NCBI GenBank assembly: GCA_025454255.1
Contig: JALOOU010000005.1
Location: 3,045-67,044 of the forward strand
DNA length: 64,000 nucleotides
Source of the DNA: Desulfobacterales bacterium
GTDB lineage: Bacteria; Desulfobacterota; Desulfobacteria; Desulfobacterales; SpSt-501
Direction: 5' to 3'
Shown here: positions 1 through 64,000 of the stretch, piece after piece
Layout: each line of letters begins with the position of its first letter
Position numbering within the stretch: position 1 is the first letter of the stretch
The notes under the pieces: model-generated
What the model was told of the DNA's origin: nothing
The model's database searches: none
The model's input: only the letters and a program-made list of their open reading frames with translations
Position numbers and translations under genes: made by a program

Positions 1-200
1 CCGACCTTGCGATGGGTGACATCCCCGGCGATGTACCTTATGGATTTTTGGGGCTGTGAGAGATCGTGGACAACGACCTCGAGGTTGCGGGGGAAAGTGC
101 CAACAAGGGCGTCGCACAGTTGCTCTAACATACTGAAAATAAATTCGTTATCAAAATACTCTCGATTTTCGAACTTCTCCTTTTCGGCCTGTTTTTTCAT
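1..200 (-). CDS. YheO-like PAS-domain transcriptional regulator, first 66 codons only (gene runs off the window start)
   Basis: Not in the ORF track because it is truncated. The reverse-strand ATG at 200-198 reads MKKQAEKEKFENREYFDNEFIFSMLEQLCDALVGTFPRNLEVVVHDLSQPQKSIRYIAGDVTHRKVG. The EVVxHDL...SIxxIxGxVTxRKxG stretch matches my memory of YheO/DauR-type regulators. It lies on the same strand, 68 nt downstream of the 269-1525 gene. Confidence 0.5.
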   Translation of the reverse strand, partial: MKKQAEKEKFENREYFDNEFIFSMLEQLCDALVGTFPRNLEVVVHDLSQPQKSIRYIAGDVTHRKV

Positions 201-268
201 GTTCTTGCACCCGCTCAAATCGCATTTCAATTTACAATCGGATTCAATATATCCCTGTAACGACCGTA

Positions 269-1525
269 TCAGGATCGATCGGAATTCTTAAGCGCTATAC
301 TTTCAATGTGATGAATCCGATCAGCGGCGACGGCCCGTTTCTGCAATTGATCTTTGGCCTCTGACAGCCGGTCGTGCAATAGCCGGAAACTCTCAACAAT
401 CGTATTTGTGTACATTTCCAAATCCGTTTTGAATAGAATAGGAATTTGGTAGCGGGCCGCATGAGCCGATGTTACGGCAGAGGAGAGCACTGCGGCAGTG
501 CCGGGCAAAAGTCCGCCATTATCGACCACGTCGTTGACTTCATCGCTCATAAACGTAACGCCGCCCAAATCATGTTTCACAAGCATCGCCAGCTGGGCCG
601 CTATTTTATTTTTTTCTCCGGAAGTCCTGGCGCGGCCGAGACGGTTGCCGAGATCAACAATCTGATTTGCGATTTCTCGGGTCGCGCTGGAAAGAGCTCC
701 TTGTTTTCGCGGGTAGGGATTTTGAGGTCGAAAAACCGGATAACCCAAGTTTTGAGCCGCTTCGCTGATGCACTCCCCGACAACCGTATTGTCGTGTACC
801 TCGTTGGCACGCACGACCAGCGTTGTCTCTTTGATGTACTGATCCCAGGAGGGGACAAACGCCTTTGCCTCGACAATAATGGTTGGCAGAGAATCAAGCC
901 CCAGTTTGCGCATGAGCAGGCCCTTGTTTCCTATCGGGACATTGCCTTCCGTGTCTTCGTTGGGCCCGATACCGCCTGCACCGGCGTTGATTGTCAGCAT
1001 GGTCGATACCGCCATCTCGCCTATTTGCAGGACAGTGCCTAACGTGCAACCAGCGCTCAATGGCGTCTCTTCCGGAACATATGAAAAATTTTCGGGGTAA
1101 TTTTGGAGGAATGTTTGTACCACGGCCGTCGCAGCGGCTGTGATGAATGCAGATGGGACTTCGAGTACTCCCTGGCCGTTTACTCGACCGAAAATTTCGG
1201 TGGCCACTGTTTGCGGACACAACGCCTCCTTGCCTACGGCGTTCTGCATCAGTGCAATCTCGGCCGGAGTGATCCCGTCGCGGGCATATGCAGTTCCCGC
1301 GCCTCCGCCGTTAAGTGTGATTTTCACTGTACCATTTTCGGGGGTTGCCTCCACGCGTGCGATTCGCAGGTCGACGGAGCCGGCCATGTTTATCATTTGG
1401 GCCACAACGGCAAAACCGACGCCGTCCTCCTGCACAAAACCGGAATGGCTGTTCACATGGCTCACACCGATATGTCCTGAAAGCCCGGCTTGCCCCTTCG
1501 GTTCATTAGAAAAAGATATCCTCAC
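269..1525 (-). CDS. Hypothetical protein (418 aa), function unknown, co-transcribed with the TRAP transporter genes
   Basis: Long ORF with a GTG start at 1525. It is preceded by AGGAGG (rc of 1534-1539), which begins only a few nt after the dctM stop (1543-1545). I recognise no family signature. There are Gly-rich stretches NGGGAGTAYA and INAGAGGIGPN. Overlapping plus-strand ORFs (446-1042, 1140-1607) look like antisense artefacts. Confidence 0.6.
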   Translation of the reverse strand: MRISFSNEPKGQAGLSGHIGVSHVNSHSGFVQEDGVGFAVVAQMINMAGSVDLRIARVEATPENGTVKITLNGGGAGTAYARDGITPAEIALMQNAVGKEALCPQTVATEIFGRVNGQGVLEVPSAFITAAATAVVQTFLQNYPENFSYVPEETPLSAGCTLGTVLQIGEMAVSTMLTINAGAGGIGPNEDTEGNVPIGNKGLLMRKLGLDSLPTIIVEAKAFVPSWDQYIKETTLVVRANEVHDNTVVGECISEAAQNLGYPVFRPQNPYPRKQGALSSATREIANQIVDLGNRLGRARTSGEKNKIAAQLAMLVKHDLGGVTFMSDEVNDVVDNGGLLPGTAAVLSSAVTSAHAARYQIPILFKTDLEMYTNTIVESFRLLHDRLSEAKDQLQKRAVAADRIHHIESIALKNSDRS

Positions 1526-1542
1526 CGATACATCCTCCTATG

Positions 1543-2814
1543 CTAGAGCAGGCAGAGCACAATTGCAGGAACATAGGCCAACACGAGGATTGCCAATAGC
1601 ATGGTAAAGATGAAAGGCAGGACCGCGTAGCTGAGCCGTTCGATACTGATCCCGCTGATTCCGCAGCCGACAAAAAGGTTTACCCCGACCGGAGGGGTTA
1701 GAAACCCAAGCGAGACGGTCGCGATCATAATGATACCGAAATGGGTCATATCGATGCCGGCGCCGACCACCAGGGGCTGCAGCAGCGGTGTTAAAATAAG
1801 AATATTGGCCAAGGCATCCATAAAGGTTCCCAGTATCAGCAGCATGATGATGATGATAAAAAGCAAAAGAGCGGGATTGCTGGCCACACCCGAAAGCGCC
1901 TTCACAAGCGCATCCGGGACGTTATAGATAAGCAAAATTTGACCCAGTGCGGAAGCTGTTGCCACCACGAGGAAAATGGTCGCGTTGGTCAGTGTTGTGC
2001 CGCGCAGGATCTGCCAAAGCTTGTGGGCAGTTAGTTTCTTCAGGACAAGGCCTTCCACGATAAATGCGTAGGTGACTGCAATGGCGCCGGCTTCCGTTGG
2101 CGTGGTGATCCCGCCGTATATGCCGCCGAGCACGATGATGGGTACCAAAAGCGCATATTTGGCTTCTGAAAGCGCCTGCATCGTCTCCTTGAAGGTGGCC
2201 CTTTCACTCTTTGTATTGAACCCATGATGCCTTGATAAAAAATAGCAGGTGATCATCAGCACTATCCCTATGAATATCCCGGGGACAATTCCGGCTATAA
2301 AGAGATCGCCGACGGAGACGTTGGCGGTGGTGCCGTAAATGATCAAAGGAACACTTGGCGGAATCATAACGCCAAGACACCCGGCGGAGACGTTCGTTGC
2401 GGTCGAAAACGATTTCGAGAACCCCTCCTTTTCCATGGAAGGGATCATTATTCCCCCCACGGCCGCGACGGTGGCGGGTCCTGAACCACTGAGCGCTCCA
2501 TAGAACATGCAGGTGAGCACCGACACATGAGCCAATCCGCCGGTGATATGCCCGATCAGACAGCGCGAGACCTTCAGCAGCGACTCTGCCATACTTCCCT
2601 TCTGCATGATTTCACCGGCCATTATGAAAAAAGGAACTGCCAGCAGAGGGAAGGCGTCGAGCGAAAAAAACATTTTTTGCATCAAAAACTGAACCGGCAG
2701 GTCGGCCGCCATGACCGCAAGCGCTACACTCAAGCCGATGGCGACCCCAATGGGGACGCTTAAAATGAGCATCACAGGAAGAGAGATGGTTATGAGCAAA
2801 ATCGGCAAATCCAT
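1543..2814 (-). CDS. dctM: TRAP transporter large permease subunit (DctM family), substrate unknown
   Basis: 423 aa and highly hydrophobic. It has a typical DctM N-terminus (MDLPILLITISLPVMLILSVPIGVAIGLS) and FFIMAGEIM / GVMIPPS type motifs. It follows the dctP and dctQ homologues on the same strand. Confidence 0.9.
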   Translation of the reverse strand: MDLPILLITISLPVMLILSVPIGVAIGLSVALAVMAADLPVQFLMQKMFFSLDAFPLLAVPFFIMAGEIMQKGSMAESLLKVSRCLIGHITGGLAHVSVLTCMFYGALSGSGPATVAAVGGIMIPSMEKEGFSKSFSTATNVSAGCLGVMIPPSVPLIIYGTTANVSVGDLFIAGIVPGIFIGIVLMITCYFLSRHHGFNTKSERATFKETMQALSEAKYALLVPIIVLGGIYGGITTPTEAGAIAVTYAFIVEGLVLKKLTAHKLWQILRGTTLTNATIFLVVATASALGQILLIYNVPDALVKALSGVASNPALLLFIIIIMLLILGTFMDALANILILTPLLQPLVVGAGIDMTHFGIIMIATVSLGFLTPPVGVNLFVGCGISGISIERLSYAVLPFIFTMLLAILVLAYVPAIVLCLL

Positions 2815-2944
2815 AGGTCTTGCCCTTCCTAATTAAGCACAGCGGTTCACGTCCGTGTTACCTATTTTAAACCGATTCACAACGAGTTTCGCCGTCGGTG
2901 TTTTCCGGATCGGATCCATCGTGGCAGCTCTAAGTCAAATAGTG

Positions 2945-3442
2945 CTATTGAGTCAGTTGCGTGTTCGCATCTTCAGAAAATATTTTCCATATGACCCAAA
3001 TGGTGCGCAACCCCATCAGGAAAAACCCCAACGGGATACAGATATAAGCGATATACATCGGAAACTGGAGGGCGGGCGCCAGCTGGTTGGTTGTAATTAC
3101 AAAATCCACCATTTTTACACCCCACACAAACATCAAGCCGCAAAATACCACCGTGATGATATAAGCGATGATGGCGAAATAGTTCCCCGCCTTCTCACCA
3201 AAAGCCGTTCGCACGATTGTTACTTCCAAATGGCGCCGCCCAAAAGCAGCATAGCTTGCGCCGACATACACGGAATAGATGAAAAGGTAGCGGGCCAACT
3301 CTTCCGGCCAATCCAGAGAGTGCTGCAAAATATAGCGTTGAAAAACTTGCAGAATGATTATTACTGCCATCAAAAAAAGGGCAACGGATGAGGTGATTTC
3401 CTCGAATTTGTTCAACCAATTTAGAATGTTTTTCATTTTCAT
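2945..3442 (-). CDS. dctQ: TRAP transporter small permease subunit (DctQ family)
   Basis: 165 aa with four hydrophobic segments and a DWPEELARYLFIY motif typical of DctQ. It is positioned between the DctP and DctM genes. Confidence 0.8.
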   Translation of the reverse strand: MKMKNILNWLNKFEEITSSVALFLMAVIIILQVFQRYILQHSLDWPEELARYLFIYSVYVGASYAAFGRRHLEVTIVRTAFGEKAGNYFAIIAYIITVVFCGLMFVWGVKMVDFVITTNQLAPALQFPMYIAYICIPLGFFLMGLRTIWVIWKIFSEDANTQLTQ

Positions 3443-3509
3443 CCTCAGAGACGCGGCAGGCTGATAGTGATCCTGCCTGCCGCGTCTAACGGAAGAACAA
3501 CAATCGAAA

Positions 3510-4526
3510 TTATTGATTGAGTTTTTCTTTAATCGTCCTGCGCATCTCTTCGATCAGCTCCGGTGGAACCTCTTTGGCGAAAGACGGAGCAACATCAGCG
3601 GTTGCTTTTATCCAACGCGCGCGCTCTTCCGGAGTAAGCTCGATGACTTCACCGCCGGAAGCTTTTATCTTTTCGATAATCATGCTTTCATTGCCGCGGA
3701 TTTTCGCACGTTGAAATTTTTGCATAACTGCAAATGACTCGTTGATCCACGCCTGCTCCTGGGGTGCAAGCTTCTGCCAAAAGGCCTTGGATATCAAAAC
3801 CAGATGCGGGCTGTAAAAACTTCTCGTCAAGGTGACATATTTTGTGATTTCCGGAAATTTGTTGAACCAAGCCAGGTTCAAATCGATATCGATGGCATCC
3901 ACTGTTTTCTGTTGCAGGGCGGTGTAGACCTCCCCCCACGCAACCGGAGTGGGATTCATTCCAAGGGATTTGAGGATTGCGATGTGGGCTTTTGAATGCG
4001 TCGCACGTATTTTCAACCCTTTGGCGTCTTCCAGCGTGCGGATGGGACGGTTTGCGAAAATCTGGCGAAAACCAATTTCGATATAGCCCAAGCCCAATAT
4101 GCCGTTTTTTTCGAGCGCACCCGCCAATTCTTTCCCGATCGGACCGTCCGTAATGAGATCCGCAGCTTCGTAGCTGGGGATAACGAAGGGCATATCAAGG
4201 AACATCAGCTTCGGGTTGAAAACGGAAAAGTTGTTGGGCGCATCGGACCCCATCTGCAACACGCCCATCTGGAGGCCTTGGACAACGGCATCAAAATTGC
4301 CGTATTTGGAGCTGTCGTAAATGTCGACGCGGAAGAGGCCCCCGGAACGCTTCTCAAGGTCAGCCTTGAATAATTCATATCCCTCCCCCATCGGATGCTG
4401 CGGAACATTGGGGTGCGCCAATTTGATTACGATTTCTTTAGCCTCTGAAGGAAAAAACCCGCCACCGATTGCGATCGCCGCGGTGACGACCAGGAGCCCG
4501 ATGATCATTTTGCAATACGTTCGCAT
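3510..4526 (-). CDS. dctP: TRAP transporter periplasmic solute-binding subunit (DctP family)
   Basis: 338 aa with an N-terminal signal anchor (MIIGLLVVTAAIAIGGG). The remainder is a DctP-like body (KLAHPNVPQHP, FNPKLMFLDMPF, LKIRATHS). Confidence 0.9.
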   Translation of the reverse strand: MRTYCKMIIGLLVVTAAIAIGGGFFPSEAKEIVIKLAHPNVPQHPMGEGYELFKADLEKRSGGLFRVDIYDSSKYGNFDAVVQGLQMGVLQMGSDAPNNFSVFNPKLMFLDMPFVIPSYEAADLITDGPIGKELAGALEKNGILGLGYIEIGFRQIFANRPIRTLEDAKGLKIRATHSKAHIAILKSLGMNPTPVAWGEVYTALQQKTVDAIDIDLNLAWFNKFPEITKYVTLTRSFYSPHLVLISKAFWQKLAPQEQAWINESFAVMQKFQRAKIRGNESMIIEKIKASGGEVIELTPEERARWIKATADVAPSFAKEVPPELIEEMRRTIKEKLNQ

Positions 4527-5423
4527 TTCTCCTCCTATTCGCTATGGGTTTTGTCTCCCCAACATTTGAGCGCGTCGCTCATGATGGGAGTTTTGTGGCA
4601 CGGCACCGGAAATGAACGCTTACCCTATCGACGGGAAGCGGCGTCAACACCACGCTGCAGTCAGCGTCATGAAGTGATGATGTGTCCTTGCCGTACTCGG
4701 GGCGCTTGGCCCGGCGGTTGGCAATAAAGCAGGTTCAAACTACACTAAAAATGTATAAAGTCAACAAAAATTTTAATACAGAAACTAAAAAATTTGAGAT
4801 TTGGCATGTAAACCCCAAAAATTAACCGCTGCGCGCGCACATGGTTAAGCAAAGTGATCTTTTGCGAATGGTGAGGGCTTTATGAAATGGCAGACGCCTA
4901 TCTGAAGGACTTGGCGCGCTATATCGGCTTGAACCCTTTCAAGGAGCGGCATCGTATTCTCCTTGCGGGCTGCAGCGCGTTGAAACGAAACACCACGATC
5001 AGCAGCCCTGCTTGCGCAGGGTGCGGACGGATCTCCTGCGGGGGCGGCATCGGGAAAGCCCGCTCCGCGCGTCCGTAGGCCGCCGCTGCAGCGAGAGCCC
5101 CCAGGAGCATCAACCCGCAACTCAGGAGATAAGCAGCGGCTCCCTGAAACCGCGTACCGACTTCAGGATGCCAGCGGTCGCTCGAGAAGAATGATTCCCG
5201 TCCCACTAGATGCGCCGCCGCCTGCGGCCGGCACGCGGCCAGTTCGATGAAGCCGATTCCAAAACACCCCCGACCCGTCTTGTCCCAAGCGGAAAGGCGC
5301 GCGGCAAGAGAGCGTTGGTCTGATGCAGCGATGCATCGCGGCTGGAAGCCGCTCCCACAAAGTGGATCTCCTGTGTTGCAGCGCCGGCCGGCGGGCTGGT
5401 GGAAGACTGGCGCCCCGGCCGCC

Positions 5424-7136
5424 TCACGGCGACGGGTAGCTCTCGGTGTACTTCCTCTCCGCTTCGGCGGTCCCGATCAGGATCAGTTCATCCCCTTTTT
5501 GCAGCACGGTGGCGGGCTCCGGGTTGATGATCATCCGCTCCTCGCGTTTGACGGCGATGATGCTGCAGCCGGACTCCTCCCGGATCCGCAGGTCGTGAAG
5601 CGGCCGGTTGATCAGGGCGTGGTTGAGGACCGATCGGAAAATGTTGAGCCCTTCCGAGATTACCAGCAGCTTTTCGGGGTTGAGCAGGTTCAGGATGGTG
5701 GCGGTGCAAAGGGAGGCGAACGACATCACGAGATTGGCCCCCGCCCGGTGCAGGGTGTTGATGTTTCTGTCCAGGCTGGCCCGGCTGATGATCTGCACAT
5801 CGGGCCTCAGCCGGCGGCAGTAGATGGTGAGGTAGATGTTCAGGTCGTCGTCGTGGGTGGTGATGATGACCGAGGGGGTGTCGTTGATGCCGGCCGCGAC
5901 CAGGACCTCCAGGTCGGCGGCGCTGCCCTGGACCACGTGCTCGTCCTGGACCCGCGTGGTCTTCTTCTCCACCACGCGGTAGTCGATGCCCATGCGCTTG
6001 AGCGTGCGAGCGACCGACATCCCCACCCGGCCGCCCCCCAGGACGATGACCGGCCCTTTGTGCTCATCCGGCTGGCCCGCCGATCCCATGAGCTGGTCGT
6101 AGCGGTCGAGCTGCTCCCCGGAGCCGGCCAGAACCAGTACCGTGGAGGCCCCGATGCGGGTCTGCGGATTGGGCAACCGGAAACGGCCCTGGTCCCAGAG
6201 GCCGACGACATTGACCCCCGTGAGCTCCCGCAGCCGGCTTTCGGCCAGGGTCTGGTCCTGAAGCGGCGTGCGCATGACCGGCGCCTCGGCGATCAGCAGC
6301 TCGTCGAACCGGCCGATGACGTTGGCCTTCATGCTCAAGCCCATCACCCGGCGCGCGAGGGCCTGCCCCAGCATCTTGGTGAACTGGAAGGTGTTGGTGC
6401 TGCCGGCAAGGTGCAGGATGTCGAGCGAGTCGTCCTGGTCGGCGTTGGTGACCGTGGCGACGTCGCCCGAGACTTCGCGGATGGTGAAGATGATGTTGGT
6501 GCTGGTGACGTCGTCGTTCATGACGACCACCAGGGCGGCGTTGTGGACCCTCAGCCGGGTGTAGGTCTGCGGGTCGTCCAGCTGCCCCACCACCACCCGC
6601 AAGCCCATCTCGTGCAGGCCGAGCGCCTGCTGGAGGTCCGGAATCAGGATGACGTTGGGAATGTTGTACTGGTTGAGCTTCTCGACCAGGTTGGCGGCCA
6701 CGGCATCGAAATGGGTCAGGATGACGTGGTTGGACATCGTCTCCGGCACCTCCCGCGGGGCGCGCGCCTTGTTCTGCGCCTCCAGCCAGGGGGCATAGAA
6801 AAACTGGATGAACGTGAAGGGAAGCATGACCAGCAGAAAAATCACCCCGGTCAAGAGGACAATGATTGAAAACAGCCGGCCCAGGTCGCTCATGAAGGTG
6901 ATGTCGCCGAAGCCCAGCGTCGTCATGACGGTCAGCGTCCAGTAGAACCCGGTCAGCCAGGAGTGCTCCTGCCCTTCGAATCCCATCAGAAAATGAAAAA
7001 GCGTGCTGTAAAGGATGAAAAAAAAGAGCAGGATCAATAGAAAGCGCACCAGCAGCCGGGTGTTGCTCCTCTGGTTGGCAAGGTTCACCATGGCCGCAAT
7101 TTGTGAAAACATGAATTTCATGCGTTGTCCCTGCAA
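5424..7136 (-). CDS. Two-TM potassium channel with tandem RCK (TrkA-N/TrkA-C) gating domains
   Basis: 570 aa. The pore region is FYWTLTVMTTLGFGD, with selectivity filter TTLGFGD encoded by rc of 6903-6923 and flanked by two TM helices. A Rossmann GGGRVG module and a C-terminal TrkA-C-like segment (LHDLRIREESGCSIIAVKR...GDELILIG) follow. The 540-aa plus-strand ORF 5247-6869 is an antisense shadow. Confidence 0.85.
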   Translation of the reverse strand: MQGQRMKFMFSQIAAMVNLANQRSNTRLLVRFLLILLFFFILYSTLFHFLMGFEGQEHSWLTGFYWTLTVMTTLGFGDITFMSDLGRLFSIIVLLTGVIFLLVMLPFTFIQFFYAPWLEAQNKARAPREVPETMSNHVILTHFDAVAANLVEKLNQYNIPNVILIPDLQQALGLHEMGLRVVVGQLDDPQTYTRLRVHNAALVVVMNDDVTSTNIIFTIREVSGDVATVTNADQDDSLDILHLAGSTNTFQFTKMLGQALARRVMGLSMKANVIGRFDELLIAEAPVMRTPLQDQTLAESRLRELTGVNVVGLWDQGRFRLPNPQTRIGASTVLVLAGSGEQLDRYDQLMGSAGQPDEHKGPVIVLGGGRVGMSVARTLKRMGIDYRVVEKKTTRVQDEHVVQGSAADLEVLVAAGINDTPSVIITTHDDDLNIYLTIYCRRLRPDVQIISRASLDRNINTLHRAGANLVMSFASLCTATILNLLNPEKLLVISEGLNIFRSVLNHALINRPLHDLRIREESGCSIIAVKREERMIINPEPATVLQKGDELILIGTAEAERKYTESYPSP

Positions 7137-7743
7137 AACGGTTGCTTAAGCGAACGTTGCATCAATACCATTTTTTCTATGGCGATGCCAAGCGGCACGC
7201 AACCTGGCTGGGGCGCGGCGAGGATCAAGGGGATGGGCAGGAAACCTGTCGGATCGGCCGCCCGGAGCAGAGCGGCTGCAGCGGTGTTCGGCCGCCCGGA
7301 AGGAGCCGTTCGGTCTCTGACTTCCGCACGTTCCAGCCCCGGTCCATTTTCGGGGCGCGGATCCCGCCCCGGCAGATGAGCTTCAAAAAAAGGGGGACGC
7401 GAAATGCCTATTCAGCCGCAAGCCTAGCCGGCGCCGAGCACGGCCTTTCCTTCGAGATGACCATCCTGGTCGACCCGGCGCCGGTCGGATGCGCGCAGGC
7501 TTTTTCGTCCGGACTCCTGTTCCTTGAACATCCCCCCCCCGGGGAGGACCCTTACAAAAACCGCTTGCGGTGACTATCGCCCGGCGAGGGTTTTCTTGAG
7601 CAAATTAAATTCATTCAACACCAACTATCATAAAAAGCCTACGATCCCTCAATCGGCTTAAACTCAAACTAAAAGCCTTCTTGCACCAACCTTCCACCGG
7701 AGGGTATCCGCGATTCTCGCGCTTGCGACGGTCGGCGATAATT

Positions 7744-7773
7744 TTGACAGCGTGGCCTCATCCACGTTAAAAT
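7744..7773 (+). promoter_or_regulatory. Candidate sigma-70 promoter upstream of lptF
   Basis: Perfect -35 TTGACA (7744-7749), an 18-nt spacer, then -10 TAAAAT (7768-7773, 5/6 match). It sits about 60 nt upstream of the lptF GTG start. Confidence 0.35.
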
Positions 7774-7831
7774 AGAGAGTGTCCATCCATCTGAAACATT
7801 TCCCGATCGACGGGTTCGTCGAGGGCAGCCG

Positions 7832-8908
7832 GTGATCTACAAACGGTATCTCGCATCCGAAATCCTGCGCTCCGCAGCAGGCGTCTTTTTCCTCGTGGTG
7901 GTTATTTTCGCCTGTGATTGCGCCGTTAAATACCTCTCGGAGTCCGTCGCAGGATTCCTGCCTCCGGCCAAGGTCGGCTACCTGATCCTCTTAAGGGTGG
8001 CCATCGGGTTGGAGGTGATCCTGCCGGTGACATTTTTCCTCGCCGTCATCATCGCTTTGGGCCGGCTGTACAAGGATTCCGAAATGACCGCCTTCGGCGC
8101 CTGCGGGGTCGGAATGGCTAACATATTGAAAACAATAATCGCACTCGCACTTCCGGTGGCAATCCTCTCGGCCGTCGTATCGCTTTCCATTCGCCCCGGG
8201 GCATGGACCGAAATTTATCGTGTGATGGACGAGGCCCAGGATCAATTTGACATTTCCCGACTCTTTCCCGGCTCCTTCTTGAAGATCCGAGCCGGGAAAG
8301 TGGTTTTTTTTGCAGATGAAGTCGATAAGGCCGGCAGCAGCGCCCAAAATGTCTTCGTCCGCATCGCGGAGGGTGAAAAGCGAAGCGTGATACGGGCGCA
8401 AGAAATGGCCCAGGAAAAGCCGACATCGGAGGCGCTTCTGAATCTAACGTTCAGAAGTGGAACGATTTATGAGCCTCCCGCCAAAGGGGAGCCTGGCAAA
8501 GTCACACGCTTCCAGCAGGTCCAATACAGCGTTCCCGGCGAACCTCCAGGCAATTCAAACTACCGCCGTAAGGCAACCCCGACCAACCGGCTCATCGGTT
8601 CTGAACGGCCGCACGACATTGCGGAACTTCAATGGCGATTGTCCGCACCCCTTTCCACCCTGCTGCTGGCACTGCTTGCGGTGCCTTTGAGCAAAAGCTC
8701 ACCCCGCAAGGGCAAATTCGCGCGGATCGGGCTGGCCATAATTATTTTTGCTGTTTATTTCCAGGTGTTTACAATTGCAAGGACCTGGGTCGACAGAACC
8801 TACGTGCCTTCGCTGCCCGGCATTTGGTGGGTGCCGGCCTTGCTTTTTCTGCTGGCGCTCGTGCTGGTTTGGCGAACCGATGAGCTCTTCTGCCGACAAC
8901 CGAAATGA
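7832..8908 (+). CDS. lptF: LPS export ABC transporter permease LptF
   Basis: 358 aa with a GTG start. The N-terminus MIYKRYLASEILRSAAGVFFLVVVIF and the topology (3 TM, large periplasmic domain, 3 TM) are typical of YjgP/YjgQ-family permeases. It has an ATGA overlap with the next gene. Confidence 0.85.
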   Translation: MIYKRYLASEILRSAAGVFFLVVVIFACDCAVKYLSESVAGFLPPAKVGYLILLRVAIGLEVILPVTFFLAVIIALGRLYKDSEMTAFGACGVGMANILKTIIALALPVAILSAVVSLSIRPGAWTEIYRVMDEAQDQFDISRLFPGSFLKIRAGKVVFFADEVDKAGSSAQNVFVRIAEGEKRSVIRAQEMAQEKPTSEALLNLTFRSGTIYEPPAKGEPGKVTRFQQVQYSVPGEPPGNSNYRRKATPTNRLIGSERPHDIAELQWRLSAPLSTLLLALLAVPLSKSSPRKGKFARIGLAIIIFAVYFQVFTIARTWVDRTYVPSLPGIWWVPALLFLLALVLVWRTDELFCRQPK

Positions 8909-9984
8909 ACGACAAGCTCAGAATCATCGATCGCCACCTCGGACGAACCACCTTTCAGGGTTTTTTTTTGGTAATATCATTGCTCGTCGTTCTTTTTAGC
9001 GTATTCGAGCTGCTCCTCCAGCTGGACTACGTCGGCAAAGGCGCTTTCCTGATCGGCGACGCGTTCGGCTATGTGGCCCTGACGATGCCAAAGCGCTTCG
9101 CTGACCTCACCCCCATGGCGGTGCTTCTTGGCAGCGTCGGGGGGCTCGGAATGCTCTCCGACCATGAGGAATTGACCGCCATGCAGGTCGCCGGCGTATC
9201 CGCGCAGCGCATATGCAGGACCGTCCTTGCGACGAGCACTCTGCTCATGTTGGCCGCCCTCGGGGTGTCCGAGTTCATCGCCCCGCCCCTGGACCAGTAT
9301 GCCCGGACTCGACGTTTCCAAAGCATTTACGGAAACGACATCATGTTGACCAAACACGGATTTTGGGCGCGCCAGGGCTCGATGTTCATCTACGTGGACA
9401 AGACTTTGGATGGCGGAAAAGCCAATGATATCGAAGTGTACGAGTTTGATGAGCAGGGGGCCCTGCGCAAATTCGTGCAGGCCAGAAATGGCCGCATCCA
9501 AGCAGGAAAAGAGTGGGTTCTGACCGATGCGAAAGTGACCGCTTTCAACGAGGGCCATGTCGACCAGAGGACGCCGGACGAGTACCGCATAGCCGATTTT
9601 CTTTCGCTCGGCCAGGCCGCCGTGCTGGAGCTTCCCGCCGACAGCCTTTCCATATCGGACCTGTATGCCTACATCCAAATTTTGGCCCGAAAAGGTCAAA
9701 ACGCCAATCGCTACGAGTTGGCTTTTTGGCAAAAAATCTATCTGCCGCTGACAACCGCTGCCATGGCGCTGCTTTCGCTCACCTTCGTTTTCGGTTCAAC
9801 GCGGCTGCAGAACGCGTGGCAGCGGATCTTTACAGCCATGCTGGTCGGCACCCTCATCTACCTCATGAACCAGATCTTCGGCCAACTCAGCCTGGTCCTC
9901 CTCCTGCCGCCGACGCTGATGGCCTTGCTTCCAAGCGCCATCATCCTGGCAGTGGCCCTCAGACTCCTACGCCACGCTTTCTGA
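8905..9984 (+). CDS. lptG: LPS export ABC transporter permease LptG
   Basis: 359 aa. The N-terminus is LRIIDRHLGRTTFQGFFLVISLLVVLF, and the architecture matches LptF. It is translationally coupled to lptF (4-nt overlap). Confidence 0.85.
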   Translation: MNDKLRIIDRHLGRTTFQGFFLVISLLVVLFSVFELLLQLDYVGKGAFLIGDAFGYVALTMPKRFADLTPMAVLLGSVGGLGMLSDHEELTAMQVAGVSAQRICRTVLATSTLLMLAALGVSEFIAPPLDQYARTRRFQSIYGNDIMLTKHGFWARQGSMFIYVDKTLDGGKANDIEVYEFDEQGALRKFVQARNGRIQAGKEWVLTDAKVTAFNEGHVDQRTPDEYRIADFLSLGQAAVLELPADSLSISDLYAYIQILARKGQNANRYELAFWQKIYLPLTTAAMALLSLTFVFGSTRLQNAWQRIFTAMLVGTLIYLMNQIFGQLSLVLLLPPTLMALLPSAIILAVALRLLRHAF

Positions 9985-10110
9985 CCAAACGGCAGGGCTG
10001 ACGGCGTTGAAAACGGCCGCATACTGTTATATGGGTCATCGAAAAAGGCACTGTTTACCCGGTGAATCAGGAAAACCATACAAAAACGTTCTGCCTTTAG
10101 AGCACCGCCC

Positions 10111-11304
10111 ATGCTTTCGAATCCCGATCGTCATCCACGCATCGCCGCTCGAGCTCGATCCGCCAGACCTTATGACCCGGTTTCATCACTTTCGGCGATC
10201 AGGCGCAATCCGAGTGTGGCCCATCACAAGCTGGACTGGAATGAATCAACGATACCGCCGTCGCCTGAGGTTTTTAAAGCCTTGCAACGGTTTTTGGCCG
10301 ACGGCGATACCATGCATTGGTATCCGCCCTTCCCCTGCGATGGCGAGTTGCTTCGAAGAATTACGGAATACACATCCTGCCGGCCTGACAACATCTTGAT
10401 TACCAACGGGTCCGACGATGCGCTGTCGTTGGCGTGCCAAACCTATCTCGACCCCGGCGATGAGGTGGTGGCCCCGTTTCCCACTTATAGACATTTCCTG
10501 CAATTCGCGGAACTTGCAGGCGCCAGAGTTGGGCTGATTCGCAAGGAGGATCCATTCTCGGTCTCGCTCCAGGATGTGGAATCCGGGATCGCCGGTCGCA
10601 CCAAAATAGTCTATCTGGCGAACCCGAACAACCCGACCGGCATTCTCTTCGAGCCCGCACAGATAAGCCGGATGGCCAGCCGTCACCTGCAGGTTCTGTT
10701 TTTGGTGGACGAGGCCTATTATGAATTTTCAGGATTTTCATGCACTCCATTCCTAAAAAACACACCCAACATCATGGTTACGCGGTCGTTTTCGAAATGT
10801 TTCGGACTCGCCGCTCTTCGTTTGGGATATGTCCTCGCCTCAACGGGGATCATTCGCGACCTGCTTCGCGTTCACAACCCTAAAAGTACGAATATTATGG
10901 CTCAAATAGCAGCGGCAGCCGCCCTGGGGGATCTCGACTACTATCACGACTATGTCGCCGAAGTCGGACGGGCCGCCGCCATGACCAAACGTTTCTGCGA
11001 TGAGCATGGTATTCTCTGCCGGCTCACGCACGCCAACTTCGTTCTGATGACCATCGACCATCCGGAAAGGACGGTAGCAAAGCTCAGGAGTGCGGGAGTG
11101 CACGTCAGAAACCGATCGTCGCAGCTCCCCGGCATGATTCGGCTGACCGTGGGGACGTCAAAACAGATGGAGGATGTCCTGTTGCGGCTGAAGGCGGTGG
11201 TAAAAGAGGAGCGGTTGCCGCCCGGAAATCCAGCGACCATCGGATCTGGGCCGGCCAAACCGAGACAGGGCGGCCGGGTGGTGTGCAACCCGTCGCTTGC
11301 ATGA
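10111..11304 (+). CDS. Class I/II PLP-dependent aminotransferase, histidinol-phosphate aminotransferase-like
   Basis: 397 aa. Motifs seen are KLDWNEST (compare LxxNENP), ITNGSDDAL, ANPNNPTG, FLVDEAYYEF and SFSKCFGLAALRLGY (PLP-lysine context). The exact start is uncertain. Confidence 0.8.
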   Translation: MLSNPDRHPRIAARARSARPYDPVSSLSAIRRNPSVAHHKLDWNESTIPPSPEVFKALQRFLADGDTMHWYPPFPCDGELLRRITEYTSCRPDNILITNGSDDALSLACQTYLDPGDEVVAPFPTYRHFLQFAELAGARVGLIRKEDPFSVSLQDVESGIAGRTKIVYLANPNNPTGILFEPAQISRMASRHLQVLFLVDEAYYEFSGFSCTPFLKNTPNIMVTRSFSKCFGLAALRLGYVLASTGIIRDLLRVHNPKSTNIMAQIAAAAALGDLDYYHDYVAEVGRAAAMTKRFCDEHGILCRLTHANFVLMTIDHPERTVAKLRSAGVHVRNRSSQLPGMIRLTVGTSKQMEDVLLRLKAVVKEERLPPGNPATIGSGPAKPRQGGRVVCNPSLA

Positions 11305-11312
11305 ATTTTGCG

Positions 11313-12125
11313 TCAGGACTCTATCTTTGCGAGCCGAAGGCGTGCCTTTTCGATGAAGACGAAATCCTCCGGGGCTCGCGGGGCTTGGTGGATCGCCGCA
11401 CGATAAATTTCACGCGCCTTTGAAGAATTACCGGTTCGCTCGTAAAAAAGGCCGAGATCGTGCCTGTAAGCGACGTAGTCCGGTCTGAGGGCGACCGCTT
11501 TCTGAAGGCATGCGAAGGCCTGCTCGATGCTGGCCCCCTCGGGCAGCCCGCCGTAAAACAAAGAGGCCAAAAGCCGCTCCGCTGCGGAGACCTGCGCAAG
11601 TTTGAAATGCCACCACCCGAGAAGATACCAGACGTCCGGGTTGTCCGTGCGCTGATTCAAGAGAAACCGCGCATGATCTTCCAGCTCGCGTGCGGTTCGG
11701 ATCTTTTCGCCGGGGCTCTGAAACTCCGCCAATTTCGCCTTCGCGGCGCCTAAAACAAGGGTCGCCTCATAGCAGTCGGGGTGCTGGCGGAAAAGGCGCT
11801 CGGCATGCGCATGCGCCTTTTGGTAATACAGTCGCCTGGTTGTGGCATTTTTTTCGATCCAACCCAACCGAACGTAAAGATAGGCCGCCTTCCAGCGTGC
11901 ATCGCGGTTGTCAGGCTGAATCAGCAGCACTTCTTCGTAGATATCGACGGCCTGCTGGTCCGAATAGCGCAAGCGAAACCCCTCTGCCAGTTTCAACCGC
12001 TGCGACACATCTCCGCTTGCTTCCGCCGGGTGAGGCCCCCCAGCACAAATCAAGATGCACGCGAGGACAAGAGCGCCGCGGGCCAAGATGCTTCGCGAGG
12101 TCTTACTGGCGCACAGGGACGTCAT
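11313..12125 (-). CDS. TPR-repeat protein with signal/lipoprotein-like N-terminus
   Basis: I prefer the ATG at 12125 (MTSLCASKTSRSILARGALVLACILICAGG) over the 338-aa track start at 12329. TPR-like helical repeats follow (for example AFACLQKAVALRPDYVAYRHDLGLFYERTGNSSKAREIYRAAI). There is no strong RBS, so the start is tentative. Confidence 0.6.
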   Translation of the reverse strand: MTSLCASKTSRSILARGALVLACILICAGGPHPAEASGDVSQRLKLAEGFRLRYSDQQAVDIYEEVLLIQPDNRDARWKAAYLYVRLGWIEKNATTRRLYYQKAHAHAERLFRQHPDCYEATLVLGAAKAKLAEFQSPGEKIRTARELEDHARFLLNQRTDNPDVWYLLGWWHFKLAQVSAAERLLASLFYGGLPEGASIEQAFACLQKAVALRPDYVAYRHDLGLFYERTGNSSKAREIYRAAIHQAPRAPEDFVFIEKARLRLAKIES

Positions 12126-12439
12126 GGTTTCGGGCAAAACCTCCTTGCTTTTGGTGCTGACCGCCAATTCGCCGAACACCCCGCGCATGCCGCCGCAATG
12201 CATGCGCGGCTGCGGTCTTGAAATCAAATTTTCGCAAAGCCGCGGTGTGCTGACGGGTATGGCATGCATCCTGCTTTCGCGTTGACACGCATCTGTCTTT
12301 ATTATACCAATCGGACCTCCTTGCGACAAGCCGCCCGCTGCGGGCGGATGGCGGCACTACCCGCCGATCCCTTTTTCGGTCGTCGCAGATGCCGTGGATT
12401 CAGTTTGGGAGGCTATCCGATCGGCCCGGAAGGAATTCC

Positions 12440-14992
12440 ATGAGGGCCAAAACGCTTTTACTGATAGTTCCGGCCGCACTGCTGGTGCAGCTTGCCGCGT
12501 TCTGCCCCCTGGAGGCACCCGTCTCCGTATCTGCCACCCGGCACCCCGCCCCGGCCGCAGGCGAACGCGGGCAGCGCCAAGTCATTGTGATCGTGGACAG
12601 CCTCCGGCAAGCGACACTGGAGAAGCCCGGTGTGATGCCACATTTGTTTGCGCTGGCTATGGCCGAAGGCACTCGGAGCGTCCCCGTGCTGACCTGCAGC
12701 GCCAACTTCAGCCTTCCCTGTCTGCAAACGCTGATGGAAGGCCGCCAAAGCCCGTTTGCAAGCGGCCTGCACAATTTCACCGGGAAGGCGGGGGGCGCTG
12801 AGAGTTTCGCCCGCAGCGTCCAGCAGGCCGGATTGCGCCTGGCCCTCGTCGGCGACCACACGCTGCTCAGCTTGTACGGAAAGCACGCGGAGCAGACCTG
12901 GACGATCGAATCCGTGGCGGGCGACCCGTTGCAGCGCGATCTAGCAGCGATCCGCAAGGCCGCGGAGCTCCTGGATGCTGAGCCGGCCTTTGATGTGCTT
13001 CTGCTGCATGTGCCGGGCACTGACAAAGCGGCTCACCACAAGCGGCCCGGCACCGCAGCCTACGACGAGCACCACCGGCAGGTCGATGAAGCCCTGGCTG
13101 CCGTGTGGCGACGGATCGACCCCGCCAGAGACGACCTGCTGATCATGGGCGATCACGGTCATGACGATCTGGGAAACCATACGCGTTATTCACTGGCGCT
13201 TTTCAACGGTCCGCACGTTGCCGAACTTTTCGGCGCTCTGAAAGGGCTGCCGGAAGGGCTGGGCCAGGAAGATCTGCTTTTGTTCATGTCCTATCCATTC
13301 GGGCTACCTCTGCCTGCAAGCTACGAAGGGCGTTTTTTCCCTTTAGAGAAAGATGCCGCTCACAGCGACGGCGCCGGCACAGGGGTTTCCGATTCGCTGC
13401 GGCGCTTCGAGGAAATGCAACGCCGCGCCTGGTTGGCGCCAAACGAGGAGAAACCATCGCTTGCCGCAGTGCAGGCCCAGCGTGAGGAGCGGCGACGGGA
13501 TGCCCCCAAAAGGCTTCTCAACCGGATGCTGCCGCTGATCGCCCTAGCCTTTTCCTGGGCGCTGTTCTTTTTTGACGGCCGGGTCGGACCCGCACGCACA
13601 GCTCTGGCAGCCACACTGTTTTTCGTTGCCTCCTCGGCAGCCGTCTGCAGTTTTTCCGCCTCCGCCGGTGGTTGGGCGCTGGCGTTCATCGGATGGACCG
13701 CATGCGCCTGTCTGGCGTGGAGGTACCGGGCGCAACGCAGCTTCGCCTTCCTTTGCGTGGCAACTGCCGGGGCCGGACTGATGGGTTGTTTTGCACGTGA
13801 CTGGGCCGAGCTCATGCACACCCGCGAATCGGTGAATTACCAGGCGATTCTGTTCCATTTGCTGCTGCCATTGATCGGAGCCGCAATGGCATGGGTACGT
13901 TTCGGCAGCGGCGCCCGGTTTCCGGAGGGTATGGGGCTGGTCTGTTTATTGGTGCTGCCAAGCGGTGTTTATTACTATCAATCGGGCCGAAACCTCTTGC
14001 TCGGGTACGCGATCGGCGAAGCGATGCTGTTGTCATGGAGGGGCGTGCGAGCGCTCTATCTGAAACGAAAAGCACCGTTGCGGTGGAGATTCAGCCCTTG
14101 GATCTCGCCGTTCTCCTTGCGGCGGCCAGCGGCCGGTATCGCCTTCGCCTTCGCCCTCACGGTGCTTGTTTTCCAGGCAGCCGGCGGCTGGGAATGGCGG
14201 CTTCAATGGGTTAGCTGGTTGCGTTCCGGTCCGGAGTGGGTGCCCCTCTTTTTCTTCTGGGCCATCGGCGGTTATTTAACCTTGCAGGTGCCCTCCATCC
14301 ATGGCCGATACCTGTTGCTTGCCGTGCTCTGCCTCACCCGGCTCTACTCGGTGGGAATTGCCGGACTGGACCTCTCTGCGCTCACGGCCTCCCTGGTTGC
14401 GGTGTTGCTGCTTTCTGCGGTTCTCGAGCTCGATCCGGCCGCGCCGAAGGTAAGCGACGGCCGAGAGACTTCGGACGCGAGCAACCCGAATCGGCACGCC
14501 CGCGATGCTCTTCTCATCGCCGGGGTGTTGGCGTGGATGCTTTGGGTGTTGATGCGGGGCTTTTTCATCAACCACGTGGATTACCATTTTGCCTTCGATC
14601 TGCTGGGCGGGATCCGCCGGGAGAGCTCGTTGGCGCTGGCCATCGCGATGGCCACATTGCTAAAATACGGGTTGCCGCTCGCATTCGCTCTGCTCTTCTT
14701 CCGCCTGCGTCGAGGAAGAGACGCTTTTCGGGTAGTGTTCCCCGGTTTGCTCTTTCTGCTGCAGCTGAAGCTGTTTTTCCTCCTGATCCAGGCGCTGCTC
14801 ATCCCATTGCGGACCGATGAAAAATTGCACGAGCTCGCCTTGGCCGAAATTGTTTTCTTCCTGGGCATTCTTATCATCGCGCTAATCGTCTGGCTGCTGC
14901 TGGGCGGGCTCGACAGAGGAGGGCCCCGGCACGATCCCGATACACTGGAAGACGGGCACCAACCGGTAGGCAAACGGATGGCTACCGCCTGA
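12440..14992 (+). CDS. Polytopic membrane protein with N-terminal alkaline-phosphatase-superfamily domain resembling GPI ethanolamine-phosphate transferases (PigN/PigO/Mcd4 type)
   Basis: ATG at 12440 follows GGAAGGA. A signal anchor (MRAKTLLLIVPAALLVQLAAF) comes first. The catalytic-domain motifs are VIVIVDSLRQ, LLLHVPGTDKAAHH and LLIMGDHGHDDLGNH (metal/nucleophile signatures of the superfamily). About 500 aa of repeated hydrophobic helices follow. Confidence 0.65.
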   Translation: MRAKTLLLIVPAALLVQLAAFCPLEAPVSVSATRHPAPAAGERGQRQVIVIVDSLRQATLEKPGVMPHLFALAMAEGTRSVPVLTCSANFSLPCLQTLMEGRQSPFASGLHNFTGKAGGAESFARSVQQAGLRLALVGDHTLLSLYGKHAEQTWTIESVAGDPLQRDLAAIRKAAELLDAEPAFDVLLLHVPGTDKAAHHKRPGTAAYDEHHRQVDEALAAVWRRIDPARDDLLIMGDHGHDDLGNHTRYSLALFNGPHVAELFGALKGLPEGLGQEDLLLFMSYPFGLPLPASYEGRFFPLEKDAAHSDGAGTGVSDSLRRFEEMQRRAWLAPNEEKPSLAAVQAQREERRRDAPKRLLNRMLPLIALAFSWALFFFDGRVGPARTALAATLFFVASSAAVCSFSASAGGWALAFIGWTACACLAWRYRAQRSFAFLCVATAGAGLMGCFARDWAELMHTRESVNYQAILFHLLLPLIGAAMAWVRFGSGARFPEGMGLVCLLVLPSGVYYYQSGRNLLLGYAIGEAMLLSWRGVRALYLKRKAPLRWRFSPWISPFSLRRPAAGIAFAFALTVLVFQAAGGWEWRLQWVSWLRSGPEWVPLFFFWAIGGYLTLQVPSIHGRYLLLAVLCLTRLYSVGIAGLDLSALTASLVAVLLLSAVLELDPAAPKVSDGRETSDASNPNRHARDALLIAGVLAWMLWVLMRGFFINHVDYHFAFDLLGGIRRESSLALAIAMATLLKYGLPLAFALLFFRLRRGRDAFRVVFPGLLFLLQLKLFFLLIQALLIPLRTDEKLHELALAEIVFFLGILIIALIVWLLLGGLDRGGPRHDPDTLEDGHQPVGKRMATA

Positions 14993-16235
14993 AGACGCTG
15001 CCTTCAGCCGAGCCTTTCACGGTACCGGACGCCTGCAGTTTCATCAATTTCTCGACCAGCCGATCGTTCAGTTTTTCGATATCAAACTCCTTTTCGACCC
15101 TTGCACGGCCAGCTTGCGCCATCGCCAGCCACGCGGCCGGAGCGGCCAGCAGGCGGCAGATGTTTTCGGCAAGAGCGTCGACGTCCCTCTCCCGGGCCAG
15201 AAGGCCGGATACGCCGTCCTCGACCAGCTCAGGGATCCCGGAGTGGGCGGTGCTCAGCACCGGCAGGCCGCTGGCCATGGCCTCCATCAGTGCCACCGGC
15301 ACGCCCTCCACGTCCCCGTTGCCTGCGGTGACGCTTGGCGCCAGGAAGAGATGCATTCGCGACAGGCAGTCGACGAGCGCATCCTGCCCCATCCATCCCG
15401 CAATGCGGACCTGCGCTTGCAGCTGCAACTCTTCGATCAGATTCTCCAACTCCCCGCGCAGCGGGCCGTCCCCGATGATAGTGTACTCCAGCGCCGGGTA
15501 CCGGGGCACCACCAGGGCCAGGGCCCGCAGGGCATATGCGATCCCCTTCTTCTCCACCAGCCGGGCAACGGTCACCAGCCGGGTTACGCCATCGGGCCCC
15601 GGACGCCGCGGATGAAACGAGAAGCGGGCGCAGTCGACACCCATGGGGTGCACGGCGGTCCGCTCCGGAGGGCAGCCGAGTTCCCAAAGGCGCTGCTGCC
15701 ACGATCGGCTGATCGGGAGAAAAAGGTCTCCATGATGAAAAAGGCGCTCATAGACGCTCTCTCCCCGTTCTTTGAGAAAAACGCTCAGGTCATAGGCGTG
15801 GAAGAACGTCACCAGGTTTCCCTGCAGGGCGCCCGCCTCGCGCAGCCGCAGCGCCTCCAATCCCACATGCCCGAAATGGGCGATGATGGCATCGTGCTCT
15901 GCGGCAGAAGGCGCGGTTCCTCTCGAAGCCCGACGCGGTACAAACGCACGACGCAAAACGCTCCGGCATCGTCGTATAGAAGCGCCGCGCGCCAACGCCG
16001 CTCCGGCAAGCCGCAGCAGCCCCGTCCGGCGCCCGGTCAGCTCGGGCCAGTAGCGCACCCTTTCCAACATCCGGTAGCGGCCGACGTCCGGGTGGGCGAA
16101 AACCTCCGGGCCGGGGCGTCCCGCAATAATGGTCACCGCATGGCCTCGTTGGAGAAAACCCGCTATCTGGCCGAGGATGAATGTCTCGGAGAGTTTGGGA
16201 AATTCGCCCACCACGAAGGCTATACGCATCGTCAT
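14982..16235 (-). CDS. Glycosyltransferase family 4 (GT-B fold, WcaL-like)
   Basis: 417 aa. The N-terminus is MRIAFVVGEFPKLSETFILGQI. The C-terminal half has EGVPVALMEAMASGLPVLSTAHSGIPELVEDGVSGLL (E-x7-E type GT4 motif). Its ATG overlaps the flippase stop (ATGA at 16232-16235). Confidence 0.85.
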   Translation of the reverse strand: MTMRIAFVVGEFPKLSETFILGQIAGFLQRGHAVTIIAGRPGPEVFAHPDVGRYRMLERVRYWPELTGRRTGLLRLAGAALARGASIRRCRSVLRRAFVPRRASRGTAPSAAEHDAIIAHFGHVGLEALRLREAGALQGNLVTFFHAYDLSVFLKERGESVYERLFHHGDLFLPISRSWQQRLWELGCPPERTAVHPMGVDCARFSFHPRRPGPDGVTRLVTVARLVEKKGIAYALRALALVVPRYPALEYTIIGDGPLRGELENLIEELQLQAQVRIAGWMGQDALVDCLSRMHLFLAPSVTAGNGDVEGVPVALMEAMASGLPVLSTAHSGIPELVEDGVSGLLARERDVDALAENICRLLAAPAAWLAMAQAGRARVEKEFDIEKLNDRLVEKLMKLQASGTVKGSAEGSVFRR

Positions 16236-17791
16236 CCCTGTCCAGGCCGTGTCATGGGGCTATTCATGGGTTTTTGGCGCTTGCGGATAAATTCGCCGGA
16301 AAGCTGCGCGGCATCGCGCAAAGCTGCACGGCCGCGGCCGCAGGCCGCCAGCGTTCCCAATGCCGCCATCAGGGAGAGCGCCGCCGCGAACAGCAACCCG
16401 GGTGCAGGACCCCACGCCGGGCCGAAGAGGCGGGCCCCCCCCACCACGGCCGTCACGGAGACGGCGACCATGGCATGCGGAGCGGTCGCATGAAAGAAAT
16501 CCATCGGCCGGATGGGGCCATGCCGGGTGACGTACCAGATGAGCAGCGGCTTGCGCACCAGAAGCCCCATGAGAGAATAGGCCAGCGCCACCCCAAAGGC
16601 CCCCCATGGCAGGCCGATGAAAAAGGAGGCCACGGCAATGCCGGAGCCGATGAATCCCCAGCGCAACATGTGATGCGTGCGGTTCTGCGTGATAAAAAGC
16701 CAGCCCGTCGAATTGCCGATGGGCTGAGTGAAAAGGGCCACCCCGAGGGCGGCAAAAATGAGGCTGGCATCGATCCACGGCTCACCGAGCACCAGCAGCA
16801 CCAGCCAGTCCGAGGTCATGATCATGAAGGCGCTCATGGGCATGGTGATCAACAGGATTTTTTCCAGTATGCGGAAGTAGGCGCGCCGGTAGCGCTCCGG
16901 CTGATCGGCGAGCCGGCTGAGCACCGGAATGGCGATCGAACTCACGGGCTCGTTGATCTGGCGCAGCGGTATCAACATAAAGTCGTAGGCTTTCTGGTAG
17001 AGTCCGACAGCGGCAGGGCCGTAGTGGCGACCCAGAAGCACCTGGTCCAGGTTGCGGGCAAAATAGTTGACCACGCTGAAGCCGGTGAGGTTGCCGCCAA
17101 AGGCGAGCAGGTCTCCGATTTCAAAACCGCGCCGGGGCAACCCCGGACGCCAGCCGCAGATGACCCAGCAGGCGGCAGCGGCAACAGCCGTGGTGATGAT
17201 CCGCTGGCCGACCAGCGCCCAATATCCGAAATTCATAGCGGCCAACGCGACGGCGGTGCCGAGACCTGCGGTGATGGAACTCAGCTCGACCGCGGTCAAG
17301 GCGCCGAATCGCATCCGGCGCTTGAGCAAGGCTGCATGCTGCGAGGCGAGCCCGCCGAAAAGAAACGCCCCGGCCAGGGCCAGCCCGATCCGGTTCAGGC
17401 GAGGTTCCCCGTAGTACCAGGCCAAGGCCGGGGCGATGGCGGCTGCGAGAAGCATGGCGGCAGCGCTGAGCCCTAAATTGATCCAGAACAAACTGCTGAT
17501 CTGCTCGTGGGTGATCTCCTTGCGCTGAATGGTGGCCACCGGCAGCCCCAGGTCCTGGAACATGGCGATGAATCCGGTTACTGCGGCAACCATGCCAACC
17601 AGGCCGAAATCGGCCGGGCTCAGCAGGCGGGCCAGCACCAGGATCGAGGCGATTTGAATCGCAGATTTCGCTGCCTGCCCGGCCGCCGTCCAGGCGCCAC
17701 CTCGGACGGCTTTGGCGCGAAGCTCACCCTCTATATCCGCTGTGTCAAAGTAGGATTGAGTTTTTCCAGGTGGGTGCGCTTCTCGGGTCAC
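16232..17791 (-). CDS. Wzx-like polysaccharide/oligosaccharide flippase (MOP superfamily)
   Basis: I prefer the GTG at 17791-17789, which overlaps the upstream gene stop (GTGA), giving 519 aa. The pattern LRAKAVRGGAWTAAGQAAKSAIQIASILVLARLLSPADFGLVGMV is the usual N-terminal signature of this family, and there are about 12-14 hydrophobic segments. Confidence 0.8.
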   Translation of the reverse strand: MTREAHPPGKTQSYFDTADIEGELRAKAVRGGAWTAAGQAAKSAIQIASILVLARLLSPADFGLVGMVAAVTGFIAMFQDLGLPVATIQRKEITHEQISSLFWINLGLSAAAMLLAAAIAPALAWYYGEPRLNRIGLALAGAFLFGGLASQHAALLKRRMRFGALTAVELSSITAGLGTAVALAAMNFGYWALVGQRIITTAVAAAACWVICGWRPGLPRRGFEIGDLLAFGGNLTGFSVVNYFARNLDQVLLGRHYGPAAVGLYQKAYDFMLIPLRQINEPVSSIAIPVLSRLADQPERYRRAYFRILEKILLITMPMSAFMIMTSDWLVLLVLGEPWIDASLIFAALGVALFTQPIGNSTGWLFITQNRTHHMLRWGFIGSGIAVASFFIGLPWGAFGVALAYSLMGLLVRKPLLIWYVTRHGPIRPMDFFHATAPHAMVAVSVTAVVGGARLFGPAWGPAPGLLFAAALSLMAALGTLAACGRGRAALRDAAQLSGEFIRKRQKPMNSPMTRPGQG

Positions 17792-18750
17792 CTTGCCGGC
17801 TCCTGACGAGGTCCTAATGCCTCTCCGGCCTGGCGGCGGCCGGATGCCTTCATCGCCCCCAACTGTTGGACGATTCTCCAGAAGCGCGGCCCCGCATCGC
17901 GCAGCACCTCCAGGGCTTGGCTGTCGGGAAGATGCCACCAAGCCTCCCCCGTCACCCCGACATGCCGGTTGGTCACCACCTCGCAGCCGAGGAAGCGGGC
18001 CTCCACCGGCATTCGACCGGCCGGCTCCAGTCGGGCGGGCAGAAAAACAAACTGGGCGCAGCGCTGCATCAGGTCAAGCACCTCCTGTGGGTTGATGTTT
18101 TGAATCACCTGCGGCTCGACCCCTCGCTTCCGGCAGTAGGAAAGCGCTGCTCTGAATCCCTTGATGCGGTGCGCCGAATAGGCGATGCAGGTGCCGCGGC
18201 GATCGGTGCGCAAGCGCCCGCTGCGGACCCGGGCCACCCGGTCGAAGAACTCCTGCCCGAAGACCGAAGACCCCAAGACCTGCACCGCTGGAGGACGAAA
18301 AAAGGGGTTGCGCCGGTAGACCGAAAGCTGGTGGTGGGTGAGAAAAATCATGCCCAGCGACGAGGCGATCAATGAACGCAAAGGCCGGTGCGGGCAGATG
18401 CAACGGCCCAGCCAGCGGTGGATGGGATCGCAGGCTGCGGGAAAATTGCCGCGCCAGTGGCAGATGCGCACGTCGTGCTCGAAGAGCACGTGGCGGCCCT
18501 GGTGAACCAGGGCCGCCATCACCTCCGGCCGCGCATGCTTCATGTTGCCGAGAACGTGCACGTCAAAATTTTCAAGCAGCTCCGGCGTGGCCTCCCGGGA
18601 GGTGACGGTATCCACGTGCCAGGGGGCTGCTTGCATAAGCGCCTGGTCGGTCTGCTCCGCCCCGCCGGGGTACCGGCTTTGATCATCACGAACCGATTGC
18701 ATGAACTGATCGGCGATGAAAAGTGTGCGGAGGGGGCGCATCGACATCAT
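17788..18750 (-). CDS. Hypothetical protein, possibly a GT-B-type glycosyltransferase-like protein (320 aa)
   Basis: The track ORF extends to 19122, but the ATG at 18750 (MMSMRPLRTLFIADQF) overlaps the upstream GT4 stop (ATGA at 18747-18750). The C-terminal part (FVFLPARLEPAGRMPVEARFLGCEVVTN) weakly resembles the nucleotide-sugar-binding half of GT-B enzymes. Confidence 0.55.
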   Translation of the reverse strand: MMSMRPLRTLFIADQFMQSVRDDQSRYPGGAEQTDQALMQAAPWHVDTVTSREATPELLENFDVHVLGNMKHARPEVMAALVHQGRHVLFEHDVRICHWRGNFPAACDPIHRWLGRCICPHRPLRSLIASSLGMIFLTHHQLSVYRRNPFFRPPAVQVLGSSVFGQEFFDRVARVRSGRLRTDRRGTCIAYSAHRIKGFRAALSYCRKRGVEPQVIQNINPQEVLDLMQRCAQFVFLPARLEPAGRMPVEARFLGCEVVTNRHVGVTGEAWWHLPDSQALEVLRDAGPRFWRIVQQLGAMKASGRRQAGEALGPRQEPAR

Positions 18751-19991
18751 CCGGTCTCCTGGAGTGCCCGGCGGTAACACGCCACGGTTTGGAGGGCACA
18801 TCGCCGCCAGGTGAAATGTGCGGCCCAGGCACGTCCGCGGGCGGAGAGTTCCTGCCGAAGATTTGAATCGTCGATCAGTTTTCCAATCGCCGCGCTCAGC
18901 GCCTCCTGGTCGTCTGCAGGCACGGTCAAGCTCGCATTGCCCGCCACCTCGCAAAGCGATGTCGTCAGCGTCGTTATGGCGGGAGCGCCGCAGCCCATCG
19001 CCTCCAAAACGGTCAGCCCGAACCCCTCGTAGACGGAGGGAAAAACGTAGCCGAGGCAGCTCCGGTAGAGTGCGGGCATAAGCCCTTCGTCGACGAAACC
19101 GGCCAACACCACACGGGAGCAAACGCCTGCCGCCTCGGCTTCAGCCGCCAGGCCGCGGCGCTGGTGAGAGGTCAATGCACCAGCGATGACCAGCTGTACA
19201 TCCCGGGCCCGGCCCGACTGCGCAAAGGCCCGGATCAGCAATTCAAGCCGCTTGCGGGGGTCGCCGCCGCCAACAGACAGCAAAAACGGATCACGCACAG
19301 CAAGGGCGGCTTTCACCTGCGCGGACTCTCCGGCGGCGCCGCGGCTGCAAAATCGCTCGTGATCGACGCCGTGCCCGACGACATCGATGCGGGCCGGGTG
19401 AATGCCCAACAGTTCGATTACGTCCCGGCGGGTCGCCTCGGAAATGGCGATCAGCCGCACGGCGCTGCGATAGCGGACAACATCGCGCAATCGCCTGACG
19501 AAGCGAGCGCCAGGAAACGCACCCATATACTGCTTATGCAAAATGAGGGGGATCAAATCGTGGCAGGTGATAATCCGCGGCACGCGGCAGTCCCATGGCG
19601 TGCCTTTCGGGTCCGTAAGGTGCATCAGGCGGGCCCCGGTGGAGGCGGCCAGAGTTCCCATCGTTAGACGCCGCACGATGTTGTACTTGGCGTACTGCCA
19701 TTGCGAAGGTCTCAGGTTGGGGTTGCCGGAGTAGCGAAAGGCCGGATCCGTCAGCGGCCCCGAACCGAGGCCGTTGCGGACCAGAGCCTCCACCCTCAAC
19801 CCGAGTCCGCCCGCTGCGGCCAGCTCGGCAATTCCCCGGGCCAGACCGGCCGCATAGCGGCCGATGCCGCGGAACCGCGACGGCGTATCCAGCGGAGTCA
19901 GGTCGACCAATACATCCGGGCCATGCGCCCGGCCGTCTTTTGGATCGACCGGCCGAATTCCCTTGTCTCGCATTGTTTCCCGATCGGGCAA
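18747..19991 (-). CDS. Glycosyltransferase family 4
   Basis: 414 aa. Motifs seen are VLVDLTPLDTPSRFRGIGRYAAGL and FPSVYEGFGLTVLEAMGCGAPAITT (GT4 E-x7-E region). Confidence 0.85.
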   Translation of the reverse strand: MPDRETMRDKGIRPVDPKDGRAHGPDVLVDLTPLDTPSRFRGIGRYAAGLARGIAELAAAGGLGLRVEALVRNGLGSGPLTDPAFRYSGNPNLRPSQWQYAKYNIVRRLTMGTLAASTGARLMHLTDPKGTPWDCRVPRIITCHDLIPLILHKQYMGAFPGARFVRRLRDVVRYRSAVRLIAISEATRRDVIELLGIHPARIDVVGHGVDHERFCSRGAAGESAQVKAALAVRDPFLLSVGGGDPRKRLELLIRAFAQSGRARDVQLVIAGALTSHQRRGLAAEAEAAGVCSRVVLAGFVDEGLMPALYRSCLGYVFPSVYEGFGLTVLEAMGCGAPAITTLTTSLCEVAGNASLTVPADDQEALSAAIGKLIDDSNLRQELSARGRAWAAHFTWRRCALQTVACYRRALQETG

Positions 19992-19993
19992 CT

Positions 19994-21166
19994 TTAGGTG
20001 TCGTCGCTCTCCGTCCGGCCCGGCAGGCCGATGGACCCCTCCCCTCTTGAGGCGAGGAGTCTTCCATATACGCCAGCCGTCTGCTCAGCGGAATCGACCC
20101 ATGCGAAATCCTGCGCCCTGAGAAGTCCCACTTGCCTCAACCGAATGCGTAACCGCGCATCCTTCAGCACCCGTTCGATCGCCGCGGCGATGGCGTCCGG
20201 GCGCAGAGGGTCCGCAAAAACCGCCGCGTCTCCGGCGACCTCCCGGGCGATGGGAATGTCGGAGGTGATCACCGGACAGCCCAGAGCCATCGCCTCCACG
20301 AGGGGAAACCCGAAGCCCTCTATCAGGCTGGGGAACACCAGCGCCCGGGCGCCGCTGAGCATGCGACGCAGCTCGTCATTCGAGACCATACCGCAGAAGT
20401 CCACCTGGGCGTTTATTCGCAGCCGATCTGCAAAGACTTGCAGGCGATGATAGCTGTCTCCCCGGCCGGCGATTTTCAGTCTAAGGCCGGGGTGGCGGGG
20501 CGCCACCAGAGCAAATGCGCGCAGCAGCCCGCGCAGGTTCTTGTAGGGCTTGCTGTTGCCCAACGAGAATAGATAGGCCTCGCCCGAGTCATCCGCATGA
20601 TCCCGTGTCCGGTTCACCGGCATATGGTCTGCGCCGTGATGGACGACGGACATCCTTTCGGCCGGCCACCGATAGCGGGCCTGGGCGCGCCGCGCCGTGT
20701 GGCGGCTGATGGCGATGATATGGTGCGCCCCGGCGAGGACGTGGCGCATCGTTGCACAGCCGTAAAGATGCGTCAGGCGCCACTTCAGCCAGGAGTGGGG
20801 CGTGTCAAACGTCAGGCGGGCATGCTCCTGCCAGATCAGGTCGTGCAGGGTGACGACCACGCGGGGGACCCGCAGGCCCAGCGGCAGGAAATGGTGCAAG
20901 GCATGGTAGAGGTCCAGACCAAGCCGGTTGAGCTGAGGCCCGGCCAGCAAATTGCGCGGGTGGTCGAGGAAGCCGGGAAGAAGCGTCTCTCTCACATTGG
21001 GCCCCTCGCCCAGTTGAACCCGAGCCAGGCGAGGCCGTTTGATCACGATGAAGTCCCACTCGGGTCGCAAGGCGGGCAAGCGCCGGGCCAGCTCCCGGGC
21101 ATAGCGTCCGAGACCTGTTTCGATAATATCCACCATCCGCGCATCCAGCCCGATGCGTGGCCGCAT
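19994..21166 (-). CDS. Glycosyltransferase family 4
   Basis: I prefer the ATG at 21166 (MRPRIGLDARMV, preceded by GGGAGAGGA) over the track start at 21208. It carries the FPSLIEGFGFPLVEAMALGCPVITS motif. It is the first gene of a five-gene minus-strand operon. Confidence 0.85.
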   Translation of the reverse strand: MRPRIGLDARMVDIIETGLGRYARELARRLPALRPEWDFIVIKRPRLARVQLGEGPNVRETLLPGFLDHPRNLLAGPQLNRLGLDLYHALHHFLPLGLRVPRVVVTLHDLIWQEHARLTFDTPHSWLKWRLTHLYGCATMRHVLAGAHHIIAISRHTARRAQARYRWPAERMSVVHHGADHMPVNRTRDHADDSGEAYLFSLGNSKPYKNLRGLLRAFALVAPRHPGLRLKIAGRGDSYHRLQVFADRLRINAQVDFCGMVSNDELRRMLSGARALVFPSLIEGFGFPLVEAMALGCPVITSDIPIAREVAGDAAVFADPLRPDAIAAAIERVLKDARLRIRLRQVGLLRAQDFAWVDSAEQTAGVYGRLLASRGEGSIGLPGRTESDDT

Positions 21167-21376
21167 GCATTCCTCTCCCTTGGCGCTGCCAGGCCGACCG
21201 TGCGCCATCAGCGGGGCCGCCGGACAGGTCGTTGCCCGAGCACAGCCACACGCTGTGCAAAACGGGGGGGGGCAAACTTCGATACAAAGCCGGGACTATG
21301 CTGAAAACCGATTCGGGTGTCAACGCCAATTTGGCTGCACCGCACGTTTTTGAATCGAGCCGATTCCTGTTAGACC

Positions 21377-21405
21377 TTGTCAAGCCAACTGAATTTTCGT
21401 ATAGA
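21377..21405 (+). promoter_or_regulatory. Weak candidate sigma-70 promoter upstream of the first PlsA/GeR-like gene
   Basis: -35 TTGTCA (21377-21382), a 17-nt spacer, then -10 TATAGA (21400-21405). It lies about 190 nt upstream of the ATG at 21596. Confidence 0.25.
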
Positions 21406-21595
21406 TGCTGGCTTTCTATCTTGGCCTGTAACGCGGCTGCCGGTGCCGGTTTCCTTTTCCGAGATGGGAAGCGGCGAGGGGCATGATCTCTTGGCGTAAC
21501 CCGGAATCCATCCCGCCGAAGCTTGTTCACGGTTGCGAAACTGCCTGACGCACCCTCCCATGTGTGATTCGCAGATGGCTCACAGGGAATTTTGA

Positions 21596-24500
21596 ATGCA
21601 GGATATCGATTGGAACGACTTGGCCCGACGGGCCGCTTTCGTGGGGGTGGATGTCGGGTCGCTGTCGGTCAAAGCCGCCGCCGTCGCGCCCGGCGGCGAG
21701 ATGGTCTGGTCCTTGAAGCGGCCCCACCAGGACGATGCCCTGGAGATGGTGGAGGATCTGGAGCGCCGGTGCCGCTTGAGCGGAATCGCCTTCGGGGTCA
21801 CCGGCCGTCTGAAGGCGGCGGAGGGGCGGCGGCCCCTGGATTCGGTCCTCTGCCTGCACGCGGCCGCCAGGCATCTGCACCCGTCGGCGACCAACATCCT
21901 GGAAATCGGCGCGACGCACTACTGCCGGGTGCGGCTGGACCGCAGCGGCGGCATCCAGTCCATTCAAACCAACCCGATCTGCGCAGCGGGCACCGGCTCC
22001 TTTCTGGACGCCCAGGCGCAACGGATGGGGCTGGCCCATGACGCCCTCGAGTTCGCAGGGATAGAAGCGGACCCGCCGGGAATCGCGACCCGCTGCGCGG
22101 TGTTCGCCAAGAGCGATCTCATCCACCGGCAGCAGGAGGGGTACGACATACAGGCCCTCTGGTCGGGCCTCTGCCGTGGCTTGGCCGAGGGGCTTCTCCG
22201 CGCGCTTACGCACGGCAGCCCGATGCGGGGGGAGGTGCTGTTGTGCGGCGGGGTCGCGCTGAATCGCACGTTTGTCGCCTGGCTGCGGAGCTCGTTCGAC
22301 GGCAATGGAAACAGAGCCTCCGTCACCGTTCTCCCGCAGCCCGAACTCGCCGCCGCGGTGGGGGCGGCGCTTCTCGGCCGCAACGGGAACGGCTTTCACC
22401 GGCGGCCCGTCCAAGCGACCCCCCAGACCTCCCGCACGCGCAGGCCGGCCCTGGCGCTGACGCGATCCAGCCGCGTCCGATACCGGCCTTTGAACTTCCG
22501 CAGCGATCATCTTCAAAACGAAATCACCGTCCACCGCCTGCCCCAGGGGCCCCCGGAGGAGACGCCGCTGTTCCTGGGAATCGACATCGGCTCAACCAGC
22601 ACCAAGCTGGCGTTCGTCGATGCGTCGGGCAGCCTGCTGCTGGACATTTACCGCCGCACCCAGAGCGACCCCGTCCAGGCGACCCGGCATCTGCTGAGCG
22701 CCGCCCGGGCCTGTTTCCAGCAATTTCGATGGGACCCCGTCGTGGCCGGCGCCGGGACCACCGGCAGCGGCCGCAGGCTCATCGGCGAGATCATCGGGGC
22801 CGATCTGATCGTCAACGAAATTTCGGCGCACGTGGCCGGCGCCGTGCGAATCGAGCCGGGGGTCCAAACGATCTTCGAAATCGGCGGCCAGGACGCCAAG
22901 TACATGCGCGTCAGCAACGGCCGCATCGTCGACGCCAACATGAACTACGTCTGCGCCGCCGGGACCGGGTCCTTCATCGAGGAGCTCTGCTCCACGCTCG
23001 GCTACCGCGTCGAGGAGCTCGGCGAGGAGTTGCTGGGCGTCGAGCCGCCCTACATCAACAGCCGCTGCACGGTGTTCATGGAGCAGGACATTCACGCCCT
23101 GCTGCAGGAGCGCGTCCCCCGCCGGGAAGCGGCCGGCGCCATCGTCTATTCGGTCATCGAAAACTACCTTCACCGCGTGGTCGGCAAACGGCCGGTGAAT
23201 GGGCCGCGCGTCATGTTCCAGGGGGCGACCGCGCGCAACATCGCCTTGTCGGCCGCCATCGAGCGCCTGCTGCAGCGGGAGGTGGTCGTATCGCCCTATC
23301 CCCACGCCATGGGCGCCTACGGGGCGGCCTTGCTGGTGCAATCCTCGCCGCCGGATGGAGCCTCGAAATTCAAAGGGCTCGATCTGGCATCGCGGCGCAT
23401 CGAAATCGAAAAGCAGACCTGCGGCGGCTGCCGCAACCGCTGCGAGCTGACGCGGGCCGTCATCGAGGATGAACCGCGGCAGCCGCTGTGGGGAATGAAA
23501 TGCGGGCGCGACGAGACCGGCGGAACCCACAACGAATTGGCGGCCTACGAGCTCTTTCGAAAGCGGCAGGAGCTGGTCCGGCCGGCCCCTGCGGCTGCAA
23601 AACGCCCCTCCTCGCCCAAACGCCTCCTCCTGCCGCTCGCGCTCTCCGCCTATTCGCTCGGCCCGTTCTGGGCCGAGTTTTTCAGCCGCATCGGACTCGA
23701 GCTTGCCGCGGGGCCGCCGACGGACGAACGCTGCCTGCAGTCCGGCCGACAAGTGGCGGCGTCCGAATTCTGCCTGCCGGTCAAAACCGCCCTCGGCCAT
23801 GCCGCTCAGTGCCTTGAACACACCAGCGACCCGCTGTTCGTGCCGCATTTGATTGCCGACTACAAGGTCGCAGGGACCACCCAGACCCGGTTCTGCCCCT
23901 ATCTGGAGGTCTTGCCCTCTCTCATCCGGCCGATGGCTGATAAAAAGGGCGGCGCCGAGGCCCGGATCCTAGCGCCGATCATCGACCTGCGGCTGCCCGA
24001 TTCGAAAAACGCCCAGGCGCTCATCGACAGCCTGCGCCCCCTTGCTTCCATCAGGCAACGAGATGCCGTGCAAGCCCTGCAGCACGCCCATCGCATCCGC
24101 CGGCAGCAGCGGGAGAAAATCGAGGCTGCCGGCCAGACGCGCTGGTCGAGCCTGCGCTCATCCGGCCGGCCGGCCGTGGTCGTCATCGGCCGCCCCTACA
24201 ACACGCTCGACCCCTTTCTCAGCCAACGCCTGCCCTACGAGATCGCCGCAGCCGGGATCGACGTGCTGCCCATGGACGGGCTCGCCTTCCGGCCGGAGCT
24301 GCTCAAGGGGTATTTTTCCAATCTCTTCTGGTCCTACGGCCAGCGGATCGTATCGGCCCTCATCCAGATCGCGCAAACCGACGGCCTCTACCCCGTGTAC
24401 CTGTCCAGCTTCGGCTGCGGGCCGGACAGCTTCATCCTCTCCTATGCCGAAACCATCATGGGCGACAAGCCGCTGTTGATCCTGGAGCTCGACGAGCATG

Positions 24501-25819
24501 GATCGAGCGGCGGGTACCTGACCCGGCTGGAGGCTTTCCTGGAGGTGGTCAAGGCGGACAACTCCAGGCGGCGGCCGGCGGCCGGGTCGGCGCCGTGGCG
24601 GCCGCCGGCGGAAGCCCCGACCCCAGCGGACATCAAGAAACGAAGGCTGTGCGTGCCGCATATGCACCCCACCGGCAGCCGGCTGCTGGCAGCGGCCCTG
24701 CGCGGCGAGGGGTTCAACGCCGTGGAGCTTCCCGTCGAGGACGACACGGCCTATGCCGAAGGCCGCAAATGGGCCAGGGGTTCGGAGTGTCTGCCGGCTC
24801 CTCTGACCCTTGGCAGCTTCCTGAAGCATTGCGGGGAGCAGCGCCGTAAAGGGGAAGACCCGAATACGGGGCTGGCCCTCTTCATGCCCACCTCCGACGG
24901 TCCCTGCCGCTTCGGCCAGTACTGCGCCCTGGACCGAATCATACTGGATGGCGTCGGCTGCCGGGGCCTGCCGATCTTGTCGCCCAGCTCGGAAAACGCC
25001 TATTACGGCATCGACCAGAAGATATTCGAATACATCCTCCTGGCCGACATCCTGTTCAAGCTGCGCTGCCGGGTCAAGCCCCGGGAGAAAACCCCGGGGG
25101 ACACCGAGGAAGCCCTTGATTTGTGGATGAAAAAAGCGGAGCGTGAGATCGAACAGCGGCGCATGCGCCTGAACGCCTTCCTGCCGGAGGCGGTGCGCGC
25201 GTTCCAGCGCATCCCGGTCGAGACCTCCCCCCGGATTCTCGTCGGGGTGGTGGGGGAGATCTACGTGCGCTGCCACGCCTTCGCCAACCGCGGCCTGGTC
25301 GACACCATCGAGCAGCTGGGGGGCGAGGCCTGGGTGGCCCCGGCCACGGAGTGGATCATGTACACCGCCTGGGTGGAGCGCTACCGCTTGAAGCGCAGCG
25401 GCATGGGCCCCTGGCAGGCCGCAACGCTTGCATTGAAGTGGCGCTACATGCAGCGCAGGGAGCACGCGGCTTACCGCCTGGCCGCAGCGCTGCTGTCGGA
25501 TCGCCGCGAGCCCTCTGTCGATGAAATCATTGCCGCCGGGCGTAAGTTTATACCCCCTGATTTCGAAGGCGAATCCATTCTGACCCTGGGGCGCGCCATG
25601 CTCTTCAAGCGCGACGGTGTCGGGCTGATCGTCAACTGCGCCCCCTTCGGCTGCATGCACGGCAACATCACCGCGACGCTTTTCAGCCAGGCGGCCGACG
25701 AATTCCACGCCCCGGTCGTCAACATCGCCTACGATGGGGTCGGAAACGCCAACTCCGCCGTGGAGACGTTCATGGAAGCGGCATGGCGCAACATGAAACC
25801 TGATCGCGGAACCCTCTGA
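21596..25819 (+). CDS. Fused BCR/HAD-family enzyme (PlsA/PlsAR/GeR-like), paralogue 1: two BcrAD/BadFG-type activase ATPase modules, a Cys cluster, and DUF2229/HgdB-like dehydratase-type domains
   Basis: 1407 aa. Module 1 has GVDVGSLSVKAAAV, NPICAAGTGSFLD and TRCAVFAKSDLIH, but EIGATHYC replaces the EIGGQD motif. Module 2 is intact: GIDIGSTSTKLAFV, FEIGGQDAKYMRV, NYVCAAGTGSFIEE, SRCTVFMEQDIHA. A Cys cluster follows, CGGCRNRC...KCG (nt 23420-23503). The C-terminal ~750 aa has VVVIGRPYNTLDPFLS and RILVGVVGEIYVRCHAF segments typical of the activase-associated domains. Confidence 0.8.
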   Translation: MQDIDWNDLARRAAFVGVDVGSLSVKAAAVAPGGEMVWSLKRPHQDDALEMVEDLERRCRLSGIAFGVTGRLKAAEGRRPLDSVLCLHAAARHLHPSATNILEIGATHYCRVRLDRSGGIQSIQTNPICAAGTGSFLDAQAQRMGLAHDALEFAGIEADPPGIATRCAVFAKSDLIHRQQEGYDIQALWSGLCRGLAEGLLRALTHGSPMRGEVLLCGGVALNRTFVAWLRSSFDGNGNRASVTVLPQPELAAAVGAALLGRNGNGFHRRPVQATPQTSRTRRPALALTRSSRVRYRPLNFRSDHLQNEITVHRLPQGPPEETPLFLGIDIGSTSTKLAFVDASGSLLLDIYRRTQSDPVQATRHLLSAARACFQQFRWDPVVAGAGTTGSGRRLIGEIIGADLIVNEISAHVAGAVRIEPGVQTIFEIGGQDAKYMRVSNGRIVDANMNYVCAAGTGSFIEELCSTLGYRVEELGEELLGVEPPYINSRCTVFMEQDIHALLQERVPRREAAGAIVYSVIENYLHRVVGKRPVNGPRVMFQGATARNIALSAAIERLLQREVVVSPYPHAMGAYGAALLVQSSPPDGASKFKGLDLASRRIEIEKQTCGGCRNRCELTRAVIEDEPRQPLWGMKCGRDETGGTHNELAAYELFRKRQELVRPAPAAAKRPSSPKRLLLPLALSAYSLGPFWAEFFSRIGLELAAGPPTDERCLQSGRQVAASEFCLPVKTALGHAAQCLEHTSDPLFVPHLIADYKVAGTTQTRFCPYLEVLPSLIRPMADKKGGAEARILAPIIDLRLPDSKNAQALIDSLRPLASIRQRDAVQALQHAHRIRRQQREKIEAAGQTRWSSLRSSGRPAVVVIGRPYNTLDPFLSQRLPYEIAAAGIDVLPMDGLAFRPELLKGYFSNLFWSYGQRIVSALIQIAQTDGLYPVYLSSFGCGPDSFILSYAETIMGDKPLLILELDEHGSSGGYLTRLEAFLEVVKADNSRRRPAAGSAPWRPPAEAPTPADIKKRRLCVPHMHPTGSRLLAAALRGEGFNAVELPVEDDTAYAEGRKWARGSECLPAPLTLGSFLKHCGEQRRKGEDPNTGLALFMPTSDGPCRFGQYCALDRIILDGVGCRGLPILSPSSENAYYGIDQKIFEYILLADILFKLRCRVKPREKTPGDTEEALDLWMKKAEREIEQRRMRLNAFLPEAVRAFQRIPVETSPRILVGVVGEIYVRCHAFANRGLVDTIEQLGGEAWVAPATEWIMYTAWVERYRLKRSGMGPWQAATLALKWRYMQRREHAAYRLAAALLSDRREPSVDEIIAAGRKFIPPDFEGESILTLGRAMLFKRDGVGLIVNCAPFGCMHGNITATLFSQAADEFHAPVVNIAYDGVGNANSAVETFMEAAWRNMKPDRGTL

Positions 25820-25822
25820 CCG

Positions 25823-27055
25823 ATGGAGCGCATGCGCAGCAAATCCGAAGTCGATACCGCTTTGATCTATTTGGCAGGGGAAGAGCTCTGCGGTTTCAAT
25901 CCCTCATTGCAGCAGATCGCCGGTTTGCCGCTCCTGCAGCGCCAGCTTCTCTGGCTGGCCAGGCACGACATCCGCACCGTTCATCTGATGGCCGCCCCCC
26001 CACAGGTGCCGGACTTAGAGGCTCGCCTGCACGGATGGCGCCGGCGACGCTCCATGCCGGAGGTGATCGTGGGGGGTGAGCCGCCTCGCAAAGCGCAGGG
26101 GAAGGCGGTCGTAGTGGACGGCCGCTTCCTGCATCACCCGGACCTGCTGCGGCACGCGCTGGCCGCCGAGGGGGAGTTTGCCTACGTCGACGGTCAAGGC
26201 GGGTCATGCGGCCTGGGCATCGTCGATCTTCAGAAGGCGGTCGGCCCAAACACTTTTCAATACCTTCCCAAGAACCCGATTCCAATAGATCTTTTCGCCT
26301 GCCGGCTCATCGACGCCCGGCAGGCCGGGCAGGCCGAAACCAAACTGCTGCGAAGCTTCATCAAGCCGACCGACGGTTGGTTTTCGAAGAGGATCAATCG
26401 ATCGGTTTCGCTCGCCATCACGCGAAAAATCGCGCCCCTGCCCCTGACGCCCAACATGATATCCGCCTTTGCCCTGCTGGTGGGGATCGGCTCCGGCTGG
26501 AGCGCCGCGCAGGGAAGCTGGGCCTGGCTGGCGGTCGGCGGGCTTCTCTATCAGGCCGCCAGCATCCTCGACGGGGTGGACGGGGAGCTGGCGCGGGCAA
26601 AACTGCTCTACTCAAAAATCGGCGAATGGATGGACAACGTTTGCGACGACCTGACCAATATCCTTTTTATTGCGGGGGTCACGATCGGGGTCTACCGCAG
26701 TTCGCTCGATCCGTTCTGGACGACCCTCGGCTCTCTATCGTTGGTCGTCTATGGGGCAACGATCGTCATCATGTACGGCAATCTGATCGCAAACAACCGC
26801 AAAGCCTCGCTTTTGGCCTTCCAGGAGAACATCCGCAGGCCCGGCTACCGCCCGGGGAGGATAACTTCATGGCTGGTCGCGCTGCAGCCTTTCATCAAAC
26901 GGGATTTTCACGGATACGCCATGATGGCTGCCGGCATGCTCGGCCTCGCCAAGCTCATCCTGGCCGGTTGGCTGATCGGCTCCGTCCTCACCTTGGGGTT
27001 CGTCTGGTCGGAGGTAAAGCGCCCGGCCGCCGGAGGCTCCTTCTGGAAAGACTGA
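25823..27055 (+). CDS. CDP-alcohol phosphatidyltransferase with N-terminal degenerate nucleotidyltransferase-like domain (IPCT/DIPPS-like architecture)
   Basis: 410 aa, starting 3 nt after the previous stop. The C-terminal membrane domain has the full signature DGVDGELARAKLLYSKIGEWMDNVCDD (DG-x2-AR-x8-G-x3-D-x3-D, about nt 26569-26650). The N-terminal ~190 aa has an NTP-transferase-like layout (ALIYLAGEELCGF...IAGLPLLQRQLLWLARHDIRTVHLM) but lacks the GxGxR loop. The linker KPTDGWFSKRINRSVSLAITRK resembles bifunctional IPCT/DIPPS proteins. Confidence 0.75.
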   Translation: MERMRSKSEVDTALIYLAGEELCGFNPSLQQIAGLPLLQRQLLWLARHDIRTVHLMAAPPQVPDLEARLHGWRRRRSMPEVIVGGEPPRKAQGKAVVVDGRFLHHPDLLRHALAAEGEFAYVDGQGGSCGLGIVDLQKAVGPNTFQYLPKNPIPIDLFACRLIDARQAGQAETKLLRSFIKPTDGWFSKRINRSVSLAITRKIAPLPLTPNMISAFALLVGIGSGWSAAQGSWAWLAVGGLLYQAASILDGVDGELARAKLLYSKIGEWMDNVCDDLTNILFIAGVTIGVYRSSLDPFWTTLGSLSLVVYGATIVIMYGNLIANNRKASLLAFQENIRRPGYRPGRITSWLVALQPFIKRDFHGYAMMAAGMLGLAKLILAGWLIGSVLTLGFVWSEVKRPAAGGSFWKD

Positions 27056-27078
27056 GCTGAAACGGAGAGGGAACCGAA

Positions 27079-27795
27079 ATGGCATTTAAGCTGAAGGACG
27101 TCTGCACGGTCTTCAACATTGTTCTGTCGATTTATGCGGTGGTGCTTTCGTTTGCAGGACAGCTCGGCCTCGCGGCCTGGGTCATCTTCATCGCCTGGTT
27201 CATGGACGGGCTCGATGGACTGATCGCCAGGTGGACCAGGACCGGGAACGAATTCGGCGTGCATTTCGACAACCAGGCGGATCTGTTCATCTACACCGTC
27301 GCGCCGGCGTTCTATGCCTTCGCGGTGTATCGGGACGCCCACTATCTTTTGGGTATCGCGATCTGCTTTGCCGTCATCACGGTGGGATGCATCCGTCTGT
27401 CGCGGTTCAACGTCAAGCCGCTCATCTACCCGGGGTTCTGGATCGGCTACCCGCGCTCGGCGCTGGGCGTGCACATCATCTTTTTGCTGAATTCAAAGTT
27501 GTTTGCCGTGCATCAGCCCTACGTAGCCGCGGCGGTGATGCTGCTCGTTCTGACCGCGCTCAACCTCTCCTACATCCCCTATCGCAACCACAAGCGCAAG
27601 TTCACGCGCTTCGAGTGGGGGGTGTGCATCTTCTGCTGGGTGGTCTGGCCGATCAGCTATTTTTTCGGCTACTTCTGGGACACGGCGCTCTTCGGCAGCA
27701 CCGTCTACGCGCTGCTGCCCTTCACCCCGCTGCACGCCCGATACCGCGAGCCCATCCGGCGCTACATCGAGGAGTGGAGGGCCGCCACCCGCTGA
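27079..27795 (+). CDS. CDP-alcohol phosphatidyltransferase, phosphatidylserine-synthase-like (small PssA type)
   Basis: 238 aa, with RBS GGAGAGGG 8 nt upstream. The signature is DGLDGLIARWTRTGNEFGVHFDNQAD (about nt 27204-27285). The N-terminus KLKDVCTVFNIVLSIYAVVL and TVAPAFYAF match the short PssA-like layout. Confidence 0.8.
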   Translation: MAFKLKDVCTVFNIVLSIYAVVLSFAGQLGLAAWVIFIAWFMDGLDGLIARWTRTGNEFGVHFDNQADLFIYTVAPAFYAFAVYRDAHYLLGIAICFAVITVGCIRLSRFNVKPLIYPGFWIGYPRSALGVHIIFLLNSKLFAVHQPYVAAAVMLLVLTALNLSYIPYRNHKRKFTRFEWGVCIFCWVVWPISYFFGYFWDTALFGSTVYALLPFTPLHARYREPIRRYIEEWRAATR

Positions 27796-27813
27796 AGCGT
27801 TTCCAATCTTTCG

Positions 27814-28563
27814 TCAATTCGCGTAACGGAAAAATGCAAACTGTCTCTCCGCATGGGCGAGCATCTCGGGCGTATCGATATCCTGCCAATACCCGTCGAC
27901 CGCAGCCGCCCGCATGCGGCCGGCATCGGCCAGGCGCTGGATGCCATCCGATAGGCTTGCATCCCCCTTTTCCGCCAGCACGGCAGCCAAAGCGGCAAAA
28001 AGCCCGGGCGTGGCCGAAAAGACCCCGATGTCCACGCAGTTGAACTCATCGATTTTTTTGCCGATACGATGGATGCGCCCGTTCGCCTGCTGCACCTTGG
28101 TGGCATCCTCCAGATCGAAAACCCGCTCCAGCCTGTGGTCGACCAGCAGGGTCGCCCCGCCGTCCGGCGGCGGGTGGGCGGGCAGGCCGGTCATGATGTC
28201 GTCGCTGACCAGATGGTCCCCCATCGCCAGGAAAAAATTTTCCGTGACGTGATGTTGGGCGCACAGGACCGACACTCCGTTGGACCTCCTGTAACGCGGG
28301 TTGAACACGAATTCGATTCGGGCGCCGCCGGAATAGGCGCGTGCGACCGCCTCGCGGACACCATCGGCCGAATGCCCGAGAACCACAATGATCCGCCGGC
28401 ATCCGGCAAGCTCGAGCCCCCGGATGGAATGCCAGATCAGCGGTTTTTCTTGGACGGGTATCAGCAGTTTGGAAAGCCCCGGGCATTCGGCCCCCGCCAG
28501 CCGGACCCCGCAGCCGGCAGCCAGGACAACCCCGGTCGAGATTCTCTTCGAATATGCCCGCAA
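27814..28563 (-). CDS. Nucleotidyltransferase (sugar- or alcohol-phosphate cytidylyl/uridylyltransferase family)
   Basis: 249 aa with an intact N-terminal loop VVLAAGCGVRL (GxGxRL). It has the usual beta-alpha layout (KLLIPVQEKPLIWHSIRGLELAGCRRIIVVLGH) and RBS GGGGGAGGAG. It converges on the CDP-alcohol transferase genes with an 18-nt gap. Confidence 0.8.
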   Translation of the reverse strand: MRAYSKRISTGVVLAAGCGVRLAGAECPGLSKLLIPVQEKPLIWHSIRGLELAGCRRIIVVLGHSADGVREAVARAYSGGARIEFVFNPRYRRSNGVSVLCAQHHVTENFFLAMGDHLVSDDIMTGLPAHPPPDGGATLLVDHRLERVFDLEDATKVQQANGRIHRIGKKIDEFNCVDIGVFSATPGLFAALAAVLAEKGDASLSDGIQRLADAGRMRAAAVDGYWQDIDTPEMLAHAERQFAFFRYAN

Positions 28564-28618
28564 ACCGCGGCTCCTCCCCCATATTCAATTGAAATTATTA
28601 ATTAGTTTCAAACCCGGG

Positions 28619-28646
28619 ATAATATCAAATTATTTCTTTTTTTCAA
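28619..28646 (-). promoter_or_regulatory. Candidate sigma-70 promoter (extended -10) for the nucleotidyltransferase gene
   Basis: On the minus strand: -35 TTGAAA (rc of 28641-28646), a 16-nt spacer, then TGATATTAT, an extended -10 (TATTAT = rc of 28619-28624). It lies about 55 nt upstream of the start codon at 28563, in an AT-rich intergenic island. Confidence 0.4.
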
Positions 28647-28703
28647 AGTGCATCGTGGAAGCGGCTATCTGCCGGTTAAAAAGATTAGGGCACTCCCGCT
28701 CAA

Positions 28704-28732
28704 TTGACATGGCCAGGGCGCCCTTATATTAT
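28704..28732 (+). promoter_or_regulatory. Candidate sigma-70 promoter for the FAD-oxidoreductase/GT-C gene pair
   Basis: Perfect -35 TTGACA (28704-28709), exactly a 17-nt spacer, then -10 TATTAT (28727-28732). It is followed by the palindrome GGAACAcccTGTTCC (28754-28768) in the predicted leader. Confidence 0.45.
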
Positions 28733-28822
28733 CCGCGCTTCGAAACGACACAAGGAACACCCTGTTCCAACATAACAATTTAAAAAAATTATATTTTTTT
28801 ATGATCGACGATTCATTTCGAG

Positions 28823-30400
28823 GTGATCGTGCAACGTAGGGCCGTAATCATAGGAGCTGGTCCGGCCGGGCTGACCGCAGCTTACGAACTTCTGGAAAAA
28901 ACCGACATCAAGCCGATTATAGTTGAGGCGACCGGAGAGATCGGCGGGATCTCGCAGACCGTAAACTACAAGGGCAACCGGATCGATATCGGGGGGCACC
29001 GCTTCTTCTCGAAATCCGACCGGGTGATGGCATGGTGGCAGAATATTTTGCCCCTGCAGGGCAAACCCGCGAGGGACGACCTGGCCCTGGGTCGCAAGGT
29101 TCCCCTGTCGGATCAACCGCACGCCCCCGATCCGGAACGCGAGGATCGGGTGATGCTCGTTCGTTCCCGCCTGTCGCGCATCCTGTTTCTTCGACAGTTG
29201 TTCAATTATCCCATCAAGTTGAATCTCGACACGGTCAAGAAGCTCGGCTTGAGGCGGCTTGCCAGAGTCTGTTGGGCGTACTCCAAAATCAGGCTCTCCC
29301 CGCGGCGCGAAGAAAAAAACCTGGAGGATTTTTTCATCAACCGGTTCGGGCGGGAGCTGTATCAGCTGTTTTTCAAAGACTACACCGAAAAAGTCTGGGG
29401 AGCCGCATGCCGTGAAATCAGACCGGAGTGGGGGGCCCAGCGGGTGAAGAACCTGTCGGTTTCCAGGGTCCTGGCCCATGCGATCCGATCCGTCTTTTTG
29501 AAACAGCAATCGATTGCACAAAAAGAGCTTGATACAAGCCTGATCGGCCGATTCCTCTACCCCAAGCTGGGTCCGGGGCAGATGTGGGAGGAGGTCGCCA
29601 AGCGCATCAGCGCCAAGGGGGGGGAGCTCCACCTGCGCCACAAGGTGATCGGCTTGAAACAAAAAAACGACCTCATCGTTGGCGCGCTGGCGATGGACCG
29701 ATCGGCGGGAAAAACCCGTCTCTGGTCCGGAGATTATTTTTTTTCCTCCATGCCTTTGAGAGATCTCATACTAGGCTTTGGCGAGGAGGTGGACCCTGAA
29801 ACCAGGCGGGTTGCAGCCGGCCTGAGGTACCGAGACTTCATTTCGGTGGGAATTCTTGTGCCGCGGCTCAAGATGCGCAACGAAAGCCCGATCCCGACCA
29901 TCAACGGCGTGATACCGGACAACTGGATCTACATCCAGGAGCCGGGGGTCAGGCTCGGAAGGCTGCAGGTGTTCAACAACTGGAGCCCCTACATGGTGCG
30001 GGACCCGCAAACGGTGTGGCTGGGGCTGGAGTACTTCTGCAACGAAGGAGACGAGGTGTGGAGCAAACCCGACGCCGAGATCATCCGCCTGGCCATCGAG
30101 GAGCTGCTGCGCATCGGGGTGATCGAAAAAGTGAGCGTCTTGGACAGCACCCTGATCCGGATGCCCAAGGCCTACCCGGCCTACTTTGGAACCTATGACG
30201 AACTCCACGTGTTGAGAAAATTCACCGACCGGTTTGCCAATCTGTACCCCATTGGGCGCAATGGGATGCACCGCTACAACAATCAAGACCATTCGATGCT
30301 GACCGCCATGCGGGCGGTCGAGACGATCCTCCAGGGTGTTTCGCACAAGGACCCGATCTGGCAGGTGAATGCCGAGGAGGATTACCACGAAAACGAATGA
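28823..30400 (+). CDS. NAD(P)/FAD-dependent oxidoreductase (amine-oxidase / protoporphyrinogen-oxidase-like fold)
   Basis: 525 aa with a GTG start. The dinucleotide-binding N-terminus is [18 protein letters not shown]...[13 protein letters not shown]...[11 protein letters not shown]. The substrate is not inferable from sequence. Confidence 0.8.
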
Positions 30401-32048
30401 GGCTCGCGTGGAGGCTCTTGCTGAAACAAGGCAGGTGCCGGCCGCTGCATCATCCCGATTCCCGGGCGGGTGGCTCTGCCTGACGCTCGTCGTCTATGCG
30501 GCGGCATCCATCGTCGGCATCCTGCACCATGAGCCCTGGCGCGATGAAGCCCAGGCATGGTTCATCGCGAGGGACTGCCCGGATCTTTCTTCCCTGATTC
30601 GGGCAGCGGGCTACGAGGGGCACACGATCTTATGGCACCTCGTCCTGATGCCCCTGGCCCGATCGGGGCTTCCGTTTTTTTCGGCCGCCCTGGTGCACTT
30701 CGGGATCATCCTGGCGGCGCTTCTTCTGTTTTTGCGCCATGCGCCCTTTTCGCTCCACCAAAAGGCCCTTTTCGTTTTCGGCTACTATGTCTTGTACGAG
30801 TACAATCTTATCGTGCGAAACTACGCGCTTTCCGTCCTGGTCCTGTTCGCCCTCGCGTCGCTGCACCCCTTTCGTTTCAAGAAGCCGATAGCCTATGCGG
30901 CGCTGATTGCCCTTCTGGCGAACACCCATCTGCTTGGGCTGGTGATCGCGCTGCTCCTCGCGCTGACTCAGCTGGCTGATGTCAGGCTCTCCGATAACCG
31001 CCGCGGCGGCTGGCGGCGGGGGCTGGCCGTTTTCTTGATTGCCGCGGGCATTGCCGCCTCGGTCTACCAGCTTTGGCCGCCGGCGGATGTGATGCCGCCG
31101 ACGGCCCACCGCGGCGGAGTCGATCCCCCCCTGCTCAATTTCAGCCTTTCGATCGGCCACCTGAGCGTCATTACGCGCTCGCTCGTCGGGGCCTTTCTCC
31201 CGCTCCCGGAGCCCGGCCCCCATTTCTGGAACAGCCGGCTGGTTCACGTCCCTCTCCAGGCGGCCGGCTTGCTTGACGGTTCGCCGTGGGCGGTTCGATG
31301 GGCATATGGCACCCTGCTGGTGTTGCCCGCGCTGCTGTCGGTGCCGTTTTTGGCCCGCAAAACCATCCCCGGGCTGTTTTATCTTGGTTCGGTCTGCTCG
31401 CTGCTGGCCCTTTTTTTCCTGGTCTACGAGGGCGGACTCAGACATTACGGCTTTATCTTCCTGCTGTTCATCTTCGCGCTGTGGATCAGCCGCGACTATC
31501 CCGAGAATCGGCTCGCCGCGCGCCCCTTTATGGATGGGTTTAATTCGAAAAACCGCAACCGGATGGTGACCGCTTTGCTTCTGGTCCATGTGGCCGCAGC
31601 GGCGGTCGCTTTTCACCACGATATCAAATACGATTTTTCATCCGGCAGGAGGGCGGCCGCATTCCTTCAGGACGAAGGGCTGATCAACGCGCGCACGTTC
31701 ATCGCCGCCTACCCGTCCAAAATCGCCTGCTCAGCGCTCGTGCACATCAAAGACCCCGCTGCCGCCGTCTTCATGGTCGAGTACCAACGGATGGGCGCCC
31801 ACATGGTCTGGAACAAGGAGTACATGGACAACCAGGCGCTGCCCGTTGCAACCGTCATCGAGAGGGTCGATGCGGCGGTTGCGGGCAAAGCGTATGAGCG
31901 GGTCGTTCTCATCACCAACTCGAAGACCGCCGATCGGCAGCTGCACGAGCGCTACCAGCTGATCGCCTCCTTCCCTGAAGCAGTGGATCGGCAGGAGTCC
32001 TTTCGCATCTATGAGCTTCGGGCCCCCCTGAATCAAAAACCGGATTGA
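30369..32048 (+). CDS. Polytopic membrane protein, candidate GT-C-fold (PMT_2/ArnT-like) glycosyl- or lipid-transferase
   Basis: 559 aa (start uncertain: ATG 30369 overlaps the previous gene by 32 nt, and in-frame GTGs exist at 30408 and 30429). It has about 11 hydrophobic helices. The first-loop acidic motif [16 protein letters not shown] resembles the DE/DxD loop of GT-C enzymes. A soluble C-terminal ~150 aa follows. Confidence 0.55.
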
Positions 32049-35000
32049 GGTTCTTTTTCCGCCTTAAGCAACCGCATCTGATTTTTCCTGCCCCGGCGGG
32101 TGGTTCTGAATGAGCGGACCTGGTGGGCGAAGGCCTCGAGCCGGTTGACCGTGTGGGTCGATTTCAACCCCTCGAAGACCAGGCTGCAGAAGGGCTTGTC
32201 GTCGATATCCTTGCGGATGCTTTTCGACAGCGAGGCCGTCACCGTCCCCAGCATGCAGTTGTGGCACATGACGTTGATGATCCCATCGGCCCCCGCCCGG
32301 TGCAGCTCCTCGATCCGGTTCAGGTTCAATGAGAGCACCTTGTCGATCCAGAAGCTGACGTAGCGGGAGGAGGCCCGCAGGACATCCGGGTAGTGCCGCT
32401 CCTGGGGGGTGCGGATGCTGTCCGGGAAACAGCGGTCAATGAGCCGCCGGCCGCTTTTAAGCGCCGGGATCAGGGCCTTTGCGGCGGCGGCGGCGGCCGG
32501 CCGGCCCTCTTTGAAAAGCTCGGCATGCCGCTGTTCCATGGCCAGAAAGGAGACGTCGATCACCGAGCCCGAGCTCCAGACGTCGAAACCCATTTGGTTG
32601 AGCTTCGCGTACAGCTGGTCGTTGGAGTGCGGGTTGACCCGGGTGAACACATCCCCCACGATCCCGACCCGGGGCCGCGTGCCGACCGCCCGCCTCAGGG
32701 GAGTCGCCCGGAAGCGCGCCGCCGACGTGTTGAGGGCCCGAAAAAACCCGCCCGTCGCCAGGCCCTTTTCGAGGTCGGAGAGGATCTCGCGATAAACGCG
32801 CCGGACAGAGCCCTTTTCGGCCTCCCGGGGCTCGATTTCGGTTTTCCACTTGTAGAACCGGTCGATGGCATAGAGGCCGAGCGCCAGGCGCACCATGTAG
32901 GAGCGGCCGAGCTCCTTCATGTTGGTGGGATCGGTGATGTTCATGACGGTCACGCCGGCAAGGCCCACTCTTTCCAAGATGAGATGAAGCGCCAGAGGAT
33001 ATTGCGGCAGCAGGCAGGGACCGAAATAGGAAGGGCCGAAATAGCAGGCCTCCTCCGGGACAAAGCCCGGCCGCTCGGCGGCTTTCAGAAGGTCCCCGGC
33101 AAATGCGATGAACGGGTGGCACTCCCGGCCGTAGGCGTGCTTGAGTCCCAGGTTCCAGCTGGCGTCGTCGGTGGGGGGCAAGAGCACTGTCTTGCACCCG
33201 GAGGCCTTCAAAGCCCCGGTGATGGCATACGCGTGGTCCATGAACGCGGGGACGTAGTAGGTGTACTCCCTGAGGGGCCGGCGCGGCTTGCCCGGGTCCC
33301 TTCCGGTCAGGACCGGGGGCGGCGGGGAGCGGCGGATTTTAAAATTGCGCGCAAACGCCTCGATTCGGGTCACCAGGCCGGCCTCGGCCTGGTGATCGTC
33401 CAGCTCCAGGAGAAGGTGGGGAACCCCCTTCAGTTCGGCCTCCAGATACTGGTCCACGAACGCATCCGGCCCGCATCCGAAGTTGGTGACGATGACGGCC
33501 CCGAGATGGGGGTGGTGTTTGAGGGCTCTCGCCGCCTGGACCAGCTTTCGGCCGTATCCCCAGCGGATCCGCTCCCAGAGGGGCGGCAGCGGCTCCCGCT
33601 CCAGGGGCAGGAAATCGAACGGGATCGGTTCGACCCCGAGCCCCTTCAGCCGGCGGGCCAGATTGAGGCTGAGATGCCTGTCGGCGGTGTTGTAAGGCCG
33701 GCCGAGGAGGACCGCGCCCCGTTTCCCGTCTTTGGTCAAACGGCTCAAAAACGCCTGGCCTTCGGCGCGGCAGCGTGCCCGGAACGCATCCTGTGCCGCC
33801 TGCGCAGCCCTGCCGGCGCTTTCGACCTCGGCGCGGCGGACCCCGAGCGCCTTCGCGAGCGTCTCTGCCCAATGGGCGGCCTCGCGCTCCACCGGGTACT
33901 CGAAGGTGAGGATTTCGGCCTCGGGCGCTACATTTTCCCGCACCACATACGGGGCGGCCTGGGTGTAGGGGCAGGCGTAGCGCTCGCTGCTTTCGCCGGG
34001 GGGAATGAACAGGCGCAGATGGGGAATGAAAATTTGGCGGATCCCTTTTCCGATCAGCTCGTAGACATGCCCGAAGAGGATTTTGACGGGGTAGCAGAAC
34101 TCCGCCGGCACGCGCCGCAGGCCGGCGGCGACGATCGAGCGGTTCGTGGCTCCCGAAAAATGGGTCCGGTAGCCGAGGTGTCGGAAAAAAGTGCCCCAGA
34201 ACGGAAGATAGTCGCACATGGTCAGGGTCAGGGGAATGCCGACCTCGCCCCTGAAGCAGGTGTCGGAGGGCTTGGCCACTGAATCGTGCAGGAGACGCTC
34301 GCGAATGGCAAAGGCATCTTCTCCCGCAGCCGGATGGAGCGCGGCGCCTTCGAATCGACCGCACACGCCTCCGAAATAGGCCGGCCGCCTGTTGCCGGAG
34401 GCGACCTTGCGAATGGCGCAGCTGTTTTCGCAGCGGCCGCATGCAACGCTCTCGACCCGGCCCTCCAGCTGCAGCTTGTCCAGCCGCAACGGTTGGCCGG
34501 TGATGCCCTGGGAGAGATCCTCCAGCGCCGCAAATGCCGCGCCCAGGGCCCCGGAGAGCTCCGGGCGGGGGTGGCGGTGGATGGTCTTGGCGAGAAGGTT
34601 TTCAAAGACCGCGTGCACCGCGCGATTCCGGGCGACCCCGCCCTGGAAGACGATTTTTTCCCCCACCGGGTTCGAACCCACGACTTTTTCCAAGTAGTTG
34701 CGGCCGATGGCATAGGCCAGCCCCGCGCACAGGTCCGCACCCGATGCGCCCCGCTGCAGGTAATGGACGAGATCGGAATCCATGAACACCGTGCAGCGGC
34801 TTCCCAGCACGGCCGGGGCCGATGATCGAAAGGCGGCAGCTGAAAACTCCTGCGCGATCCCGATCCCGAGCCGGCCGGCCTGCTCCTCGAGGAAAGCGCC
34901 CGTGCCGGCGGCGCAGGCGCGGTTCATGCGAAAGGTCTCGATTTCACCGGCCGCCATCCGGATGAATTTGGAGTCCTGGCCGCCGATCTCGATGACCGTG

Positions 35001-36250
35001 TCCGCGTCGGGGACGAAAAAAGCGGCCGACAGGGCCTGGGCCGAAATCTCGTCCAGCACCGAGCCGCCGCCGATGAGGGCGCGCGCCAGCTGCCTGCCCG
35101 AGCCGGTCGCGGCGGCATGCGCAATCCACGCACCCGGGAGCTGACGCCGGATGTCGTGCATCGCCCGTTTGAGCGCGCCGATGGGGTCGCCGGCGGTCGG
35201 AAGGCAGGCTGCCGCGATGAGATTGCGGGCCGAATCGACGACGACCGCCTTGGTGCTGGCCGAGCCCATGTCGACGCCCAGCACATGGGTGTTTCCGCGG
35301 GCTTGCGCCGCTGCCGATGGTGATACCGTTGGAACCGGCTTTTGAACCAGCGGCGCCAGGGCTGAAGCCGTTTCTCCGCCGAACGGCCGGCGGGAGAGCG
35401 CATCGATCAGGGCCGTGAGGGCCAGCGGCGGATGCAACGGTCGTTCGCCTGCGATCAGGGCGGCTCCCAACGCCCCCATCGCCTCGCAATGCTCGGGAAC
35501 GACCAGCCCGGCCGCATCCAGGTTCAGAAGCTCCCGAAAGGCCCGCACCACCCCGTGGTTGGCCGCGACGCCGCCCTGAAAGAGGACCGGGGCCGGGGGC
35601 GTGCGGCCCCGGCACAGGGTTGCGAGGTAATTGCGCGCCAGTGCATAGCAAAAACCGGCGGCGATCTCATCGGCGGGCACGGCCCGCTGCTGGAGATGGA
35701 TCATATCCGATTTGGCAAAAACGGAGCATCGGCCCGCCACCTGTGCGATCCGGACGGCATCGCGCGCGCAGGCCGAAAACCGCTCGATATCCAGCCCCAT
35801 TCTATCCGCCTGCTGGTCCAGAAACGCCCCGGTTCCGGCGGCGCACAACTCGTTGAAGGCGTGGTCGCGCAGAAAATAGAGGCCGTCGGCGCCTCTGCCG
35901 ACGACAATATACTTCGAGTCCTGGCCGCCGATTTCGATGATGCTTTCGATCCCGGGATGACGGGTCCAAGCGGCCGTTGCATGCGCGACGATCTCGTTGA
36001 CCGCATCGATCCCCGTGGCGGCGGATATCAGCTCTTTGCCGGAACCTGTGACGACCGCTCCCGAAAACTCGACGGCCCCCAGCGCTGCGGCCATCGCGCG
36101 GAGCAACTCCATAGCGGCTTGAAGAGGCTGCCCGCCGGTGCGCAGATAGGATTTGAAGCGGATGCGGCCCGACGGATCGAGCACCAGGCCCTTCAGGCTG
36201 ACGGAGCCTAAATCCAGACCGAGGCGATATGCAGGGGCCGATGGGCTCAT
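32033..36250 (-). CDS. Fused BCR/HAD-family enzyme (PlsA/PlsAR/GeR-like), paralogue 2
   Basis: I prefer the ATG at 36250 (MSPSAPAYRLGLDLGSVSLKG; 1405 aa) over the track start at 36397, which would overlap the acyltransferase gene. Both ATPase modules are intact: IEIGGQDSKYIVV / NELCAAGTGAFLDQ / GRCSVFAKSDMIH, and IEIGGQDSKFIRM / NRACAAGTGAFLEE / SRCTVFMDSDLVH. The Cys cluster is CGRCENSC...VCG. The C-terminal domains are colinear with paralogue 1 (AVLLGRPYNTADRHLS, RVGIVGDVFTRVNPHSN). Confidence 0.8.
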   Translation of the reverse strand: MSPSAPAYRLGLDLGSVSLKGLVLDPSGRIRFKSYLRTGGQPLQAAMELLRAMAAALGAVEFSGAVVTGSGKELISAATGIDAVNEIVAHATAAWTRHPGIESIIEIGGQDSKYIVVGRGADGLYFLRDHAFNELCAAGTGAFLDQQADRMGLDIERFSACARDAVRIAQVAGRCSVFAKSDMIHLQQRAVPADEIAAGFCYALARNYLATLCRGRTPPAPVLFQGGVAANHGVVRAFRELLNLDAAGLVVPEHCEAMGALGAALIAGERPLHPPLALTALIDALSRRPFGGETASALAPLVQKPVPTVSPSAAAQARGNTHVLGVDMGSASTKAVVVDSARNLIAAACLPTAGDPIGALKRAMHDIRRQLPGAWIAHAAATGSGRQLARALIGGGSVLDEISAQALSAAFFVPDADTVIEIGGQDSKFIRMAAGEIETFRMNRACAAGTGAFLEEQAGRLGIGIAQEFSAAAFRSSAPAVLGSRCTVFMDSDLVHYLQRGASGADLCAGLAYAIGRNYLEKVVGSNPVGEKIVFQGGVARNRAVHAVFENLLAKTIHRHPRPELSGALGAAFAALEDLSQGITGQPLRLDKLQLEGRVESVACGRCENSCAIRKVASGNRRPAYFGGVCGRFEGAALHPAAGEDAFAIRERLLHDSVAKPSDTCFRGEVGIPLTLTMCDYLPFWGTFFRHLGYRTHFSGATNRSIVAAGLRRVPAEFCYPVKILFGHVYELIGKGIRQIFIPHLRLFIPPGESSERYACPYTQAAPYVVRENVAPEAEILTFEYPVEREAAHWAETLAKALGVRRAEVESAGRAAQAAQDAFRARCRAEGQAFLSRLTKDGKRGAVLLGRPYNTADRHLSLNLARRLKGLGVEPIPFDFLPLEREPLPPLWERIRWGYGRKLVQAARALKHHPHLGAVIVTNFGCGPDAFVDQYLEAELKGVPHLLLELDDHQAEAGLVTRIEAFARNFKIRRSPPPPVLTGRDPGKPRRPLREYTYYVPAFMDHAYAITGALKASGCKTVLLPPTDDASWNLGLKHAYGRECHPFIAFAGDLLKAAERPGFVPEEACYFGPSYFGPCLLPQYPLALHLILERVGLAGVTVMNITDPTNMKELGRSYMVRLALGLYAIDRFYKWKTEIEPREAEKGSVRRVYREILSDLEKGLATGGFFRALNTSAARFRATPLRRAVGTRPRVGIVGDVFTRVNPHSNDQLYAKLNQMGFDVWSSGSVIDVSFLAMEQRHAELFKEGRPAAAAAAKALIPALKSGRRLIDRCFPDSIRTPQERHYPDVLRASSRYVSFWIDKVLSLNLNRIEELHRAGADGIINVMCHNCMLGTVTASLSKSIRKDIDDKPFCSLVFEGLKSTHTVNRLEAFAHQVRSFRTTRRGRKNQMRLLKAEKEPQSGF

Positions 36251-36285
36251 TGGGCGGGTTGAAACGGCGGCGCGAGTCGAGCGCG

Positions 36286-37227
36286 CTATCTCGAAGGGTT
36301 CGACCTTACAGGGGCTGCGGCCGCCGGCGCGCCGTGCCAACCGGCCAGCAGCTCCTCGATCTGCCGGTCCTTCTCGGCCCACAGATCGTTCAGCCATTGT
36401 TGAAATTGCGCGCGGAACCCCCCGTCGCCCAGCGGGTCGCCCATCAGTTCAGGGCCCACCGGCAGGCAGCGCACCCGGACCTTGATCTCTTCGATATTTC
36501 CGCACAACAGCGCCCAGAAACCGTGGACCCCGGCCGGGTAGACGATGGTCACATCCAGGATCCGATGAATCTTATCGCCCATGGCGTGCAGCACGGCCGC
36601 TATGCCGCCGGCTCTCGGCCTGAGCAGATGGGTGTAAGGGGACTGCTGCTGCCGGTGCTTCTGGGCGGTGAAGCGTGTGCCTTCGACAAAATTCATGATG
36701 GAGATCGGAATCTGCTGGAATTTGGTGCAGGCCCGGCGCGTGATCTCCAAATCCTTGCCCCGCAGGTGAGGCTTGCGCTGGAGCTTGGCTTTCGAATAGC
36801 GCTTGATGAACGGAAAATCCAGCGCCCACCAGGCCTGCCCCAGGACCGGCAGCCAAAAGAGCTCCTTTTTGATGAAGAATTTCAGGAAGGGGATCTTGCG
36901 ATGAAAAATCCGCTGCAGCACGACAATGTCGGTCCAGGACTGGTGGTTGGCCAACACCAGGAACCACTGCGACGGATCCAGGCTTTCGGCCCCCTGCACG
37001 TCCCAGCGCGTGCCATTGGTGATCCTCTGGTTCAGGTTGTTGCCCCAGACCCATTTTTCGGCGATGGCATTGAGCACCCGGCTGCAGCCCGTGCGCCAGC
37101 CGTGGATGGGGACCAGCGCCTTGAGCGCCGCCATGATGAAAAGCGCCGTGCACCAGACAGCGGTGTTCACCGCAAAAAGAAGAAACGACACGATGCCCCG
37201 AACGGGCCCGGGCAAGGATTTGATCAT
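36286..37227 (-). CDS. PlsC-superfamily lysophospholipid acyltransferase, YihG-like
   Basis: 313 aa. It has an N-terminal TM anchor, the HX4D motif in LANHQSWTDIVVL, then FVEGTRFT, and a C-terminal FQQWLNDLWAEKDRQIEELL that matches my memory of E. coli YihG. RBS is GAGGTG. Confidence 0.8.
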   Translation of the reverse strand: MIKSLPGPVRGIVSFLLFAVNTAVWCTALFIMAALKALVPIHGWRTGCSRVLNAIAEKWVWGNNLNQRITNGTRWDVQGAESLDPSQWFLVLANHQSWTDIVVLQRIFHRKIPFLKFFIKKELFWLPVLGQAWWALDFPFIKRYSKAKLQRKPHLRGKDLEITRRACTKFQQIPISIMNFVEGTRFTAQKHRQQQSPYTHLLRPRAGGIAAVLHAMGDKIHRILDVTIVYPAGVHGFWALLCGNIEEIKVRVRCLPVGPELMGDPLGDGGFRAQFQQWLNDLWAEKDRQIEELLAGWHGAPAAAAPVRSNPSR

Positions 37228-37323
37228 CTTGGTTCACCTCAGCGGCGGTGCCGGCGCCTTCGAGCGGCTCGACGGGGCGCTTCAGCGCACCGGTGTTCGA
37301 TCCTGATGCAGGCACAAGTGTTC

Positions 37324-37352
37324 ATTATACGAACATATAGGAGCCACTTCAA
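37324..37352 (-). promoter_or_regulatory. Candidate sigma-70 promoter for the acyltransferase / PlsA-like paralogue 2 operon
   Basis: On the minus strand: -35 TTGAAG (rc of 37347-37352), a 17-nt spacer, then a perfect -10 TATAAT (rc of 37324-37329). It lies about 95 nt upstream of the start at 37227. The -10 sits inside the small inverted repeat TGTTCattatacGAACA (37319-37335). Confidence 0.4.
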
Positions 37353-37511
37353 CCATGGTTTTTCCCGATGCGGAGAACAAATAATCTGTCCGCAGCTGCA
37401 GCACACGATCTGTCCGGTTTAGCAGGCGACCGAGGCAGAGACCGGGAGGGCGGCTTCCCGGCCGCGCTTGCCAAGCCCGTCAAGGTGGTTTAGGGTCCCG
37501 AGTGCATCCTG

Positions 37512-38339
37512 ATGGGGGGAGGCCCACCGGTGACCCTGAAGCAAGCCGCGCGCGCCCGAAAAATTCTCGGCAGGATCGGCGCTGTCATAATAATCGTCTT
37601 TTTCGCCGCCGTGCTGGACAGCTGCGTCGCCCGGTTCCGGGAGCCGCTGTTTACGGTCCATCTGCTGCCGGGCGCCAGCGAACTGGTCGAGGGGCAGGTG
37701 GATCACGAGCTCAAAGACCTCTCCCTGCTGCGCGTCGAGGCCTCGCATGCAGGCGTTCAGCTGAAAATCGAGAGGTTTCAGACCGGCTACTGGCTCGGCG
37801 GCAACATGTGGATCGGCGCCATCAGCGCCGCGGCCGATGCCGCCGCCGGCACCTACGACCTGCGGGTCTTCGCCGCCGGCAAACCGCCCGACACGCCGGT
37901 CGCGGCCTTCCGGGCCCATGTCTACCCGGACTACCCGGCCCTGCGAAAAAGCTTCCTTTCCGTCATCCGGCGCACCTTCGATATATCCCCGGGACGAGCG
38001 GCCTTGGCCTGCATCCCGCTGTTGGCTGCGGTGCTGGGCGCGCTCTACCTGCTCAGCCGCAAGGTGGAGCGATTGATGGCGGGCCAGGGGCGGGCGGAGG
38101 TTTTCATGCTCAAGGCGGCCCCCGGCGGGATCGAGGTCTATTTCGGACTGGGCCGCCGCCACGGGGCCGAACCGGGCATGGCCGTGCAGATCTGCGAAGA
38201 GAACGGCCGGCTGATCTGCGCGGCGGTGGTCCGGCAGGCGGACGATGCAAACGCCATGGCCTTTGCCGCGGGTGGCCCCGAAAAACTGCCGCACGGCGCG
38301 CTGGTCGTGCTGGGCGGCGCCGCGGAAAAGATTGATTAG
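37512..38339 (+). CDS. Hypothetical membrane protein (275 aa, two predicted TM helices)
   Basis: The hydrophobic segments are IGAVIIIVFFAAVL and AALACIPLLAAVLGALYLL. I recognise no family. It is the first gene of a plus-strand string ending at 43396. The 911-aa minus-strand ORF 37419-40154 is rejected as antisense. Confidence 0.5.
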   Translation: MGGGPPVTLKQAARARKILGRIGAVIIIVFFAAVLDSCVARFREPLFTVHLLPGASELVEGQVDHELKDLSLLRVEASHAGVQLKIERFQTGYWLGGNMWIGAISAAADAAAGTYDLRVFAAGKPPDTPVAAFRAHVYPDYPALRKSFLSVIRRTFDISPGRAALACIPLLAAVLGALYLLSRKVERLMAGQGRAEVFMLKAAPGGIEVYFGLGRRHGAEPGMAVQICEENGRLICAAVVRQADDANAMAFAAGGPEKLPHGALVVLGGAAEKID

Positions 38340-38348
38340 GAGGTGGCC

Positions 38349-38441
38349 GTGGAATATCTTACCATCATCGTTCTCGTTTTCGGGTCGATCATCATCGGGC
38401 TGGTCATCGGCAACCGGCTTCGAAATAGAAACAAGCAATAG
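38349..38441 (+). CDS. Possible 30-aa single-TM micropeptide
   Basis: Not in the track. AGGAGG (38338-38343) overlaps the preceding TAG stop, and a GTG at 38349 follows 5 nt later. The product is (M)EYLTIIVLVFGSIIIGLVIGNRLRNRNKQ: a hydrophobic helix plus a basic tail. Confidence 0.3.
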   Translation: MEYLTIIVLVFGSIIIGLVIGNRLRNRNKQ

Positions 38442-38477
38442 GATCCCCGCCGCACTGCCCGCAGACGAGGTGGCGAC

Positions 38478-41400
38478 ATGAAGCTTTTCGCCAAGTCTGA
38501 CGCCTGCCGCCTGCTGGCCGACCCGCAGGGCCCGGCCGCCAAGCGCTATCTTCACTACGCCGCATTTCTCGACCACAACCACCGGGCGCTGCGCCTGCTC
38601 GCCGAGCTCGAGCTTCTGGACCGGGGCGCCGGGTTCGCGACGCTCGCCTCGATCCGGCGCCGGGCCGGGGAGCTTCTGGAGGAGGTGCGCGGCCTGGTGG
38701 CGGCGCTGAGCGGCCTGGCCGGGACGCGCTACCAGGAGCTGCTGCCGACCTTCCAAAAAGTGGCGGAGGAGCTTGCCCCGTGGATCGATCGGCGGCGCGC
38801 AGCCATCGCGGGGCCGCTCACCCTGCCGTTTGCAGCGTTGGCAGGTCGGCACATCCCTTTGGCCGGGGCCAAGGCGGTCAACCTGGCGCGGATCAAAAAC
38901 GAACTCGGCCTCGCGGCGCCGGAGGGGTTCTCCGTGACGACGGCGGCCTTCGACCTGTTTTTGCGCGATAATCGGCTGCGCGAGCCCATCGATGCCATGC
39001 TGGCCGCATTCGATCCGGAGGCCGAAGAGAGCGATGCGGCCTGCCGCCGCCTCCGGGAAAGCATCTGCGCGGCCCCGCTGCCGCGGGCGCTGGCTGCCGC
39101 CATCGACCGGGAGGTCCAGGTGCTTGCCGCCCGCCTCGGGAACCCGCCGCTGCTGGCCGTGCGCAGCAGCGCCGTGGGCGAGGACGGCGCGGCCTCTTTC
39201 GCCGGCCAGTATGCCAGCGTGCTGCCGGTGGAGGCGGAAAAGATCGCCGCCGCCTACAAAACGGTGCTGGCCAGCAAATACACCCCGCGCGCCATCACCT
39301 ACCGGCTGCGCTACGGGCTGACCGACGACGCCACTCCCATGGCCGTGGCCGTGGTGGCCATGATCCGGCCGCGGGCAAGCGGCGTGCTCTACACCGTGGA
39401 CCCGTCTCTGCCCAACGCCGGTCTCGCCCGCATCGACGCCGCTGTCGGGGCGGGGGAGCAGGTGGTGGGCGGCTCGGCCTCGCCGGATGTGTTCCGGGTC
39501 GACCGCAGCTCGCTTAAAATCACCCAGCGCCGCGTTCAGCCCAAACCGGGCGAGCCCGACCTGCAGCAGCCGACCCCGGCCGTTGCCGAGGAGACCGCGA
39601 TCGCGCTGGCCAAGTCCGGCGTGCAGATGGAGGCGCATTTCGGCGCGCCCCAGGACATCGAATGGGCCGAGGACGAACGGGGCGGGCTGTTTTTTCTGCA
39701 GGCCCGGCCCCTGGGCCTGGCCGGCAGCGCCGAAGCGCCGCCGGCGCCCGAGGTTTCCGGCCTCAAGCTGCTGCTCGCGGCCGGGCAGACGGCCTCCCCC
39801 GGCCGGGTGTCGGGAAGGGCGGTGCTGGCGACCCCTGACGTGAAACCGGCAGCCGCCGCTGGCGCCATCCTGATTGCGCGCACGGCCGCCCCGGAGCTGG
39901 CGCCGCTCGTGGGCCGGGCGCGCGGTCTCATCACCGACCTGGGAGGAGCCGCCAGCCACCTGGCCTCGGTCGCCCGAGAGTTCAACGTGCCGGCCCTCAT
40001 GGACACCCGGGTGGCCACCGCCTCGATCGCAGCGGGCCGGGAGATCACTCTCCTGGCGGATGAATGCAAGGTCTTCGAGGGGCTGGTGCCCGAACTGGCG
40101 CGCAAGCCCCCGGCCCGAAGCGCAGACGACGAGCGCGGCCCGATCGGCAGCCACCTGCGCGAGCTGCTAAGCCGCATATCCCCTTTGAACCTGACCGATC
40201 CCGCCTCCGCCGAGTTCTCCCCGCGCGGGTGCCGCAGCCTGCACGATGTGATCCGCTTCGCCCATGAAAAAGCCATGGCGGAGATGTTCAACCTCTCCGA
40301 ATTGGCCGACGCCTCCGTCGTCTCCCGTAAAATGAGCGCCAACATCCCCTTGTCGATCTACTTCATCGACCTGGGCGGGGGGCTCGCTCCGGAGCTGACC
40401 TCCTGCGACGAGATTCTGCCCGCGCACATCCGCTCCAAGCCGATGGCGGCCCTGTGGCGCGGGCTGACCCACCCGGGGATCAGCTGGTCCGGGGCCGTGG
40501 ACATCAGTGCGCGCAACTTCATGGCCCTCATGGCCGGCAGCATCGGGCCCGAAAATGCCGCGCCGCCGCAGGTCGACTCCTATGCCTTGGTGTCGGCCGA
40601 CTACCTGAACCTGAGCGTCAAATTCGGCTATCACTATTCCAACCTGGATGCGCTCTGCTCGGCGGATGCGAACGCCAACACCCTCACGCTCCAGTTTTCG
40701 GGGGGCGCCGGCACCGGCGCGGGCAAGGCCCTGCGCATCGAATTCCTCTCCCAGGTGCTGAACCGGCTGGGATACCAGGTGGCGGTGCGCGGCGATATGC
40801 TGCAAGCGGCATTGAAAGGATTGGACCGCCCCTCCATGGAGGAAATACTGGACCAGACCGGGCGCCTGCTCGGCTGCAGCCGGCTGCTCGATCTCGCCAT
40901 CCCCAGCCAGACCGAAGTGGCGGCCTTGACCGAGCTGTTTTTCAATGAGGACTACGACTTTCTGGGCCGATCCGAGAAGCGGCTGCCGGGATATCATGCT
41001 GCGGTGGGGGAGTGGTCGCAGGGCGAACTCGACGGGCAGGCGGTCATCGTTCAGAACGGCGCAGGCATGACGAGCACGATCGCCTGCAGCCTGCACCATG
41101 CCCTGGACAAGGTGCTGGGAGGCCGGTACCAGAAATTTTTAGAAAACCGGCACGCCCGGCATTACTACCCCGTGGCCGTGAAACGCGACAGCCGCCGGAG
41201 CGGCGGCCGCAGCCGGGTCGATCTTCGGATCGGGGCCGGCTGCGTGGATCTCGCGGCCGGGCTCGCTTTCGGCCTTGCGAACGTCGGCAACTGCCTGGTG
41301 CTCGCCGCCGATGCCAGCGCCGGCGAGCTCCAGCTATTGGAGTTCATCAACAACACCCGCCATTTCCGCGCACGCAAAGCGGCGGAAATCCCCATGGACC

Positions 41401-41570
41401 GCTGGCTGAAGCTCGAGGTGCGTGTGGCCGGAAAAAAAATTACGGGCACCCTGGACGGCCGGGCCGCGCTGGAATTCACCGCCGCGAAGCCGGTCGAGGG
41501 CCATGTGGGGCTCTGGTGCAAGGGTGACACGACGGCCTACTTCAGGGACCTTGAGGCGAGTGCGCCATGA
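38478..41570 (+). CDS. PEP-synthase-like phosphotransferase: PPDK_N ATP-grasp + phosphohistidine swivel domain + non-TIM-barrel C-terminal region ending in a LamG/DUF1080-like module
   Basis: 1030 aa. ATP-grasp motifs are AGAKAVNLARIKNELGLAAPEGFSVTT, LAVRSSAVGEDGAASFAGQY, RASGVLYTVDP and PQDIEWAEDERGGLFFLQARP. The swivel is GLITDLGGAASHLASVAREFNVPAL (His494, nt 39957-39959). I could not find the NDLTQ or catalytic-Cys signatures of the PEP/pyruvate TIM barrel downstream. The last ~120 aa (DRWLKLEVRVAGKKITGTLDGRAALEF...EGHVGLWCKGDTTAYFRDLE) resemble a jelly-roll DUF1080/LamG module. Confidence 0.75.
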   Translation: MKLFAKSDACRLLADPQGPAAKRYLHYAAFLDHNHRALRLLAELELLDRGAGFATLASIRRRAGELLEEVRGLVAALSGLAGTRYQELLPTFQKVAEELAPWIDRRRAAIAGPLTLPFAALAGRHIPLAGAKAVNLARIKNELGLAAPEGFSVTTAAFDLFLRDNRLREPIDAMLAAFDPEAEESDAACRRLRESICAAPLPRALAAAIDREVQVLAARLGNPPLLAVRSSAVGEDGAASFAGQYASVLPVEAEKIAAAYKTVLASKYTPRAITYRLRYGLTDDATPMAVAVVAMIRPRASGVLYTVDPSLPNAGLARIDAAVGAGEQVVGGSASPDVFRVDRSSLKITQRRVQPKPGEPDLQQPTPAVAEETAIALAKSGVQMEAHFGAPQDIEWAEDERGGLFFLQARPLGLAGSAEAPPAPEVSGLKLLLAAGQTASPGRVSGRAVLATPDVKPAAAAGAILIARTAAPELAPLVGRARGLITDLGGAASHLASVAREFNVPALMDTRVATASIAAGREITLLADECKVFEGLVPELARKPPARSADDERGPIGSHLRELLSRISPLNLTDPASAEFSPRGCRSLHDVIRFAHEKAMAEMFNLSELADASVVSRKMSANIPLSIYFIDLGGGLAPELTSCDEILPAHIRSKPMAALWRGLTHPGISWSGAVDISARNFMALMAGSIGPENAAPPQVDSYALVSADYLNLSVKFGYHYSNLDALCSADANANTLTLQFSGGAGTGAGKALRIEFLSQVLNRLGYQVAVRGDMLQAALKGLDRPSMEEILDQTGRLLGCSRLLDLAIPSQTEVAALTELFFNEDYDFLGRSEKRLPGYHAAVGEWSQGELDGQAVIVQNGAGMTSTIACSLHHALDKVLGGRYQKFLENRHARHYYPVAVKRDSRRSGGRSRVDLRIGAGCVDLAAGLAFGLANVGNCLVLAADASAGELQLLEFINNTRHFRARKAAEIPMDRWLKLEVRVAGKKITGTLDGRAALEFTAAKPVEGHVGLWCKGDTTAYFRDLEASAP

Positions 41571-43396
41571 CGGCGGACCAAATCAAAATCAGCGTCATTC
41601 TGATCGCGATGATAGCGCTCTTCATCTGGGACCGCTGGCGGCACGACTTCGTTTCGATGGCAGCGCTGCTCGCCTGCGTGTTCACCGGGCTGGTGCCGGC
41701 GACTGACGCCTTCGCCGGCTTCGGCCATCCCGCCGTCATCACCGTCGCGGGGGTGCTGATCCTGAGCGGGGTGCTGGAGTCCTCCGGCGCCGCCGACATC
41801 CTGGTGCGCGCCGTCATGCCGCGCGCGGCCGGACCCACCCTCACCATCGCCGTTCTGGTCGGTCTTGCGGCGCTCATGTCGGCCTTCATGAACAACGTCG
41901 GCGCGCTCGCGCTGCTGATACCGGTTGCCATCCAGATCGCCGCCCGCCAGGGCATTCCGCCCGGCCGCCTGCTCATGCCGCTGGCATTCGGTTCGATCCT
42001 CGGGGGGATGACCACCCTGATCGGCACCCCGCCCAACCTGATCGTATCGGGGTTTCGGGCCGAAAACGGCGCCGGGACCTTCGCCATGTTCGACTTCACT
42101 CCGGTGGGGCTTGCGGTGGCCGGGGCCGGGGTCGTGTTTATCGCCCTCTTCGGCTGGCGGCTGGTCCCGGAGCGTAAAAAGGCGGGCATCCAGGGGTTTG
42201 AGATCGGGGCCTATCTCACCGAGGCGCGCGTGCCTGAAAAGTCCAAGGCCGTCGGCATGACGCTCTATGAGATCGAAAAGGCGCTGGACGAAGCCGACGC
42301 CCAGGTCGTCGGCCTGGTGCGCCACGATGTCCGCATCCCGGCCCCCGACCCGCGGCGCCGCATCCATACGGGAGACATCCTGGTGATCGAGGCCGACCCG
42401 CCGGCGCTGCGGGAGTCGCTCTCGCTGCTCGGGCTGAAGTTGGAGGAGGACAAGCCGGCCGAGGCGCCGGAATGCGCAGGGGTTCTGAGCAAGGCGGAGG
42501 CCGCCCGCTGCGCCGAACTGGAAAAAGCCGTGCAATCCGAGGACGTGGGCCTGGCGGAGATGGTCCTGTTTTCGGATTCGAGCCTCGTGGGCCGCACGGT
42601 CACCGACATTCAACTGCGCACGCTGCACCACATCAACCTGCTGGCGGTCTCGCGCCAGGGGCGCCGAACCACGGCGCGTCTGCGCTCCCTGGTGCTCGCG
42701 GCCGGGGACGTGCTGCTCCTGCAGGGCGCACGCGATGCACTGAGCGACTTTGCCATCCGTTTTGGATGCGCGCCGCTGGCGGAGCGGCCGCTGCAGCTGC
42801 CGCGCAAGCGCGAAGCCCTTCTTGCCGGGGCCGTCATGGCGCTGGGCGTGGGTGCGGCGGCGTTCGGCCTGGTGCCGGCGGCGATCTCCTTCCTGCTCGC
42901 CGCGCTGGCCTCCGTGCTGCTGAAGCTCATGCCCCCGCGCAGGTTCTACCACGCAGTGGACTGGCCCGTGGTCGTGCTGCTCGCAACGCTGATCCCGGTC
43001 GCCCAGGCGGTGGCCGGCACCGGCACCGCAGCCATGATCGGCCGAACGCTGGTGGAGGCCGTGGCGCAAGGCCATGCGGTGCTCGCGCTCATCTTGATTC
43101 TGCTTGCCACGATGACGCTCACCAGCTTCATGAGCAACGCCGCCACCGCCGCGGTCATGTGCCCGGTGGCCATCAGCACCGCCAACAACCTGGCGGCCAG
43201 CGCCGACCCCTTCCTGATGGCCGTGGCGGTGGCCTCTTCCTGCGCCTTCCTCACGCCCATCAGCCACCAGAACAACACGCTGATCCTGGGGCCCGGCGGC
43301 TTCCGCTTCGGCGACTACTGGCAGCTGGGGCTGCCGCTCGAGCTCATCGTCATCGCGGTCGGCGTGCCGATGATCCTGCTGGTCTGGCCGCTGTGA
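41567..43396 (+). CDS. SLC13/DASS-family anion permease with two central TrkA-C (RCK-C) domains
   Basis: 609 aa with an ATGA overlap onto the previous gene. It has hydrophobic N- and C-terminal halves with SxMNNVGA / SFMSNAATAAVM (SNT-type hairpin motifs). The two cytoplasmic segments are IEADPPALRE and GDVLLLQG, which are TrkA-C-like. Confidence 0.85.
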   Translation: MTADQIKISVILIAMIALFIWDRWRHDFVSMAALLACVFTGLVPATDAFAGFGHPAVITVAGVLILSGVLESSGAADILVRAVMPRAAGPTLTIAVLVGLAALMSAFMNNVGALALLIPVAIQIAARQGIPPGRLLMPLAFGSILGGMTTLIGTPPNLIVSGFRAENGAGTFAMFDFTPVGLAVAGAGVVFIALFGWRLVPERKKAGIQGFEIGAYLTEARVPEKSKAVGMTLYEIEKALDEADAQVVGLVRHDVRIPAPDPRRRIHTGDILVIEADPPALRESLSLLGLKLEEDKPAEAPECAGVLSKAEAARCAELEKAVQSEDVGLAEMVLFSDSSLVGRTVTDIQLRTLHHINLLAVSRQGRRTTARLRSLVLAAGDVLLLQGARDALSDFAIRFGCAPLAERPLQLPRKREALLAGAVMALGVGAAAFGLVPAAISFLLAALASVLLKLMPPRRFYHAVDWPVVVLLATLIPVAQAVAGTGTAAMIGRTLVEAVAQGHAVLALILILLATMTLTSFMSNAATAAVMCPVAISTANNLAASADPFLMAVAVASSCAFLTPISHQNNTLILGPGGFRFGDYWQLGLPLELIVIAVGVPMILLVWPL

Positions 43397-43583
43397 GCCC
43401 TGAGGCCCGCAGATGGCCCGCCTCGAGCTGGCCGGGCCGCCCTCGCCGGCCGCCGAAAATGGCGCAGCGGGCCGGAAAAAGCTACATTTTTGTCATATTG
43501 GCCGTGGCCTCAGCCTTCAGGCTGCACGCGGGGCGTGCCCGTTTTTCATTCCGAACCGTATGGTTAGCCCGATGCAGCGGCAA

Positions 43584-43599
43584 TGGTATAATACTTGCT
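43584..43599 (+). promoter_or_regulatory. Candidate promoter upstream of the ATP-grasp operon, readable either as sigma-54 (-24/-12) or as extended -10 sigma-70
   Basis: The sequence is TGGTATAATACTTGCT. It has GG and TTGC with the exact TGGCAC-N5-TTGC spacing. It also contains TGGTATAAT, which equals TGnTATAAT with a perfect -10 hexamer (43587-43592). It lies about 185 nt upstream of the ATG at 43781. Confidence 0.35.
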
Positions 43600-43780
43600 C
43601 TGTTGGTCGTCGCGCAATATTAAAGGCACTTAGTCGCCGCTGGTGTTCCACTGGGGGGGAGCTGCAGGACCGTCTATGAGCTGACAGTTATGAGACCTTC
43701 ATCAGAAGGGGCAGCGCTTTTGGTGCCGGCCCCCGACACCCATCGGCTTCGAAACCTTCCCGAACCCGGAGTGGCGGAAG

Positions 43781-45268
43781 ATGGACTTTTCAAACTACCA
43801 GGTTGAAGGCTTTTACGACGAACTTTTCCTGCCGACGGGCACCCCCCGCCTTGGGGCAAGAACGCTCATCCAGCGGCTGGAGTCCTTCGAGGCGGAGCGG
43901 ATTCTCGCCATGCAGCAGGCAGCTGAAACCGCCCTGCTCCAGATGGGGATCACCTTCAACGTCTACGGAAACGAGAGCGGCGCCGAGCGCATTTTCCCCT
44001 TCGACATCATACCGCGGATCATTCCGGCAGCCGAGTGGGCGGTCATCGAGCGCGGGCTCAAACAGCGCATCCACGCCCTGAACCTCTTCATCCAGGACAT
44101 ATACAACGAGCGCCGCATCATCCGCGACCGCGTGGTTGCCGAGGAGCTGATCGCCTCCTGCCGCGCCTACCGCAAAGAGCTGGCCGGGTTCACCCCCCCG
44201 GGGGGCATCTGGTGCCACATCACCGGCACCGACCTGATCCGGGACGCGGACGGCCGCTTTTTCGTGCTGGAGGACAACCTGCGCTGCCCCTCGGGGGTCT
44301 CCTACGTGCTGGAAAACCGCCAGGTGCTGAAGCGGACCTTCCCCAAGGTGTTCAACGACATGCCGATCCGGCCGGTGGAGGACTACCCGAACCGGCTGCT
44401 GGAGATGCTCGAGGCCATCGCGCCGCCGGACGCCGGGCGGCCCGTGGCGGCCGTCCTCACCCCCGGCGTCTTCAACTCGGCCTATTTCGAGCACTCGTTC
44501 CTGGCGCGCCAGATGGGCATCGAACTGGTGGAGGGCCGGGACCTCGTCGTTCAAGACGGCCGGCTTTACATGTGCACCACCAAGGGGCTCAAGCGCGTCG
44601 ATGTCCTCTATCGGCGCATCGACGATGATTTCCTGGATCCCACGGTCTTTCGCCCCGATTCGCTGCTCGGGGTGGCCGGGATCATGGAGGCCTACCGCAC
44701 GGGGGGCGTCTCCCTTGCCAATGCCCCGGGCACCGGGGTTGCCGACGACAAGGTCATCTACGCCTTCGTGCCCGAGATCATCCGCTACTACCTGCAGGAG
44801 GACCCGATCCTGCCGAACGTGCCCACCTACATCTGCTCGGACGACCGCCAACGGAGCTACGTTCTCGACCATCTCGACTCGCTGGTCGTCAAGAGCGCCA
44901 ACGAATCCGGCGGCTACGGCATGCTGATCGGCCCCCACGCCACGGCCGCCGAGCGCAGCAGCTTTGCCGAAAAAATCAAGGCCCGGCCCCGCGACTACAT
45001 GGCCCAGCCCACGATCCAGCTCTCGCGCGTGCCGACCATTGTCGGGGAGCGCTTCGAGGGCCGGCATGTCGATCTGCGGCCGTATGTCATCTGCGGCCGG
45101 GAGATCTACGTGATGCCCGGCGGCCTGACCCGCGTCGCCCTGCGCAAAGGCTCCCTGGTGGTCAACTCCTCCCAGGGCGGGGGCAGCAAGGACACCTGGG
45201 TGCTCGAAACCGACGATCCGTCAGGCTGGGAATCGCCCGGGACGGGCGAAATGGAGGAGGCATGCTGA
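43781..45268 (+). CDS. Circularly permuted ATP-grasp type 2 protein (DUF404/DUF407 family)
   Basis: 495 aa. The family-typical stretches are [54 protein letters not shown] and [17 protein letters not shown]. Confidence 0.85.
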
Positions 45269-46254
45269 GCCGAGTCGCCGATGCGATCTACTGGATGTGC
45301 CGGTACATCGAGCGGGCCGAAAACGTGGCCCGGTTCATCGACGTCAATCTGCACCTGAACCTCGACTTGCAGGAACCGGCCGGGCGGCAGCAGTGGGCGC
45401 CCCTGGTCACCATCACCGGCGATCAGGCCGTTTTCCGCGAACGCTACGGCGAGGCCTCCGCGGAGAACGTCATCCGCTTCCTGACCTTCGACCGGGGCTA
45501 CCCCAACTCGATCCTCGCGTGCCTGCTGTCCGCCCGTGAGAATGCGCGCATGGTCCGGGAGATCATCTCCTCGGAAATGTGGGAGCAGCTCAACCGCTCC
45601 TTCCTGATGGTGACCGCCGCGGCGCAGCACACGGAGCCGGCCGCCTTGTCGCACGAGTTTTTCGAACGGGTCAAAATGGCGAGCCACCTGTTTACCGGCC
45701 TCACGGAGGCCACCATGTCCCACGGCGAGCCTTGGCACTTCGCCCAGCTGGGCCGGCTCTTGGAGCGGGCCGACAAGACCTCCCGCATCCTCGATGTCAA
45801 ATACTTCATCCTGCTGCCCAAGATCGAGTACGTGGGGACCCCCTACGACAACATCCAGTGGGCCGCCGTTCTCAAGTCGGTCAGCGCCCTGGAGATGTAC
45901 CGCAAGCAGTACCGCCGCATCCACCCGGAGCAGGTGGCCGACTTTTTGCTGTTCGACCGCAGTTTTCCGCGAGCGGTGCGCTACTGCCTGAGCCGGGCCC
46001 AGGCCTGCCTGTGCGCGATCAGCGGTTCGCAGCCCGACGTGTTCTGCAACGAAGCCGAACGCCGGCTGGGGCGTCTGCGCTCCGAGTTGGACTATGCCGA
46101 CATCCAGGAGGTTTTCAGAATCGGCATGCACGAATACATCGACCGGCTGCAGACGCGGCTGAACGAGGTGGGGGCGGCGATCGCCGGCGCCTTCTTCGTC
46201 GCCTGCGAGCCGAGGCATCGCCCCGCTCCGGCAGGCCGGTCCCCCCTTCAGTGA
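45262..46254 (+). CDS. Alpha-E domain protein (DUF403)
   Basis: 330 aa with the N-terminus [29 protein letters not shown], the hallmark of the family. It overlaps the ATP-grasp gene by 7 nt. Confidence 0.85.
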
Positions 46255-46260
46255 GGCCGG

Positions 46261-47142
46261 TCAGGGCTCCGGCTCGACGTCGACGCCGACCGTCATTTCA
46301 TGCTTCCCGCTGCTCACCAGAACGCCCTTCAAGGGCGCGATGTCGCCGTAATCCCGACCCCACGCCAGCACGATGTGCCGCTCGCCGGGCATCTGGCCGT
46401 TGGTCGGGTCGAAATCGCACCAGCCGGCCCCCGGCAGCCAGGTCGCAAACCAGGCGTGCGATGCATCGGCGCCCCGCAGCCGCTCCCGCCCGGGCGGCGG
46501 GACCGTCTCGATGTAGCCGCTCATGTAGCGCGCGGCCAGCCCGAGCGAGCGCAGGCAGGCGATGGCCAGGTGCGCAAAGTCCTGGCAAACCCCTTTGCGC
46601 ATCCGCAGCAGGTCGCTCAAGGGCGTGGCGAGCGTGGTCGCGGCCGACACGAACTCGAAATCGCCGTAAATGCGCTGCATCAGGCTCTCCGCCGCGTCGA
46701 GCGCGGGCCGTCCCGGCGCAAAGCTCTCGAGCGCATAGTCGCGCACCGCTGCGGATGCAGCCGCCAGCGGCGAATCGAGGACGAACTGCCTGGCCTCCAG
46801 CGTCTCAGCGTCCATCCCGCTGCGCAGCGCGTCGCGCACCGCCTCCCAGTGAAGGGTCCGCGCGGCCTGCGGGACCGGCGGCGGCCCCATCACCGATACC
46901 GAGCTTGCCGCCGTGACCGTCAGTGCTTCATGCGGCTGTTCGATCGTAAAAAACACCACCCGGTTTCCGAAAAAATCGTATCGCTCGCTGTGGTCGGTCG
47001 GCGCCGGATCGATGAGCAGCTGGCAGCGGTGGCACTGCTGACGGCCGGCCAGCTCCCGCGGGAGCAGGCGCGCCTCGTTGTGGCAAAGGCTGACCGGCTC
47101 GTGGTAGAGGTAGTGGGTGCGATGGGTGATGCGGTAGTTCAT
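46261..47142 (-). CDS. Transglutaminase-family protein (Bact_transglu_N + transglutaminase core)
   Basis: 293 aa. The N-terminus is MNYRITHRTHYLYHEPVSLCHNEARLLPR. The Cys-His-Asp triad context is intact (KGVCQDFAH ... ADASHAWFATWLPGAGWCDFDPTNG). It has an ATGA overlap with the upstream gene. Confidence 0.85.
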   Translation of the reverse strand: MNYRITHRTHYLYHEPVSLCHNEARLLPRELAGRQQCHRCQLLIDPAPTDHSERYDFFGNRVVFFTIEQPHEALTVTAASSVSVMGPPPVPQAARTLHWEAVRDALRSGMDAETLEARQFVLDSPLAAASAAVRDYALESFAPGRPALDAAESLMQRIYGDFEFVSAATTLATPLSDLLRMRKGVCQDFAHLAIACLRSLGLAARYMSGYIETVPPPGRERLRGADASHAWFATWLPGAGWCDFDPTNGQMPGERHIVLAWGRDYGDIAPLKGVLVSSGKHEMTVGVDVEPEP

Positions 47143-49712
47143 CGGGAGTCCACGATCAAACGGGGCGAGGTAAGCTGGTGCGGCCGGAGGGCATGGCTGA
47201 AATAGGTCCGGTTGAGCTCATCGGAGGCCTCCGCGGATAGCCGGCTGACGGCTGCGAGCAGCTCCCCCAGGGCCGCATAGCGGCTGCCGTCCCCGCCGGC
47301 CCGACAGAGTTCATCCACATCCGCCAGCAGCAGCCGGTTGACGGCCTCGAGCACGGTTCGGTCCACCCGGTGCAGCCGCTGTTCGGCCGGCTGGCGCGGC
47401 AGCCGCGCCGCCTGGCTCTGAAGCCGCTGGAGCTGGTAGAGCAGGCTGCGGGGGTTGTAGCCGTCCAGCAGGACCTGCTCCAGCATGGTCGGCAATTGCA
47501 TGAAGTTGCGGTAGCGGTGGCGGTAGGTGATGATGTTCTCGGTCGTGGCGAGCACCGCCTCGAACACGAGATGGAAAACCGGCGTCGCGTGCACCGGAAC
47601 GAGGGTCCCCCGCAGGAACTCCGCCAGCACGATGCTGCGCTCGATGCGCCGGCCGATGTCCAGCAGCAGCCAACCCTGCTCCCGGGTCATGCTCTCGCTG
47701 GTCAAGCCCGCAAAGGCCATGAGAGAGATGATGACCTCGTCGAGCAGGCTGCGCAGCCGCCGGATGTGCACCTGCGGTCCGACCCCCAAGGATTCCGCGA
47801 ACCCCTCCAGCCGGTTGATGGACCGCCAGGTGTCGCTCGACCAGAGGTGCCTGACGGCGTGTGCCGCGCGCAGCATGAACCGCAGCGTGGCGAGCAGGTT
47901 GGCCGGCCGCTCCGGCCCGCCCACGCCCGACAGGAGCTCCCGCTCCATGCGCACCCGGAGGGAGTCTGCGCCAGGCGCTGCCGGCGCCTCGGGGGCGGCC
48001 GTCAGGCGGGCCATGGCCCGGAAGAGAATCCGAACGGTTTGGGCATCGGCCGACTCCTGCAGCAGGCTGCTTCGCTGATACCCCCTGGCAATGGTTCGCA
48101 GCAGCCGCGTGATGCCTTCCGCGCGTTCGGCGTAGCGCCCCACCCAGAAGAGATTTTCGGCGATCCGGCTCGGCAGCACCGTCGTGGCCGGGGCGCTCTC
48201 CTGGCTGCGGCCGGGCTCCTGCCAGAGGCTGATGTGCGTCTGCGGCGCTTCGGCGACAATCCACGTGTCCTTGCTGATGCCGCCGCTGCGGGCGGAGAGC
48301 TGCAGCGTGGCGTCGCTCGCAGCGCTGAGCGTCAGCCCGCCGGGGAGCACCGCGTACCCCTGCCGGCCGGCGGCGAGAAAGCAGCGCAGAACCGTCATGT
48401 GCGGCTCGAACCGGCCGCCGCTCCACGCCGGGCAGGTGGCGAAGCGCACGGCCGCCTGCCCCACGAAGGCGTGGGGACGGGCCCGCATTCGGCTCCGCAG
48501 GGCCTCCTGCGCCGCCCGGTCCAGGAGTTGGCCGTGCACGGGAGCCGATCCCGGCCCGTTGGCAAGGCTGCGGACCACCATGTTCTCCAGGTTCGCCTGC
48601 ACGTGATCGAGCGCGACCGGATCCCCGCACCACCAGGTCGGCACCGATGAGAGCCGCAGATCCTCTCCCAGCAGGTGGCGGGCGATCGCCGGCAGGTAGG
48701 CCGGCAAGCCGGGATTCTCCAAAACGGCGCTGCCCACCGGATTGGCGACGCTGACCCCTGCCCGCCGCACGGCGCTCAGGAGCCCCGCCACCCCGGTCGT
48801 CGACTCCTCCTGCAGTTCCAGCGGGTCGCAGAGGCGGTCGTCGACGCGCCGCAGCAGGATGTCGAGCGGCTTGAGGCCGTCGAGCGCCTTGAGCATGACG
48901 CGGCCCTTGCGCACGGTCAGGTCGGCCCCCTGCACCAGCGGGTACCCGAGATAGGCGGCCAGATAGGCGTGCTCGAAGTAGGTGCCGTGGCCGGGCCCGG
49001 GCGTCATCAAAGCCACCCGGGGGGCCGCGCCGGCCTGCGGTGCCGCCGCCTCCAACCCCGCCCGCAACTCCCGGAAGAACGTCGAGAGACGGCGAACCCG
49101 GCAGTCCCGGATGAGGTCCGGCAAGAGCCGGTCCATGACCATCCGGTTTTCGACCGCGTACCCGACGCCCGAGGGGGCCTCGGTCCGGTCCGCAAGCACG
49201 GCGAGCCCCAGCTCGGGGTCGCTGGTCAGGTCGGCGGCATAGAAAAACAGCCGCCGGTTGGCAGCCTCAGGCATCCCGCAGCACGGGCGGCAGAACCTGG
49301 GATCGCCGAAGAGCAGCTCGGGCGGAAGCAGGCCATCTGCGATCAGCTTGCGGGGACCGTACAGATCGGCCAGGATCAGATCGAACAGCCGGGCGCGCTG
49401 GAGCAGACCCGCCTCCAGCAGCTGCCAGGAGCGCTCGTCGTAGATCAGCGGAATGGGGTCGAGGCGCCACGGCCGCCGCGTGTCCTTGGGGTCGCCGTGG
49501 ACGTTGAAGCTCACCCCGTTCTCGGCGAGCAGCCGATCGATCTCCAGCTGCAGCTGCTGGAGCTCCGCCGTGCCCATGGCGTGGATGGCGCTGACATACG
49601 GGAGCCAGTGCGGCCGCACCTGGCCCTCGTGCCACATGGCGTCCCGGCGCCCCTCGGCCGGCCGATAGGCGAGGTCCAGGTGGGAGGCCTGCGAAGATGC
49701 CGATTCGGACAT
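47139..49712 (-). CDS. Fused circularly permuted ATP-grasp + alpha-E protein
   Basis: I prefer the ATG at 49712 (MSESASSQASHLDLAYRP; GAGGAG RBS; 857 aa) over the track start at 49940, which overlaps the upstream gene. The N-terminal half is GVSFNVHGDPKDTRRPWRLDPIPLI and SVANPVGSAVLENPGL. The C-terminal half is RIAENLFWVGRYAERAEGITRLLR (alpha-E signature). Confidence 0.85.
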   Translation of the reverse strand: MSESASSQASHLDLAYRPAEGRRDAMWHEGQVRPHWLPYVSAIHAMGTAELQQLQLEIDRLLAENGVSFNVHGDPKDTRRPWRLDPIPLIYDERSWQLLEAGLLQRARLFDLILADLYGPRKLIADGLLPPELLFGDPRFCRPCCGMPEAANRRLFFYAADLTSDPELGLAVLADRTEAPSGVGYAVENRMVMDRLLPDLIRDCRVRRLSTFFRELRAGLEAAAPQAGAAPRVALMTPGPGHGTYFEHAYLAAYLGYPLVQGADLTVRKGRVMLKALDGLKPLDILLRRVDDRLCDPLELQEESTTGVAGLLSAVRRAGVSVANPVGSAVLENPGLPAYLPAIARHLLGEDLRLSSVPTWWCGDPVALDHVQANLENMVVRSLANGPGSAPVHGQLLDRAAQEALRSRMRARPHAFVGQAAVRFATCPAWSGGRFEPHMTVLRCFLAAGRQGYAVLPGGLTLSAASDATLQLSARSGGISKDTWIVAEAPQTHISLWQEPGRSQESAPATTVLPSRIAENLFWVGRYAERAEGITRLLRTIARGYQRSSLLQESADAQTVRILFRAMARLTAAPEAPAAPGADSLRVRMERELLSGVGGPERPANLLATLRFMLRAAHAVRHLWSSDTWRSINRLEGFAESLGVGPQVHIRRLRSLLDEVIISLMAFAGLTSESMTREQGWLLLDIGRRIERSIVLAEFLRGTLVPVHATPVFHLVFEAVLATTENIITYRHRYRNFMQLPTMLEQVLLDGYNPRSLLYQLQRLQSQAARLPRQPAEQRLHRVDRTVLEAVNRLLLADVDELCRAGGDGSRYAALGELLAAVSRLSAEASDELNRTYFSHALRPHQLTSPRLIVDSR

Positions 49713-49722
49713 GCGAGGCTCC

Positions 49723-52700
49723 TCAGCCCGGCTGCCGACGCAGGTCGAGCGTGCAGGGATACTCCGGGTCCGCTCCGTCCCGCGGCGGGGCCATGGGGCC
49801 GGGGGGGCGGCCCTCGGGGACAAACCGCCCCGGTTCAGTGCGCGGCGGCGGGGGCTGGAATGGGCCGGGGGTGTGCCCGTGGTGTTGGAAGCGGCTGATC
49901 CGCCGGGACTCGGCCTCGTAGGCGTTGACCGGGAAAACATCGTAGCTGCGGCCGCCCGGGTGGCTCACGTGGTAGGTGCAGCCTCCGATCGAGCGGCCGT
50001 TCCAGGTGTCGATAATATCGAAAACGAGCGGCGAATGCACGCCGATCGTCGGGTGCAGCGCCGAGGGCGGCTGCCACGCCCGGTAGCGGACGCCGGCCAC
50101 GTGCTCGCCCCGAACGCCGGTGGGGCGCAGCGGTACGCGGCGGCCGTTGCAGGCGATGACGAAGCGCGGGTCGGTCAGGCCGCAGACCCGCACCTGCAGC
50201 CGCTCGACCGAGGAGTCGACAAACCGTGCGGCCCCCGCCCGCGTCACCTCCTCGCCGAGGACGTGCCAGGGTTCGACCGCCATTCGCAGCTCCAACTCCA
50301 GCTCGCGCACCTGCACCGACCCGTACTTAGGGAAGCGGAACTCGAAAAAGGGGTCCAGCCACGCCAGCTCGAACGGCCGGCCGCCTTGCTGGAGCTCCTC
50401 GACCACCCCGGCCAGGTCGGCGCGCACGTAGTGGGGCAGCATGAAGCGGTCGTGCAGCTCGGTCCCCCAACGGACGAGCCGGTGCCGGTAGGGCTGCGAC
50501 CAGAACCGGGCGATCAGCGCCCGCACCAGAAGCATCTGGACCAGGCTCATCCGATAGTGGGGCGGCATTTCGAAGGCGCGCAGCTCCACCAGGCCGAGCC
50601 GCCGGCCGCCCGGGTCGAGCGGGTAGAGCTTGTCGATTGAAAATTCGGCCCGGTGGGTGTTGCCGGAGGCGTCGATCAGCAGGTTGCGCAGCAGGCGGTC
50701 GGCCATCCAAAAGGCGCCCGTGTCCCCCCGCGGCAGCTCGTCGAAAGCGATCTCGAGCTCGTAGAGCTGGTCGTTGCGCGCCTCGTCCACGCGGGGGGCT
50801 TGGCTGGTGGGCCCGATGAACAGGCCCGAGAAGAGGTAGGAGAGCCCCGGGTGGTGCTGCCAGTAGGTGATCAGGCTGCGCAGCAGCTCCGGCCGCTGCA
50901 GAAAGGGGCTCGCGGCCGGGCTCGGGCCGCCGAGGGTGAGGTGGTTGCCCCCGCCGGTGCCGGAGTGCCGGCCGTCGAGCATGAACTTCTCGGTGCCGAG
51001 CCTCACCTGGCGGGCCTCCCGGTAGAGCGTCGCGACCGTTTGCGAGAGCTCGGGCCAGCTTCCGGAGGGATGCACGTTGACCTCGATCACCCCGGGGTCG
51101 GGCGAGACGCTGAGCCGGCGCAGGCGCGGGTCGTCCGGGGGCGGATAGCCTTCCAGCGCCACCGGCAGCCCGGTCTGCACGGCCGCCTGCTCGACCAGCG
51201 ACAGGAGGGCAAGCCAGGCCTCGAGGCGCTCCGCCGGCGGCAGAAACACAAACAGGCAGCCGTCGCGGGGCTCCACGCAGAGCGCCGTGCGCGCGACCCA
51301 CGCCCCGCCGGAGGCGCCCGGCGCATTCGGCGGCGCGGCGGACGGCAAGCCCGCGTTCAACCGCCCCGCCCCCCGCGGCAAGGGGGGTAAGACCGGCGGG
51401 GGGCCGACCCGCTCCACGATGTCCGCCAGACTCGGCGGCGCAGCGGTCTTTTCGTCAAGGGCGTCTGCGGGCGGCGCCGCTGCCGGCTGAGGAGCCTCGA
51501 CCCTCAGGGAGTCGAGCGGCAGCCGCAGGCCCATCGGGGAGTTGCCCGGCACCAGGTAAAGCTCCCGCCGCCTGAAGTCCCAGGCGCTGCTGCGCCAGCA
51601 GCCGGCACCCTCGTCCCACTGCAGCGGCAGCACCCAGCCGGCCGGCGCGCCCAGCCCGCGTTCGAAAACCTCCGCCAGCTTGCGGCGCTCGATCGGGCTG
51701 GAGGGGTCGAACGCGGCCGGCTCCTCGCCGACCGGCAGAAGGGCCTCCTGCCAGGCGTGGTAGAGCGGGTCCTCGTAGCCGGCGCGGATGAAGTCGGCCG
51801 GTACGCCCAGGCGGCCGGCCAAAACATCGATCAGGCGCCGGCCGTCGTTCACGGCGCCGCCACCGCCGCCGCCCGGCTCCCCCAGCAGGTCCGCTTCGCG
51901 CCACAGAGGCTCGCCGTCCGGACGCCAGAGAATGTCCACCTGCCAGCGGGGCAGAGGCTCCCCGGGATACCACTTGCCCTGGCCGAATTGGCGCACACCG
52001 CCGGGGGCGAATGCCTGCTGCAGCCGCCGGCTCAAGGCCAGCGCCAGGCGGCGCTTGCCGGGCCCGTCGGCCGCCACGTTCCACTCGGCCGAATCCATGT
52101 CGTCGATCGAAACGAAGGTCGGCTCCCCGCCCATGGTGAGCCGCACGCCGCCTTCCCTGAGCTCCGCGTCCACCCGGTGGCCCAGCGCGTCGATGGCGCG
52201 CCACTGCTCCTCCGTGTAGGGCCGGGTCACGCGCGGATCTTCACGGATGCGGCGCACCGAGTTTTCGAAGTCGAGGCGGGATTCGCACCTGCCGGTGGCG
52301 CCCGTCACTGGCGCCGCGCTCTCCGGGCTCGGCGTGCAGGCGAGCGGGATGTGGCCCTCCCCCGCGAAGAGGCCCGAGGTCGGGTCCAGCCCTAGCCAGC
52401 CGGCGCCCGGGACAAAGACTTCGGCCCAGGCGTGCAGGTCGGTGAAGTCGGCCGCGGGCCCCGACGGCCCGTCGAGCGATTTGACGTCCGGCGCCAGCTG
52501 GATCAGATAGCCGGAGACGAAGCGCGCCGCCAACCCTAAATGCCGCAGCATCTGGACCAGCAGCCAGGCCGAGTCCCGGCAGGACCCGGCAGCCGATTTG
52601 AGCGTCTGCTCGCAGCTCTGCACCCCCGGCTCCATGCGGATCATGTAGGCGACCTCCCCGCTCAGCTGGCGGTTGAGCTCGACCAGGAAATCGACGATTC

Positions 52701-53118
52701 TCCGGCGGCTTCGGGCGACCTTCCGGAGCCTCTGCCGCAGGAGTTCGCCGGCCTCCGCCGGAGCCAGGTAGGGCCGCAGCTCCTCGGCGAGCCGCGGCTC
52801 GTAGTCAAACGGGTAGAATTCCGCGCTCTCCTCGAGAAAAAAATCAAAGGGGTTTATGACGGTCAGCGTCGCGACCAGGTCGACCTCGATCGTGAGCGAC
52901 TCGGCCGGCTGCGGGAAGACCGCGCGCGCCAGGAAGTTTCCGAAGGGGTCCTGCTGCCAGTTGACGAAGTGGTTGGAGGGGGTGATTTTCAGCGAATAGG
53001 CGTCGACCGGCGTCCGCGTGTGGGGCGCCGGGCGCAGACGGAACACGTGCGGGTGGATCTGCACCGGCCGGTCGTAGTGGTAGGCGGTGCGGTGGTTCAG
53101 AGCAACCTGAATGCTCAT
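49723..53118 (-). CDS. Large transglutaminase-family protein (Bact_transglu_N + transglutaminase core + DUF2126-like C-terminal region)
   Basis: 1131 aa. The N-terminus is MSIQVALNHRTAYHYDRPVQIHPHVFRLRPAPH. The triad context is AGSCRDSAWLLVQMLRHLGLAARFVSGY ... DLHAWAEVFVPGAGWLGLDPTSG. A long C-terminal extension with a Pro/Ala-rich linker follows. Confidence 0.85.
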   Translation of the reverse strand: MSIQVALNHRTAYHYDRPVQIHPHVFRLRPAPHTRTPVDAYSLKITPSNHFVNWQQDPFGNFLARAVFPQPAESLTIEVDLVATLTVINPFDFFLEESAEFYPFDYEPRLAEELRPYLAPAEAGELLRQRLRKVARSRRRIVDFLVELNRQLSGEVAYMIRMEPGVQSCEQTLKSAAGSCRDSAWLLVQMLRHLGLAARFVSGYLIQLAPDVKSLDGPSGPAADFTDLHAWAEVFVPGAGWLGLDPTSGLFAGEGHIPLACTPSPESAAPVTGATGRCESRLDFENSVRRIREDPRVTRPYTEEQWRAIDALGHRVDAELREGGVRLTMGGEPTFVSIDDMDSAEWNVAADGPGKRRLALALSRRLQQAFAPGGVRQFGQGKWYPGEPLPRWQVDILWRPDGEPLWREADLLGEPGGGGGGAVNDGRRLIDVLAGRLGVPADFIRAGYEDPLYHAWQEALLPVGEEPAAFDPSSPIERRKLAEVFERGLGAPAGWVLPLQWDEGAGCWRSSAWDFRRRELYLVPGNSPMGLRLPLDSLRVEAPQPAAAPPADALDEKTAAPPSLADIVERVGPPPVLPPLPRGAGRLNAGLPSAAPPNAPGASGGAWVARTALCVEPRDGCLFVFLPPAERLEAWLALLSLVEQAAVQTGLPVALEGYPPPDDPRLRRLSVSPDPGVIEVNVHPSGSWPELSQTVATLYREARQVRLGTEKFMLDGRHSGTGGGNHLTLGGPSPAASPFLQRPELLRSLITYWQHHPGLSYLFSGLFIGPTSQAPRVDEARNDQLYELEIAFDELPRGDTGAFWMADRLLRNLLIDASGNTHRAEFSIDKLYPLDPGGRRLGLVELRAFEMPPHYRMSLVQMLLVRALIARFWSQPYRHRLVRWGTELHDRFMLPHYVRADLAGVVEELQQGGRPFELAWLDPFFEFRFPKYGSVQVRELELELRMAVEPWHVLGEEVTRAGAARFVDSSVERLQVRVCGLTDPRFVIACNGRRVPLRPTGVRGEHVAGVRYRAWQPPSALHPTIGVHSPLVFDIIDTWNGRSIGGCTYHVSHPGGRSYDVFPVNAYEAESRRISRFQHHGHTPGPFQPPPPRTEPGRFVPEGRPPGPMAPPRDGADPEYPCTLDLRRQPG

Positions 53119-53291
53119 CGGCGTCGCTCCGTTCAGTCGGTGCGGATTTTGGCCTCCGGGCTGTATTCGAGCGGAAGCGGGCGGGCTCGACTATAGTCGC
53201 AATCAACGGACCGATCAATGCCGGGGAGTGATTTTCAAAAATGCGACCCCCATGGGATGGAGGCGCTTTCCGCCGCCGTCCGCCGCTGCCG

Positions 53292-54767
53292 CTATCGCCA
53301 GACCGACGCCGTATAGCGGTCCACGGGGGCGAACTCGTCGGTGAGCGGCGCACAGCTTTCCTCCGCCGGAGGCTGAACCCAGCGGGCAAGCATGGCGTCC
53401 AGCTGCGGGTCCGATGCGGTAAGGGAGGGCATGCCGGCCGAAGCGAAGGCGGCGATAATGATGTTTTGCGTGTTGGCGCGATCGAGGGGATCGCTCACGG
53501 CGAAGACCAGCACCCTTGGGAACACCGAGGCGTAGGTGGCGTGCAGGGCGCAGAAGAGGCGGCCGCGCTCGCCCGCGAGGGCCGATATCAGGTTGACCAG
53601 AACGACCCCGTTCGGAGCGAGGGATGATTTCATGCGCCGGGCGGCCTCTTGCGTGGCCAGGTGGAAGGGAACGGCATAGTGGGAGTTGAAGGTGTCGCAC
53701 AGGATGGCATCGTAGGGCTTCTGGTTGCGGTTCAGGAAGGTGCGGGCGTCCTCTGCGATGATGCGCTGTCGCGGGTGGTCCTTCAGCCCGAAATGCTCCC
53801 TGGCCAGAGCGACGATCCCGGGATCCAGCTCCACCACGTCGAGGTCGACCCGCGGATAATTTTCCAGGGCGTACTTCGGGAAGGAGAACCCCCCGCCCCC
53901 CAGGACCAGCAGGCGCCGCATCTGCGGCGCGAAATGCTCCACCAGCCGGAAATAGCGCGTGTAGGCCAGCGCCAGCGCTGCGGGCGAATCCAGGTACATG
54001 GCCGACTGCTTGGCGCCGGGCCCGGTGGCCATCACGCGCATGAGCCGGCCCGTTGGACCCTCGGCGGCCGAGTAGACGAGCACCCGGTTGTAGGGGGTGT
54101 CGGTGTCCACGAACCCCTCCGCCGCCAGGCGCCCATCGCCTGCCGCCGCCTGGAAGAGCAGCGCCAGAAAAATCGCGAGGAGAGCCCCCTTGGCGGGGGC
54201 GCCGCTGCGCGCGGCCAGAAAGGAGGCCAGCACCAGGACCGCTGCCATCAGGAGCATGATGTTCGTGCTTCCGATCCAAGCGATGAGCACGAACCCGGCC
54301 AGGAAGGTGCCGACGATGCTGCCGACGGTTGAAATGGCGTAGAGGCTCCCGGCCGTGCGGCCGCTATGGCGCGCGTCGCTCAGCTTCAAGCGCACGGCAA
54401 ACGGCGCCACCATGCCCAGACACAGCGCAGGCGGCGCGAACAGCACGAGCGTCGCCCACACCGCGGCCGTGTGCAGCCCCGCGCCCTGTGCCTGCAGAAA
54501 CCCGAGCACGAAGGGGTTGGTCAGGCCGATGGCCCCCGTTGCCAGCGCCGCCAGCAGGATGATCCTGCCGAGCAGGCGGGCCTCGGGGCGCCGGTCCGCC
54601 AAGCGCCCGCCCCACCAGCACCCCAGGCTGAGGGCGGCCAGGATGATCCCGATCAGGCTGGTCCAAACCACGAGCGAGGTCCCGAGATAGGGGGCCATCA
54701 CGCGCGAGCCCGCAAGCTCGATCACCATGACCACCGCCCCGCAGAGAAAAACCGCAAGTTCCAGCAT
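53292..54767 (-). CDS. Fused membrane-domain / spermidine-synthase-like aminopropyl- or methyltransferase
   Basis: I prefer the ATG at 54767 (MLELAVFLCGAVVMVIELAGSRVMAPYLG; 491 aa). About 7 TM helices come first. A class-I SAM/dcSAM fold follows (LVLGGGGFSFPKY, LDVVELDPGIVALAREHF, YDAILCDTFNS). Confidence 0.75.
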   Translation of the reverse strand: MLELAVFLCGAVVMVIELAGSRVMAPYLGTSLVVWTSLIGIILAALSLGCWWGGRLADRRPEARLLGRIILLAALATGAIGLTNPFVLGFLQAQGAGLHTAAVWATLVLFAPPALCLGMVAPFAVRLKLSDARHSGRTAGSLYAISTVGSIVGTFLAGFVLIAWIGSTNIMLLMAAVLVLASFLAARSGAPAKGALLAIFLALLFQAAAGDGRLAAEGFVDTDTPYNRVLVYSAAEGPTGRLMRVMATGPGAKQSAMYLDSPAALALAYTRYFRLVEHFAPQMRRLLVLGGGGFSFPKYALENYPRVDLDVVELDPGIVALAREHFGLKDHPRQRIIAEDARTFLNRNQKPYDAILCDTFNSHYAVPFHLATQEAARRMKSSLAPNGVVLVNLISALAGERGRLFCALHATYASVFPRVLVFAVSDPLDRANTQNIIIAAFASAGMPSLTASDPQLDAMLARWVQPPAEESCAPLTDEFAPVDRYTASVWR

Positions 54768-54923
54768 GCCGTTGCCCCTGACAGTTTGCTGAGCGGCTGC
54801 CGGCGCATCCACCCGCGGCCGAAACACCGCGCGGATGGGCCGCAACCCGGTTCTGATCGATCGGCGGAAGGTATCCTATTTCGTGCCGGCTTGACAAGGC
54901 CGCTTCAGAAATGAAACCGGCGG

Positions 54924-56603
54924 TCAGGCCGGCCGCTTCACCCCGAATCGGCGCATCCGCTCGATCAGCGTTGTGGGTTTTATCCCCAGAAGGGCGGCCG
55001 CCCCTTTGGCTCCGTATATCCTCCAATTGGAGCGGACCAGGGCTGCCAGCATGTTGCTCTTTCGAATGGCGCTGAGCTCGGCATCGGTCAAGATCGACGC
55101 CTCCGCAACGGCATCGGCCGCGGGCCGGCCCCGATCCGGCGGCGTGACTTCGGCCCCGGTCCGGGGAAGATCCAACCGCAGGCGTCCGTGCGGTGAAAGA
55201 ATCAGGGCGCGTTCGAGAATGTTCTGAAGCTCCCGCACATTGCCGGGCCAGCTGTGGGCCCTGAGGTCCATCAAATTGGCCTCGGTAAACCGGGGGGCCG
55301 GCCGGCTCAACCGCCGGGAGAACACCTCGATGAAGTGCGCCGCCAAAAGAGGGATGTCCTCTTTGCGCGCGCGCAGCGGCATCACCTCGATCGGGAACAC
55401 GTTCAGCCGGTAATAGAGGTCCTCCCGAAACCGGCCGTTCTTGATCTCCTCCACCAGGTTCTTGTTCGTGGCCGCGATGAGCCGCACGTCCACCTTGCGC
55501 GTGCGGCCCTCGCCCACGCGTTCGAACTCCCCTTCCTGGAGCACCCGCAGGAGCTTGCCCTGCAGGCCGGGCGGTATTTCGCCCACTTCATCCAAAAAAA
55601 GCGTGCCGCCGTCGGCCGCCTCGAAGCGGCCCATGCGGTCGCTGGTGGCCCCCGTGAAGGAGCCTTTGACGTGGCCGAAAAATTCGCTCTCGTAGAGCTC
55701 CTTGGCGATAGTGGCGCAGTTGACCTTGATCAACGGGCGGTCGCGGCGCGTGCTCCGGGCGTGGATCTCGCGGGCGATCAGCTCCTTGCCGGTGCCGGAC
55801 TCCCCCAGGATGAGCACATTCGCGCCGGTCGGGGCCACCAGCTCGATGCGCGAGAGGACCGACTTGAGCGACGGGCTCTCGCCGATGATGCTGCCGTAGG
55901 CATGCACCCCGGCAAGCTCCTCCTTCAGGTAGATGTTCTCGGCGTGCAGCCGCTCCTGGAGCTTGCTGATCTCCGCCGTGCGCCGGGCGACCTCCAGCTC
56001 CAGCTCGTCGCGGGACCTCTGCAGGGCCGACTTCTGGAGGTCGCATTCGGATTGCAGATGCTCGCATGCGCCCCGGAGCTCCTCCAGCGCCTGCGCATTT
56101 CGCAAAGCCGCCGCCAGACGCGGCGCCGCGGCCTCAAGGAACAGGCGAAGCCCCGCCGCAATCCCATCGACCCGTTTGGAGCCGACGATCAGGGTCCCCA
56201 CCCTGCGACCCGCCGACGAGAGCGGGATCAGCGCGATGGAGCGGATCTCCCGTGGGACCCGGCCGAAGAACCCGCCCCTGCGCCGGGTCTCTTCGGTCAG
56301 CCGCCGGCAGTAAAAGGTTTTTCCGCCCGGGATGAGGGCCGCCGCCTCGGCCGGGGCGTCGGCGGCCGGCAGATCGAAGGAGGCAATCCCGCTCTCCGAG
56401 CGCACCAGCATCCGGAGCGGTTGGCCCCCGGCTGCCTCCAGCACCAGGGAGACATGGGCGTGCTTGAGAGACTGCTCGAAATGGCGAAGCGCCCCCTCTG
56501 CCGCGGCCGCGACCTCATCGCGGGTGATGGCGCCATCGAGCCTTTTGAGCTCCCTTAGGGTCTTTTGAAAGCTGATCGGCTTCATTGCGGTTCGAACCCT
56601 CAA
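54924..56603 (-). CDS. Sigma-54-dependent transcriptional activator (GAF sensor + AAA+ + Fis-type HTH)
   Basis: 559 aa. The N-terminal region is GAF-like, followed by a coiled coil. Then come [18 protein letters not shown] (Walker A), [15 protein letters not shown] (GAFTGA variant), [13 protein letters not shown] (Walker B) and the C-terminal [24 protein letters not shown]. Confidence 0.9.
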
Positions 56604-56912
56604 CGCCGTAGAGCCGGATGGCTGGATGGCTGCAGGAGGCCGGCGCCGCGCCTCACCCCTTGGTCGCTGCAGTCCCGCCGTGGCGGCAATCGCCTCCCGA
56701 GACGCAATTCGCGCGCCACGATCTTGGGTTTTTTACAACCTCGTTCGTGCCGGGAACATTTTTGCGAGCCCATCGGTGTTGAGACTGAAAAATAATCAAC
56801 TAAATGAGATTTACAAACAAAAATTTGAGACTCTCAATATTCTGAGGGCCAGGGTTCCACCGACACGAGCCGTATTGGCTGAAAAATTGAAATCTTGCGC
56901 TCCTGAACGGAA

Positions 56913-56928
56913 TGGCATGGCATTTGAT
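56913..56928 (+). promoter_or_regulatory. Imperfect sigma-54-like -24/-12 element upstream of the OsmC gene
   Basis: The sequence is TGGCATGGCATTTGAT. The GG is correctly spaced from TTGA, but the -12 reads GA instead of the conserved GC. It lies about 80 nt upstream of the ATG at 57010 and is divergent from the sigma-54 activator gene. Confidence 0.25.
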
Positions 56929-57009
56929 ACATAATGTGGGCGAGCATCGCGGCGCAACGGCGGCCGCCCGATGCCCAGCGGCCGACTCTATAGACGGAGG
57001 CAAGGACTC

Positions 57010-57588
57010 ATGAAACCCGCAACAGTCCAAAAACCGACCACCGTGAACGGGGTTGATGTCGACGAGCTGCATCAAACCGTGGAATCCGTGAAACAAAACA
57101 CCTCGATTGCCAAATTCCGATTCCGGGCCGACAACACCTGGATCGACGGCGGCCACAACCGGACATCCATCCGCAACTTTTACGGAGCCGGGGCGGAGGA
57201 CACCTCGCGCAAAACGCCTTTCGTTTTGGATGCCGATGAGCCGAAAGTGCTCCTGGGCACCGACCGGGGGGCGAATCCGGTCGAGTATGTGCTGACGGCC
57301 CTGGCCGGGTGCCTGACCACCTCGTTGATTTACCACGCCGCCGCCCGCGGCATCGCCATCGAGGAGGTGGAGTCGCATCTGGAGGGGGAGCTGGACCTGA
57401 GAGGGTTTCTGGGGATCTCCGATGAGGTCCGCAACGGCTACGACAACATCCGGGTGAGCTTCAAAATCAAGGCGGATGCGCCCGAGGCCCAGCTGCGCGA
57501 ATTGGTGGAGTTGGCCCAGAAGCGCTCCCCCGTTTTCGACATCGTCTCCCACCCGGTCCCGGTCACCGTGGAGCTTAAAAGTTCCTGA
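57010..57588 (+). CDS. OsmC/Ohr-family peroxiredoxin-like protein
   Basis: I prefer the ATG at 57010 (GGAGG 9 nt upstream; 192 aa). Matching stretches are VNGVDVDELHQTVESVKQN, ANPVEYVLTALAGCLTTSLIYHAA (conserved Cys) and LAQKRSPVFDIV. Confidence 0.85.
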   Translation: MKPATVQKPTTVNGVDVDELHQTVESVKQNTSIAKFRFRADNTWIDGGHNRTSIRNFYGAGAEDTSRKTPFVLDADEPKVLLGTDRGANPVEYVLTALAGCLTTSLIYHAAARGIAIEEVESHLEGELDLRGFLGISDEVRNGYDNIRVSFKIKADAPEAQLRELVELAQKRSPVFDIVSHPVPVTVELKSS

Positions 57589-57621
57589 GGCATCCCGGCC
57601 GGACAGGAGAGCGGCCCTTCC

Positions 57622-57957
57622 ATGGAGAAGATCCCGGAAAGACGACGGCACGAGCGCTTCGCCTGCGGTTCGACTCTGGAGTGGTCCTATTTCAACCAGG
57701 CGGAGGTCCACCATGCCCGGATGTGCAACTTCAGCCACGCCGGAATAGGCTTCGAGAGCCCGAAAAAACTTCTGCCCGGCGCCACGATAGTGGTGCGGCT
57801 GGAGGGTTATCGGGTCGAATGCACGGCGCAGTGCCGGGATCAAGGCGACTGCCCCTGGCCGCGTTCGATCGCGGTGGGAGAGGTCAAATGGTGCCAATAT
57901 GCGCACAGCGGGGCGCCCTCGTTTGAATCCGGGCTGAGATTTCACCTGCCGGTGTGA
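57622..57957 (+). CDS. Stand-alone PilZ-domain protein (candidate c-di-GMP receptor)
   Basis: 111 aa with RRRHERF (RxxxR) near the N-terminus and NFSHAGIGF (D/NxSxxG) 30 residues later. Confidence 0.6.
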   Translation: MEKIPERRRHERFACGSTLEWSYFNQAEVHHARMCNFSHAGIGFESPKKLLPGATIVVRLEGYRVECTAQCRDQGDCPWPRSIAVGEVKWCQYAHSGAPSFESGLRFHLPV

Positions 57958-57974
57958 GCCGTGAAGGAGGCGAA

Positions 57975-58151
57975 ATGGACAGCACTGACCGAAAAAGGAA
58001 AAAGGACTGCTGTGCGCATGAGCATAAAAGACTGGCGTTGGAGCTTGAAACCTGCGACCGGCTCGCCGCGGCCCCAGCCAAGTGGCACCGTTGCGCCCGC
58101 CTCATCTCACGCCGCAGCAGCCGGCGGGCCAGGCAATGCATGCAGAACTGA
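57975..58151 (+). CDS. Small basic Cys-containing protein (58 aa), unknown function
   Basis: AAGGAGG (57963-57969) lies 5 nt before the ATG at 57975. The product is MDSTDRKRKKDCCAHEHKRLALELETCDRLAAAPAKWHRCARLISRRSSRRARQCMQN. Third-position GC is high, consistent with coding. The track lists it from 57954. Confidence 0.4.
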   Translation: MDSTDRKRKKDCCAHEHKRLALELETCDRLAAAPAKWHRCARLISRRSSRRARQCMQN

Positions 58152-58246
58152 CCCCCTGGAAAGGGTCTGGAATCAAAGAACGACCGATTCCAACCCCAGA
58201 CGCGGCAACGATGATCCGATTAAAGTTGGACCATACGGAGCGCAAG

Positions 58247-59689
58247 ATGAATACTCAACAATTCAAAGCTGATGGCCGGAGTGCAAAGCCCTTTTCCGGG
58301 GAGGGGCTCGCCTCTTTGCGAAACCGGATTCGCGGCCGCATCCTCACCGCAGGGGACGAGGCTTATGACTCGGAGCGCAGGGTATGGAACGGCCTGATCG
58401 ACCGAAAACCCGGAGCCATCGTGCAGTGCCAGGATGCCGCGGATGTGATGGCCGCGGTCGCCTTTGCCGCGGAACGCGGCATCGCCATTTCGGTTCGCGG
58501 CGGCGGGCACAATGTGGCCGGCTCCTGTATGGTTGAAAACGGCTTCCTGATCGACCTTTCTTCCATGCGAGGAGTCCGCGTCGAGCCCGGAAAGCGAATT
58601 GCGGTGGCGGAGGGCGGGGCCCGGCTCGGGGACCTGGATCGCGCCGCCCAGGCCTACGGGTTGGCGGCCCCCGTCGGGGTTGTCTCCGCCACCGGCGTCG
58701 CCGGCCTCACGCTCCACGGCGGGGTCGGCTGGCTGCTTCGCAAACACGGGCTTGCCATCGACAACCTTCTATCCGCGGAGATCGTCACGGCCGACGGTCG
58801 CTTGAGGCGTGCCGACCCGACCGAAAATTCGGACCTATTTTGGGCCATTCGCGGCGGCGGCGGCAATTTTGGGGCCGTCACCTCATTTACCTTCAAAGTC
58901 CACCCGGTTGGCCCTGAGGTGTGGCTTTCTGCACCCATCTATCCGCTCGATCGGGCTCAAGAGGTGCTGGCGGCTTTCCGGGACTTCATGGAAGCGGCCC
59001 CAGACGAGTTGATGGGGCTTGCGGTTTTCTGGAGTGCGCCCGAGGCCCCCCAGGTCCCCAAGGAGCTCCATGGGTCGCCTGTTTTGATCCTGCTAACCTG
59101 CTACACCGGCCCCTTTGCCGAGGGCGAAGCGGTCATCGCCCCGCTGCGCCGCATCGGCACGCCCATCGCCGACTTGGGCGGCCCCATGCGTTTTGTGGAT
59201 GTGCAGACGTTTTTGGACCAAGATTACCCGGATGGGAAGTTTTATTACTGGAAGTCGATCTACCTCGACAGACTCGATGCCGAGGCCATCCAAGCGCTTT
59301 TCGATCACACCGCATCTCGGCCCTCGCCGCTGTCATCCATCGATGTCTGGACCCTGGGCAGGGCCATGCGCCGGGTGAAGAGCACGGATACAGCGTTCTA
59401 CAAAAGAGATGCCCCCTACATGATCGGGATCGAGGCGAACTGGGACAAACACGAAGACACTGAGGCCAACATCGAGTGGGCCCGCCGGGTTTTCGAGGAG
59501 ATGAAAAAGTTCTCGCACGGGGGGAATTATCTGAATTTTCCGGGGTTTTTCGAAGAGCAGGAGAGCCTTCTGCTTGGCGCATACGGCGAAAACTTGAAGC
59601 GCCTCAAATCGATCAAGGCCGAATACGACCCCGCGAATCTGTTTCTCGGGGCAATCAATATCGCGCCGGGACCCAGCGGATTGACCTGA
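58247..59689 (+). CDS. FAD-linked oxidase (FAD_binding_4 + berberine-bridge-enzyme-like C-terminus)
   Basis: I prefer the ATG at 58247 (ACGGAG RBS; 480 aa) over the track start at 58082. Matching stretches are YDSERRVWNGLIDRKPGAIVQCQDAADVMAAVAFAAERGIAISVRGGGHNVAG and LIDLSSMRGVRVEP. The C-terminal YGENLKRLKSIKAEYDPANLF is the BBE-type tail. Confidence 0.85.
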   Translation: MNTQQFKADGRSAKPFSGEGLASLRNRIRGRILTAGDEAYDSERRVWNGLIDRKPGAIVQCQDAADVMAAVAFAAERGIAISVRGGGHNVAGSCMVENGFLIDLSSMRGVRVEPGKRIAVAEGGARLGDLDRAAQAYGLAAPVGVVSATGVAGLTLHGGVGWLLRKHGLAIDNLLSAEIVTADGRLRRADPTENSDLFWAIRGGGGNFGAVTSFTFKVHPVGPEVWLSAPIYPLDRAQEVLAAFRDFMEAAPDELMGLAVFWSAPEAPQVPKELHGSPVLILLTCYTGPFAEGEAVIAPLRRIGTPIADLGGPMRFVDVQTFLDQDYPDGKFYYWKSIYLDRLDAEAIQALFDHTASRPSPLSSIDVWTLGRAMRRVKSTDTAFYKRDAPYMIGIEANWDKHEDTEANIEWARRVFEEMKKFSHGGNYLNFPGFFEEQESLLLGAYGENLKRLKSIKAEYDPANLFLGAINIAPGPSGLT

Positions 59690-59740
59690 AGTTGAGGCTG
59701 GCCGCCCGGTCGATTATAGAACGCGAAATATGGAGGCGCC

Positions 59741-59860
59741 ATGAAATCCATTGATGGTTCGGATGAAACCAAAGGCGGCGAGCCTGAGATCGGCTCGGAT
59801 AGCGATGGGTGTTGCTGCTGCTGTTGTTGCGAGACGGATGAGGAGTGCCTGGTCGAATAG
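59741..59860 (+). CDS. Acidic 39-aa peptide with a run of seven consecutive cysteines
   Basis: Not in the track (<60 aa). TGGAGG (59731-59736) lies 4 nt before the ATG at 59741. The product is MKSIDGSDETKGGEPEIGSDSDGCCCCCCCETDEECLVE, ending at TAG 59858-59860. It starts 51 nt after the FAD-oxidase stop on the same strand. Confidence 0.45.
   Translation: MKSIDGSDETKGGEPEIGSDSDGCCCCCCCETDEECLVE
59810..59830 (+). repeat. (TGY)7 trinucleotide tract encoding the Cys7 run
   Basis: The tract tgt tgc tgc tgc tgt tgt tgc was read directly. On the opposite strand it produces the poly-Gln stretch seen in the spurious ORF 59527-59880. Confidence 0.9.
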
Positions 59861-59973
59861 CCGCCGGCACCGGAGAGCATGACGTTAATTCAACCTACCG
59901 GATGGATTCGACCCACGCCCTTTTTCCGGCGCCCCTCTGATCGAGGAAACGGACAAGGGAGAGCGGGTCATCC

Positions 59974-60147
59974 ATGGCGAGGGCTGACATCATGGAAAAG
60001 AGCCATACCAGCGCAGGCAACTGCGCGGAAAAATGCGGGCATGTGATCGCCGACTGCATAAAGGACGGCAGGTCCGAAGACCAGTGCCGCGTCTCCTACA
60101 AACAGTGCGTGTCGGAGTGTGTCTTCACCACTTATCCCTATTCGTGA
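59974..60147 (+). CDS. Small six-cysteine protein (57 aa) with symmetric Cys spacing
   Basis: Not in the track. AAGGGAGAG lies about 10 nt upstream of the ATG at 59974. The product is MARADIMEKSHTSAGNCAEKCGHVIADCIKDGRSEDQCRVSYKQCVSECVFTTYPYS, with Cys spacing C-x3-C-x6-C-x9-C-x6-C-x3-C. Third-position GC is high. The competing minus-strand ORF 59968-60312 has no recognisable features. Confidence 0.45.
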   Translation: MARADIMEKSHTSAGNCAEKCGHVIADCIKDGRSEDQCRVSYKQCVSECVFTTYPYS

Positions 60148-60162
60148 CAACGCGCACCCGAA

Positions 60163-60184
60163 GGCCGCAGCGCAGGCTGCGGCC
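60163..60184 (+). terminator. GC-rich hairpin after the last gene of the OsmC...Cys6 string (possible terminator)
   Basis: The perfect 9-bp stem is GGCCGCAGC (60163-60171), the loop is GCAG, and the other arm is GCTGCGGCC (60176-60184). It lies 16 nt after the stop at 60147. No U-tract follows, so intrinsic terminator function is uncertain. Confidence 0.3.
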
Positions 60185-60357
60185 CGCTTCCAAAAATCAA
60201 CGCCTCCTGTCCAGGCCATGATTTTTTTCCAATTGGTTATTCTGCAAACGACCCGGTATCGGCCGCCCCGGTTCGGGGCCATCGCGGGCCTTTGCCGCAT
60301 GGGTCCCGCCAATGGAGTTGCGGGGAAAGGGATGGCCCGGCCCGCGGGGCATGCGGC

Positions 60358-60747
60358 CTAACGCCTCTTTTTGAAGCGATTCGGGTTGACGGTGATTCGT
60401 TTCAGGAAGGAGAGCCCGACGACCATGTGGCCGTTGAAGGGCCCCTCTTGGAGTTCGGTGATGTGCTCGACCCTCGACAGATAGTGGCCGGATGGCTCTT
60501 TGAAGCCCCGCGGCGGCACCACCCTGGCCCTGAGTTCCTGCCCCACCTCGATTTTTTCCAACAGATTGGAATCGGCCCGCACCACGATGCCCGCGCCTTC
60601 GCCGGACAGGTCCCTCGCCTTCAACTGGTAAAGGGGGCCGCCGGGCAGGCTGATTGCCACCATGGGGTGGGTCAGCTCCCTGGGCCGTGCCCTGGCTCTT
60701 CGGTTTTGCGGCTGAACTGGGGGAAAAAAATCGACCGGGGATTTCAT
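60358..60747 (-). CDS. Stand-alone PilZ-domain protein
   Basis: I prefer the ATG at 60747 (MKSPVDFFPPVQPQNRRARARPRE; 129 aa). It has an RxxxR motif (RRARAR) followed by DLSGEGAGI (DxSxxG). Confidence 0.55.
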   Translation of the reverse strand: MKSPVDFFPPVQPQNRRARARPRELTHPMVAISLPGGPLYQLKARDLSGEGAGIVVRADSNLLEKIEVGQELRARVVPPRGFKEPSGHYLSRVEHITELQEGPFNGHMVVGLSFLKRITVNPNRFKKRR

Positions 60748-60832
60748 GTCACGCCTGCAAGCGGCTGTAAGGTCATCTCTTCGAGGGTAGCGGCAGCGCC
60801 GCCGCAAAACTTGAGCGGTTTGGCGTCAGAGG

Positions 60833-61072
60833 CTACTCCTCGTTTTCGAGCGGGGTTTCACGATCCCGGCAGTTCTGGCAAAATTTCCGCGGCACCCCCC
60901 TGCCGATCCATTTCATCTTCATGACGTGCACCCTGCCGCACCCGGGGCAGACGCACTCCACCTTCGATTTGGAAAACTGCGCCGCCCCGGCCTCTTCATC
61001 GAGCTCCTGGTCGATGTCTTCCAAGGAACGACCCTTCTGATCCGCGAAAATCTCCGACCCCCGTGCTTTCAT
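60833..61072 (-). CDS. Small zinc-ribbon protein (79 aa)
   Basis: I prefer the ATG at 61072 (GAGGGGG RBS). The product is MKARGSEIFADQKGRSLEDIDQELDEEAGAAQFSKSKVECVCPGCGRVHVMKMKWIGRGVPRKFCQNCRDRETPLENEE. The CPGC...CQNC pair forms a four-Cys knuckle. It is immediately upstream of the PilZ gene on the same strand. Confidence 0.5.
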   Translation of the reverse strand: MKARGSEIFADQKGRSLEDIDQELDEEAGAAQFSKSKVECVCPGCGRVHVMKMKWIGRGVPRKFCQNCRDRETPLENEE

Positions 61073-61444
61073 GTCGCCCCCCTCTTCAGCTTCTATGCAT
61101 GGTGTCCAGCCGGATGTGGAGGATTCCGGTCGAGGCCAAGGCCGCAATGATTACAACGCCGCAGGCGCCAGGCTCGATGACTGGCAAGACCTGACGCCCC
61201 CGCTCGGACCGGAATATATCAGCCTGTTTCTGGCAGACACCTAAAGATAGGGCTATTGTGACAAAAAACAACCGGATATCGTTCCAGTAATTTTCGAAAA
61301 TCCGAACAGGCGAAACCTCTCCTTTCAAGAACTTTTCAGAAAGTGTCGCGGATGTGGTATTCGTATGCCATCCGATGCGGCTGGAGAGCATGCGGCCGAC
61401 ACCGGCTCAAGCTCCGGCAAATTGGGCAAGCGCGCAGACTCGGC

Positions 61445-62029
61445 ATGAATACCTCAACGGGGAAATTTCTGGCGGTGTTGTTCTGTGCTGCAGCCTCCCT
61501 TCTATCCGTTGCAGCCACCGCATCCGCCCAACCATCCCAAACGGCCTCCCCCCAGTCCATCTGGGCCGGGCTGCTCGAGCGCCGGCCCTACCCCTATCTC
61601 GTGCCGATACCTGAGCCCAAGCCATCCGCCATCGACGGCACCTACACCAAAGCCGTCATCGCCGCAGCCGAGCGCGTGCATTGCCTGCGCTGCCCTGATT
61701 ATGCACCGGAGGGTGGGGTTTGGAAGCTGAACCTGGACAAGGGCGTGTTTCGGATCTTGCACCTCGAGAGCGGATGGAGGAGCATCGGAACGTTTATTGT
61801 GACTGAAGACCGCCTGCTGCTTGCAAACGACCCGGCCTGCATCGACGGCATGGGGCTCTACCGGTGGCAATTGGACAACGGCCGGCTCTCCCTCGAGGTG
61901 ATCGACGACCCCTGCGCCATCAAGCTGCGCGGTCTGAACCTGACCCAGCAGACTTGGATCACCTGCCGCCCCCCCAACACCGCAGCCGCCGTCACCGACC
62001 ACTGGCCCAAACCCGCAGGGTGCGAGTGA
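61445..62029 (+). CDS. Secreted hypothetical protein (194 aa)
   Basis: I prefer the ATG at 61445, which gives a classical signal peptide MNTSTGKFLAVLFCAAASLLSVAATASA/QP. The mature part has six Cys, and I recognise no family. Confidence 0.55.
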   Translation: MNTSTGKFLAVLFCAAASLLSVAATASAQPSQTASPQSIWAGLLERRPYPYLVPIPEPKPSAIDGTYTKAVIAAAERVHCLRCPDYAPEGGVWKLNLDKGVFRILHLESGWRSIGTFIVTEDRLLLANDPACIDGMGLYRWQLDNGRLSLEVIDDPCAIKLRGLNLTQQTWITCRPPNTAAAVTDHWPKPAGCE

Positions 62030-62371
62030 GGCTGGGGAGGATAAAAGCGAAAGATCGAGGGGGAAGTCGGAGTGGAAAGTCTGCTCGACCGGCGCGGGTC
62101 ACAGGGTGACGATGGTGAAATAGTCAATTTCTCGGCTTCGCAGGGGCGCATCCGGGCGCCCGGAAGAGGGCTTTGGCCAGCCTTTCCGCCTGCACCTCCT
62201 TGCGCCCGCGCTGCGCGAGTTTGCAGGCCGCCAAAATCCCCCCGTTTTACCCGCGCGACCGCTCCTGGCCGCAATTAAACGTGACACGGGGGCGGTCATT
62301 CGAATCTTATCGTCAAATGTTGGGAGCCTCCCTCACGCCTCGTCCCATAAAAATGTGTTGTACAGAAGCGC

Positions 62372-63163
62372 TTATTTGATCCCTAGAATCCATCCCTCTG
62401 TCTGAGCCTTGGTCTTTTCGCTCGCCGTCAGGGGGGGGGTGAAAAACTCTGCAAGGCTGCCGTCGAGATCCGCACGGCGCAGCCAGGCGGCGACCGAATA
62501 GGCGTCGTGCTGGTCGGCGGTGCGGTCTTCACGCGCAAAGCCCTTGCTCCACAGGGATGGATAGACTTCCGCTGTCACCGATCGCCCCGCCGGGAATTCC
62601 CAGCCGTCGAACGGCCAGAAATGCACCCGATTGCCAAGCTGCTGCCGGATGCAGCGCAGCCACGGCAGGCCGGCATGGGTGGACTTGGCCACCGAGCCCG
62701 GCACGTCGAAATGAAAGACCGACTTGGCTCCGGCCCGAACTTCCGTCAGGCGCCGCCAGTGCGAATCCCCGGAACGGGCGGCACCGTCGCCGCAAAGGCC
62801 ATGCCGCACATCATCCACCGAGGTGTGGTCATCATCCGTGGGCCAGTGCTTTTGAAAGTCGCCGAGGAAGGAGGTCCATTCAGGCAGCAGGCGATGGGCT
62901 TCGAAATACCGCAACGGAAAAGAAAAGGCATGGTCTATTCCGATCAATGCCGGCTTGTTTTCGGAAAGCAGGCCGGCCAGCCACTCGGCTATGCCGCGGC
63001 GGGTCCAGTATTTGCGTGGGCCGGGAGGCGGAAAGACTTCAAACGCCGGTGAACCGCGGCTTGCCAGAAAAACCCGCAACCCTTTCAGGCTCGTCACCGG
63101 CGACGCAGCGCCGGAGTAGTCGATGCCGACATACCGTTCGAAAGCCGGATTCTTATCGGCCAT
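62372..63163 (-). CDS. Hypothetical protein (263 aa), possibly RNase-H-like/DUF429-like
   Basis: The ATG at 63163 lies 18 nt after the stop of the DUF499-like gene. The N-terminal YVGIDYSGAASP and later LIGIDHAFSFP resemble the acidic-residue strands of RNase-H-fold/DUF429 proteins. This assignment is weak. Confidence 0.5.
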   Translation of the reverse strand: MADKNPAFERYVGIDYSGAASPVTSLKGLRVFLASRGSPAFEVFPPPGPRKYWTRRGIAEWLAGLLSENKPALIGIDHAFSFPLRYFEAHRLLPEWTSFLGDFQKHWPTDDDHTSVDDVRHGLCGDGAARSGDSHWRRLTEVRAGAKSVFHFDVPGSVAKSTHAGLPWLRCIRQQLGNRVHFWPFDGWEFPAGRSVTAEVYPSLWSKGFAREDRTADQHDAYSVAAWLRRADLDGSLAEFFTPPLTASEKTKAQTEGWILGIK

Positions 63164-63181
63164 AGTTTGATCTGTTCAGGG

Positions 63182-64000
63182 TCACTCGCTCTCGAACCCC
63201 TGGCTCTTGAACTTCAGCACGCGGCAATTTTCGGTCACGGCCCGCACGACGTTGTCGGGGGCGCCGGTCTTGACCTCGGCCTCGATTTCGAGACTGACCC
63301 TCACCTCGGCGCCCACGAGGCCGGCCAGGTGGGAAATGACCTCCTCTGCGATGCGGCCGGCGTCGCGCCCCACGCGCGCCGGGTCGAGATCGACGCTGCC
63401 GTGGAAGCGCGTGAGCTTCGGCGGCGGCGCGGGCCCCGCACCGGGCGGCGGATCGGGACCGGGAGAGGGACCAGGTCCGCCGCTGGGGGTCGTGTGCCCG
63501 GGCGGAGCCACCGTCGGGCTCGGCGGCGTTTCGGCATCCATCTGCCGGCGCGCCACCTCCGGTTTGACCAGCAGGCCCGCCGAGTCCGCGTCGAGGTGAC
63601 CGATGCTCCAGCCCCCGCGCAGCCCCCGGTAGCGCCCCTCGGCCTCGTCGAAGCTCTCCGCGTAGGCGAAGGCGTCCTTTTCCCAGGTGATCAGCGCCAG
63701 GCCGTCGCAGATCGCATCGAGCAGGACCTTCGGCTCCGAAAGCCGCGGCAGGTAGAGATAGCGGGCGAAATCGTCCACCAGGACCTTGATCGGCACGTGG
63801 TTGCCGCGCCAGAGCGGGACTTTGTTCAGGTACTCCGATCGGAGAACGGATGCGCCGAGGCTCGGGATCAACAGGTCGTCGCTTCTCAGCTTCCTGCTCG
63901 CCCGCACCGCAAGGGGGTTCTGGCCCGTCAGCCGGTGGGCCTCCCATTTCACGGCCGCCTTCGGGTCCGGCTGCACAGGGACCAGGAGCCACTGGTAGGC
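63182..64000 (-). CDS. C-terminal ~270 aa of a large DUF499-type (BrxC/PglY-like) ATPase; gene continues beyond the window end
   Basis: The frame is open to nt 64000 (the track GTG at 63976 is internal). A Pro-rich linker (PPSPTVAPPGHTTPSGGPGPSPGPDPPPGAGPAPPP) is followed by the tail RFHGSVDLDPARVGRDAGRIAEEVISHLAGLVGAEVRVSLEIEAEVKTGAPDNVVRAVTENCRVLKFKSQGFESE. From memory, that tail is the conserved C-terminus of DUF499 defence-associated ATPases. Confidence 0.55.
   Translation of the reverse strand, partial: AYQWLLVPVQPDPKAAVKWEAHRLTGQNPLAVRASRKLRSDDLLIPSLGASVLRSEYLNKVPLWRGNHVPIKVLVDDFARYLYLPRLSEPKVLLDAICDGLALITWEKDAFAYAESFDEAEGRYRGLRGGWSIGHLDADSAGLLVKPEVARRQMDAETPPSPTVAPPGHTTPSGGPGPSPGPDPPPGAGPAPPPKLTRFHGSVDLDPARVGRDAGRIAEEVISHLAGLVGAEVRVSLEIEAEVKTGAPDNVVRAVTENCRVLKFKSQGFESE

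Follow-up and report, generated by a model that had tools for sequence, protein, structure and literature searches.

A conserved gene cluster around two PlsA/Ger-family enzymes in a Desulfobacterales bacterium and its possible role in ether-linked glycophospholipid synthesis

Introduction

Which pathway might two PlsA/Ger-family enzymes serve when their genes lie among those of head-group activation and transfer? The locus is in a window of 64,000 nucleotides of a contig (JALOOU010000005.1) from the MAG of an uncultured, sulfate-reducer-type Desulfobacterales bacterium, of which the original prediction had singled out positions 21596 to 43396 as four transcription units that could encode a complete pathway to a non-canonical ether lipid. 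ORF domains in this interval were tested against Pfam, NCBIfam and PDB, and all the genes and domains listed there were found at their given positions.

Gene organization

The studied region occupies the middle of a modular biosynthetic cluster that spans some 27 kb, from roughly 10.1 to 37.2 kb. Upstream the cluster passes the left border first drawn (21596) to include a flippase, a HisC/CobD-like PLP enzyme and the glycosyltransferases GT4a, GT4b and GT4c. The four proposed transcription units agree with the intergene distances: the spacing is 3 nt between P1 and CDP1, 23 nt between CDP1 and CDP2 and 35 nt between the YihG-family gene and P2, and the phosphotransferase and DASS permease genes overlap by 4 nt. 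The divergent gaps at 28564-28822 and 37228-37529 are AT-rich and both contain promoter-like hexamers, and a gap of 387 nt separates the divergent GT4c and P1.

Two divergent PlsA/Ger-family enzymes and an acyltransferase

21596..25819, plus strand: P1, 1407 aa; two BcrAD_BadFG and DUF2229 (Pfam), Cys-rich C-terminal half; two activase ATPase domains
32033..36250, minus strand: P2, deeply divergent second PlsA/Ger-family enzyme; two BcrAD_BadFG and DUF2229 (Pfam)
36286..37227, minus strand: YihG-family 1-acylglycerol-3-phosphate acyltransferase (LPAAT); NF058536, 423 bits against a cut-off of 260

The view of P1 and P2 as PlsA/GeR-like is borne out at the level of the family, both being full-length members of the family with the domain set above and with 15 of 15 family-conserved cysteines. 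Over their whole length they can be aligned to members of the family in Thermotogaceae, Clostridia and Desulfobacterales MAGs (30-37% identity, E 0 to 1e-169). The public gene call for P2 (P0001, identical) is 1405 aa long, compared with 1454 aa for the maximal ORF. P1 and P2 share only 29% identity and form two deep clades of the family tree, separate from its bulk, that of P1 containing no characterized member; according to specialists, assignment to PlsA or Ger from sequence is impossible (PMC13274423). The YihG-family acyltransferase is co-transcribed with P2, and its orthologs are also found upstream of P2 in the related loci L002 (86%) and L003 (50%, overlapping P2 by 4 nt).

Head-group enzymes

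10111..11304, plus strand: AT12, HisC/CobD-like PLP enzyme; Aminotran_1_2
25823..27055, plus strand: CDP1, 410 aa; CDP-OH_P_transf confined to the C-terminal half
27079..27795, plus strand: CDP2, 238 aa; CDP-OH_P_transf
27814..28563, minus strand: nucleotidyltransferase (NTP), IPCT-like cytidylyltransferase; NTP_transf_3/NTP_transferase

Sequence and structural model both identify CDP1 as a predicted CDP-alcohol phosphotransferase of the AF2299/DIPPS/BEPIS type, whose N-terminal nucleotidyltransferase-like domain is degenerate. The catalytic motif DGVDGELARAKLLYSKIGEWMDNVCDD is complete; CDP1 matches AF2299 and IPCT-DIPPS among PDB sequences (4o6m, 7e-20; 4mnd, 5e-16) and resembles both in fold, its AF2 model (pLDDT 80.5) giving a target-normalised Foldseek TM of 0.77-0.80 for AF2299. 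The two halves of NF041135 are divided between two proteins of the window, the C-terminal half matching CDP1 (E = 1e-23) and the N-terminal half the cytidylyltransferase (E = 1e-33), with the curated IPCT/DIPPS cut-offs not being reached by the window proteins. The top PDB match of the cytidylyltransferase is CTP:inositol-1-phosphate cytidylyltransferase (2xme, E = 2e-21), and the enzyme is a putative CDP-inositol synthase; orthologs of 70-80% identity are present in L002, L003 and L091. Of the ORFs of the window that were scanned, none encoded a myo-inositol-1-phosphate synthase.

CDP2, always the partner of CDP1 in relatives, appears from its matches to be a phosphatidylserine-synthase-like CDP-alcohol phosphatidyltransferase: it scores 80 bits against TIGR00473 pssA, short of the cut-off of 107, and 74-75 bits against archaetidylserine synthase models, and matches PS synthase in PDB (7pow and 7b1k, E about 1e-8). 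AT12 scores 243 bits against TIGR01141 hisC, below the cut-off of 276.55, and 153 bits against CobD. Its ortholog adjoins P1 in L003 (67%), and in L086 (41%) and L170 (38%) an ortholog separates the CDP1-like gene from the CDP2-like one; AT12 probably belongs to the cassette as an accessory gene.

Glycan genes

12389..14992, plus strand: alkaline-phosphatase-superfamily (Metalloenzyme/Phosphodiest) protein, 867 aa; weak Pfam matches
14982..16235, minus strand: GT4a glycosyltransferase, Glycos_transf_1/Glyco_transf_4; 61% ortholog in L087
16232..17941, minus strand: Wzx-type flippase, Polysacc_synt_3 (PF13440, E = 4e-85); 65% ortholog in L087
17788..19122, minus strand: uncharacterised protein, maximal ORF 444 aa; 66% over 328 aa to L087
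18747..19991, minus strand: GT4b glycosyltransferase; orthologs in L087 (64%), L170 and L086 (34% each)
19994..21208, minus strand: GT4c glycosyltransferase; orthologs in L087 (68%) and L086 (45%)
28823..30400, plus strand: UDP-galactopyranose-mutase-like flavoprotein (PRK07208 family); NF005546, 820 bits
30408..32048, plus strand: GT-C-fold membrane glycosyltransferase-like protein; AF2 pLDDT 91, Foldseek

The protein at 28823..30400 had been described as an FAD oxidoreductase. A flavoprotein is indeed present, and its top PDB matches, eukaryote-type UGMs (4dsg, E = 9e-12), place it in glycan rather than glycerolipid metabolism; orthologs of 71-82% identity occur in L002, L087 and L091. The statement that every recognisable product of the region acts on glycerolipids fails on this protein, and also on the phosphotransferase and the permease, neither of which is tied to lipids by any of the findings. 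The adjacent membrane protein had been called GT-C-like, which its AF2 model confirms, the best Foldseek matches being ArnT, EmbA/B, PglB, STT3, ALG3 and AftD; sequence searches of Pfam, NCBIfam and PDB gave no match. It belongs to a large family without a Pfam model (5510 representatives at E <= 1e-3) and has a conserved HEPWRDE motif after TM1.

Flippases are also present in the L086, L168, L170 and L171 clusters. The uncharacterised ORF, without a match in the Pfam and NCBIfam scans, probably starts near 18750, since its L087 ortholog is 304 aa long. The 867-aa alkaline-phosphatase-superfamily protein is a possible phospho-head-group transferase of uncertain cluster membership; an 808-aa Sulfatase/Phosphodiest/Metalloenzyme gene borders the equivalent cluster in L086.

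Conservation of the cassette

The conserved core consists of P1-CDP1-CDP2, the IPCT-like cytidylyltransferase and P2-YihG, and its adjacency recurs in relatives of 82% to 68% identity, as well as in further loci. The whole set is present in L002 (82%); YihG-P2-NTP converges on CDP2-CDP1-P1 in L003 (70%), and P2 faces CDP2-CDP1-P1-NTP, with GT4 next, in L084 (68%). In L087 a GT4/flippase block is followed by P1-CDP1-CDP2-HAD-NTP and, further on, by UGM-like-GT-C and P2, and L091 has CDP1-CDP2-IPCT-UGM-like-GT-C followed by P2. At only 36-51% identity, L086 and the Acidobacteriota MAG L170 combine CDP1-AT12-CDP2 with a P1-type gene, GT4 genes and a flippase, and a PMT_2 GT-C is also found in L170; in L168 a CDP1-type gene directly follows P1, accompanied by GT4, flippase and MMPL/MlaC/OEP genes. 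Altogether, eight of the nine P1-superclade loci, one of them in an Acidobacteriota MAG, have a CDP1-type gene no more than 10 kb from the P1-type gene.

As a control, 80 other Ger-family loci (1.35 Mb) were searched and contained no homologs of CDP1, CDP2, NTP or YihG; any CDP-OH motif at all was seen in two of them. Ordinary Ger-family members stand alone. Since independent assemblies repeat this gene adjacency and the pairing is missing from the 80 control loci, the co-location exceeds chance. The linkage of the P1-type enzyme with CDP1-type and CDP2-type transferases and a nucleotidyltransferase is conserved, with GT4 glycosyltransferases, the Wzx-type flippase and the GT-C enzyme as recurrent company. 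P1 is the signature gene of this cassette; P2 adjoins it in L002, L003, L084, L087 and L091, and P2 homologs of 55-61% identity are standalone. The proposal that P1 and P2 are embedded with a head-group set and an acyltransferase thus stands, the linkage being kept across relatives and even phyla; its extension to a phosphotransferase and a transporter does not.

Downstream genes

37530..38339, plus strand: 269-aa protein, N-terminal TM helix; ortholog in L002 only (78%)
38349..38441, plus strand: 30-aa hydrophobic micropeptide ORF with an AGGAGG ribosome-binding site
38478..41570, plus strand: PEP-synthase-like phosphotransferase, PPDK_N and PEP-utilizers (swivel His domain) (Pfam)
41567..43396, plus strand: DASS/CitMHS anion permease, CitMHS and two TrkA_C (Pfam); translationally coupled to the phosphotransferase

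These four genes lie beside the core only in the 82% relative L002 and are missing beside it in L003 and L084, so that a complete pathway including phosphotransferase and transporter was an overreach. The phosphotransferase has a C-terminal half of 490 aa without assigned family, lacks a PEP-utilizers_C barrel, and its partial NCBIfam matches (PEP synthase, rifamycin phosphotransferase, PigC/RedH) all fall far below their cut-offs. The permease, at 127 bits against TIGR00785, is also below cut-off, and has an ortholog (93%) only in L002, where the micropeptide ORF is kept too, with changes that are mostly synonymous or at third codon positions. The unit of phosphotransferase, permease and micropeptide is probably a mere neighbour of the cluster, and the 269-aa protein, without a family match in Pfam or NCBIfam, probably lies outside the core.

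A proposed pathway

We lean, with some reserve, towards a role of the cluster in making a CDP-alcohol-derived phospholipid with ether linkages, probably an inositol phospholipid, that would then receive sugars and be sent out to the cell envelope. Diacyl glycerolipid would come from the housekeeping pathway together with the YihG-type acyltransferase. Under anoxia P1 and P2, as enzymes of the benzoyl-CoA-reductase/2-hydroxyacyl-CoA-dehydratase type that depend on [4Fe-4S] clusters and are driven by ATP, would convert glycerol-bound ester bonds into alkyl or alk-1-enyl ether bonds, possibly dividing the work by position (sn-1 versus sn-2) or by substrate class. The IPCT-like enzyme would form CDP-inositol from inositol-1-phosphate and CTP, and CDP1 may transfer inositol phosphate from it to an alkyl/acyl- or dialkyl-glycerol, a putative lipid acceptor, in a Kennedy-type reaction. 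This step resembles that of the Rhodothermus marinus dialkylether glycerophosphoinositol synthase, and the cluster the CDP-inositol route of Rhodothermus; the acceptor of DIPPS is soluble, unlike the lipid acceptor proposed for CDP1. In Novosphingobium the operon of a distant CDP1 homolog also encodes myo-inositol-1-phosphate synthase and a nucleotidyltransferase, an arrangement reported for the CDP-inositol lipid pathway (PMC4587543; PMC9246714, citing Jorge et al., 2015). The head group is, however, clearly variable from one cassette to another, and here it may be something other than inositol, given the nucleotidyltransferases of another type in L084, L087, L086 and L168 and the phosphonate module in L170.

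The PS-synthase-like CDP2 and the HisC/CobD-like PLP enzyme may serve the synthesis or modification of a second head group of the amino type. The GT4 enzymes would add sugars to the lipid at the cytoplasmic face; once the flippase has translocated it, a (furanose) sugar would be added outside by the GT-C enzyme together with the UGM-like mutase. With related clusters in other phyla, the cassette probably represents a genetically undescribed route to an unusual ether-linked membrane glycolipid.

Gene organization and borders of the cluster

The gene map originally predicted for 21596-43396 is correct as judged by domain content and agreement with public gene calls, which together guided the choice of genes in the window; many spurious overlapping ORFs arise because the G+C content is 57-72% across the cluster. 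The genes that recur below are the following.

10111-11304, + strand, HisC-like PLP enzyme
21596-25819, + strand, P1, PlsA/Ger-family protein (two BcrAD_BadFG domains and DUF2229)
25823-27055, + strand, CDP1, CDP-alcohol transferase
27079-27795, + strand, CDP2, CDP-alcohol transferase
27814-28563, - strand, IPCT-like cytidylyltransferase (NTP in gene orders)
28823-30400, + strand, flavoprotein
30408-32048, + strand, predicted GT-C membrane protein
32033-36250, - strand, P2, PlsA/Ger-family protein (1405 aa in the public call; two BcrAD_BadFG domains and DUF2229)
36286-37227, - strand, YihG acyltransferase

A gap of 3 nt separates P1 from CDP1 (410 aa) and one of 23 nt lies between CDP1 and CDP2 (238 aa), and the nucleotidyltransferase gene is convergent with these three. 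Next on the + strand come the flavoprotein and then the 546-aa membrane protein, with YihG-P2 converging from the opposite side. The last unit, separated from YihG by a 302-nt divergent gap, consists of a 269-aa protein, a 30-aa hydrophobic ORF, a protein with PPDK_N and PEP-utilizers domains, and a DASS permease. The P2 start in the public gene call (P0001) lies 49 codons downstream of the start of the 1454-aa maximal ORF, for which no exact-sequence match was found in public proteins. The window yielded no Rfam families and no tRNAs, and terminator-like hairpins were set aside, at 28 against a shuffle mean of 17.6 (sd 5.1; about 2 sd above), most of them intragenic.

The borders originally drawn around the cluster need to be moved, as the real unit extends further to the left and stops earlier on the right. 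Several neighbouring genes can be recorded here. LptF/LptG genes adjoin the HisC-like gene both in the window (7832-9984, +) and in a related locus (L003:23659-24185). At the upstream end of the GT4/flippase block, an 867-aa protein of the alkaline-phosphatase superfamily (12389-14992, +) could be a candidate LtaS/EptA-type phospho-head-group transferase, and a similar 808-aa gene flanks the equivalent cluster of L086. Directly downstream, 43781-53118 is a separate block of circularly permuted ATP-grasp, Alpha-E, transglutaminase-like and DUF2126 amidoligase genes, including a duplicated ATP-grasp/Alpha-E fusion, which is not common to the L002 neighbourhood except for a spermine-synthase-like gene. 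A 535-aa oxidase with FAD_binding_4 and BBE domains (58082-59689, +) offers no evidence of aerobic ether-lipid synthesis, not being of the FAD-oxidase_C type of alkyl-DHAP synthase.

Conservation among relatives and across phyla

Conservation of the neighbourhood had been proposed as a check on the cluster, and the neighbourhood proves to be conserved among relatives and across phyla, in a pattern that delimits the functional unit. Loci of other MAGs and metagenomes carry L numbers here, and percentages are protein identities to the window. In the closest relative, L002 (P2 82%), nothing of the set is missing, and an additional radical SAM gene separates YihG from P2. L003 (70%) has only YihG-P2-NTP convergent on CDP2-CDP1-P1, followed by TPR and HisC-like genes whose window counterparts are found 10 kb upstream; in L084, from a Syntrophobacteraceae MAG (68%), P2 faces CDP2-CDP1-P1-NTP, followed by glycosyltransferases. 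L087 holds orthologs of the window's three GT4 genes, flippase and unknown gene at 60-68% and continues as P1-CDP1-CDP2-HAD-NTP-...-UGM-like-GT-C before a convergent P2, and L091 reads CDP1-CDP2-IPCT-UGM-like-GT-C, then P2.

Homologs of the P1 superclade keep the association with CDP1 much further out than those of the P2 clade, which stand alone at 55-61% (L004, L085). L086 (P1 49%) carries CDP1-HisC-like-CDP2-P1 with GT4 genes and a flippase. L170, from an Acidobacteriota MAG (P1 51%), carries CDP1 (36%)-HisC-like (38%)-CDP2 (42%) with four GT4 genes, a flippase and a PMT_2 GT-C enzyme. In L168 (P1 54%), P1 is directly followed by a CDP1-type gene, and GT4, flippase, radical SAM and MMPL/MlaC/OEP genes are also present, while the P1-type gene of L169 (49%) stands alone. 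A separate metagenome locus, L095, joins a CDP1-like gene, a GT4 gene, an outlying Ger-family gene and an IPCT-like gene. The arrangement P1-CDP1-CDP2, with gaps of 3 and 23 nt, persists across phyla and over identities that fall from 82% to about 36-50%, and the second CDP-OH transferase, the GT4 enzymes, the flippase and the GT-C enzyme travel with CDP1.

As a control, a scan of species-representative genomes with a P2 profile and generic activase motifs gave at least 80 loci from about 20 phyla (1.35 Mb); among the matches listed, all but L004, the only P2-clade locus, encode distant Ger-family proteins with 33-39% identity to P2. Searches by tblastn (E < 0.01; among the matches listed) gave no match to CDP1, CDP2, the cytidylyltransferase or YihG in any of the 80, and any CDP-alcohol transferase motif occurs in two of them, again among the matches listed, against a CDP1-type motif in every positive locus. 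The contrast is large, with a CDP1-type partner in 8 of 9 P1-superclade loci versus 0 of 80 controls among the matches listed; it is expressed as counts, with no P-value, because the loci are not phylogenetically independent.

The radical SAM protein of L002 (about 300 aa, L002:8987-9916, between YihG and P2) has a MoaA/Tes-like N-terminal region by NCBIfam and no counterpart in the window. Its homologs (42-51%) are immediate neighbours of CDP1-like and IPCT-like genes in 11 unrelated metagenome loci (L092, L104, L108, L114, L117, L123, L124, L138, L142, L145, L149) and also in L168. Among the other genes of the relatives, no homolog of the HAD, Gfo/Idh/MocA or class-III aminotransferase genes, nor of the radical SAM gene, was found in the window. 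Lipid-export genes also occur near equivalent clusters, with MMPL, MlaC and OEP in L168 (L168:5044-9682) and OEP in L170.

The head-group enzymes

Among all PDB and NCBIfam entries, the cytidylyltransferase is closest to inositol-1-phosphate cytidylyltransferase (IPCT). Its best PDB matches are 2xme (IPCT; 2.4e-21) and 4mnd (9.5e-21), against 5e-12 for the next enzyme class, and in NCBIfam it best matches the IPCT half of the IPCT/DIPPS model NF041135 (positions 2-216, E = 1.1e-33), where it scores 116.8 bits against a cut-off of 580 that, the model being a bifunctional fusion, is out of reach for a half-length protein. CDP1 matches the DIPPS half of the same model and is closest by sequence to AF2299 and the A. 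fulgidus IPCT-DIPPS in the PDB. Its motif, D-x2-D-G-x2-A-R-x8-G-x3-D-x3-D, is complete, invariant in 19 homologs, and carried by a membrane domain of six helices, in front of which lies a nucleotidyltransferase-like cytosolic domain. The AlphaFold model of CDP1 (pLDDT 80.5) superposes on AF2299 over about 400 columns with a TM of 0.77-0.80 normalised to the target. The N-terminal 170 residues, for which no match was found in Pfam (E <= 10), NCBIfam or the PDB profile search, have in the AF2 model a nucleotidyltransferase fold that matches RmlA and MurU; on inspection, the GxGxR signature is present in the separate cytidylyltransferase (VLAAGCGVRL) and absent from this domain.

In Rhodothermus marinus, inositol phosphate moves from CDP-inositol to a dialkylether glycerol (Jorge et al. 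2015, via PMC4587543, PMC9246714). Because such a pathway needs an ether-linked glycerol acceptor and sits here in an operon with ether-forming enzymes, the CDP1/cytidylyltransferase pair would most economically be read as an ether-glycerol-requiring CDP-inositol pathway, in which we infer a lipid to be the acceptor of CDP1. The IPCT-like gene adjoins CDP1 in the window and IPCT-like genes adjoin most CDP1-like genes in metagenomes. In Novosphingobium the order is a CDP1-like gene (a distant homolog), myo-inositol-1-phosphate synthase (MIPS) and a nucleotidyltransferase, with a second CDP-OH transferase and a flippase next door; this is the operon type reported for the R. marinus CDP-inositol pathway in PMC4587543 and PMC9246714.

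A variant that we consider unlikely, though deserving of real weight, retains the ether-anchored glycophospholipid and replaces inositol. Here the substrate of the cytidylyltransferase would be the phosphate of a different polyol or of an amino alcohol, and CDP1 would act as a generic 'CDP-X:diradylglycerol' transferase, its donor determined by the activation module next to it. Such modules do differ between otherwise equivalent clusters, being composed of HAD, NTP_transf_3, Gfo/Idh/MocA and aminotransferase genes in L086 and L087, of an IspD-like cytidylyltransferase and a mannitol-dehydrogenase-like enzyme in L168, and, in L170, which is without IPCT, of a phosphonate module with PEP mutase, decarboxylase and an aminotransferase-cytidylyltransferase fusion. 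In addition, no MIPS (Inos-1-P_synth) was found among the window ORFs scanned, nor an operon combining MIPS and IPCT like the BEPIS operon (PMC4587543), and both the cytidylyltransferase and CDP1 score under the curated IPCT-DIPPS cut-off. Against this variant stand the distance in E-value between IPCT and the next PDB class, the usual IPCT-like neighbours of CDP1-like genes in metagenomes and the MIPS neighbour in Novosphingobium, as well as the finding that tblastn (E < 1e-5, at least half length) shows no relationship between the window cytidylyltransferase and the NTP genes of L084 and L087. An inositol head group is suggested by similarities that lie under curated cut-offs, and the head group clearly varies among equivalent clusters; the L170 cluster hints at an ether-linked phosphonolipid. 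The phosphonate genes there (L170:1736-6416) comprise a PEP mutase-cytidylyltransferase fusion, a TPP decarboxylase and a cytidylyltransferase-aminotransferase fusion.

CDP2 has the CDP-alcohol transferase motif and its best PDB match is the M. jannaschii PS synthase (E about 1e-8). It scores 80.3 bits against the 107 of TIGR00473 (pssA) and 74-75 against the 200-240 of the archaetidylserine synthase models, and is phosphatidylserine-synthase-like, not a certified PssA. The HisC/CobD-like PLP enzyme (10111-11304, +) scores just under the hisC cut-off. Its orthologs in L086 and L170 sit exactly between CDP1-like and CDP2-like genes, which suggests a part in head-group chemistry and not in histidine synthesis; the roles of both CDP2 and this enzyme are putative. 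A serine palmitoyltransferase-type oxoamine synthase was also considered for the HisC-like gene and rejected, the best NCBIfam matches being HisC and CobD instead.

P1 and P2 as members of the PlsA/Ger family

The closest known enzymes to P1 and P2 are the glycerol ester reductase Ger (T. maritima Tmari_0479; D. alkenivorans SHJ90043), the plasmalogen synthase PlsA/PlsR of C. perfringens and the single-gene PlsA of Enterococcus and Lactococcus. As in that family, P1 and P2 each combine two activase domains, DUF2229 and a C-terminal half rich in Cys in a chain of about 1400 aa. Pfam detects PF01869 in P1 in two stretches (1.9e-62) and PF09989, or DUF2229, at 1.8e-40, and the corresponding values in P2 are 3e-60 and 3e-55. 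Both proteins have, at full length, the 'BBD' layout of two BcrAD_BadFG domains (PF01869) followed by DUF2229 (PF09989), a layout that every alkyl-ether producer conserves (PMC13159169). Neither protein has lost any of the 15 Cys columns shared by 150 family members, and each keeps at least 169 of the 173 family columns of at least 90% conservation.

The published Ger criterion is E <= 1e-50 and at least 30% coverage against T. maritima Ger. In our alignments and tree, MAG family ORFs served as stand-ins for the characterised PlsA and Ger sequences; P1 and P2 align end to end with such ORFs from Thermotogaceae, Clostridia and Desulfobacterales, as with members from many phyla, at 30-37% identity and E-values of 0 to 1e-169. 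P1 and P2 are 29% identical to one another, and in the neighbor-joining tree they fall in two separate deep clades, both apart from the bulk clade that holds most sampled phyla. A precedent for two paralogs in one Desulfobacterota genome is D. alkenivorans, which carries Ger and Ger2; in E. coli, Ger alone gave mono- and dialkylglycerols and Ger2 gave nothing (PMC11150832). Architecture does not separate PlsA from Ger, because single-gene PlsA also has two activation domains (PMC12838417), and the two are indistinguishable by sequence (PMC13274423). An alkyl or alkenyl outcome, its position and a division of labour between P1 and P2 are here matters of inference only. In L087, the P1 ortholog (70%; L087:6747-10004) appears to be only about 1090-1110 aa long, without the first activase domain, and a second assembly ends within the gene at a contig edge.

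It is improbable, in our judgement, that P1, and perhaps P2, is not a glycerol ester reductase and instead drives another ATP-dependent reduction or dehydration, for instance of a polyol head group or a CoA ester, so that the cluster would make an ordinary ester-linked phospho-glycolipid. This would be in keeping with the 30-33% identity of P1 to bulk family members, with its deep clade, which contains no characterised enzyme in the tree of MAG proxies, with the silence of Ger2 in E. coli (PMC11150832) and with the view that function is unreadable from sequence in this family (PMC13274423); moreover, HGD-D (PF06050) is below Pfam detection in both proteins at E < 0.01, being 'faint' in some homologs. 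Speaking against it are the full-length BBD architecture and the retained cysteines and conserved columns, and the operon partners, which are integral-membrane lipid head-group transferases and an LPAAT, with no CoA-metabolism genes found among them.

Remaining proteins and the extent of the pathway

The acyltransferase scores 423.4 bits against the NF058536 cut-off of 260 with full-length coverage, and is a certified YihG-family LPAAT. The original prediction had every recognisable product acting on glycerolipids or making their precursors, which does not hold for the FAD-oxidoreductase. Its NCBIfam match is NF005546 (PRK07208, 'hypothetical protein'; 820 bits), with 24 bits against the 303.75 of TIGR00031 (UGM), and its best PDB relatives are UDP-galactopyranose mutases (4dsg, 9e-12, residues 158-504); by similarity it is predicted to be UGM-like and not a lipid enzyme. 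A phytoene-desaturase-type lipid desaturase or saturase was rejected, as only the N-terminal dinucleotide-binding motif fits and the body matches the mutases.

The 'GT-C-like' label given to the membrane protein, on the other hand, stands. The protein has no match in Pfam (E <= 10), NCBIfam or the PDB profile search, and neither Pfam nor NCBIfam has a model for its family, which counts 5510 cluster representatives at E <= 1e-3. All high-probability Foldseek matches of its AF2 model (pLDDT 91.2) are GT-C enzymes, namely ArnT (TM 0.48), EmbA/B, PglB, STT3, DPY19, ALG3 and AftD. The motif HEPWRDE...W...R follows directly after the first TM helix, with H41 and D46 invariant and E42 and E47 at least 90% conserved, and the protein at 30408-32048 is thus predicted from the model to have a GT-C membrane fold with an acidic motif in its first extracytoplasmic loop. 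The 269-aa protein likewise has no match in Pfam (E <= 10), NCBIfam or the PDB profile search; of the three no-match proteins, which include the CDP1 N-terminal domain, two were placed by structure prediction only.

The PEP-synthase-like protein has PPDK_N and PEP-utilizers domains only and lacks the PEP-utilizers_C barrel of the full PEP synthase/PPDK layout. Its C-terminal 490 aa give only a sub-threshold 3keto-disac_hyd match, all its NCBIfam scores are far under cut-offs, and it is laid out like rifamycin phosphotransferase and other relatives that phosphorylate substrates. The 30-aa ORF (VEYLTIIVLVFGSIIIGLVIGNRLRNRNKQ; 38349-38441, +) is preceded by an AGGAGG ribosome-binding site. It is kept in L002 and is probably a real micropeptide gene, because the differences there fall mostly at third codon positions.

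The complete pathway originally envisaged included the phosphotransferase, the DASS permease, the 269-aa protein and the micropeptide, and could be pictured as a permease that imports a head-group precursor and a phosphotransferase that phosphorylates it for the cytidylyltransferase. We regard such a single 22-kb pathway as quite improbable. Both the window and L002 do have the module next to the core, the ATP-grasp, swivel-His and substrate-domain layout of the phosphotransferase is that of hydroxyl-phosphorylating enzymes, with partial matches to rifamycin phosphotransferase, so that the protein may phosphorylate inositol, and without MIPS a route of uptake and phosphorylation to inositol phosphate would fill a gap. 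However, the unit is conserved only in L002, is absent beside the core in L003 and L084 and from the distant equivalents L086, L168 and L170, and is set off from YihG by the divergent gap; DASS carriers, furthermore, move anions and not neutral polyols. On present gene content, the phosphotransferase/DASS/micropeptide unit should not be counted as part of the pathway.

Comparison with known systems

The nearest head-group routes are the R. marinus MIPS-IPCT-BEPIS operon (Jorge, Borges and Santos 2015) and the Bacteroides/Prevotella cluster of NTP transferase, CDP-alcohol transferase and HAD genes (PMC9246714). As in these routes, an IPCT-like enzyme is paired here with an AF2299/DIPPS-type membrane transferase; HAD hydrolases lie beside the pair in L086 and L087, as in the putative 'alternative' inositol-lipid cluster of Bacteroides, a CarboxypepD_reg protein occurs in L095 as it does near Bacteroides clusters, and the distant CDP1 homolog of Novosphingobium lies in a MIPS operon as in Rhodothermus. 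Unlike the Rhodothermus operon, the window yielded no MIPS, and unlike the Rhodothermus and Bacteroidetes systems, as PMC4587543 and PMC9246714 describe them, the pair is joined to ether-bond-forming enzymes and has a PS-synthase-like second transferase and a HisC-like enzyme as constant partners. The characterised Ger and PlsA genes are treated as stand-alone or two-gene units, whereas P1-type genes lie in an operon with CDP-alcohol transferases.

CDP1 shares with A. fulgidus IPCT-DIPPS (4MND) and AF2299 (4O6M), its best sequence and fold matches, the two-domain architecture and the catalytic motif; unlike IPCT-DIPPS, its N-terminal domain has lost GxGxR, the cytidylyltransferase is a separate gene, and the context is one of membrane-lipid and glycan genes, not solute synthesis. 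That the pair makes soluble di-myo-inositol phosphate beside P1 and P2 by happenstance is highly improbable, for although the best curated match of both is the Thermococcales bifunctional IPCT/DIPPS (NF041135) and the best PDB matches are the A. fulgidus IPCT and IPCT-DIPPS, the GxGxR motif of true fusions is missing from CDP1, the gene order with P1 persists across phyla together with CDP2, GT4, flippase and GT-C genes, and non-inositol activation modules replace the IPCT-like gene in equivalent clusters.

Actinobacteria assemble phosphatidylinositol mannosides and lipoglycans with PI synthase, the GT4 enzymes PimA/PimB, flipping and GT-C enzymes, and draw galactofuranose from UGM. An inositol-phospholipid synthase type, GT4 enzymes, a flippase, a GT-C enzyme and a UGM-like mutase are similarly co-located here; the parallel is purely one of logic, and the anchor would here be ether-linked and made via CDP-inositol, not CDP-DAG.

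Significance

Palaeoclimate proxies build on the non-isoprenoid ether lipids of bacteria, which occur widely in anoxic environments. To our knowledge, the ether-forming step (Ger/PlsA) alone is known genetically, and we know of no account that resolves how ether cores acquire head groups, which enzymes are dedicated to this or what second Ger paralogs do. The combination described here is real, conserved and so far undescribed, and is composed of known kinds of enzyme; the cluster is best read as an ether-linked (inositol) phospho-glycolipid cluster. In the searchable texts, no paper was found that names both glycerol ester reductase and inositol, and none of the lipid papers covering plsA, CDP-alcohol phosphatidyltransferase and ether describes such a cluster. 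A conserved cluster with a distinct Ger clade, CDP-alcohol transferases, a cytidylyltransferase, glycosyltransferases and a flippase provides a concrete gene set for cloning, and would link the ether-lipid field with the little-studied CDP-inositol lipid pathway, for which PMC4587543 and PMC9246714 name no ether-bond enzyme in Rhodothermus. As a side result, a GT-C fold can be predictively assigned to a large membrane-protein family (about 5500 cluster representatives) without a Pfam model.

Tentatively, as a possibility about which we remain doubtful, P1-type and CDP1 genes, usually with HisC-like and CDP2 genes, might constitute a widespread modular cassette of Desulfobacterota, Acidobacteriota and others, in which a dedicated Ger-family enzyme would work together with a Kennedy-type transferase that takes interchangeable CDP/CMP-activated head groups (inositol phosphate, other polyol phosphates or aminoethylphosphonate), whose ether-linked phospho-glycolipids would be glycosylated, flipped and exported to the outer envelope. 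If this is true, it would explain the silence of the second Ger paralog when expressed alone, and the cassette would be the genetic source of the orphan alkyl-ether intact polar lipids of anoxic sediments.

Follow-up and report, generated by a model that had tools for sequence, protein, structure and literature searches.

Members of the PlsA/Ger family are oxygen-sensitive, ATP-driven iron-sulfur enzymes that convert ester bonds of glycerolipids into ethers, of the vinyl or the alkyl type. In HgdC, two cysteines per module ligate a bridging [4Fe-4S] cluster. The ASKHA fold with its phosphate-1, phosphate-2 and adenosine motifs is common to HgdC/HadI, which activate 2-hydroxyacyl-CoA dehydratases, and to the ATPase subunits found in class I benzoyl-CoA reductases (1hux, 4eht, and MbdQ/MbdP, 9gai). 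These known activators are ~260 aa long and, as separate proteins, associate into homo- or heterodimers. The plasmalogen synthase PlsA/PlsR, whose product is a vinyl ether, is encoded by CPE1194/1195 in C. perfringens, with single-ORF forms in Enterococcus and Listeria. The glycerol ester reductase Ger, also called 'modified PlsA', is known from Thermotoga maritima (Tmari_0479) and Desulfatibacillum alkenivorans (SHJ90043); this single polypeptide of ~1400-1460 aa combines two PF01869 domains for activation with PF09989 and a PlsR-like tail, and its role in anaerobes concerns the membrane lipids (Sahonero-Canavesi et al. 2022, PMC13159169; Hopmans et al. 2024, PMC11150832). D. alkenivorans, a member of the Desulfobacterota, has a second full-length copy, Ger2 (SHK01260), 25.9% identical to Ger at 96% coverage, which was proposed as the sn-2 enzyme (PMC11150832) and gives no ether lipids in E. 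coli.

The window analysed here, a 64,000-nt stretch from a Desulfobacterales bacterium, holds two genes of this kind, P1 and P2 (Table 1). The P2 ORF extends to 36397; with the ATG at 36250 taken as start, the gene stays clear of its upstream neighbour, which ends at 36286. Both products have exact database matches in a 'Desulfobacterales bacterium' MAG (MCU0558958.1 for P1, MCU0558964.1 for P2). Two PF01869 domains and one PF09989 domain are found in each, and both activase modules match HgdC, HadI and MbdQ/P. P1 and P2 are real genes with strong family matches, and chance is excluded. A first-pass annotation of the locus had described two full-length, colinear but clearly diverged PlsA/GeR-like proteins, and this description holds: a single BLASTP alignment covers residues 16-1387, with 403/1411 identities (29%, E = 7e-140). 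Its motif assignments were likewise borne out. EIGGQDxK is present in three of the four modules, P1 module 1 reading EIGATHYC instead (the position given, 21901, was one base early), and motif positions place the CAAGTG and RCxVF cysteines in all four modules and the C-x2-C-x3-C...C cluster after module 2 of both proteins.

Table 1. Features of P1, P2 and their neighbours (window coordinates).
Feature	Position	Strand	Remarks
GT4 glycosyltransferase cluster and Wzx-like flippase, divergent from P1	14982..21208	-	
P1, type A PlsA/Ger-like fused activase-reductase, 1407 aa, 154 kDa	21596..25819	+	Colinear with Listeria Pls, residues 17-1380
P1 activase module 1 (Act1, residues 14-265), HgdC-like ASKHA fold, non-canonical phosphate-2 loop	21635..22390	+	Alone matches 9gai_D, 4eht, 7yyl, 1hux, E 1e-13 to 1e-14
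P1 Act1 phosphate-1, VDVGSLSVK	21647-21673	+	
P1 Act1 phosphate-2 position, EIGATHYC, residues 103-110	21902..21925	+	[DE]-I-G-G-Q-D-x-K in HgdC-type activators
P1 Act1 cluster cysteines C129 (CAAGTG) and C167 (RCAVF)	21980..22117	+	Present in all 88 type A and all 58 B/C representatives
P1 Act1 adenosine motif, GGVALN	22247-22264	+	
P1 activase module 2 (Act2, residues 323-585), canonical	22562..23350	+	9gai_D at 1.2e-28, 1hux at 2.4e-24; C453 and C491 present
P1 Act2 EIGGQDAK	22877-22900	+	
P1 Act2 adenosine motif QGATARN, type A signature	23219..23239	+	QGG[VT]AxN in types B, C
P1 C-x2-C-x3-C-x19-C block 3' of Act2 (C609, C612, C616, C636)	23420..23503	+	Invariant in 50 type A homologues; counterparts in P2 (34361-34441) and Listeria Pls
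P1 DUF2229 (PF09989) reduction domain	23630..24277	+	E = 1.8e-40
P1 PlsR-like C-terminal part	24278..25819	+	Colinear with Listeria Pls C-terminus; faint PF06050 match, E = 0.034
Long CDP-alcohol phosphatidyltransferase, 410 aa, starts 4 nt past P1 stop	25823..27055	+	PF01066; DIPP-synthase half of NF041135
Short CDP-alcohol phosphatidyltransferase, PssA-like, 238 aa	27079..27795	+	PF01066, TIGR00473-like; 70-75% identity in L083, L084
Nucleotidyltransferase similar to inositol-1-phosphate cytidylyltransferase	27814..28563	-	PF12804, PF00483; N-terminal half of NF041135 at 1.1e-33
FAD oxidoreductase (28823-30400) and 559-aa protein (30369-32048)	28823..32048	+	Inserted, by comparison with related loci
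P2, type B PlsA/Ger-like protein, 1405 aa, 152 kDa	32033..36250	-	EIGGQDSK in both activase modules
P2 EIGGQDSK, two copies	35909-35935 and 34964-34990	-	
YihG-family 1-acylglycerol-3-phosphate acyltransferase, directly upstream of P2	36286..37227	-	NF058536 at 4e-127

Compared with the described systems, P1 and P2 share the architecture of Ger, to which they are likened by description, and they stand in a lipid-gene context. Their mutual identity is close to that of Ger and Ger2, a pair compared by identity alone, while 6 kb separates P1 from P2, within a locus that is conserved. An end-to-end alignment joins P1 to the single-ORF Pls of Listeria monocytogenes (WP_014600632.1; 27% identity over 1380 residues, E = 3e-128); the two activase modules, the CxxCxxxC...C block and the C-terminal region are all shared. 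Every P1 and P2 activase module aligns full-length with HgdC/HadI-type activators; unlike those separate proteins, P1 and P2 join the two modules to one another and to the reductase, and in P1 a single phosphate-2 loop of the two has been replaced. For the modelled C-terminal half of P1, the best fold matches (probability 1.0) are the double-cubane cluster protein and its reductase, DCCP/DCCP-R (6eno, 7yyl), and BzdNO (8s02), low-potential, ATP-dependent reductases that work with an HgdC-like partner. The match is weak, with E above 1e-3, TM 0.37-0.39 and a low-confidence model (pLDDT 58), and no sequence-level similarity to DCCP or BzdNO was detected, profile search included.

The first-pass annotation had considered that P1 lost the motif of module 1, which would suggest a local degeneration. 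The distribution of the motif speaks against this. The EIGATHYC position reads E[VI]GA[TA]H[YF]C in orthologues P0002-P0011 (68-83% identity), with D for E in P0010, and Act1 is devoid of QDxK in 120/120 best P1 matches (40-100% identity), which belong to Syntrophobacteraceae, Acidobacteriota, Aminicenantes, Bacteroidales, Myxococcota and other groups. The 120 best P2 matches all have a canonical Act1, ~115 with GGQDSK and five, among the most distant (P0218, P0219, P0225, P0233, P0234), with GGEDAK. The 150 best 50%-identity cluster representatives gave 146 classified proteins (88 type A, 58 B/C); Act1 is without QDxK in 88/146, and the 88 bearing the combined type A signature group together as a single clade with a long stem in a quick neighbour-joining tree, computed without support values. 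Types B/C keep the Act1 phosphate-2 residues (E86, G98, G94, Q60/E32, D81, K87, in percent), whereas in type A the first G alone is fixed. Type A Act1 nevertheless retains phosphate-1 (D 96%, G 98%), the adenosine GG..N (96-100%) and both cysteines (100%). In Act2 of the representatives, EIGGQDxK is 98-100% conserved in every class, and the adenosine motif G-A-T-A-[RK]-N, 98-100% conserved in type A where B/C usually have GGVA, is near clade-specific, with a few exceptions such as L047 and P0355.

Among near orthologues of P1, identity reaches 67% in Act1, 82% in Act2 and 47% in the linker (71% and 72% in Act1 and Act2 for P2); with Act1 above the linker, the non-canonical module evolves under constraint. 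P1 has every residue that is invariant across a 50-sequence type A alignment in which it is included, counting 10 cysteines in the reductase half and the complete Act2 site. Judged on these comparisons, the motif state of P1 is a real subfamily signature, and the replaced motif is the fixed hallmark of a very large and old branch, monophyletic on the quick tree, rather than a recent defect. The missing motif is no proof of lost hydrolysis. The bulk of type A Act1 loops, D-[IV]-G-G-[GS]-S, resemble the generic phosphate-2 loop that ASKHA proteins such as Hsp70 and MreB have, so that ATP may still be bound, or even hydrolysed, by Act1.

A recent duplication as origin of the pair was ruled out, since the two proteins are only 29% identical and each is nearer to proteins of other phyla than to its partner; P1 and P2 are, on this evidence, ancient paralogues from two separate old clades.

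The pair belongs to a lipid locus conserved in related genomes. Copy number in these genomes had been a point to verify, and the near-clade loci L083 and L084 retain both copies, the type A gene being followed by two CDP-alcohol transferase genes and converging on type B. The long CDP-alcohol phosphatidyltransferase gene is found 3' of type A in these loci and in L002, where the type A protein shares 54% identity with P1. In L083 the nucleotidyltransferase gene lies directly downstream of type B and the YihG-family acyltransferase gene upstream of it. GT4 genes adjoin type A in L002, L084 and L085, as do a Polysacc_synt (Wzx-like) flippase and a radical-SAM gene in L002 and L085. No similarity to the FAD oxidoreductase and 559-aa protein genes was found in the L083 or L084 loci, and the 559-aa protein has no family match. 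A promoter-like site is present at 37352-37324, near the acyltransferase gene. Close P1/P2 linkage was seen in the near clade only, at 68% identity and above: in the more distant type A loci L002, L085, L086 and L003-L007, a search of 8-10 kb around the gene finds no second copy.

The comparisons show family membership and synteny, the structure of the clades, the distribution of the motif and the constraint on the sequences. With a probability of roughly 0.6, P1 and P2 would be two functional single-polypeptide PlsA/Ger enzymes from different clades, type A having a non-hydrolysing Act1, and they would serve separate lipid substrates or branches; we infer the ATPase asymmetry, the substrate partition and the product. 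In each protein, two HgdC-type activase modules fused to DUF2229/HgdAB-like reductase modules would form a pseudo-dimer, expected to share one bridging [4Fe-4S] cluster. Type A Act1 would be the non-hydrolysing half, with or without nucleotide binding, holding the shared cluster and the dimer interface, while Act2 by itself would power electron injection. In P2, of type B, both sites remain canonical.

The two copies could differ in product instead, one being a plasmalogen (vinyl-ether) synthase of the PlsA/PlsR type and the other a Ger that takes the reduction further, to the saturated alkyl ether. A combination of one PlsA with one Ger has been hypothesised for Bacillota whose two homologues lie in different operons, and PlsA and Ger have so far no distinguishing sequence signature (PMC13274423); P1 and P2 also differ in the activase part, which sets electron delivery. 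However, Listeria Pls, our proxy for the tested PlsA/Ger enzymes, is about equally far from P1 and P2 (26-27% identity, best HSP) and 25-30% identical to other class representatives. Its Act1 is near-canonical, ELGGEDAK retaining the D and K that EIGATHYC has not, and this GGEDAK loop is unlike both P1 and P2. We consider a product split rather doubtful.

The first-pass annotation had proposed that P1 is a half-degenerate post-duplication copy and that the pair divides the sn-1 and sn-2 esters, jointly giving dialkyl glycerol diethers. One locus does hold two diverged copies, and the diether producer D. alkenivorans also has two. This two-enzyme idea is not new, and in E. coli D. alkenivorans Ger alone yields mono- and diethers, Ger2 none, and both together no increase (PMC11150832); Ger is now described as active at sn-1 and sn-2 alike (PMC13274423). 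As the non-canonical Act1 is also clade-wide and old, such a division is improbable.

P1 could also be catalytically dead, either as a gene in decay or as a partner or regulator of P2 without enzyme activity. Act1 has no phosphate-2 Q, D or K and changes faster than Act2, and Ger2, of whichever motif class, gave no product in E. coli. Against this, the frame of 1407 codons is intact with GC3 = 0.85, the type A invariant residues are all kept, and type A genes stand alone in many loci and phyla, so that a general dependence on a type B neighbour is ruled out; a dead P1 is very unlikely. Equally remote is that both proteins are fused activase/dehydratase systems for acyl-CoA or another soluble substrate, as the source annotation 'acyl-CoA dehydratase activase' and the matches to 2-hydroxyacyl-CoA dehydratase activators and benzoyl-CoA reductase subunits might imply, since the full-length architecture and colinearity fit PlsA-PlsR/Ger and not HgdABC, and the conserved immediate neighbours are phospholipid genes (CDP-alcohol transferases, LPAAT).

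Two functional enzymes from different clades thus remain our preferred reading. P1 is grouped with the two CDP-alcohol phosphatidyltransferases, beside the glycosyltransferase/flippase cluster, and P2 with the lysophosphatidate acyltransferase and, in relatives, also the nucleotidyltransferase. This separate gene company within one convergent locus suggests that P1 and P2 act on different lipid substrates or in different pathway branches; a possible division by lipid class, the alternative raised in the first-pass annotation, fits this context. To judge from sequence, the window holds two distantly related copies of a family that converts ester lipids to ether lipids.

P1 and P2 are two full-length PlsA/Ger-like paralogues, as the first-pass annotation had described them, and they align colinearly from end to end with 403 identical residues out of 1411 (29%, E = 7e-140). 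Both match exactly proteins of a 'Desulfobacterales bacterium' MAG (MCU0558958.1 and MCU0558964.1, respectively), whose accessions are numbered six apart, consistent with five genes lying between them. The reading frame of P2 is open to 36397, 49 codons further, reaching into the upstream acyltransferase gene; its start was placed at 36250 because the longer frame would overlap that gene, which ends at 36286. Pipelines disagree on the start of P2: MCU0558964.1 has 1383 aa, against 1405 aa elsewhere.

Each protein begins with two BcrAD_BadFG (PF01869) stretches (E = 1.9e-62 and 2.7e-60), hereafter Act1 and Act2, followed by a DUF2229 domain (PF09989; residues 679-894 in P1, E = 1.8e-40, and 670-880 in P2, E = 2.6e-55). 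Taken singly, the activase modules match HgdC, HadI, the DCCP reductase and the benzoyl-CoA reductase subunits MbdQ/MbdP. Moreover, residues 17-1380 of P1 align with residues 5-1380 of the single-ORF Pls of Listeria monocytogenes (27% identity, E = 3e-128), and this colinearity extends through the PlsR-like, HGD-D-like C-terminal part, where the PF06050 match is faint (E = 0.034). On these grounds both P1 and P2 belong to the family of glycerol ester reductase (Ger) and plasmalogen synthase (PlsA/PlsR), as Jackson et al. 2021 and Sahonero-Canavesi et al. 2022 (PMC13159169) established it.

The motifs of the four modules were compared with the consensus G-x-D-x-G-S-x-x-x-K for phosphate-1, [DE]-I-G-G-Q-D-x-K for the phosphate-2 loop and G-G-x-x-x-N for the adenosine motif. 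The phosphate-2 loop is canonical in Act2 of P1 (EIGGQDAK) and in both modules of P2 (EIGGQDSK), and is replaced in Act1 of P1, where EIGATHYC aligns with DMGGQDTK / DIGGQDAK of 9gai_D and 4eht. Act1 of P1 displays the phosphate-1 motif VDVGSLSVK and the adenosine motif GGVALN, and Act2 displays IDIGSTSTK and the variant adenosine motif GATARN. The CAAGTG and RCxVF cysteines are present in all four modules, the two bridging-cluster cysteines of each module being 100% conserved in 146 representatives, and the C-x2-C-x3-C...C block of P1 was also found. These motif readings agree with those first made on the DNA; the accompanying idea that P1 had itself lost EIGGQD does not hold as a private loss.

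Indeed, Q-D-x-K is absent from module 1 of every one of the 120 best homologues of P1 (40-100% identity), and their module 2 carries EIGGQD[AS]K. Their sources are Syntrophobacteraceae, Acidobacteriota, Aminicenantes, Vicinamibacterales, Bacteroidales, Myxococcota and Syntrophales. Module 1 is canonical in the 120 best homologues of P2, about 115 of which have EIGGQDSK in both modules; five of the most distant ones (P0218, P0219, P0225, P0233, P0234) read GGEDAK in module 1. Three classes are distinguished: type A, with the Act1 loop replaced and GATA[RK]N in Act2, type B, with GGQDxK in Act1, and type C, with GGEDxK there. When residues 1-660 of P1 were searched against 1.84 billion cluster representatives (50% identity), 952 matches fell below 1e-30. 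Among the 150 best of these, 88 show the type A signature, that is, an Act1 devoid of QDxK together with G-A-T-A-[RK]-N in place of G-G-V-A-x-N as the adenosine motif of Act2, and 58 are of type B or C, about a dozen of them with independent partial losses. A quick neighbour-joining tree, drawn without support values, gathers type A in a single long-stemmed clade with two sub-branches, A1 (D-x-G-G-[GS]-S), which contains P1, and A2 (G-G-E-[KR]-F), which contains Spirochaetaceae among others; types B and C are intermingled. Of 80 genome loci sampled arbitrarily, most are type C (Desulfobacteraceae, anammox Scalindua, Planctomycetota, Nitrospirota, Bacteroidales and others) and about a dozen are type A; no second Ger-like gene was found within any of the 80. 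Judged by its sequence, P1 is a member of a very common variant class within a known enzyme family.

Conservation within the alignment indicates how the two modules are constrained. EIGGQDxK of Act2 is 98-100% conserved in every class of the 146 representatives. The Act1 loop of types B and C is well kept (E 86%, I, G 98%, G 94%, Q 60% or E 32%, D 81%, x, K 87%), and in type A its first glycine alone is fixed. Act1 of type A nevertheless retains phosphate-1 (D 96%, G 98%), the adenosine GG..N (96-100%) and both cluster cysteines (100%). Among near orthologues of P1, identity is 67% in Act1, 82% in Act2 and 47% in the inter-module linker; among P2 orthologues the two modules are equal (71% and 72%). 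Since its remaining motifs are kept and it exceeds the linker in identity, Act1 of type A is relaxed yet clearly maintained. The loop of most type A members, DIGGGS.T, resembles the generic ASKHA phosphate-2 loop, so that this module may still bind nucleotide. Taken together, these sequence comparisons show the asymmetric class to be old and widespread, and to be under constraint.

Changes in Act2, among them the adenosine motif G-A-T-A-[RK]-N, co-vary with the loss in Act1 in type A across the 146 representatives. The final lysine of phosphate-1 in Act2 (GxDxGSTSTK) is 100% conserved in type A; at this position 68% of types B and C have Asn. Partial and independent decay of the Act1 ATP loop is also seen in several B/C-like lineages (GGQSAK, GGEDSH, GAQETK).

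A further class consists of split genes. At four loci from Desulfobacteraceae and deltaproteobacterial MAGs (L067, L068, L071, L075), a PlsA-like gene (~1025 aa) and a PlsR-like gene (~450 aa) follow each other, with SMGGQ[DE]TA and CASGTG in Act1. In all four the second ORF begins no more than a few codons from the stop, in the same reading frame. An in-frame TGA encoding selenocysteine was considered and rejected, because the stops are TGA, TGA, TAG and TAA, each then followed by ATG. Listeria has plsA and plsR orthologues that are apparently active under anaerobic growth (review, PMC9702350). The Listeria Pls sequence used here comes from a PLSDB record that is a piece of chromosome: NZ_CP030101.1 (2.9 Mb) and NZ_LR134399.1, called L. 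monocytogenes plasmids, are chromosome-sized or chromosome-derived and carry the chromosomal pls.

Sequence and profile searches with the C-terminal half of P1 returned no relative in the PDB. An AlphaFold2 model of residues 596-1407, built from only 6 sequences, reached a pLDDT of 58.5 and a pTM of 0.56. Its top Foldseek matches were 8s02_A, 6eno and 7yyl_A (probability 1.0, E 1.7e-3 to 4.7e-3, TM 0.37-0.39), so that the model best, though weakly, resembles BzdNO and the double-cubane protein; given its quality, this likeness is only suggestive of an HgdAB/BcrBC-like fold, as in the catalytic subunits of BCR/HAD/DCCP type.

P1 and P2 lie in a lipid locus (see table). In two related contigs a type A gene is followed by both CDP-alcohol transferases and is convergent with a type B gene, and one of the two, L083, additionally carries an LPAAT upstream and a nucleotidyltransferase downstream of type B. 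A CDP-alcohol transferase is found again behind a type A gene that is more distant, at 54% identity. This linkage was rejected as a general rule, as it holds for the nearer relatives of P1 (at least 54% identity) and not for the loci L003-L007 and L086. The FAD oxidoreductase and the 559-aa gene were found in neither L083 nor L084, which are otherwise syntenic, and represent an insertion that separates the nucleotidyltransferase from P2; the 559-aa ORF and the stop end of P2 have 16 nt in common. In an acidobacterial locus the type A gene lies amid GT4, flippase and radical-SAM genes, a setting like the GT4/Wzx block upstream of P1. Type A loci at greater distance are devoid of these neighbours.

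Features of the P1/P2 locus and of neighbouring parts of the window
Feature	Position	Strand	Remarks
P1, type A PlsA/Ger-like protein	21596-25819	+	1407 aa, 154 kDa
EIGATHYC of P1 Act1	21902-21925
C-x2-C-x3-C...C block of P1	23420-23503
CDP-alcohol phosphatidyltransferase	25823-27055	+	410 aa; 4 nt past P1
PssA-like CDP-alcohol transferase			next after the 410-aa transferase
Nucleotidyltransferase	27814-28563	-	half of NF041135, E ~1e-33
FAD oxidoreductase and 559-aa protein	28823-32048	+	NF005546, 820 bits / no family match
P2, type B PlsA/Ger-like protein	32033-36250	-	1405 aa, 152 kDa
YihG-type LPAAT		-	before P2; other strand from P1
1030-aa protein	38478-41570	+	pyruvate-phosphate-dikinase-type N-terminal and mobile domains; weak C-terminal match to 3-keto-disaccharide hydrolase
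Long ORF	37419-40154		antisense to the 1030-aa gene; probably spurious
Two sets of circularly permuted ATP-grasp, alpha-E and transglutaminase-like genes	43781-53118		also a DUF2126 amidoligase fusion; unrelated to the lipid locus

The nucleotidyltransferase and the 410-aa transferase correspond to the two halves of NF041135 (inositol-1-phosphate cytidylyltransferase / DIPP synthase), with matches (E 1e-33 and 1e-23) far below the model cut-off; their sequences hint at a possible CDP-inositol-type head-group route in the P1/P2 lipid locus. In L085, a locus from an Acidobacteriota MAG, the type A gene adjoins PEP mutase / phosphonate, GT4, flippase and radical-SAM genes and is accompanied by a 400-aa CDP-alcohol transferase, which suggests a complex (phosphono)glycolipid cluster around an ether-lipid reductase.

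Multiple Ger homologues have been reported in deltaproteobacteria (PMC13159169). The Ger and Ger2 proteins of D. alkenivorans are 25.9% identical. In E. coli, Ger alone gave mono- and diethers, Ger2 alone gave none and both together gave no increase, the authors raising possible expression problems (PMC11150832). The first interpretation, with P1 and P2 divided between sn-1 and sn-2 esters, holds up in part only: the sn-2 hypothesis was tested in D. alkenivorans with a negative or inconclusive outcome (PMC11150832). According to a 2026 paper, Ger acts at both positions, with no motif signature separating Ger from PlsA so far (PMC13274423). From the neighbouring genes, a split by lipid branch is favoured over one by glycerol position. 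The characterised proteins SHJ90043 and AGL49404 (Ger) and Q8XL48 and Q835P9 (PlsA) were not among the 120 best matches of P1, of P2 or of a Desulfobacteraceae type C query, and the 600 matched stretches listed from a genome collection all lay in MAGs. Assignment of Ger and Ger2 to a class by published size (159 and 153 kDa) was rejected, since the classes overlap in length. Were the Ger enzymes tested so far of type A, the replaced loop would simply be normal for the PlsA/Ger family.

The mechanism that we infer as most likely for type A is HgdC-like. Act1 and Act2 would share one [4Fe-4S] cluster; by binding and hydrolysing ATP, the modules would deliver an electron of low potential to the reductase half, with Act2 as sole canonical catalytic site and Act1 serving as cluster ligand and lever. 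Beyond this, type A could form a mechanistically distinct class of ether-lipid synthase, with a single catalytic ATP site, Act2 alone hydrolysing beside a fixed, non-hydrolysing Act1, and with its own substrate or product niche; we consider this full reading unlikely, at a probability of about 0.2. If it were true, such an enzyme would spend half as much ATP on each electron, and the niche could be, for example, the reduction of ester bonds in some CDP-alcohol-derived or glycosylated lipid, or a missing second activity, silent when D. alkenivorans Ger2 went into E. coli.

Ether lipids of bacteria, among them the branched tetraethers that serve as palaeoclimate proxies, are now credited to PlsA/Ger-type enzymes, and many anaerobes have several deeply diverged copies. 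The conserved P1/P2 locus combines the two kinds of copy with head-group and acyltransferase genes and offers a natural test case. Should the asymmetry reflect a one-site ATPase, the degenerate nucleotide sites of ABC transporters would be a parallel, and the asymmetry would matter for the energetics of ether-lipid synthesis. The classes can be checked from sequence, and, if the reading is true, the Act1 loop together with GATA[RK]N in Act2 would provide the signature that, by the field's own account, is missing for sorting PlsA/Ger proteins.

What the first reader, a model, noticed from the sequence alone, without database searches (positions are those of the whole stretch)
25823..28563. Head-group module: degenerate-NTase/CDP-alcohol transferase fusion, PssA-like transferase and an intact stand-alone nucleotidyltransferase
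The 410-aa protein has the architecture of bifunctional IPCT/DIPPS enzymes (cytidylyltransferase fused to a CDP-alcohol transferase). Its N-terminal domain, however, lacks the GxGxR nucleotide loop (it reads IYLAGEELCGF). An intact nucleotidyltransferase (VVLAAGCGVRL) is encoded convergently 0.75 kb away. A second, short PssA-like CDP-alcohol transferase follows immediately. Both transferases keep the complete DG-x2-AR-x8-G-x3-D-x3-D signature. Together this looks like a self-contained route that activates an alcohol phosphate with CTP and transfers it in two steps, or onto two acceptors. No inositol-phosphate synthase or other obvious alcohol-phosphate source lies in the window, so the head group is unknown.
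Basis: partly seen in the sequence, partly recalled or inferred. Interest (0 to 1): 0.65.

Follow-up and report, generated by a model that had tools for sequence, protein, structure and literature searches.

The report
CDP-inositol head-group genes inside ether-lipid cluster
Three adjacent genes in an uncultured sulfate-reducer-like bacterium most likely make CDP-inositol and attach polar head groups to ether lipids, which offers a testable genetic origin for the inositol diether lipids found in anoxic waters.

Summary
All three genes and every quoted motif are real. The 410-aa protein (P1) is an AF2299/DIPPS-type CDP-alcohol phosphotransferase. Its N-terminal domain has a nucleotidyltransferase fold (AlphaFold model plus Foldseek; hhalign 94.7%) but has lost the GxGxR loop and the catalytic Lys. 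A dead "cytidylyltransferase-like" domain of this kind is already known from A. fulgidus AF2299.

The stand-alone 249-aa enzyme does not group with sugar-1-P nucleotidyltransferases. It is 53% identical to the Rhodothermus marinus enzyme encoded in the BEPIS–MIPS–IPCT operon. Its next-closest relatives all sit directly beside inositol-phosphate synthase genes. The head group is therefore probably inositol phosphate, not unknown.

The 238-aa protein (P2) is a divergent PssA/PSS-type enzyme that scores below the PssA cut-off. It probably uses CDP-diacylglycerol rather than the cytidylyltransferase product.

The module is co-transcribed with, and flanked by, two Ger/PlsA-type ester-to-ether reductases. 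The order Ger–P1–P2 is invariant in five related loci.

Best reading: a CDP-inositol route to inositol-phosphate ether lipids, which is a new variant of the R. marinus IPCT/BEPIS pathway. P1's acceptor, P2's role and the source of inositol phosphate (no MIPS in the window) remain inferred.

The parts
21596..25819 (+). Ger1: Ger/PlsA-type glycerol ester reductase homologue (1407 aa). It is the first gene of the Ger1-P1-P2 operon.
   Evidence: It carries 2x PF01869 BcrAD_BadFG plus PF09989 DUF2229. This is the 'BBD' architecture that defines Ger (PMC13159169). Its stop codon lies 3 bp before the P1 start. Orthologues sit immediately upstream of P1 in L001, L003, L004, L007 and L086.
25823..27055 (+). 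P1: AF2299/DIPPS-type CDP-alcohol phosphotransferase with an N-terminal pseudo-cytidylyltransferase domain (410 aa).
   Evidence: PF01066 scores 39 bits. The NCBIfam IPCT/DIPPS model matches the DIPPS half at E 1e-23. PDB sequence hits are AF2299 at 7e-20 and AfIPCT/DIPPS at 5e-16. The AlphaFold2 model has pLDDT 92. Foldseek gives AF2299 TM 0.78.
25823..26356 (+). P1 N-terminal domain (aa 1-178): nucleotidyltransferase fold, catalytically degenerate.
   Evidence: Foldseek hits RmlA, MurU and TmIPCT. hhalign against the IPCT family gives 94.7% probability, E 5.6e-8. The GxGxR loop and the Lys are lost and this segment is not conserved within the family, whereas the Asp (D99) is kept. Myxococcota relatives still score on PF12804 at 28-35 bits.
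25865..25897 (+). Degenerate nucleotide-loop segment IYLAGEELCGF (aa 15-25).
   Evidence: Read directly from the sequence. It aligns to LAAGxGxRL of intact NTases with a 7-residue deletion. The segment varies among family members.
26378..27022 (+). P1 membrane domain: a juxtamembrane helix plus six transmembrane helices.
   Evidence: Secondary structure of the model. The domain superposes on AF2299, DIPPS and PIPS. The conserved IKRDF motif (aa 358-362) matches AF2299 ITRDF and AfDIPPS KRDE.
26570..26647 (+). P1 CDP-alcohol phosphotransferase signature D-x2-DG-x2-AR-x8-G-x3-D-x3-D (aa 250-275).
   Evidence: Regular-expression match. These columns are invariant in an 85-sequence alignment.
27079..27795 (+). 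P2: divergent PssA/PSS-type CDP-alcohol phosphatidyltransferase (238 aa).
   Evidence: PF01066 scores 59 bits. TIGR00473 pssA scores 80.3 bits, below the 107 cut-off. M. jannaschii PSS matches at 1.4e-8 over aa 5-194. The family is small, closed and always 238 aa. It always follows P1.
27205..27282 (+). P2 CDP-alcohol phosphotransferase signature (aa 43-68).
   Evidence: Regular-expression match.
27814..28563 (-). P3: stand-alone IPCT-type cytidylyltransferase (249 aa), the probable CTP:inositol-1-phosphate cytidylyltransferase.
   Evidence: The NCBIfam IPCT half matches at E 1e-33. The top three PDB hits are all IPCTs: 2xme, 4mnd and 4jd0. It is 53% identical (E 2e-75) to the R. marinus NTase of the BEPIS-MIPS-NTase operon. 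Its next-best relatives are all adjacent to MIPS.
28498..28524 (-). Intact nucleotide-binding loop LAAGCGVRL (aa 14-22) of P3.
   Evidence: K32 and D116 are also retained; they correspond to TmIPCT K26 and D112 (PMC12275187).
28564..28822 (.). AT-rich divergent intergenic region between P3 (-) and the UGM-like gene (+). It probably holds both promoters.
   Evidence: Sequence read. This assignment is an inference; no promoter scan was run.
28823..30400 (+). UDP-galactopyranose-mutase-like flavoprotein (525 aa). It is an accessory gene, present in only some versions of the cluster.
   Evidence: NF005546 scores 820 bits. The best PDB hit is UGM 4dsg at 9e-12. The gene is present in L001 and L004 and absent from L003, L007 and L086.
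30369..32048 (+). Polytopic membrane protein (559 aa) of unknown family, paired with the UGM-like gene.
   Evidence: No Pfam, NCBIfam or PDB hit. Hydropathy shows about 10 hydrophobic segments. Orthologues occur in L001 and L004.
32033..36397 (-). Ger2: second Ger/PlsA-type reductase paralogue (1454 aa).
   Evidence: It has the same BBD architecture. It is 28.6% identical to Ger1 over the full length. Its own orthologues occur in L001, L003, L004, L007 and L086.

Best explanation
The three genes form the polar head-group module of an ether-lipid gene cluster. The cluster belongs to an uncultured Desulfobacterota bacterium related to Desulfatibacillum or Syntrophobacteraceae.

Step 1 is inferred from orthology-level similarity. 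P3 is a CTP:inositol-1-phosphate cytidylyltransferase that makes CDP-inositol. The inositol-1-phosphate must come from a MIPS gene encoded elsewhere in the genome.

Step 2 is inferred from homology and gene linkage. P1 is an AF2299/DIPPS-type CDP-alcohol phosphotransferase. It takes CDP-inositol as donor and transfers inositol phosphate to an alcohol acceptor. Its N-terminal cytidylyltransferase-like domain is catalytically dead because the GxGxR loop and the Lys are lost. That domain is retained as a structural cap over the active site, and possibly as a docking site for the free IPCT.

Step 3 is the least certain. The acceptor is a glycerolipid core (diacyl-, alkylacyl- or dialkyl-glycerol), so the product is an inositol-phosphate lipid such as PI-AEG or PI-DEG. 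This makes P1 the functional analogue of R. marinus BEPIS.

P2 is a divergent PSS-type enzyme that uses a CDP-diacylglycerol-type donor to install a second head group, serine-like. It works in parallel with P1 rather than downstream of P3.

Ger1, co-transcribed with P1 and P2, and Ger2 convert the ester bonds of these lipids to ether bonds.
For: - **Genes, motifs and folds are shown.**
- **P3 is IPCT-type.** The NCBIfam IPCT half matches at E 1e-33, against 3e-22 for the best sugar NTase. The three best PDB hits are the A. fulgidus and T. maritima IPCTs. P3 is 53% identical (E 2e-75) to the R. marinus NTase in the BEPIS-MIPS-NTase operon, which is the IPCT of Jorge et al. 2015 as summarised in PMC4587543. 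In a ranking over 88 loci, every NTase scoring 200-257 bits against P3 abuts MIPS. The catalytic R, K and D are retained.
- **P1 uses the IPCT product.** P1-like genes lacking GxGxR sit in MIPS-IPCT-P1-like operons in Myxococcota. Fully fused IPCT-CDP-AP genes also sit next to MIPS. Acidobacterial P1-like genes are linked to an IPCT-like NTase and a Ger homologue.
- **The product is a lipid.** Ger1-P1-P2 is an invariant, tightly spaced triad in the window and five related loci. A YihG-type LPAAT precedes the cluster in L086. The Myxococcota operons continue with an MMPL lipid exporter and a GT4, and carry no phosphatase. The R. marinus CDP-inositol pathway makes dialkylether glycerophosphoinositol.
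- **Environmental fit.** PI-DEGs are abundant in euxinic waters (PMC12619533). Cultured D. alkenivorans, which has no close P1 orthologue among GTDB representatives, is reported to make only PE, PG and CL.
Against: - No MIPS lies in the window or within 10 kb in any close relative.
- P1 is much closer to AF2299 and DIPPS than to BEPIS. Profile scores are 112 and 100 bits for AF2299 and DIPPS; similarity to BEPIS is 30% over 115 aa.
- AF2299 and DIPPS are said not to process lipids, and the 6-TM architecture is associated with soluble acceptors (PMC4634129). P1 shares their conserved R-D motif.
- In sister loci L003 and L004 the IPCT-type NTase is replaced by a different 235-aa NTase. L004 also adds a HAD phosphatase, an aminotransferase and an IolG-like oxidoreductase. 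The activated alcohol may therefore vary within the family.
- COG1213 cytidylyltransferases can use phosphocholine, phosphoglutamine or phosphoglycerate.
- P2 scores below the PssA cut-off, as do its nearest relatives, so its acceptor is unknown.
- No biochemical data exist for any member of the P1 or P2 families.
Confidence: 0.55

Rival explanations
1. P1 is a DIPPS- or AF2299-like synthase of a soluble phosphodiester. It would join CDP-inositol to inositol-1-P or glycerol-3-P, giving DIP-phosphate or glycerophosphoinositol-phosphate as a compatible solute. A phosphatase would then remove the extra phosphate. On this view the link to lipid genes is only regulatory.
For: The closest solved and curated relatives are AF2299 and IPCT/DIPPS. 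P1 shares their 6-TM architecture and R-D motif. Clarke et al. state that neither AF2299 nor AfDIPPS processes lipids. L004 carries a HAD hydrolase directly after P2. IPCT/DIPPS genes have been proposed as osmo- or piezo-adaptation genes in non-thermophilic deep-sea archaea (titles).
Against: No phosphatase gene lies in the core cluster of the window, L001, L003, L007 or L086, nor in the Myxococcota operons, which instead carry MMPL and GT4. The stop-to-start coupling with Ger1 is invariant. In the one bacterium where the fate of CDP-inositol was traced, it went into lipid.
Confidence: 0.17
2. P1 and P2 act in sequence. P1 first builds a soluble inositol-phospho-alcohol from CDP-inositol. P2, a PSS-type enzyme with a CDP-diacylglycerol donor, then phosphatidylates it. 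The result is a lipid with a compound head group carrying two phosphodiesters.
For: P1 and P2 are always adjacent and co-directional, and the P2 family exists only alongside P1. P1 looks like an enzyme with a soluble acceptor. P2 looks like a CDP-DAG-dependent enzyme whose acceptor is uncertain, since it scores below the PssA cut-off.
Against: Acidobacterial and Myxococcota versions have P1-like and IPCT genes but no P2, so P1 makes a useful product on its own. No such lipid is known. An intermediate phosphatase would probably be needed and is absent from the window.
Confidence: 0.1
3. P3 activates an alcohol phosphate other than inositol-1-phosphate. Candidates are an aminocyclitol phosphate, glycerol phosphate, phosphoglycerate or phosphocholine. 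P1 would then install that head group.
For: No MIPS lies in the window or in close loci. The COG1213 family has several known substrates. Sister clusters use a different NTase, and L004 adds an IolG-like dehydrogenase, a class-III aminotransferase and an ATP-grasp enzyme, which suggests a modified cyclitol.
Against: P3 is 53% identical over its full length to the R. marinus IPCT, and every relative at about 50-55% identity sampled is adjacent to MIPS. CpgD, the enzyme with a changed substrate, is only about 24% identical to an IPCT.
Confidence: 0.12
4. P3 serves the neighbouring glycan genes (three GT4s, a Wzx-like flippase, the UGM-like enzyme and the membrane protein). It would supply CDP-inositol, or a nucleotide sugar, to decorate a polysaccharide. 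On this view it is unrelated to P1 and P2.
For: P3 is transcribed separately and divergently from the UGM-like operon. In L088 a TagF-like phosphotransferase and glycan genes sit directly upstream of MIPS-IPCT, and homologous TagF-like genes lie upstream of Ger1 in L001 and L003.
Against: The window has no homologue of that TagF-like gene. L086 and L007 keep P3 with P1, P2 and the Ger genes while lacking the glycan genes. P3 is not a sugar-1-P NTase by any comparison.
Confidence: 0.06

Closest known systems
AF2299 of Archaeoglobus fulgidus (PDB 4O6M, 4O6N, 4Q7C), a CDP-alcohol phosphotransferase with a cytidylyltransferase-like N-terminal domain
   Same: It is the best sequence and fold match to P1 (E 7e-20, profile 112 bits, Foldseek E 3e-14, TM 0.78). 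The two-domain layout is the same: a cytosolic cytidylyltransferase-like domain, a juxtamembrane helix and six TM helices. Both carry the full D-x2-DG-x2-AR...G-x3-D-x3-D motif and a shared xRDF motif.
   Different: Structure-based alignment identity is only about 20%. AF2299 is archaeal and was crystallised with CDP-glycerol, and its physiological function is unsettled. It is not known to be linked to Ger or IPCT genes.
Bifunctional IPCT/DIPPS (A. fulgidus AF0263, PDB 4MND; NCBIfam NF041135)
   Same: P3 matches the IPCT half (E 1e-33) and P1 matches the DIPPS half (E 1e-23). Foldseek gives E 1e-13 for P1. The logic is the same: a cytidylyltransferase feeds a CDP-alcohol to a membrane phosphotransferase.
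   Different: In the window the active cytidylyltransferase is a separate gene on the opposite strand, and the fused domain is degenerate. Both proteins fall far below the equivalog cut-off (84 and 117 bits against 580). DIPPS makes a soluble thermoprotective solute, whereas the context here is lipid biosynthesis.
Rhodothermus marinus CDP-inositol pathway (MIPS, IPCT and BEPIS; Jorge et al. 2015, as cited in PMC4587543 and PMC9246714)
   Same: P3 is 53% identical to the R. marinus IPCT. In both cases CDP-inositol is associated with ether-linked glycerolipids, and the head group rather than the lipid is the activated partner.
   Different: The R. marinus transferase BEPIS is a 311-aa protein without an N-terminal domain. 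It is only 30% identical to P1 over 115 aa. In R. marinus MIPS lies in the operon, whereas here it is absent. The window adds a PSS-like second transferase and two Ger reductases.
[quoted passage not shown] 2022)
   Same: The proposed chemistry is the same: an NTase makes CDP-inositol and a CDP-alcohol transferase makes a PI-type lipid without a PIP intermediate. The sister locus L004 also carries a HAD hydrolase.
   Different: The function of the Bacteroides cluster is itself unconfirmed. It is linked to MIPS and to sphingolipids, not to Ger or ether lipids. No degenerate NTase fusion has been described for it.
Phosphatidylserine synthase, class II (PssA; M. jannaschii PSS, PDB 7POW and 7B1K)
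   Same: P2 aligns over aa 5-194 with MjPSS and its best NCBIfam models are PssA and archaetidylserine synthase. It has the complete catalytic motif.
   Different: P2 scores 80 bits against a cut-off of 107. Its nearest relatives (34-42% identity) are also sub-threshold, while canonical PssA proteins are more distant. The P2 family is confined to genomes that carry P1.

Membership tests
CDP-alcohol phosphotransferase class I (PF01066) | Signature D-x2-DG-x2-AR-x7-9-G-x3-D-x3-D | tested here: met
   P1 aa 250-275 and P2 aa 43-68 match exactly. These columns are invariant in the 85-sequence alignment.
CDP-alcohol phosphotransferase class I (PF01066) | Pfam score above the gathering threshold, and six or more TM helices | tested here: met
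   P1 scores 39 bits and P2 59 bits against a threshold of 22. The P1 model shows a juxtamembrane helix plus six TM helices.
Bifunctional IPCT/DIPPS (NF041135) | Whole-protein score at or above the curated cut-off of 580 bits | tested here: not met
   P1 scores 83.8 bits (DIPPS half only). P3 scores 116.8 bits (IPCT half only).
Bifunctional IPCT/DIPPS (NF041135) | Catalytically intact cytidylyltransferase domain (GxGxR loop, Lys, Asp) fused to the transferase | tested here: not met
   The GxGxR loop is deleted or replaced, and the Lys is lost. Only the Asp (D99) is retained in the P1 family.
AF2299-type CDP-AP (cytidylyltransferase-like domain plus 6-TM transferase) | Two-domain fold superposable on 4O6M/4O6N | tested here: met
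   Foldseek gives E 3e-14 and TM 0.78 normalised on the target, with about 400 aligned columns that include the N-domain.
AF2299-type CDP-AP (cytidylyltransferase-like domain plus 6-TM transferase) | Donor and acceptor specificity | not testable with these tools
   The physiological reaction of AF2299 is itself unsettled: CDP-glycerol was bound in crystals, and a role in PIP synthesis has been suggested.
[quoted passage not shown] | Catalytic Arg, Lys and Asp (T. maritima R16, K26, D112) | tested here: met
   P3 retains R21, K32 and D116 (residue list from PMC12275187).
[quoted passage not shown] | Closest characterised relatives are IPCTs rather than sugar-1-P NTases | tested here: met
   PDB hits 2xme at 2e-21, 4mnd at 1e-20 and 4jd0 at 5e-12, against 7e-8 or weaker for sugar NTases. 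P3 is 53% identical to the R. marinus IPCT.
[quoted passage not shown] | Genomic linkage to myo-inositol-1-phosphate synthase | tested here: not met
   No MIPS lies in the window or within 10 kb in the close loci. All next-closest homologues (200-257 bits) are adjacent to MIPS.
[quoted passage not shown] | Formation of CDP-inositol from CTP and inositol-1-P | not testable with these tools
   This requires an enzyme assay.
BEPIS (bacterial dialkylether glycerophosphoinositol synthase) | Orthology to the R. marinus 311-aa enzyme | tested here: not met
   P1 is 30% identical over 115 aa (E 1e-8). P2 is 32% identical over 57 aa. The proteins differ in length and domain layout.
PssA (TIGR00473 equivalog) | Score at or above the curated cut-off of 107 bits | tested here: not met
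   P2 scores 80.3 bits. Its nearest relatives score 73-92 bits, and a canonical PssA scores 125 bits.
Ger/PlsA ester-to-ether reductases (context genes) | BBD architecture: two PF01869 domains followed by PF09989 | tested here: met
   Both giant proteins have two BcrAD_BadFG stretches plus DUF2229. The architecture is defined in PMC13159169. Direct comparison with the tested T. maritima and D. alkenivorans Ger sequences was not possible.

The most novel reading that the evidence does not exclude
The set of two Ger paralogues, P1, P2 and an IPCT is the genetic basis of the inositol-phosphate diether and acyl-ether lipids (PI-DEG and PI-AEG) that are prominent in euxinic waters and sediments and whose producers are unknown. 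Within this set, P1's dead cytidylyltransferase domain acts as a docking or channelling module for the free-standing IPCT. The two deeply diverged Ger paralogues supply the sn-1 and the so far unexplained sn-2 ether bonds.
Probability: 0.25. Interest if true: 0.75.

Novelty: new variant of a known kind. Interest (0 to 1): 0.55.

Why it matters
Inositol phospholipids are rare in bacteria. The CDP-inositol (Kennedy-like) route has been demonstrated only in Rhodothermus marinus, where it makes a dialkyl ether lipid. This cluster physically links an IPCT-type cytidylyltransferase and an AF2299-type transferase to the Ger enzymes that make bacterial ether bonds, in mesophilic-type anaerobes.

It matters for three reasons:
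- It gives a concrete and cloneable candidate pathway for the PI-DEG and PI-AEG lipids used as biomarkers of anaerobic bacteria.
- It suggests a physiological role for the AF2299-type enzymes, which have been solved structurally but remain functionally unassigned.
- It offers a pair of Ger paralogues with which to test how sn-2 ether bonds arise.

The finding is incremental, not categorically new, because each component belongs to a known family.

Tried and rejected
- **SPT idea rejected.** I asked whether the class I/II aminotransferase at 10111-11304 is a serine palmitoyltransferase, which would have pointed to inositol sphingolipids. It is HisC-like.
- **TagF consumer rejected for the window.** I looked for a TagF-like consumer of the CDP-alcohol. 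Such genes exist in L001, L003 and L088, but the window has no homologue.
- **Antisense artefact.** A called 376-aa gene of L004 matched the window at 21530-22591 (-). This is the antisense strand of the Ger1 N-terminus and is an artefact of a high-GC antisense ORF, probably together with a frameshift in L004.
- **Papers not held.** I tried to read the AF2299, DIPPS and IPCT structure papers to extract acceptor-pocket residues. They are not held, so the acceptor type of P1 could not be judged residue by residue.
- **Membrane protein unclassified.** Sequence search of the 559-aa membrane protein against the PDB found nothing.
- **No cultured host.** The genome-contig scan found no cultured organism with a close P1 orthologue. 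The best hit is an uncultured Desulfatibacillum MAG at 57% identity. No published lipidome could therefore be matched to the cluster.
- **No NTase tree.** I did not build an explicit NTase phylogeny, for lack of trustworthy outgroup sequences. A score ranking with gene context was used instead.

Full report
**1. Observation**

The three ORFs exist exactly as described. P1 is at 25823-27055 (+, 410 aa), P2 at 27079-27795 (+, 238 aa) and P3 at 27814-28563 (-, 249 aa). Their third-position GC content (0.75-0.85) is that of real genes in this window. Each has conserved homologues.

The quoted motifs are all present:
- IYLAGEELCGF at P1 aa 15-25
- the full CDP-alcohol phosphotransferase signature at P1 aa 250-275
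- the same signature at P2 aa 43-68
- LAAGCGVRL at P3 aa 14-22

Pfam places P1 and P2 in PF01066 above threshold and P3 in NTP_transf_3/NTP_transferase. P3 lies tail-to-tail with P2, 18 bp away. An AT-rich 259-bp spacer separates P3 from the next, divergently transcribed gene.

**2. The 410-aa protein (P1)**

By sequence, only residues ~170-310 match known families. NCBIfam matches the DIPPS half of the bifunctional IPCT/DIPPS model (E 1e-23). In the PDB the best hits are AF2299 (E 7e-20) and A. fulgidus IPCT/DIPPS (E 5e-16).

An AlphaFold2 model built on 85 homologues is confident (pLDDT 92, pTM 0.90). It shows an alpha/beta domain (aa 1-177), a juxtamembrane helix and six TM helices. Foldseek against the PDB returns AF2299 first (E 3e-14, TM 0.78) and IPCT-DIPPS next (E 1e-13). 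After the PIP-synthase chimeras that carry the AF2299 domain come RmlA, MurU and the T. maritima IPCT (E 1e-4 to 1e-3). The N-terminal domain therefore has a nucleotidyltransferase fold.

A profile-profile comparison confirms this independently. The N-domain family against the IPCT family gives 94.7% probability and E 5.6e-8. The alignment places a 7-residue deletion exactly at the GxGxRL loop.

Across the family this loop segment is not conserved, and the Lys of the PKPL motif is lost. The Asp equivalent to the catalytic Asp (D99) and the LPLLQR helix are retained. More distant homologues with an intact AAGxGSR loop do exist. Intermediate Myxococcota members still score on PF12804.

It is not unprecedented, however. 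[quoted passage not shown]

**3. The stand-alone nucleotidyltransferase (P3)**

P3's best NCBIfam match is the IPCT half of IPCT/DIPPS (E 1e-33), ahead of the best sugar-1-P enzyme (3e-22). Its three best PDB hits are the A. fulgidus and T. maritima inositol-1-phosphate cytidylyltransferases. Sugar NTases follow at 7e-8 or weaker. It keeps R21, K32 and D116, which correspond to the three critical residues of the T. maritima enzyme.

P3 belongs to a large family of ~250-aa stand-alone enzymes. One member, from Rhodothermus marinus, is 53% identical to P3 (E 2e-75). That gene lies in a CDP-OH transferase-MIPS-NTase operon. This is the BEPIS-MIPS-IPCT operon of Jorge et al. 2015, in which CDP-inositol donates inositol phosphate to dialkylether glycerol (as summarised in PMC4587543, and PMC9246714).

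Two further homologues at ~54% identity, chosen only for contig length, start 0-4 bp after a MIPS gene. I ranked all NTases in the 88 fetched loci by score against P3. After P3's own orthologues (390-446 bits), every protein scoring 200-257 bits abuts MIPS.

Inositol-1-phosphate is the leading substrate. One caveat applies: the COG1213 family also contains phosphocholine, phosphoglutamine and phosphoglycerate cytidylyltransferases, although at much lower identity.

**4. The 238-aa protein (P2)**

P2 aligns over almost its full length with the M. jannaschii phosphatidylserine synthase. It is best matched by the PssA and archaetidylserine synthase models, but below the PssA cut-off (80 against 107 bits).

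A word-indexed search found only 22 clusters, all at 64% identity or above, and the 19 full-length members are exactly 238 aa (18) or 240 aa (1). An exhaustive HMMER search found the next relatives at 34-42% identity. These too are sub-threshold for PssA, whereas a canonical PssA is more distant from P2.

PSS-type enzymes have two extra helices that enclose the acyl chains of CDP-DAG, and the archaeal enzyme is strictly serine-specific (PMC8633023). P2 is thus most likely a CDP-diacylglycerol-dependent enzyme with an uncertain small acceptor. It is not a second consumer of the P3 product.

**5. Context**

The module is embedded between two giant proteins: 21596-25819 (+) and 32033-36397 (-). 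Each has two BcrAD_BadFG domains plus DUF2229. This is the conserved 'BBD' architecture of Ger, the PlsA-derived glycerol ester reductase shown to convert sn-1 ester bonds to ether bonds (PMC13159169). The two are only 28.6% identical to each other, and each has its own orthologue in related loci.

Ger1 ends 3 bp before P1, and P2 starts 23 bp after P1. The same Ger-P1-P2 order, with overlaps or gaps of a few bases, recurs in five loci:
- L001 and L002 (JGI metagenomes)
- L003 (a Syntrophobacteraceae MAG)
- L004 (an ENA metagenome contig)
- L007 (an uncultured Desulfatibacillum MAG)
- L086 (an ENA metagenome contig)

L086 is a minimal version. It contains a YihG-type LPAAT, Ger, the IPCT-type NTase, P2, P1 and Ger. 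It lies next to the same TPR, HisC-like and LptFG genes as in the window.

The UGM-like flavoprotein and the 559-aa membrane protein are accessory, since only L001 and L004 carry them. Vicinamibacteria MAGs carry a P1-like gene (35-37% identity), a Ger homologue and an IPCT-like NTase together.

In Myxococcota, P1-like genes that also lack GxGxR follow MIPS and IPCT directly. They are themselves followed by an MMPL-family transporter and a GT4 glycosyltransferase, with no phosphatase. Fully fused IPCT-CDP-AP genes next to MIPS also occur.

**6. Mechanism**

Shown:
- gene structure, motifs and folds
- homology ranks and gene linkage

Inferred, in order of decreasing confidence:
- (a) P3 makes CDP-inositol.
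- (b) P1 uses it as donor. This is the logic of the fused IPCT/DIPPS enzymes, and of the MIPS-IPCT-P1-like operons.
- (c) The acceptor is a glycerolipid, so the product is an inositol-phosphate lipid that Ger1 and Ger2 convert to, or that is built on, ether cores.
- (d) P2 installs a second, serine-like head group from a CDP-DAG-type donor.

The dead N-domain probably retains the structural role seen in AF2299, where it packs on the TM2-TM3 loop and partly covers the active site. A docking role for the free IPCT is my speculation.

The main weakness concerns step (c). P1 resembles AF2299 and DIPPS far more than BEPIS. Those two enzymes, and 6-TM CDP-APs in general, are associated with soluble acceptors. 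A soluble phosphodiester product therefore cannot be excluded.

Several observations tip the balance to a lipid:
- the invariant operon with Ger
- the LPAAT in L086
- the MMPL and GT4 genes in the Myxococcota operons
- the absence of a phosphatase from the core cluster

The absence of MIPS from the window, and the replacement of the IPCT-type NTase by another NTase in L003 and L004, keep the identity of the alcohol open to some degree.

**7. Comparison, novelty and relevance**

Each component belongs to a known family: AF2299-type CDP-AP, IPCT, PSS-like and Ger. The chemistry proposed is that of the R. marinus IPCT/BEPIS pathway, and of the unconfirmed Bacteroides vulgatus-type cluster.

Three things are new:
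- The transferase is of the AF2299/DIPPS clade, with a pseudo-cytidylyltransferase domain, working beside a free IPCT.
- There is a dedicated PSS-like partner.
- The module is physically integrated with two Ger paralogues in anaerobic Desulfobacterota, with a related arrangement in Acidobacteriota.

Literature searches found no description of such a cluster.

PE/PG/PI dietherglycerol phospholipids (PE-, PG- and PI-DEGs) are reported as the primary phospholipids in the euxinic Black Sea (PMC12619533). The cultured ether-lipid model D. alkenivorans is reported with PE, PG and CL head groups and no inositol lipid (PMC11181052). No close P1 orthologue was found outside uncultured lineages. The cluster is thus a plausible and testable source of PI-DEG and PI-AEG.

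I rate it a new variant of a known kind, of moderate interest.

Noticed in passing
window 21596-25819 (+) and 32033-36397 (-): Two Ger/PlsA-type reductases flank the module. They are only 28.6% identical to each other, and each has its own orthologue in related loci. How sn-2 ether bonds form is described as enigmatic in the literature (PMC8788747), so a division of labour between sn-1 and sn-2 is worth testing.
   Followed up: partly
L004 11936-16673: A sister cluster inserts five genes between P2 and the UGM-like gene: a HAD hydrolase, a different 235-aa NTase, an ATP-grasp (RimK-like) enzyme, a class-III aminotransferase and a GFO/IDH/MocA oxidoreductase whose best hit is weakly IolG. This looks like a route to a modified, possibly amino-, cyclitol head group.
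   Followed up: partly
L082 6780-14831; L054 6736-13432: Myxococcota operons run MIPS, IPCT, P1-like (degenerate NTase plus CDP-AP), an MMPL-family transporter and GT4. This suggests an exported, glycosylated inositol phospholipid.
   Followed up: partly
window 28823-32048: A UDP-galactopyranose-mutase-like flavoprotein (NF005546, 820 bits; PDB 4dsg at 9e-12) overlaps by 32 bp a 559-aa protein with about 10 TM segments and no Pfam, NCBIfam or PDB match. The pair is conserved in L001 and L004. The membrane protein may be an undescribed glycosyltransferase.
   Followed up: partly
L088 5372-8741; L001 1808-3085; L003 3235-4365: A family of TagF-like (faint Glyphos_transf) proteins sits directly upstream of MIPS-IPCT in L088 and upstream of Ger1 in L001 and L003. 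This hints that CDP-inositol can also feed a polymer phosphotransferase. The window has no homologue.
   Followed up: yes
window 21527-22534 (-); L004 5582-6712: An antisense ORF within the Ger1 N-terminus matches a gene called in L004 (E 2e-47). In L004, Ger1 is called 320 aa short. This is most likely a frameshift or mis-call there, not a real antisense gene.
   Followed up: partly
window 12389-14992 (+): An 867-aa protein has only a weak central match to the alkaline-phosphatase superfamily (Metalloenzyme/Phosphodiest) and no NCBIfam hit. It lies between the TPR gene and the GT4/Wzx glycan genes.
   Followed up: no
window 43781-53118: There are two sets of circularly permuted ATP-grasp, alpha-E and transglutaminase genes, plus a 1131-aa transglutaminase-DUF2126 protein. 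This is a recurrent conserved operon of unknown function and is unrelated to the finding.
   Followed up: no
window 38478-41570 (+): A 1030-aa protein combines PPDK_N and PEP-utilizer mobile domains with a C-terminal stretch weakly similar to 3-keto-disaccharide hydrolase, which is an unusual fusion.
   Followed up: no
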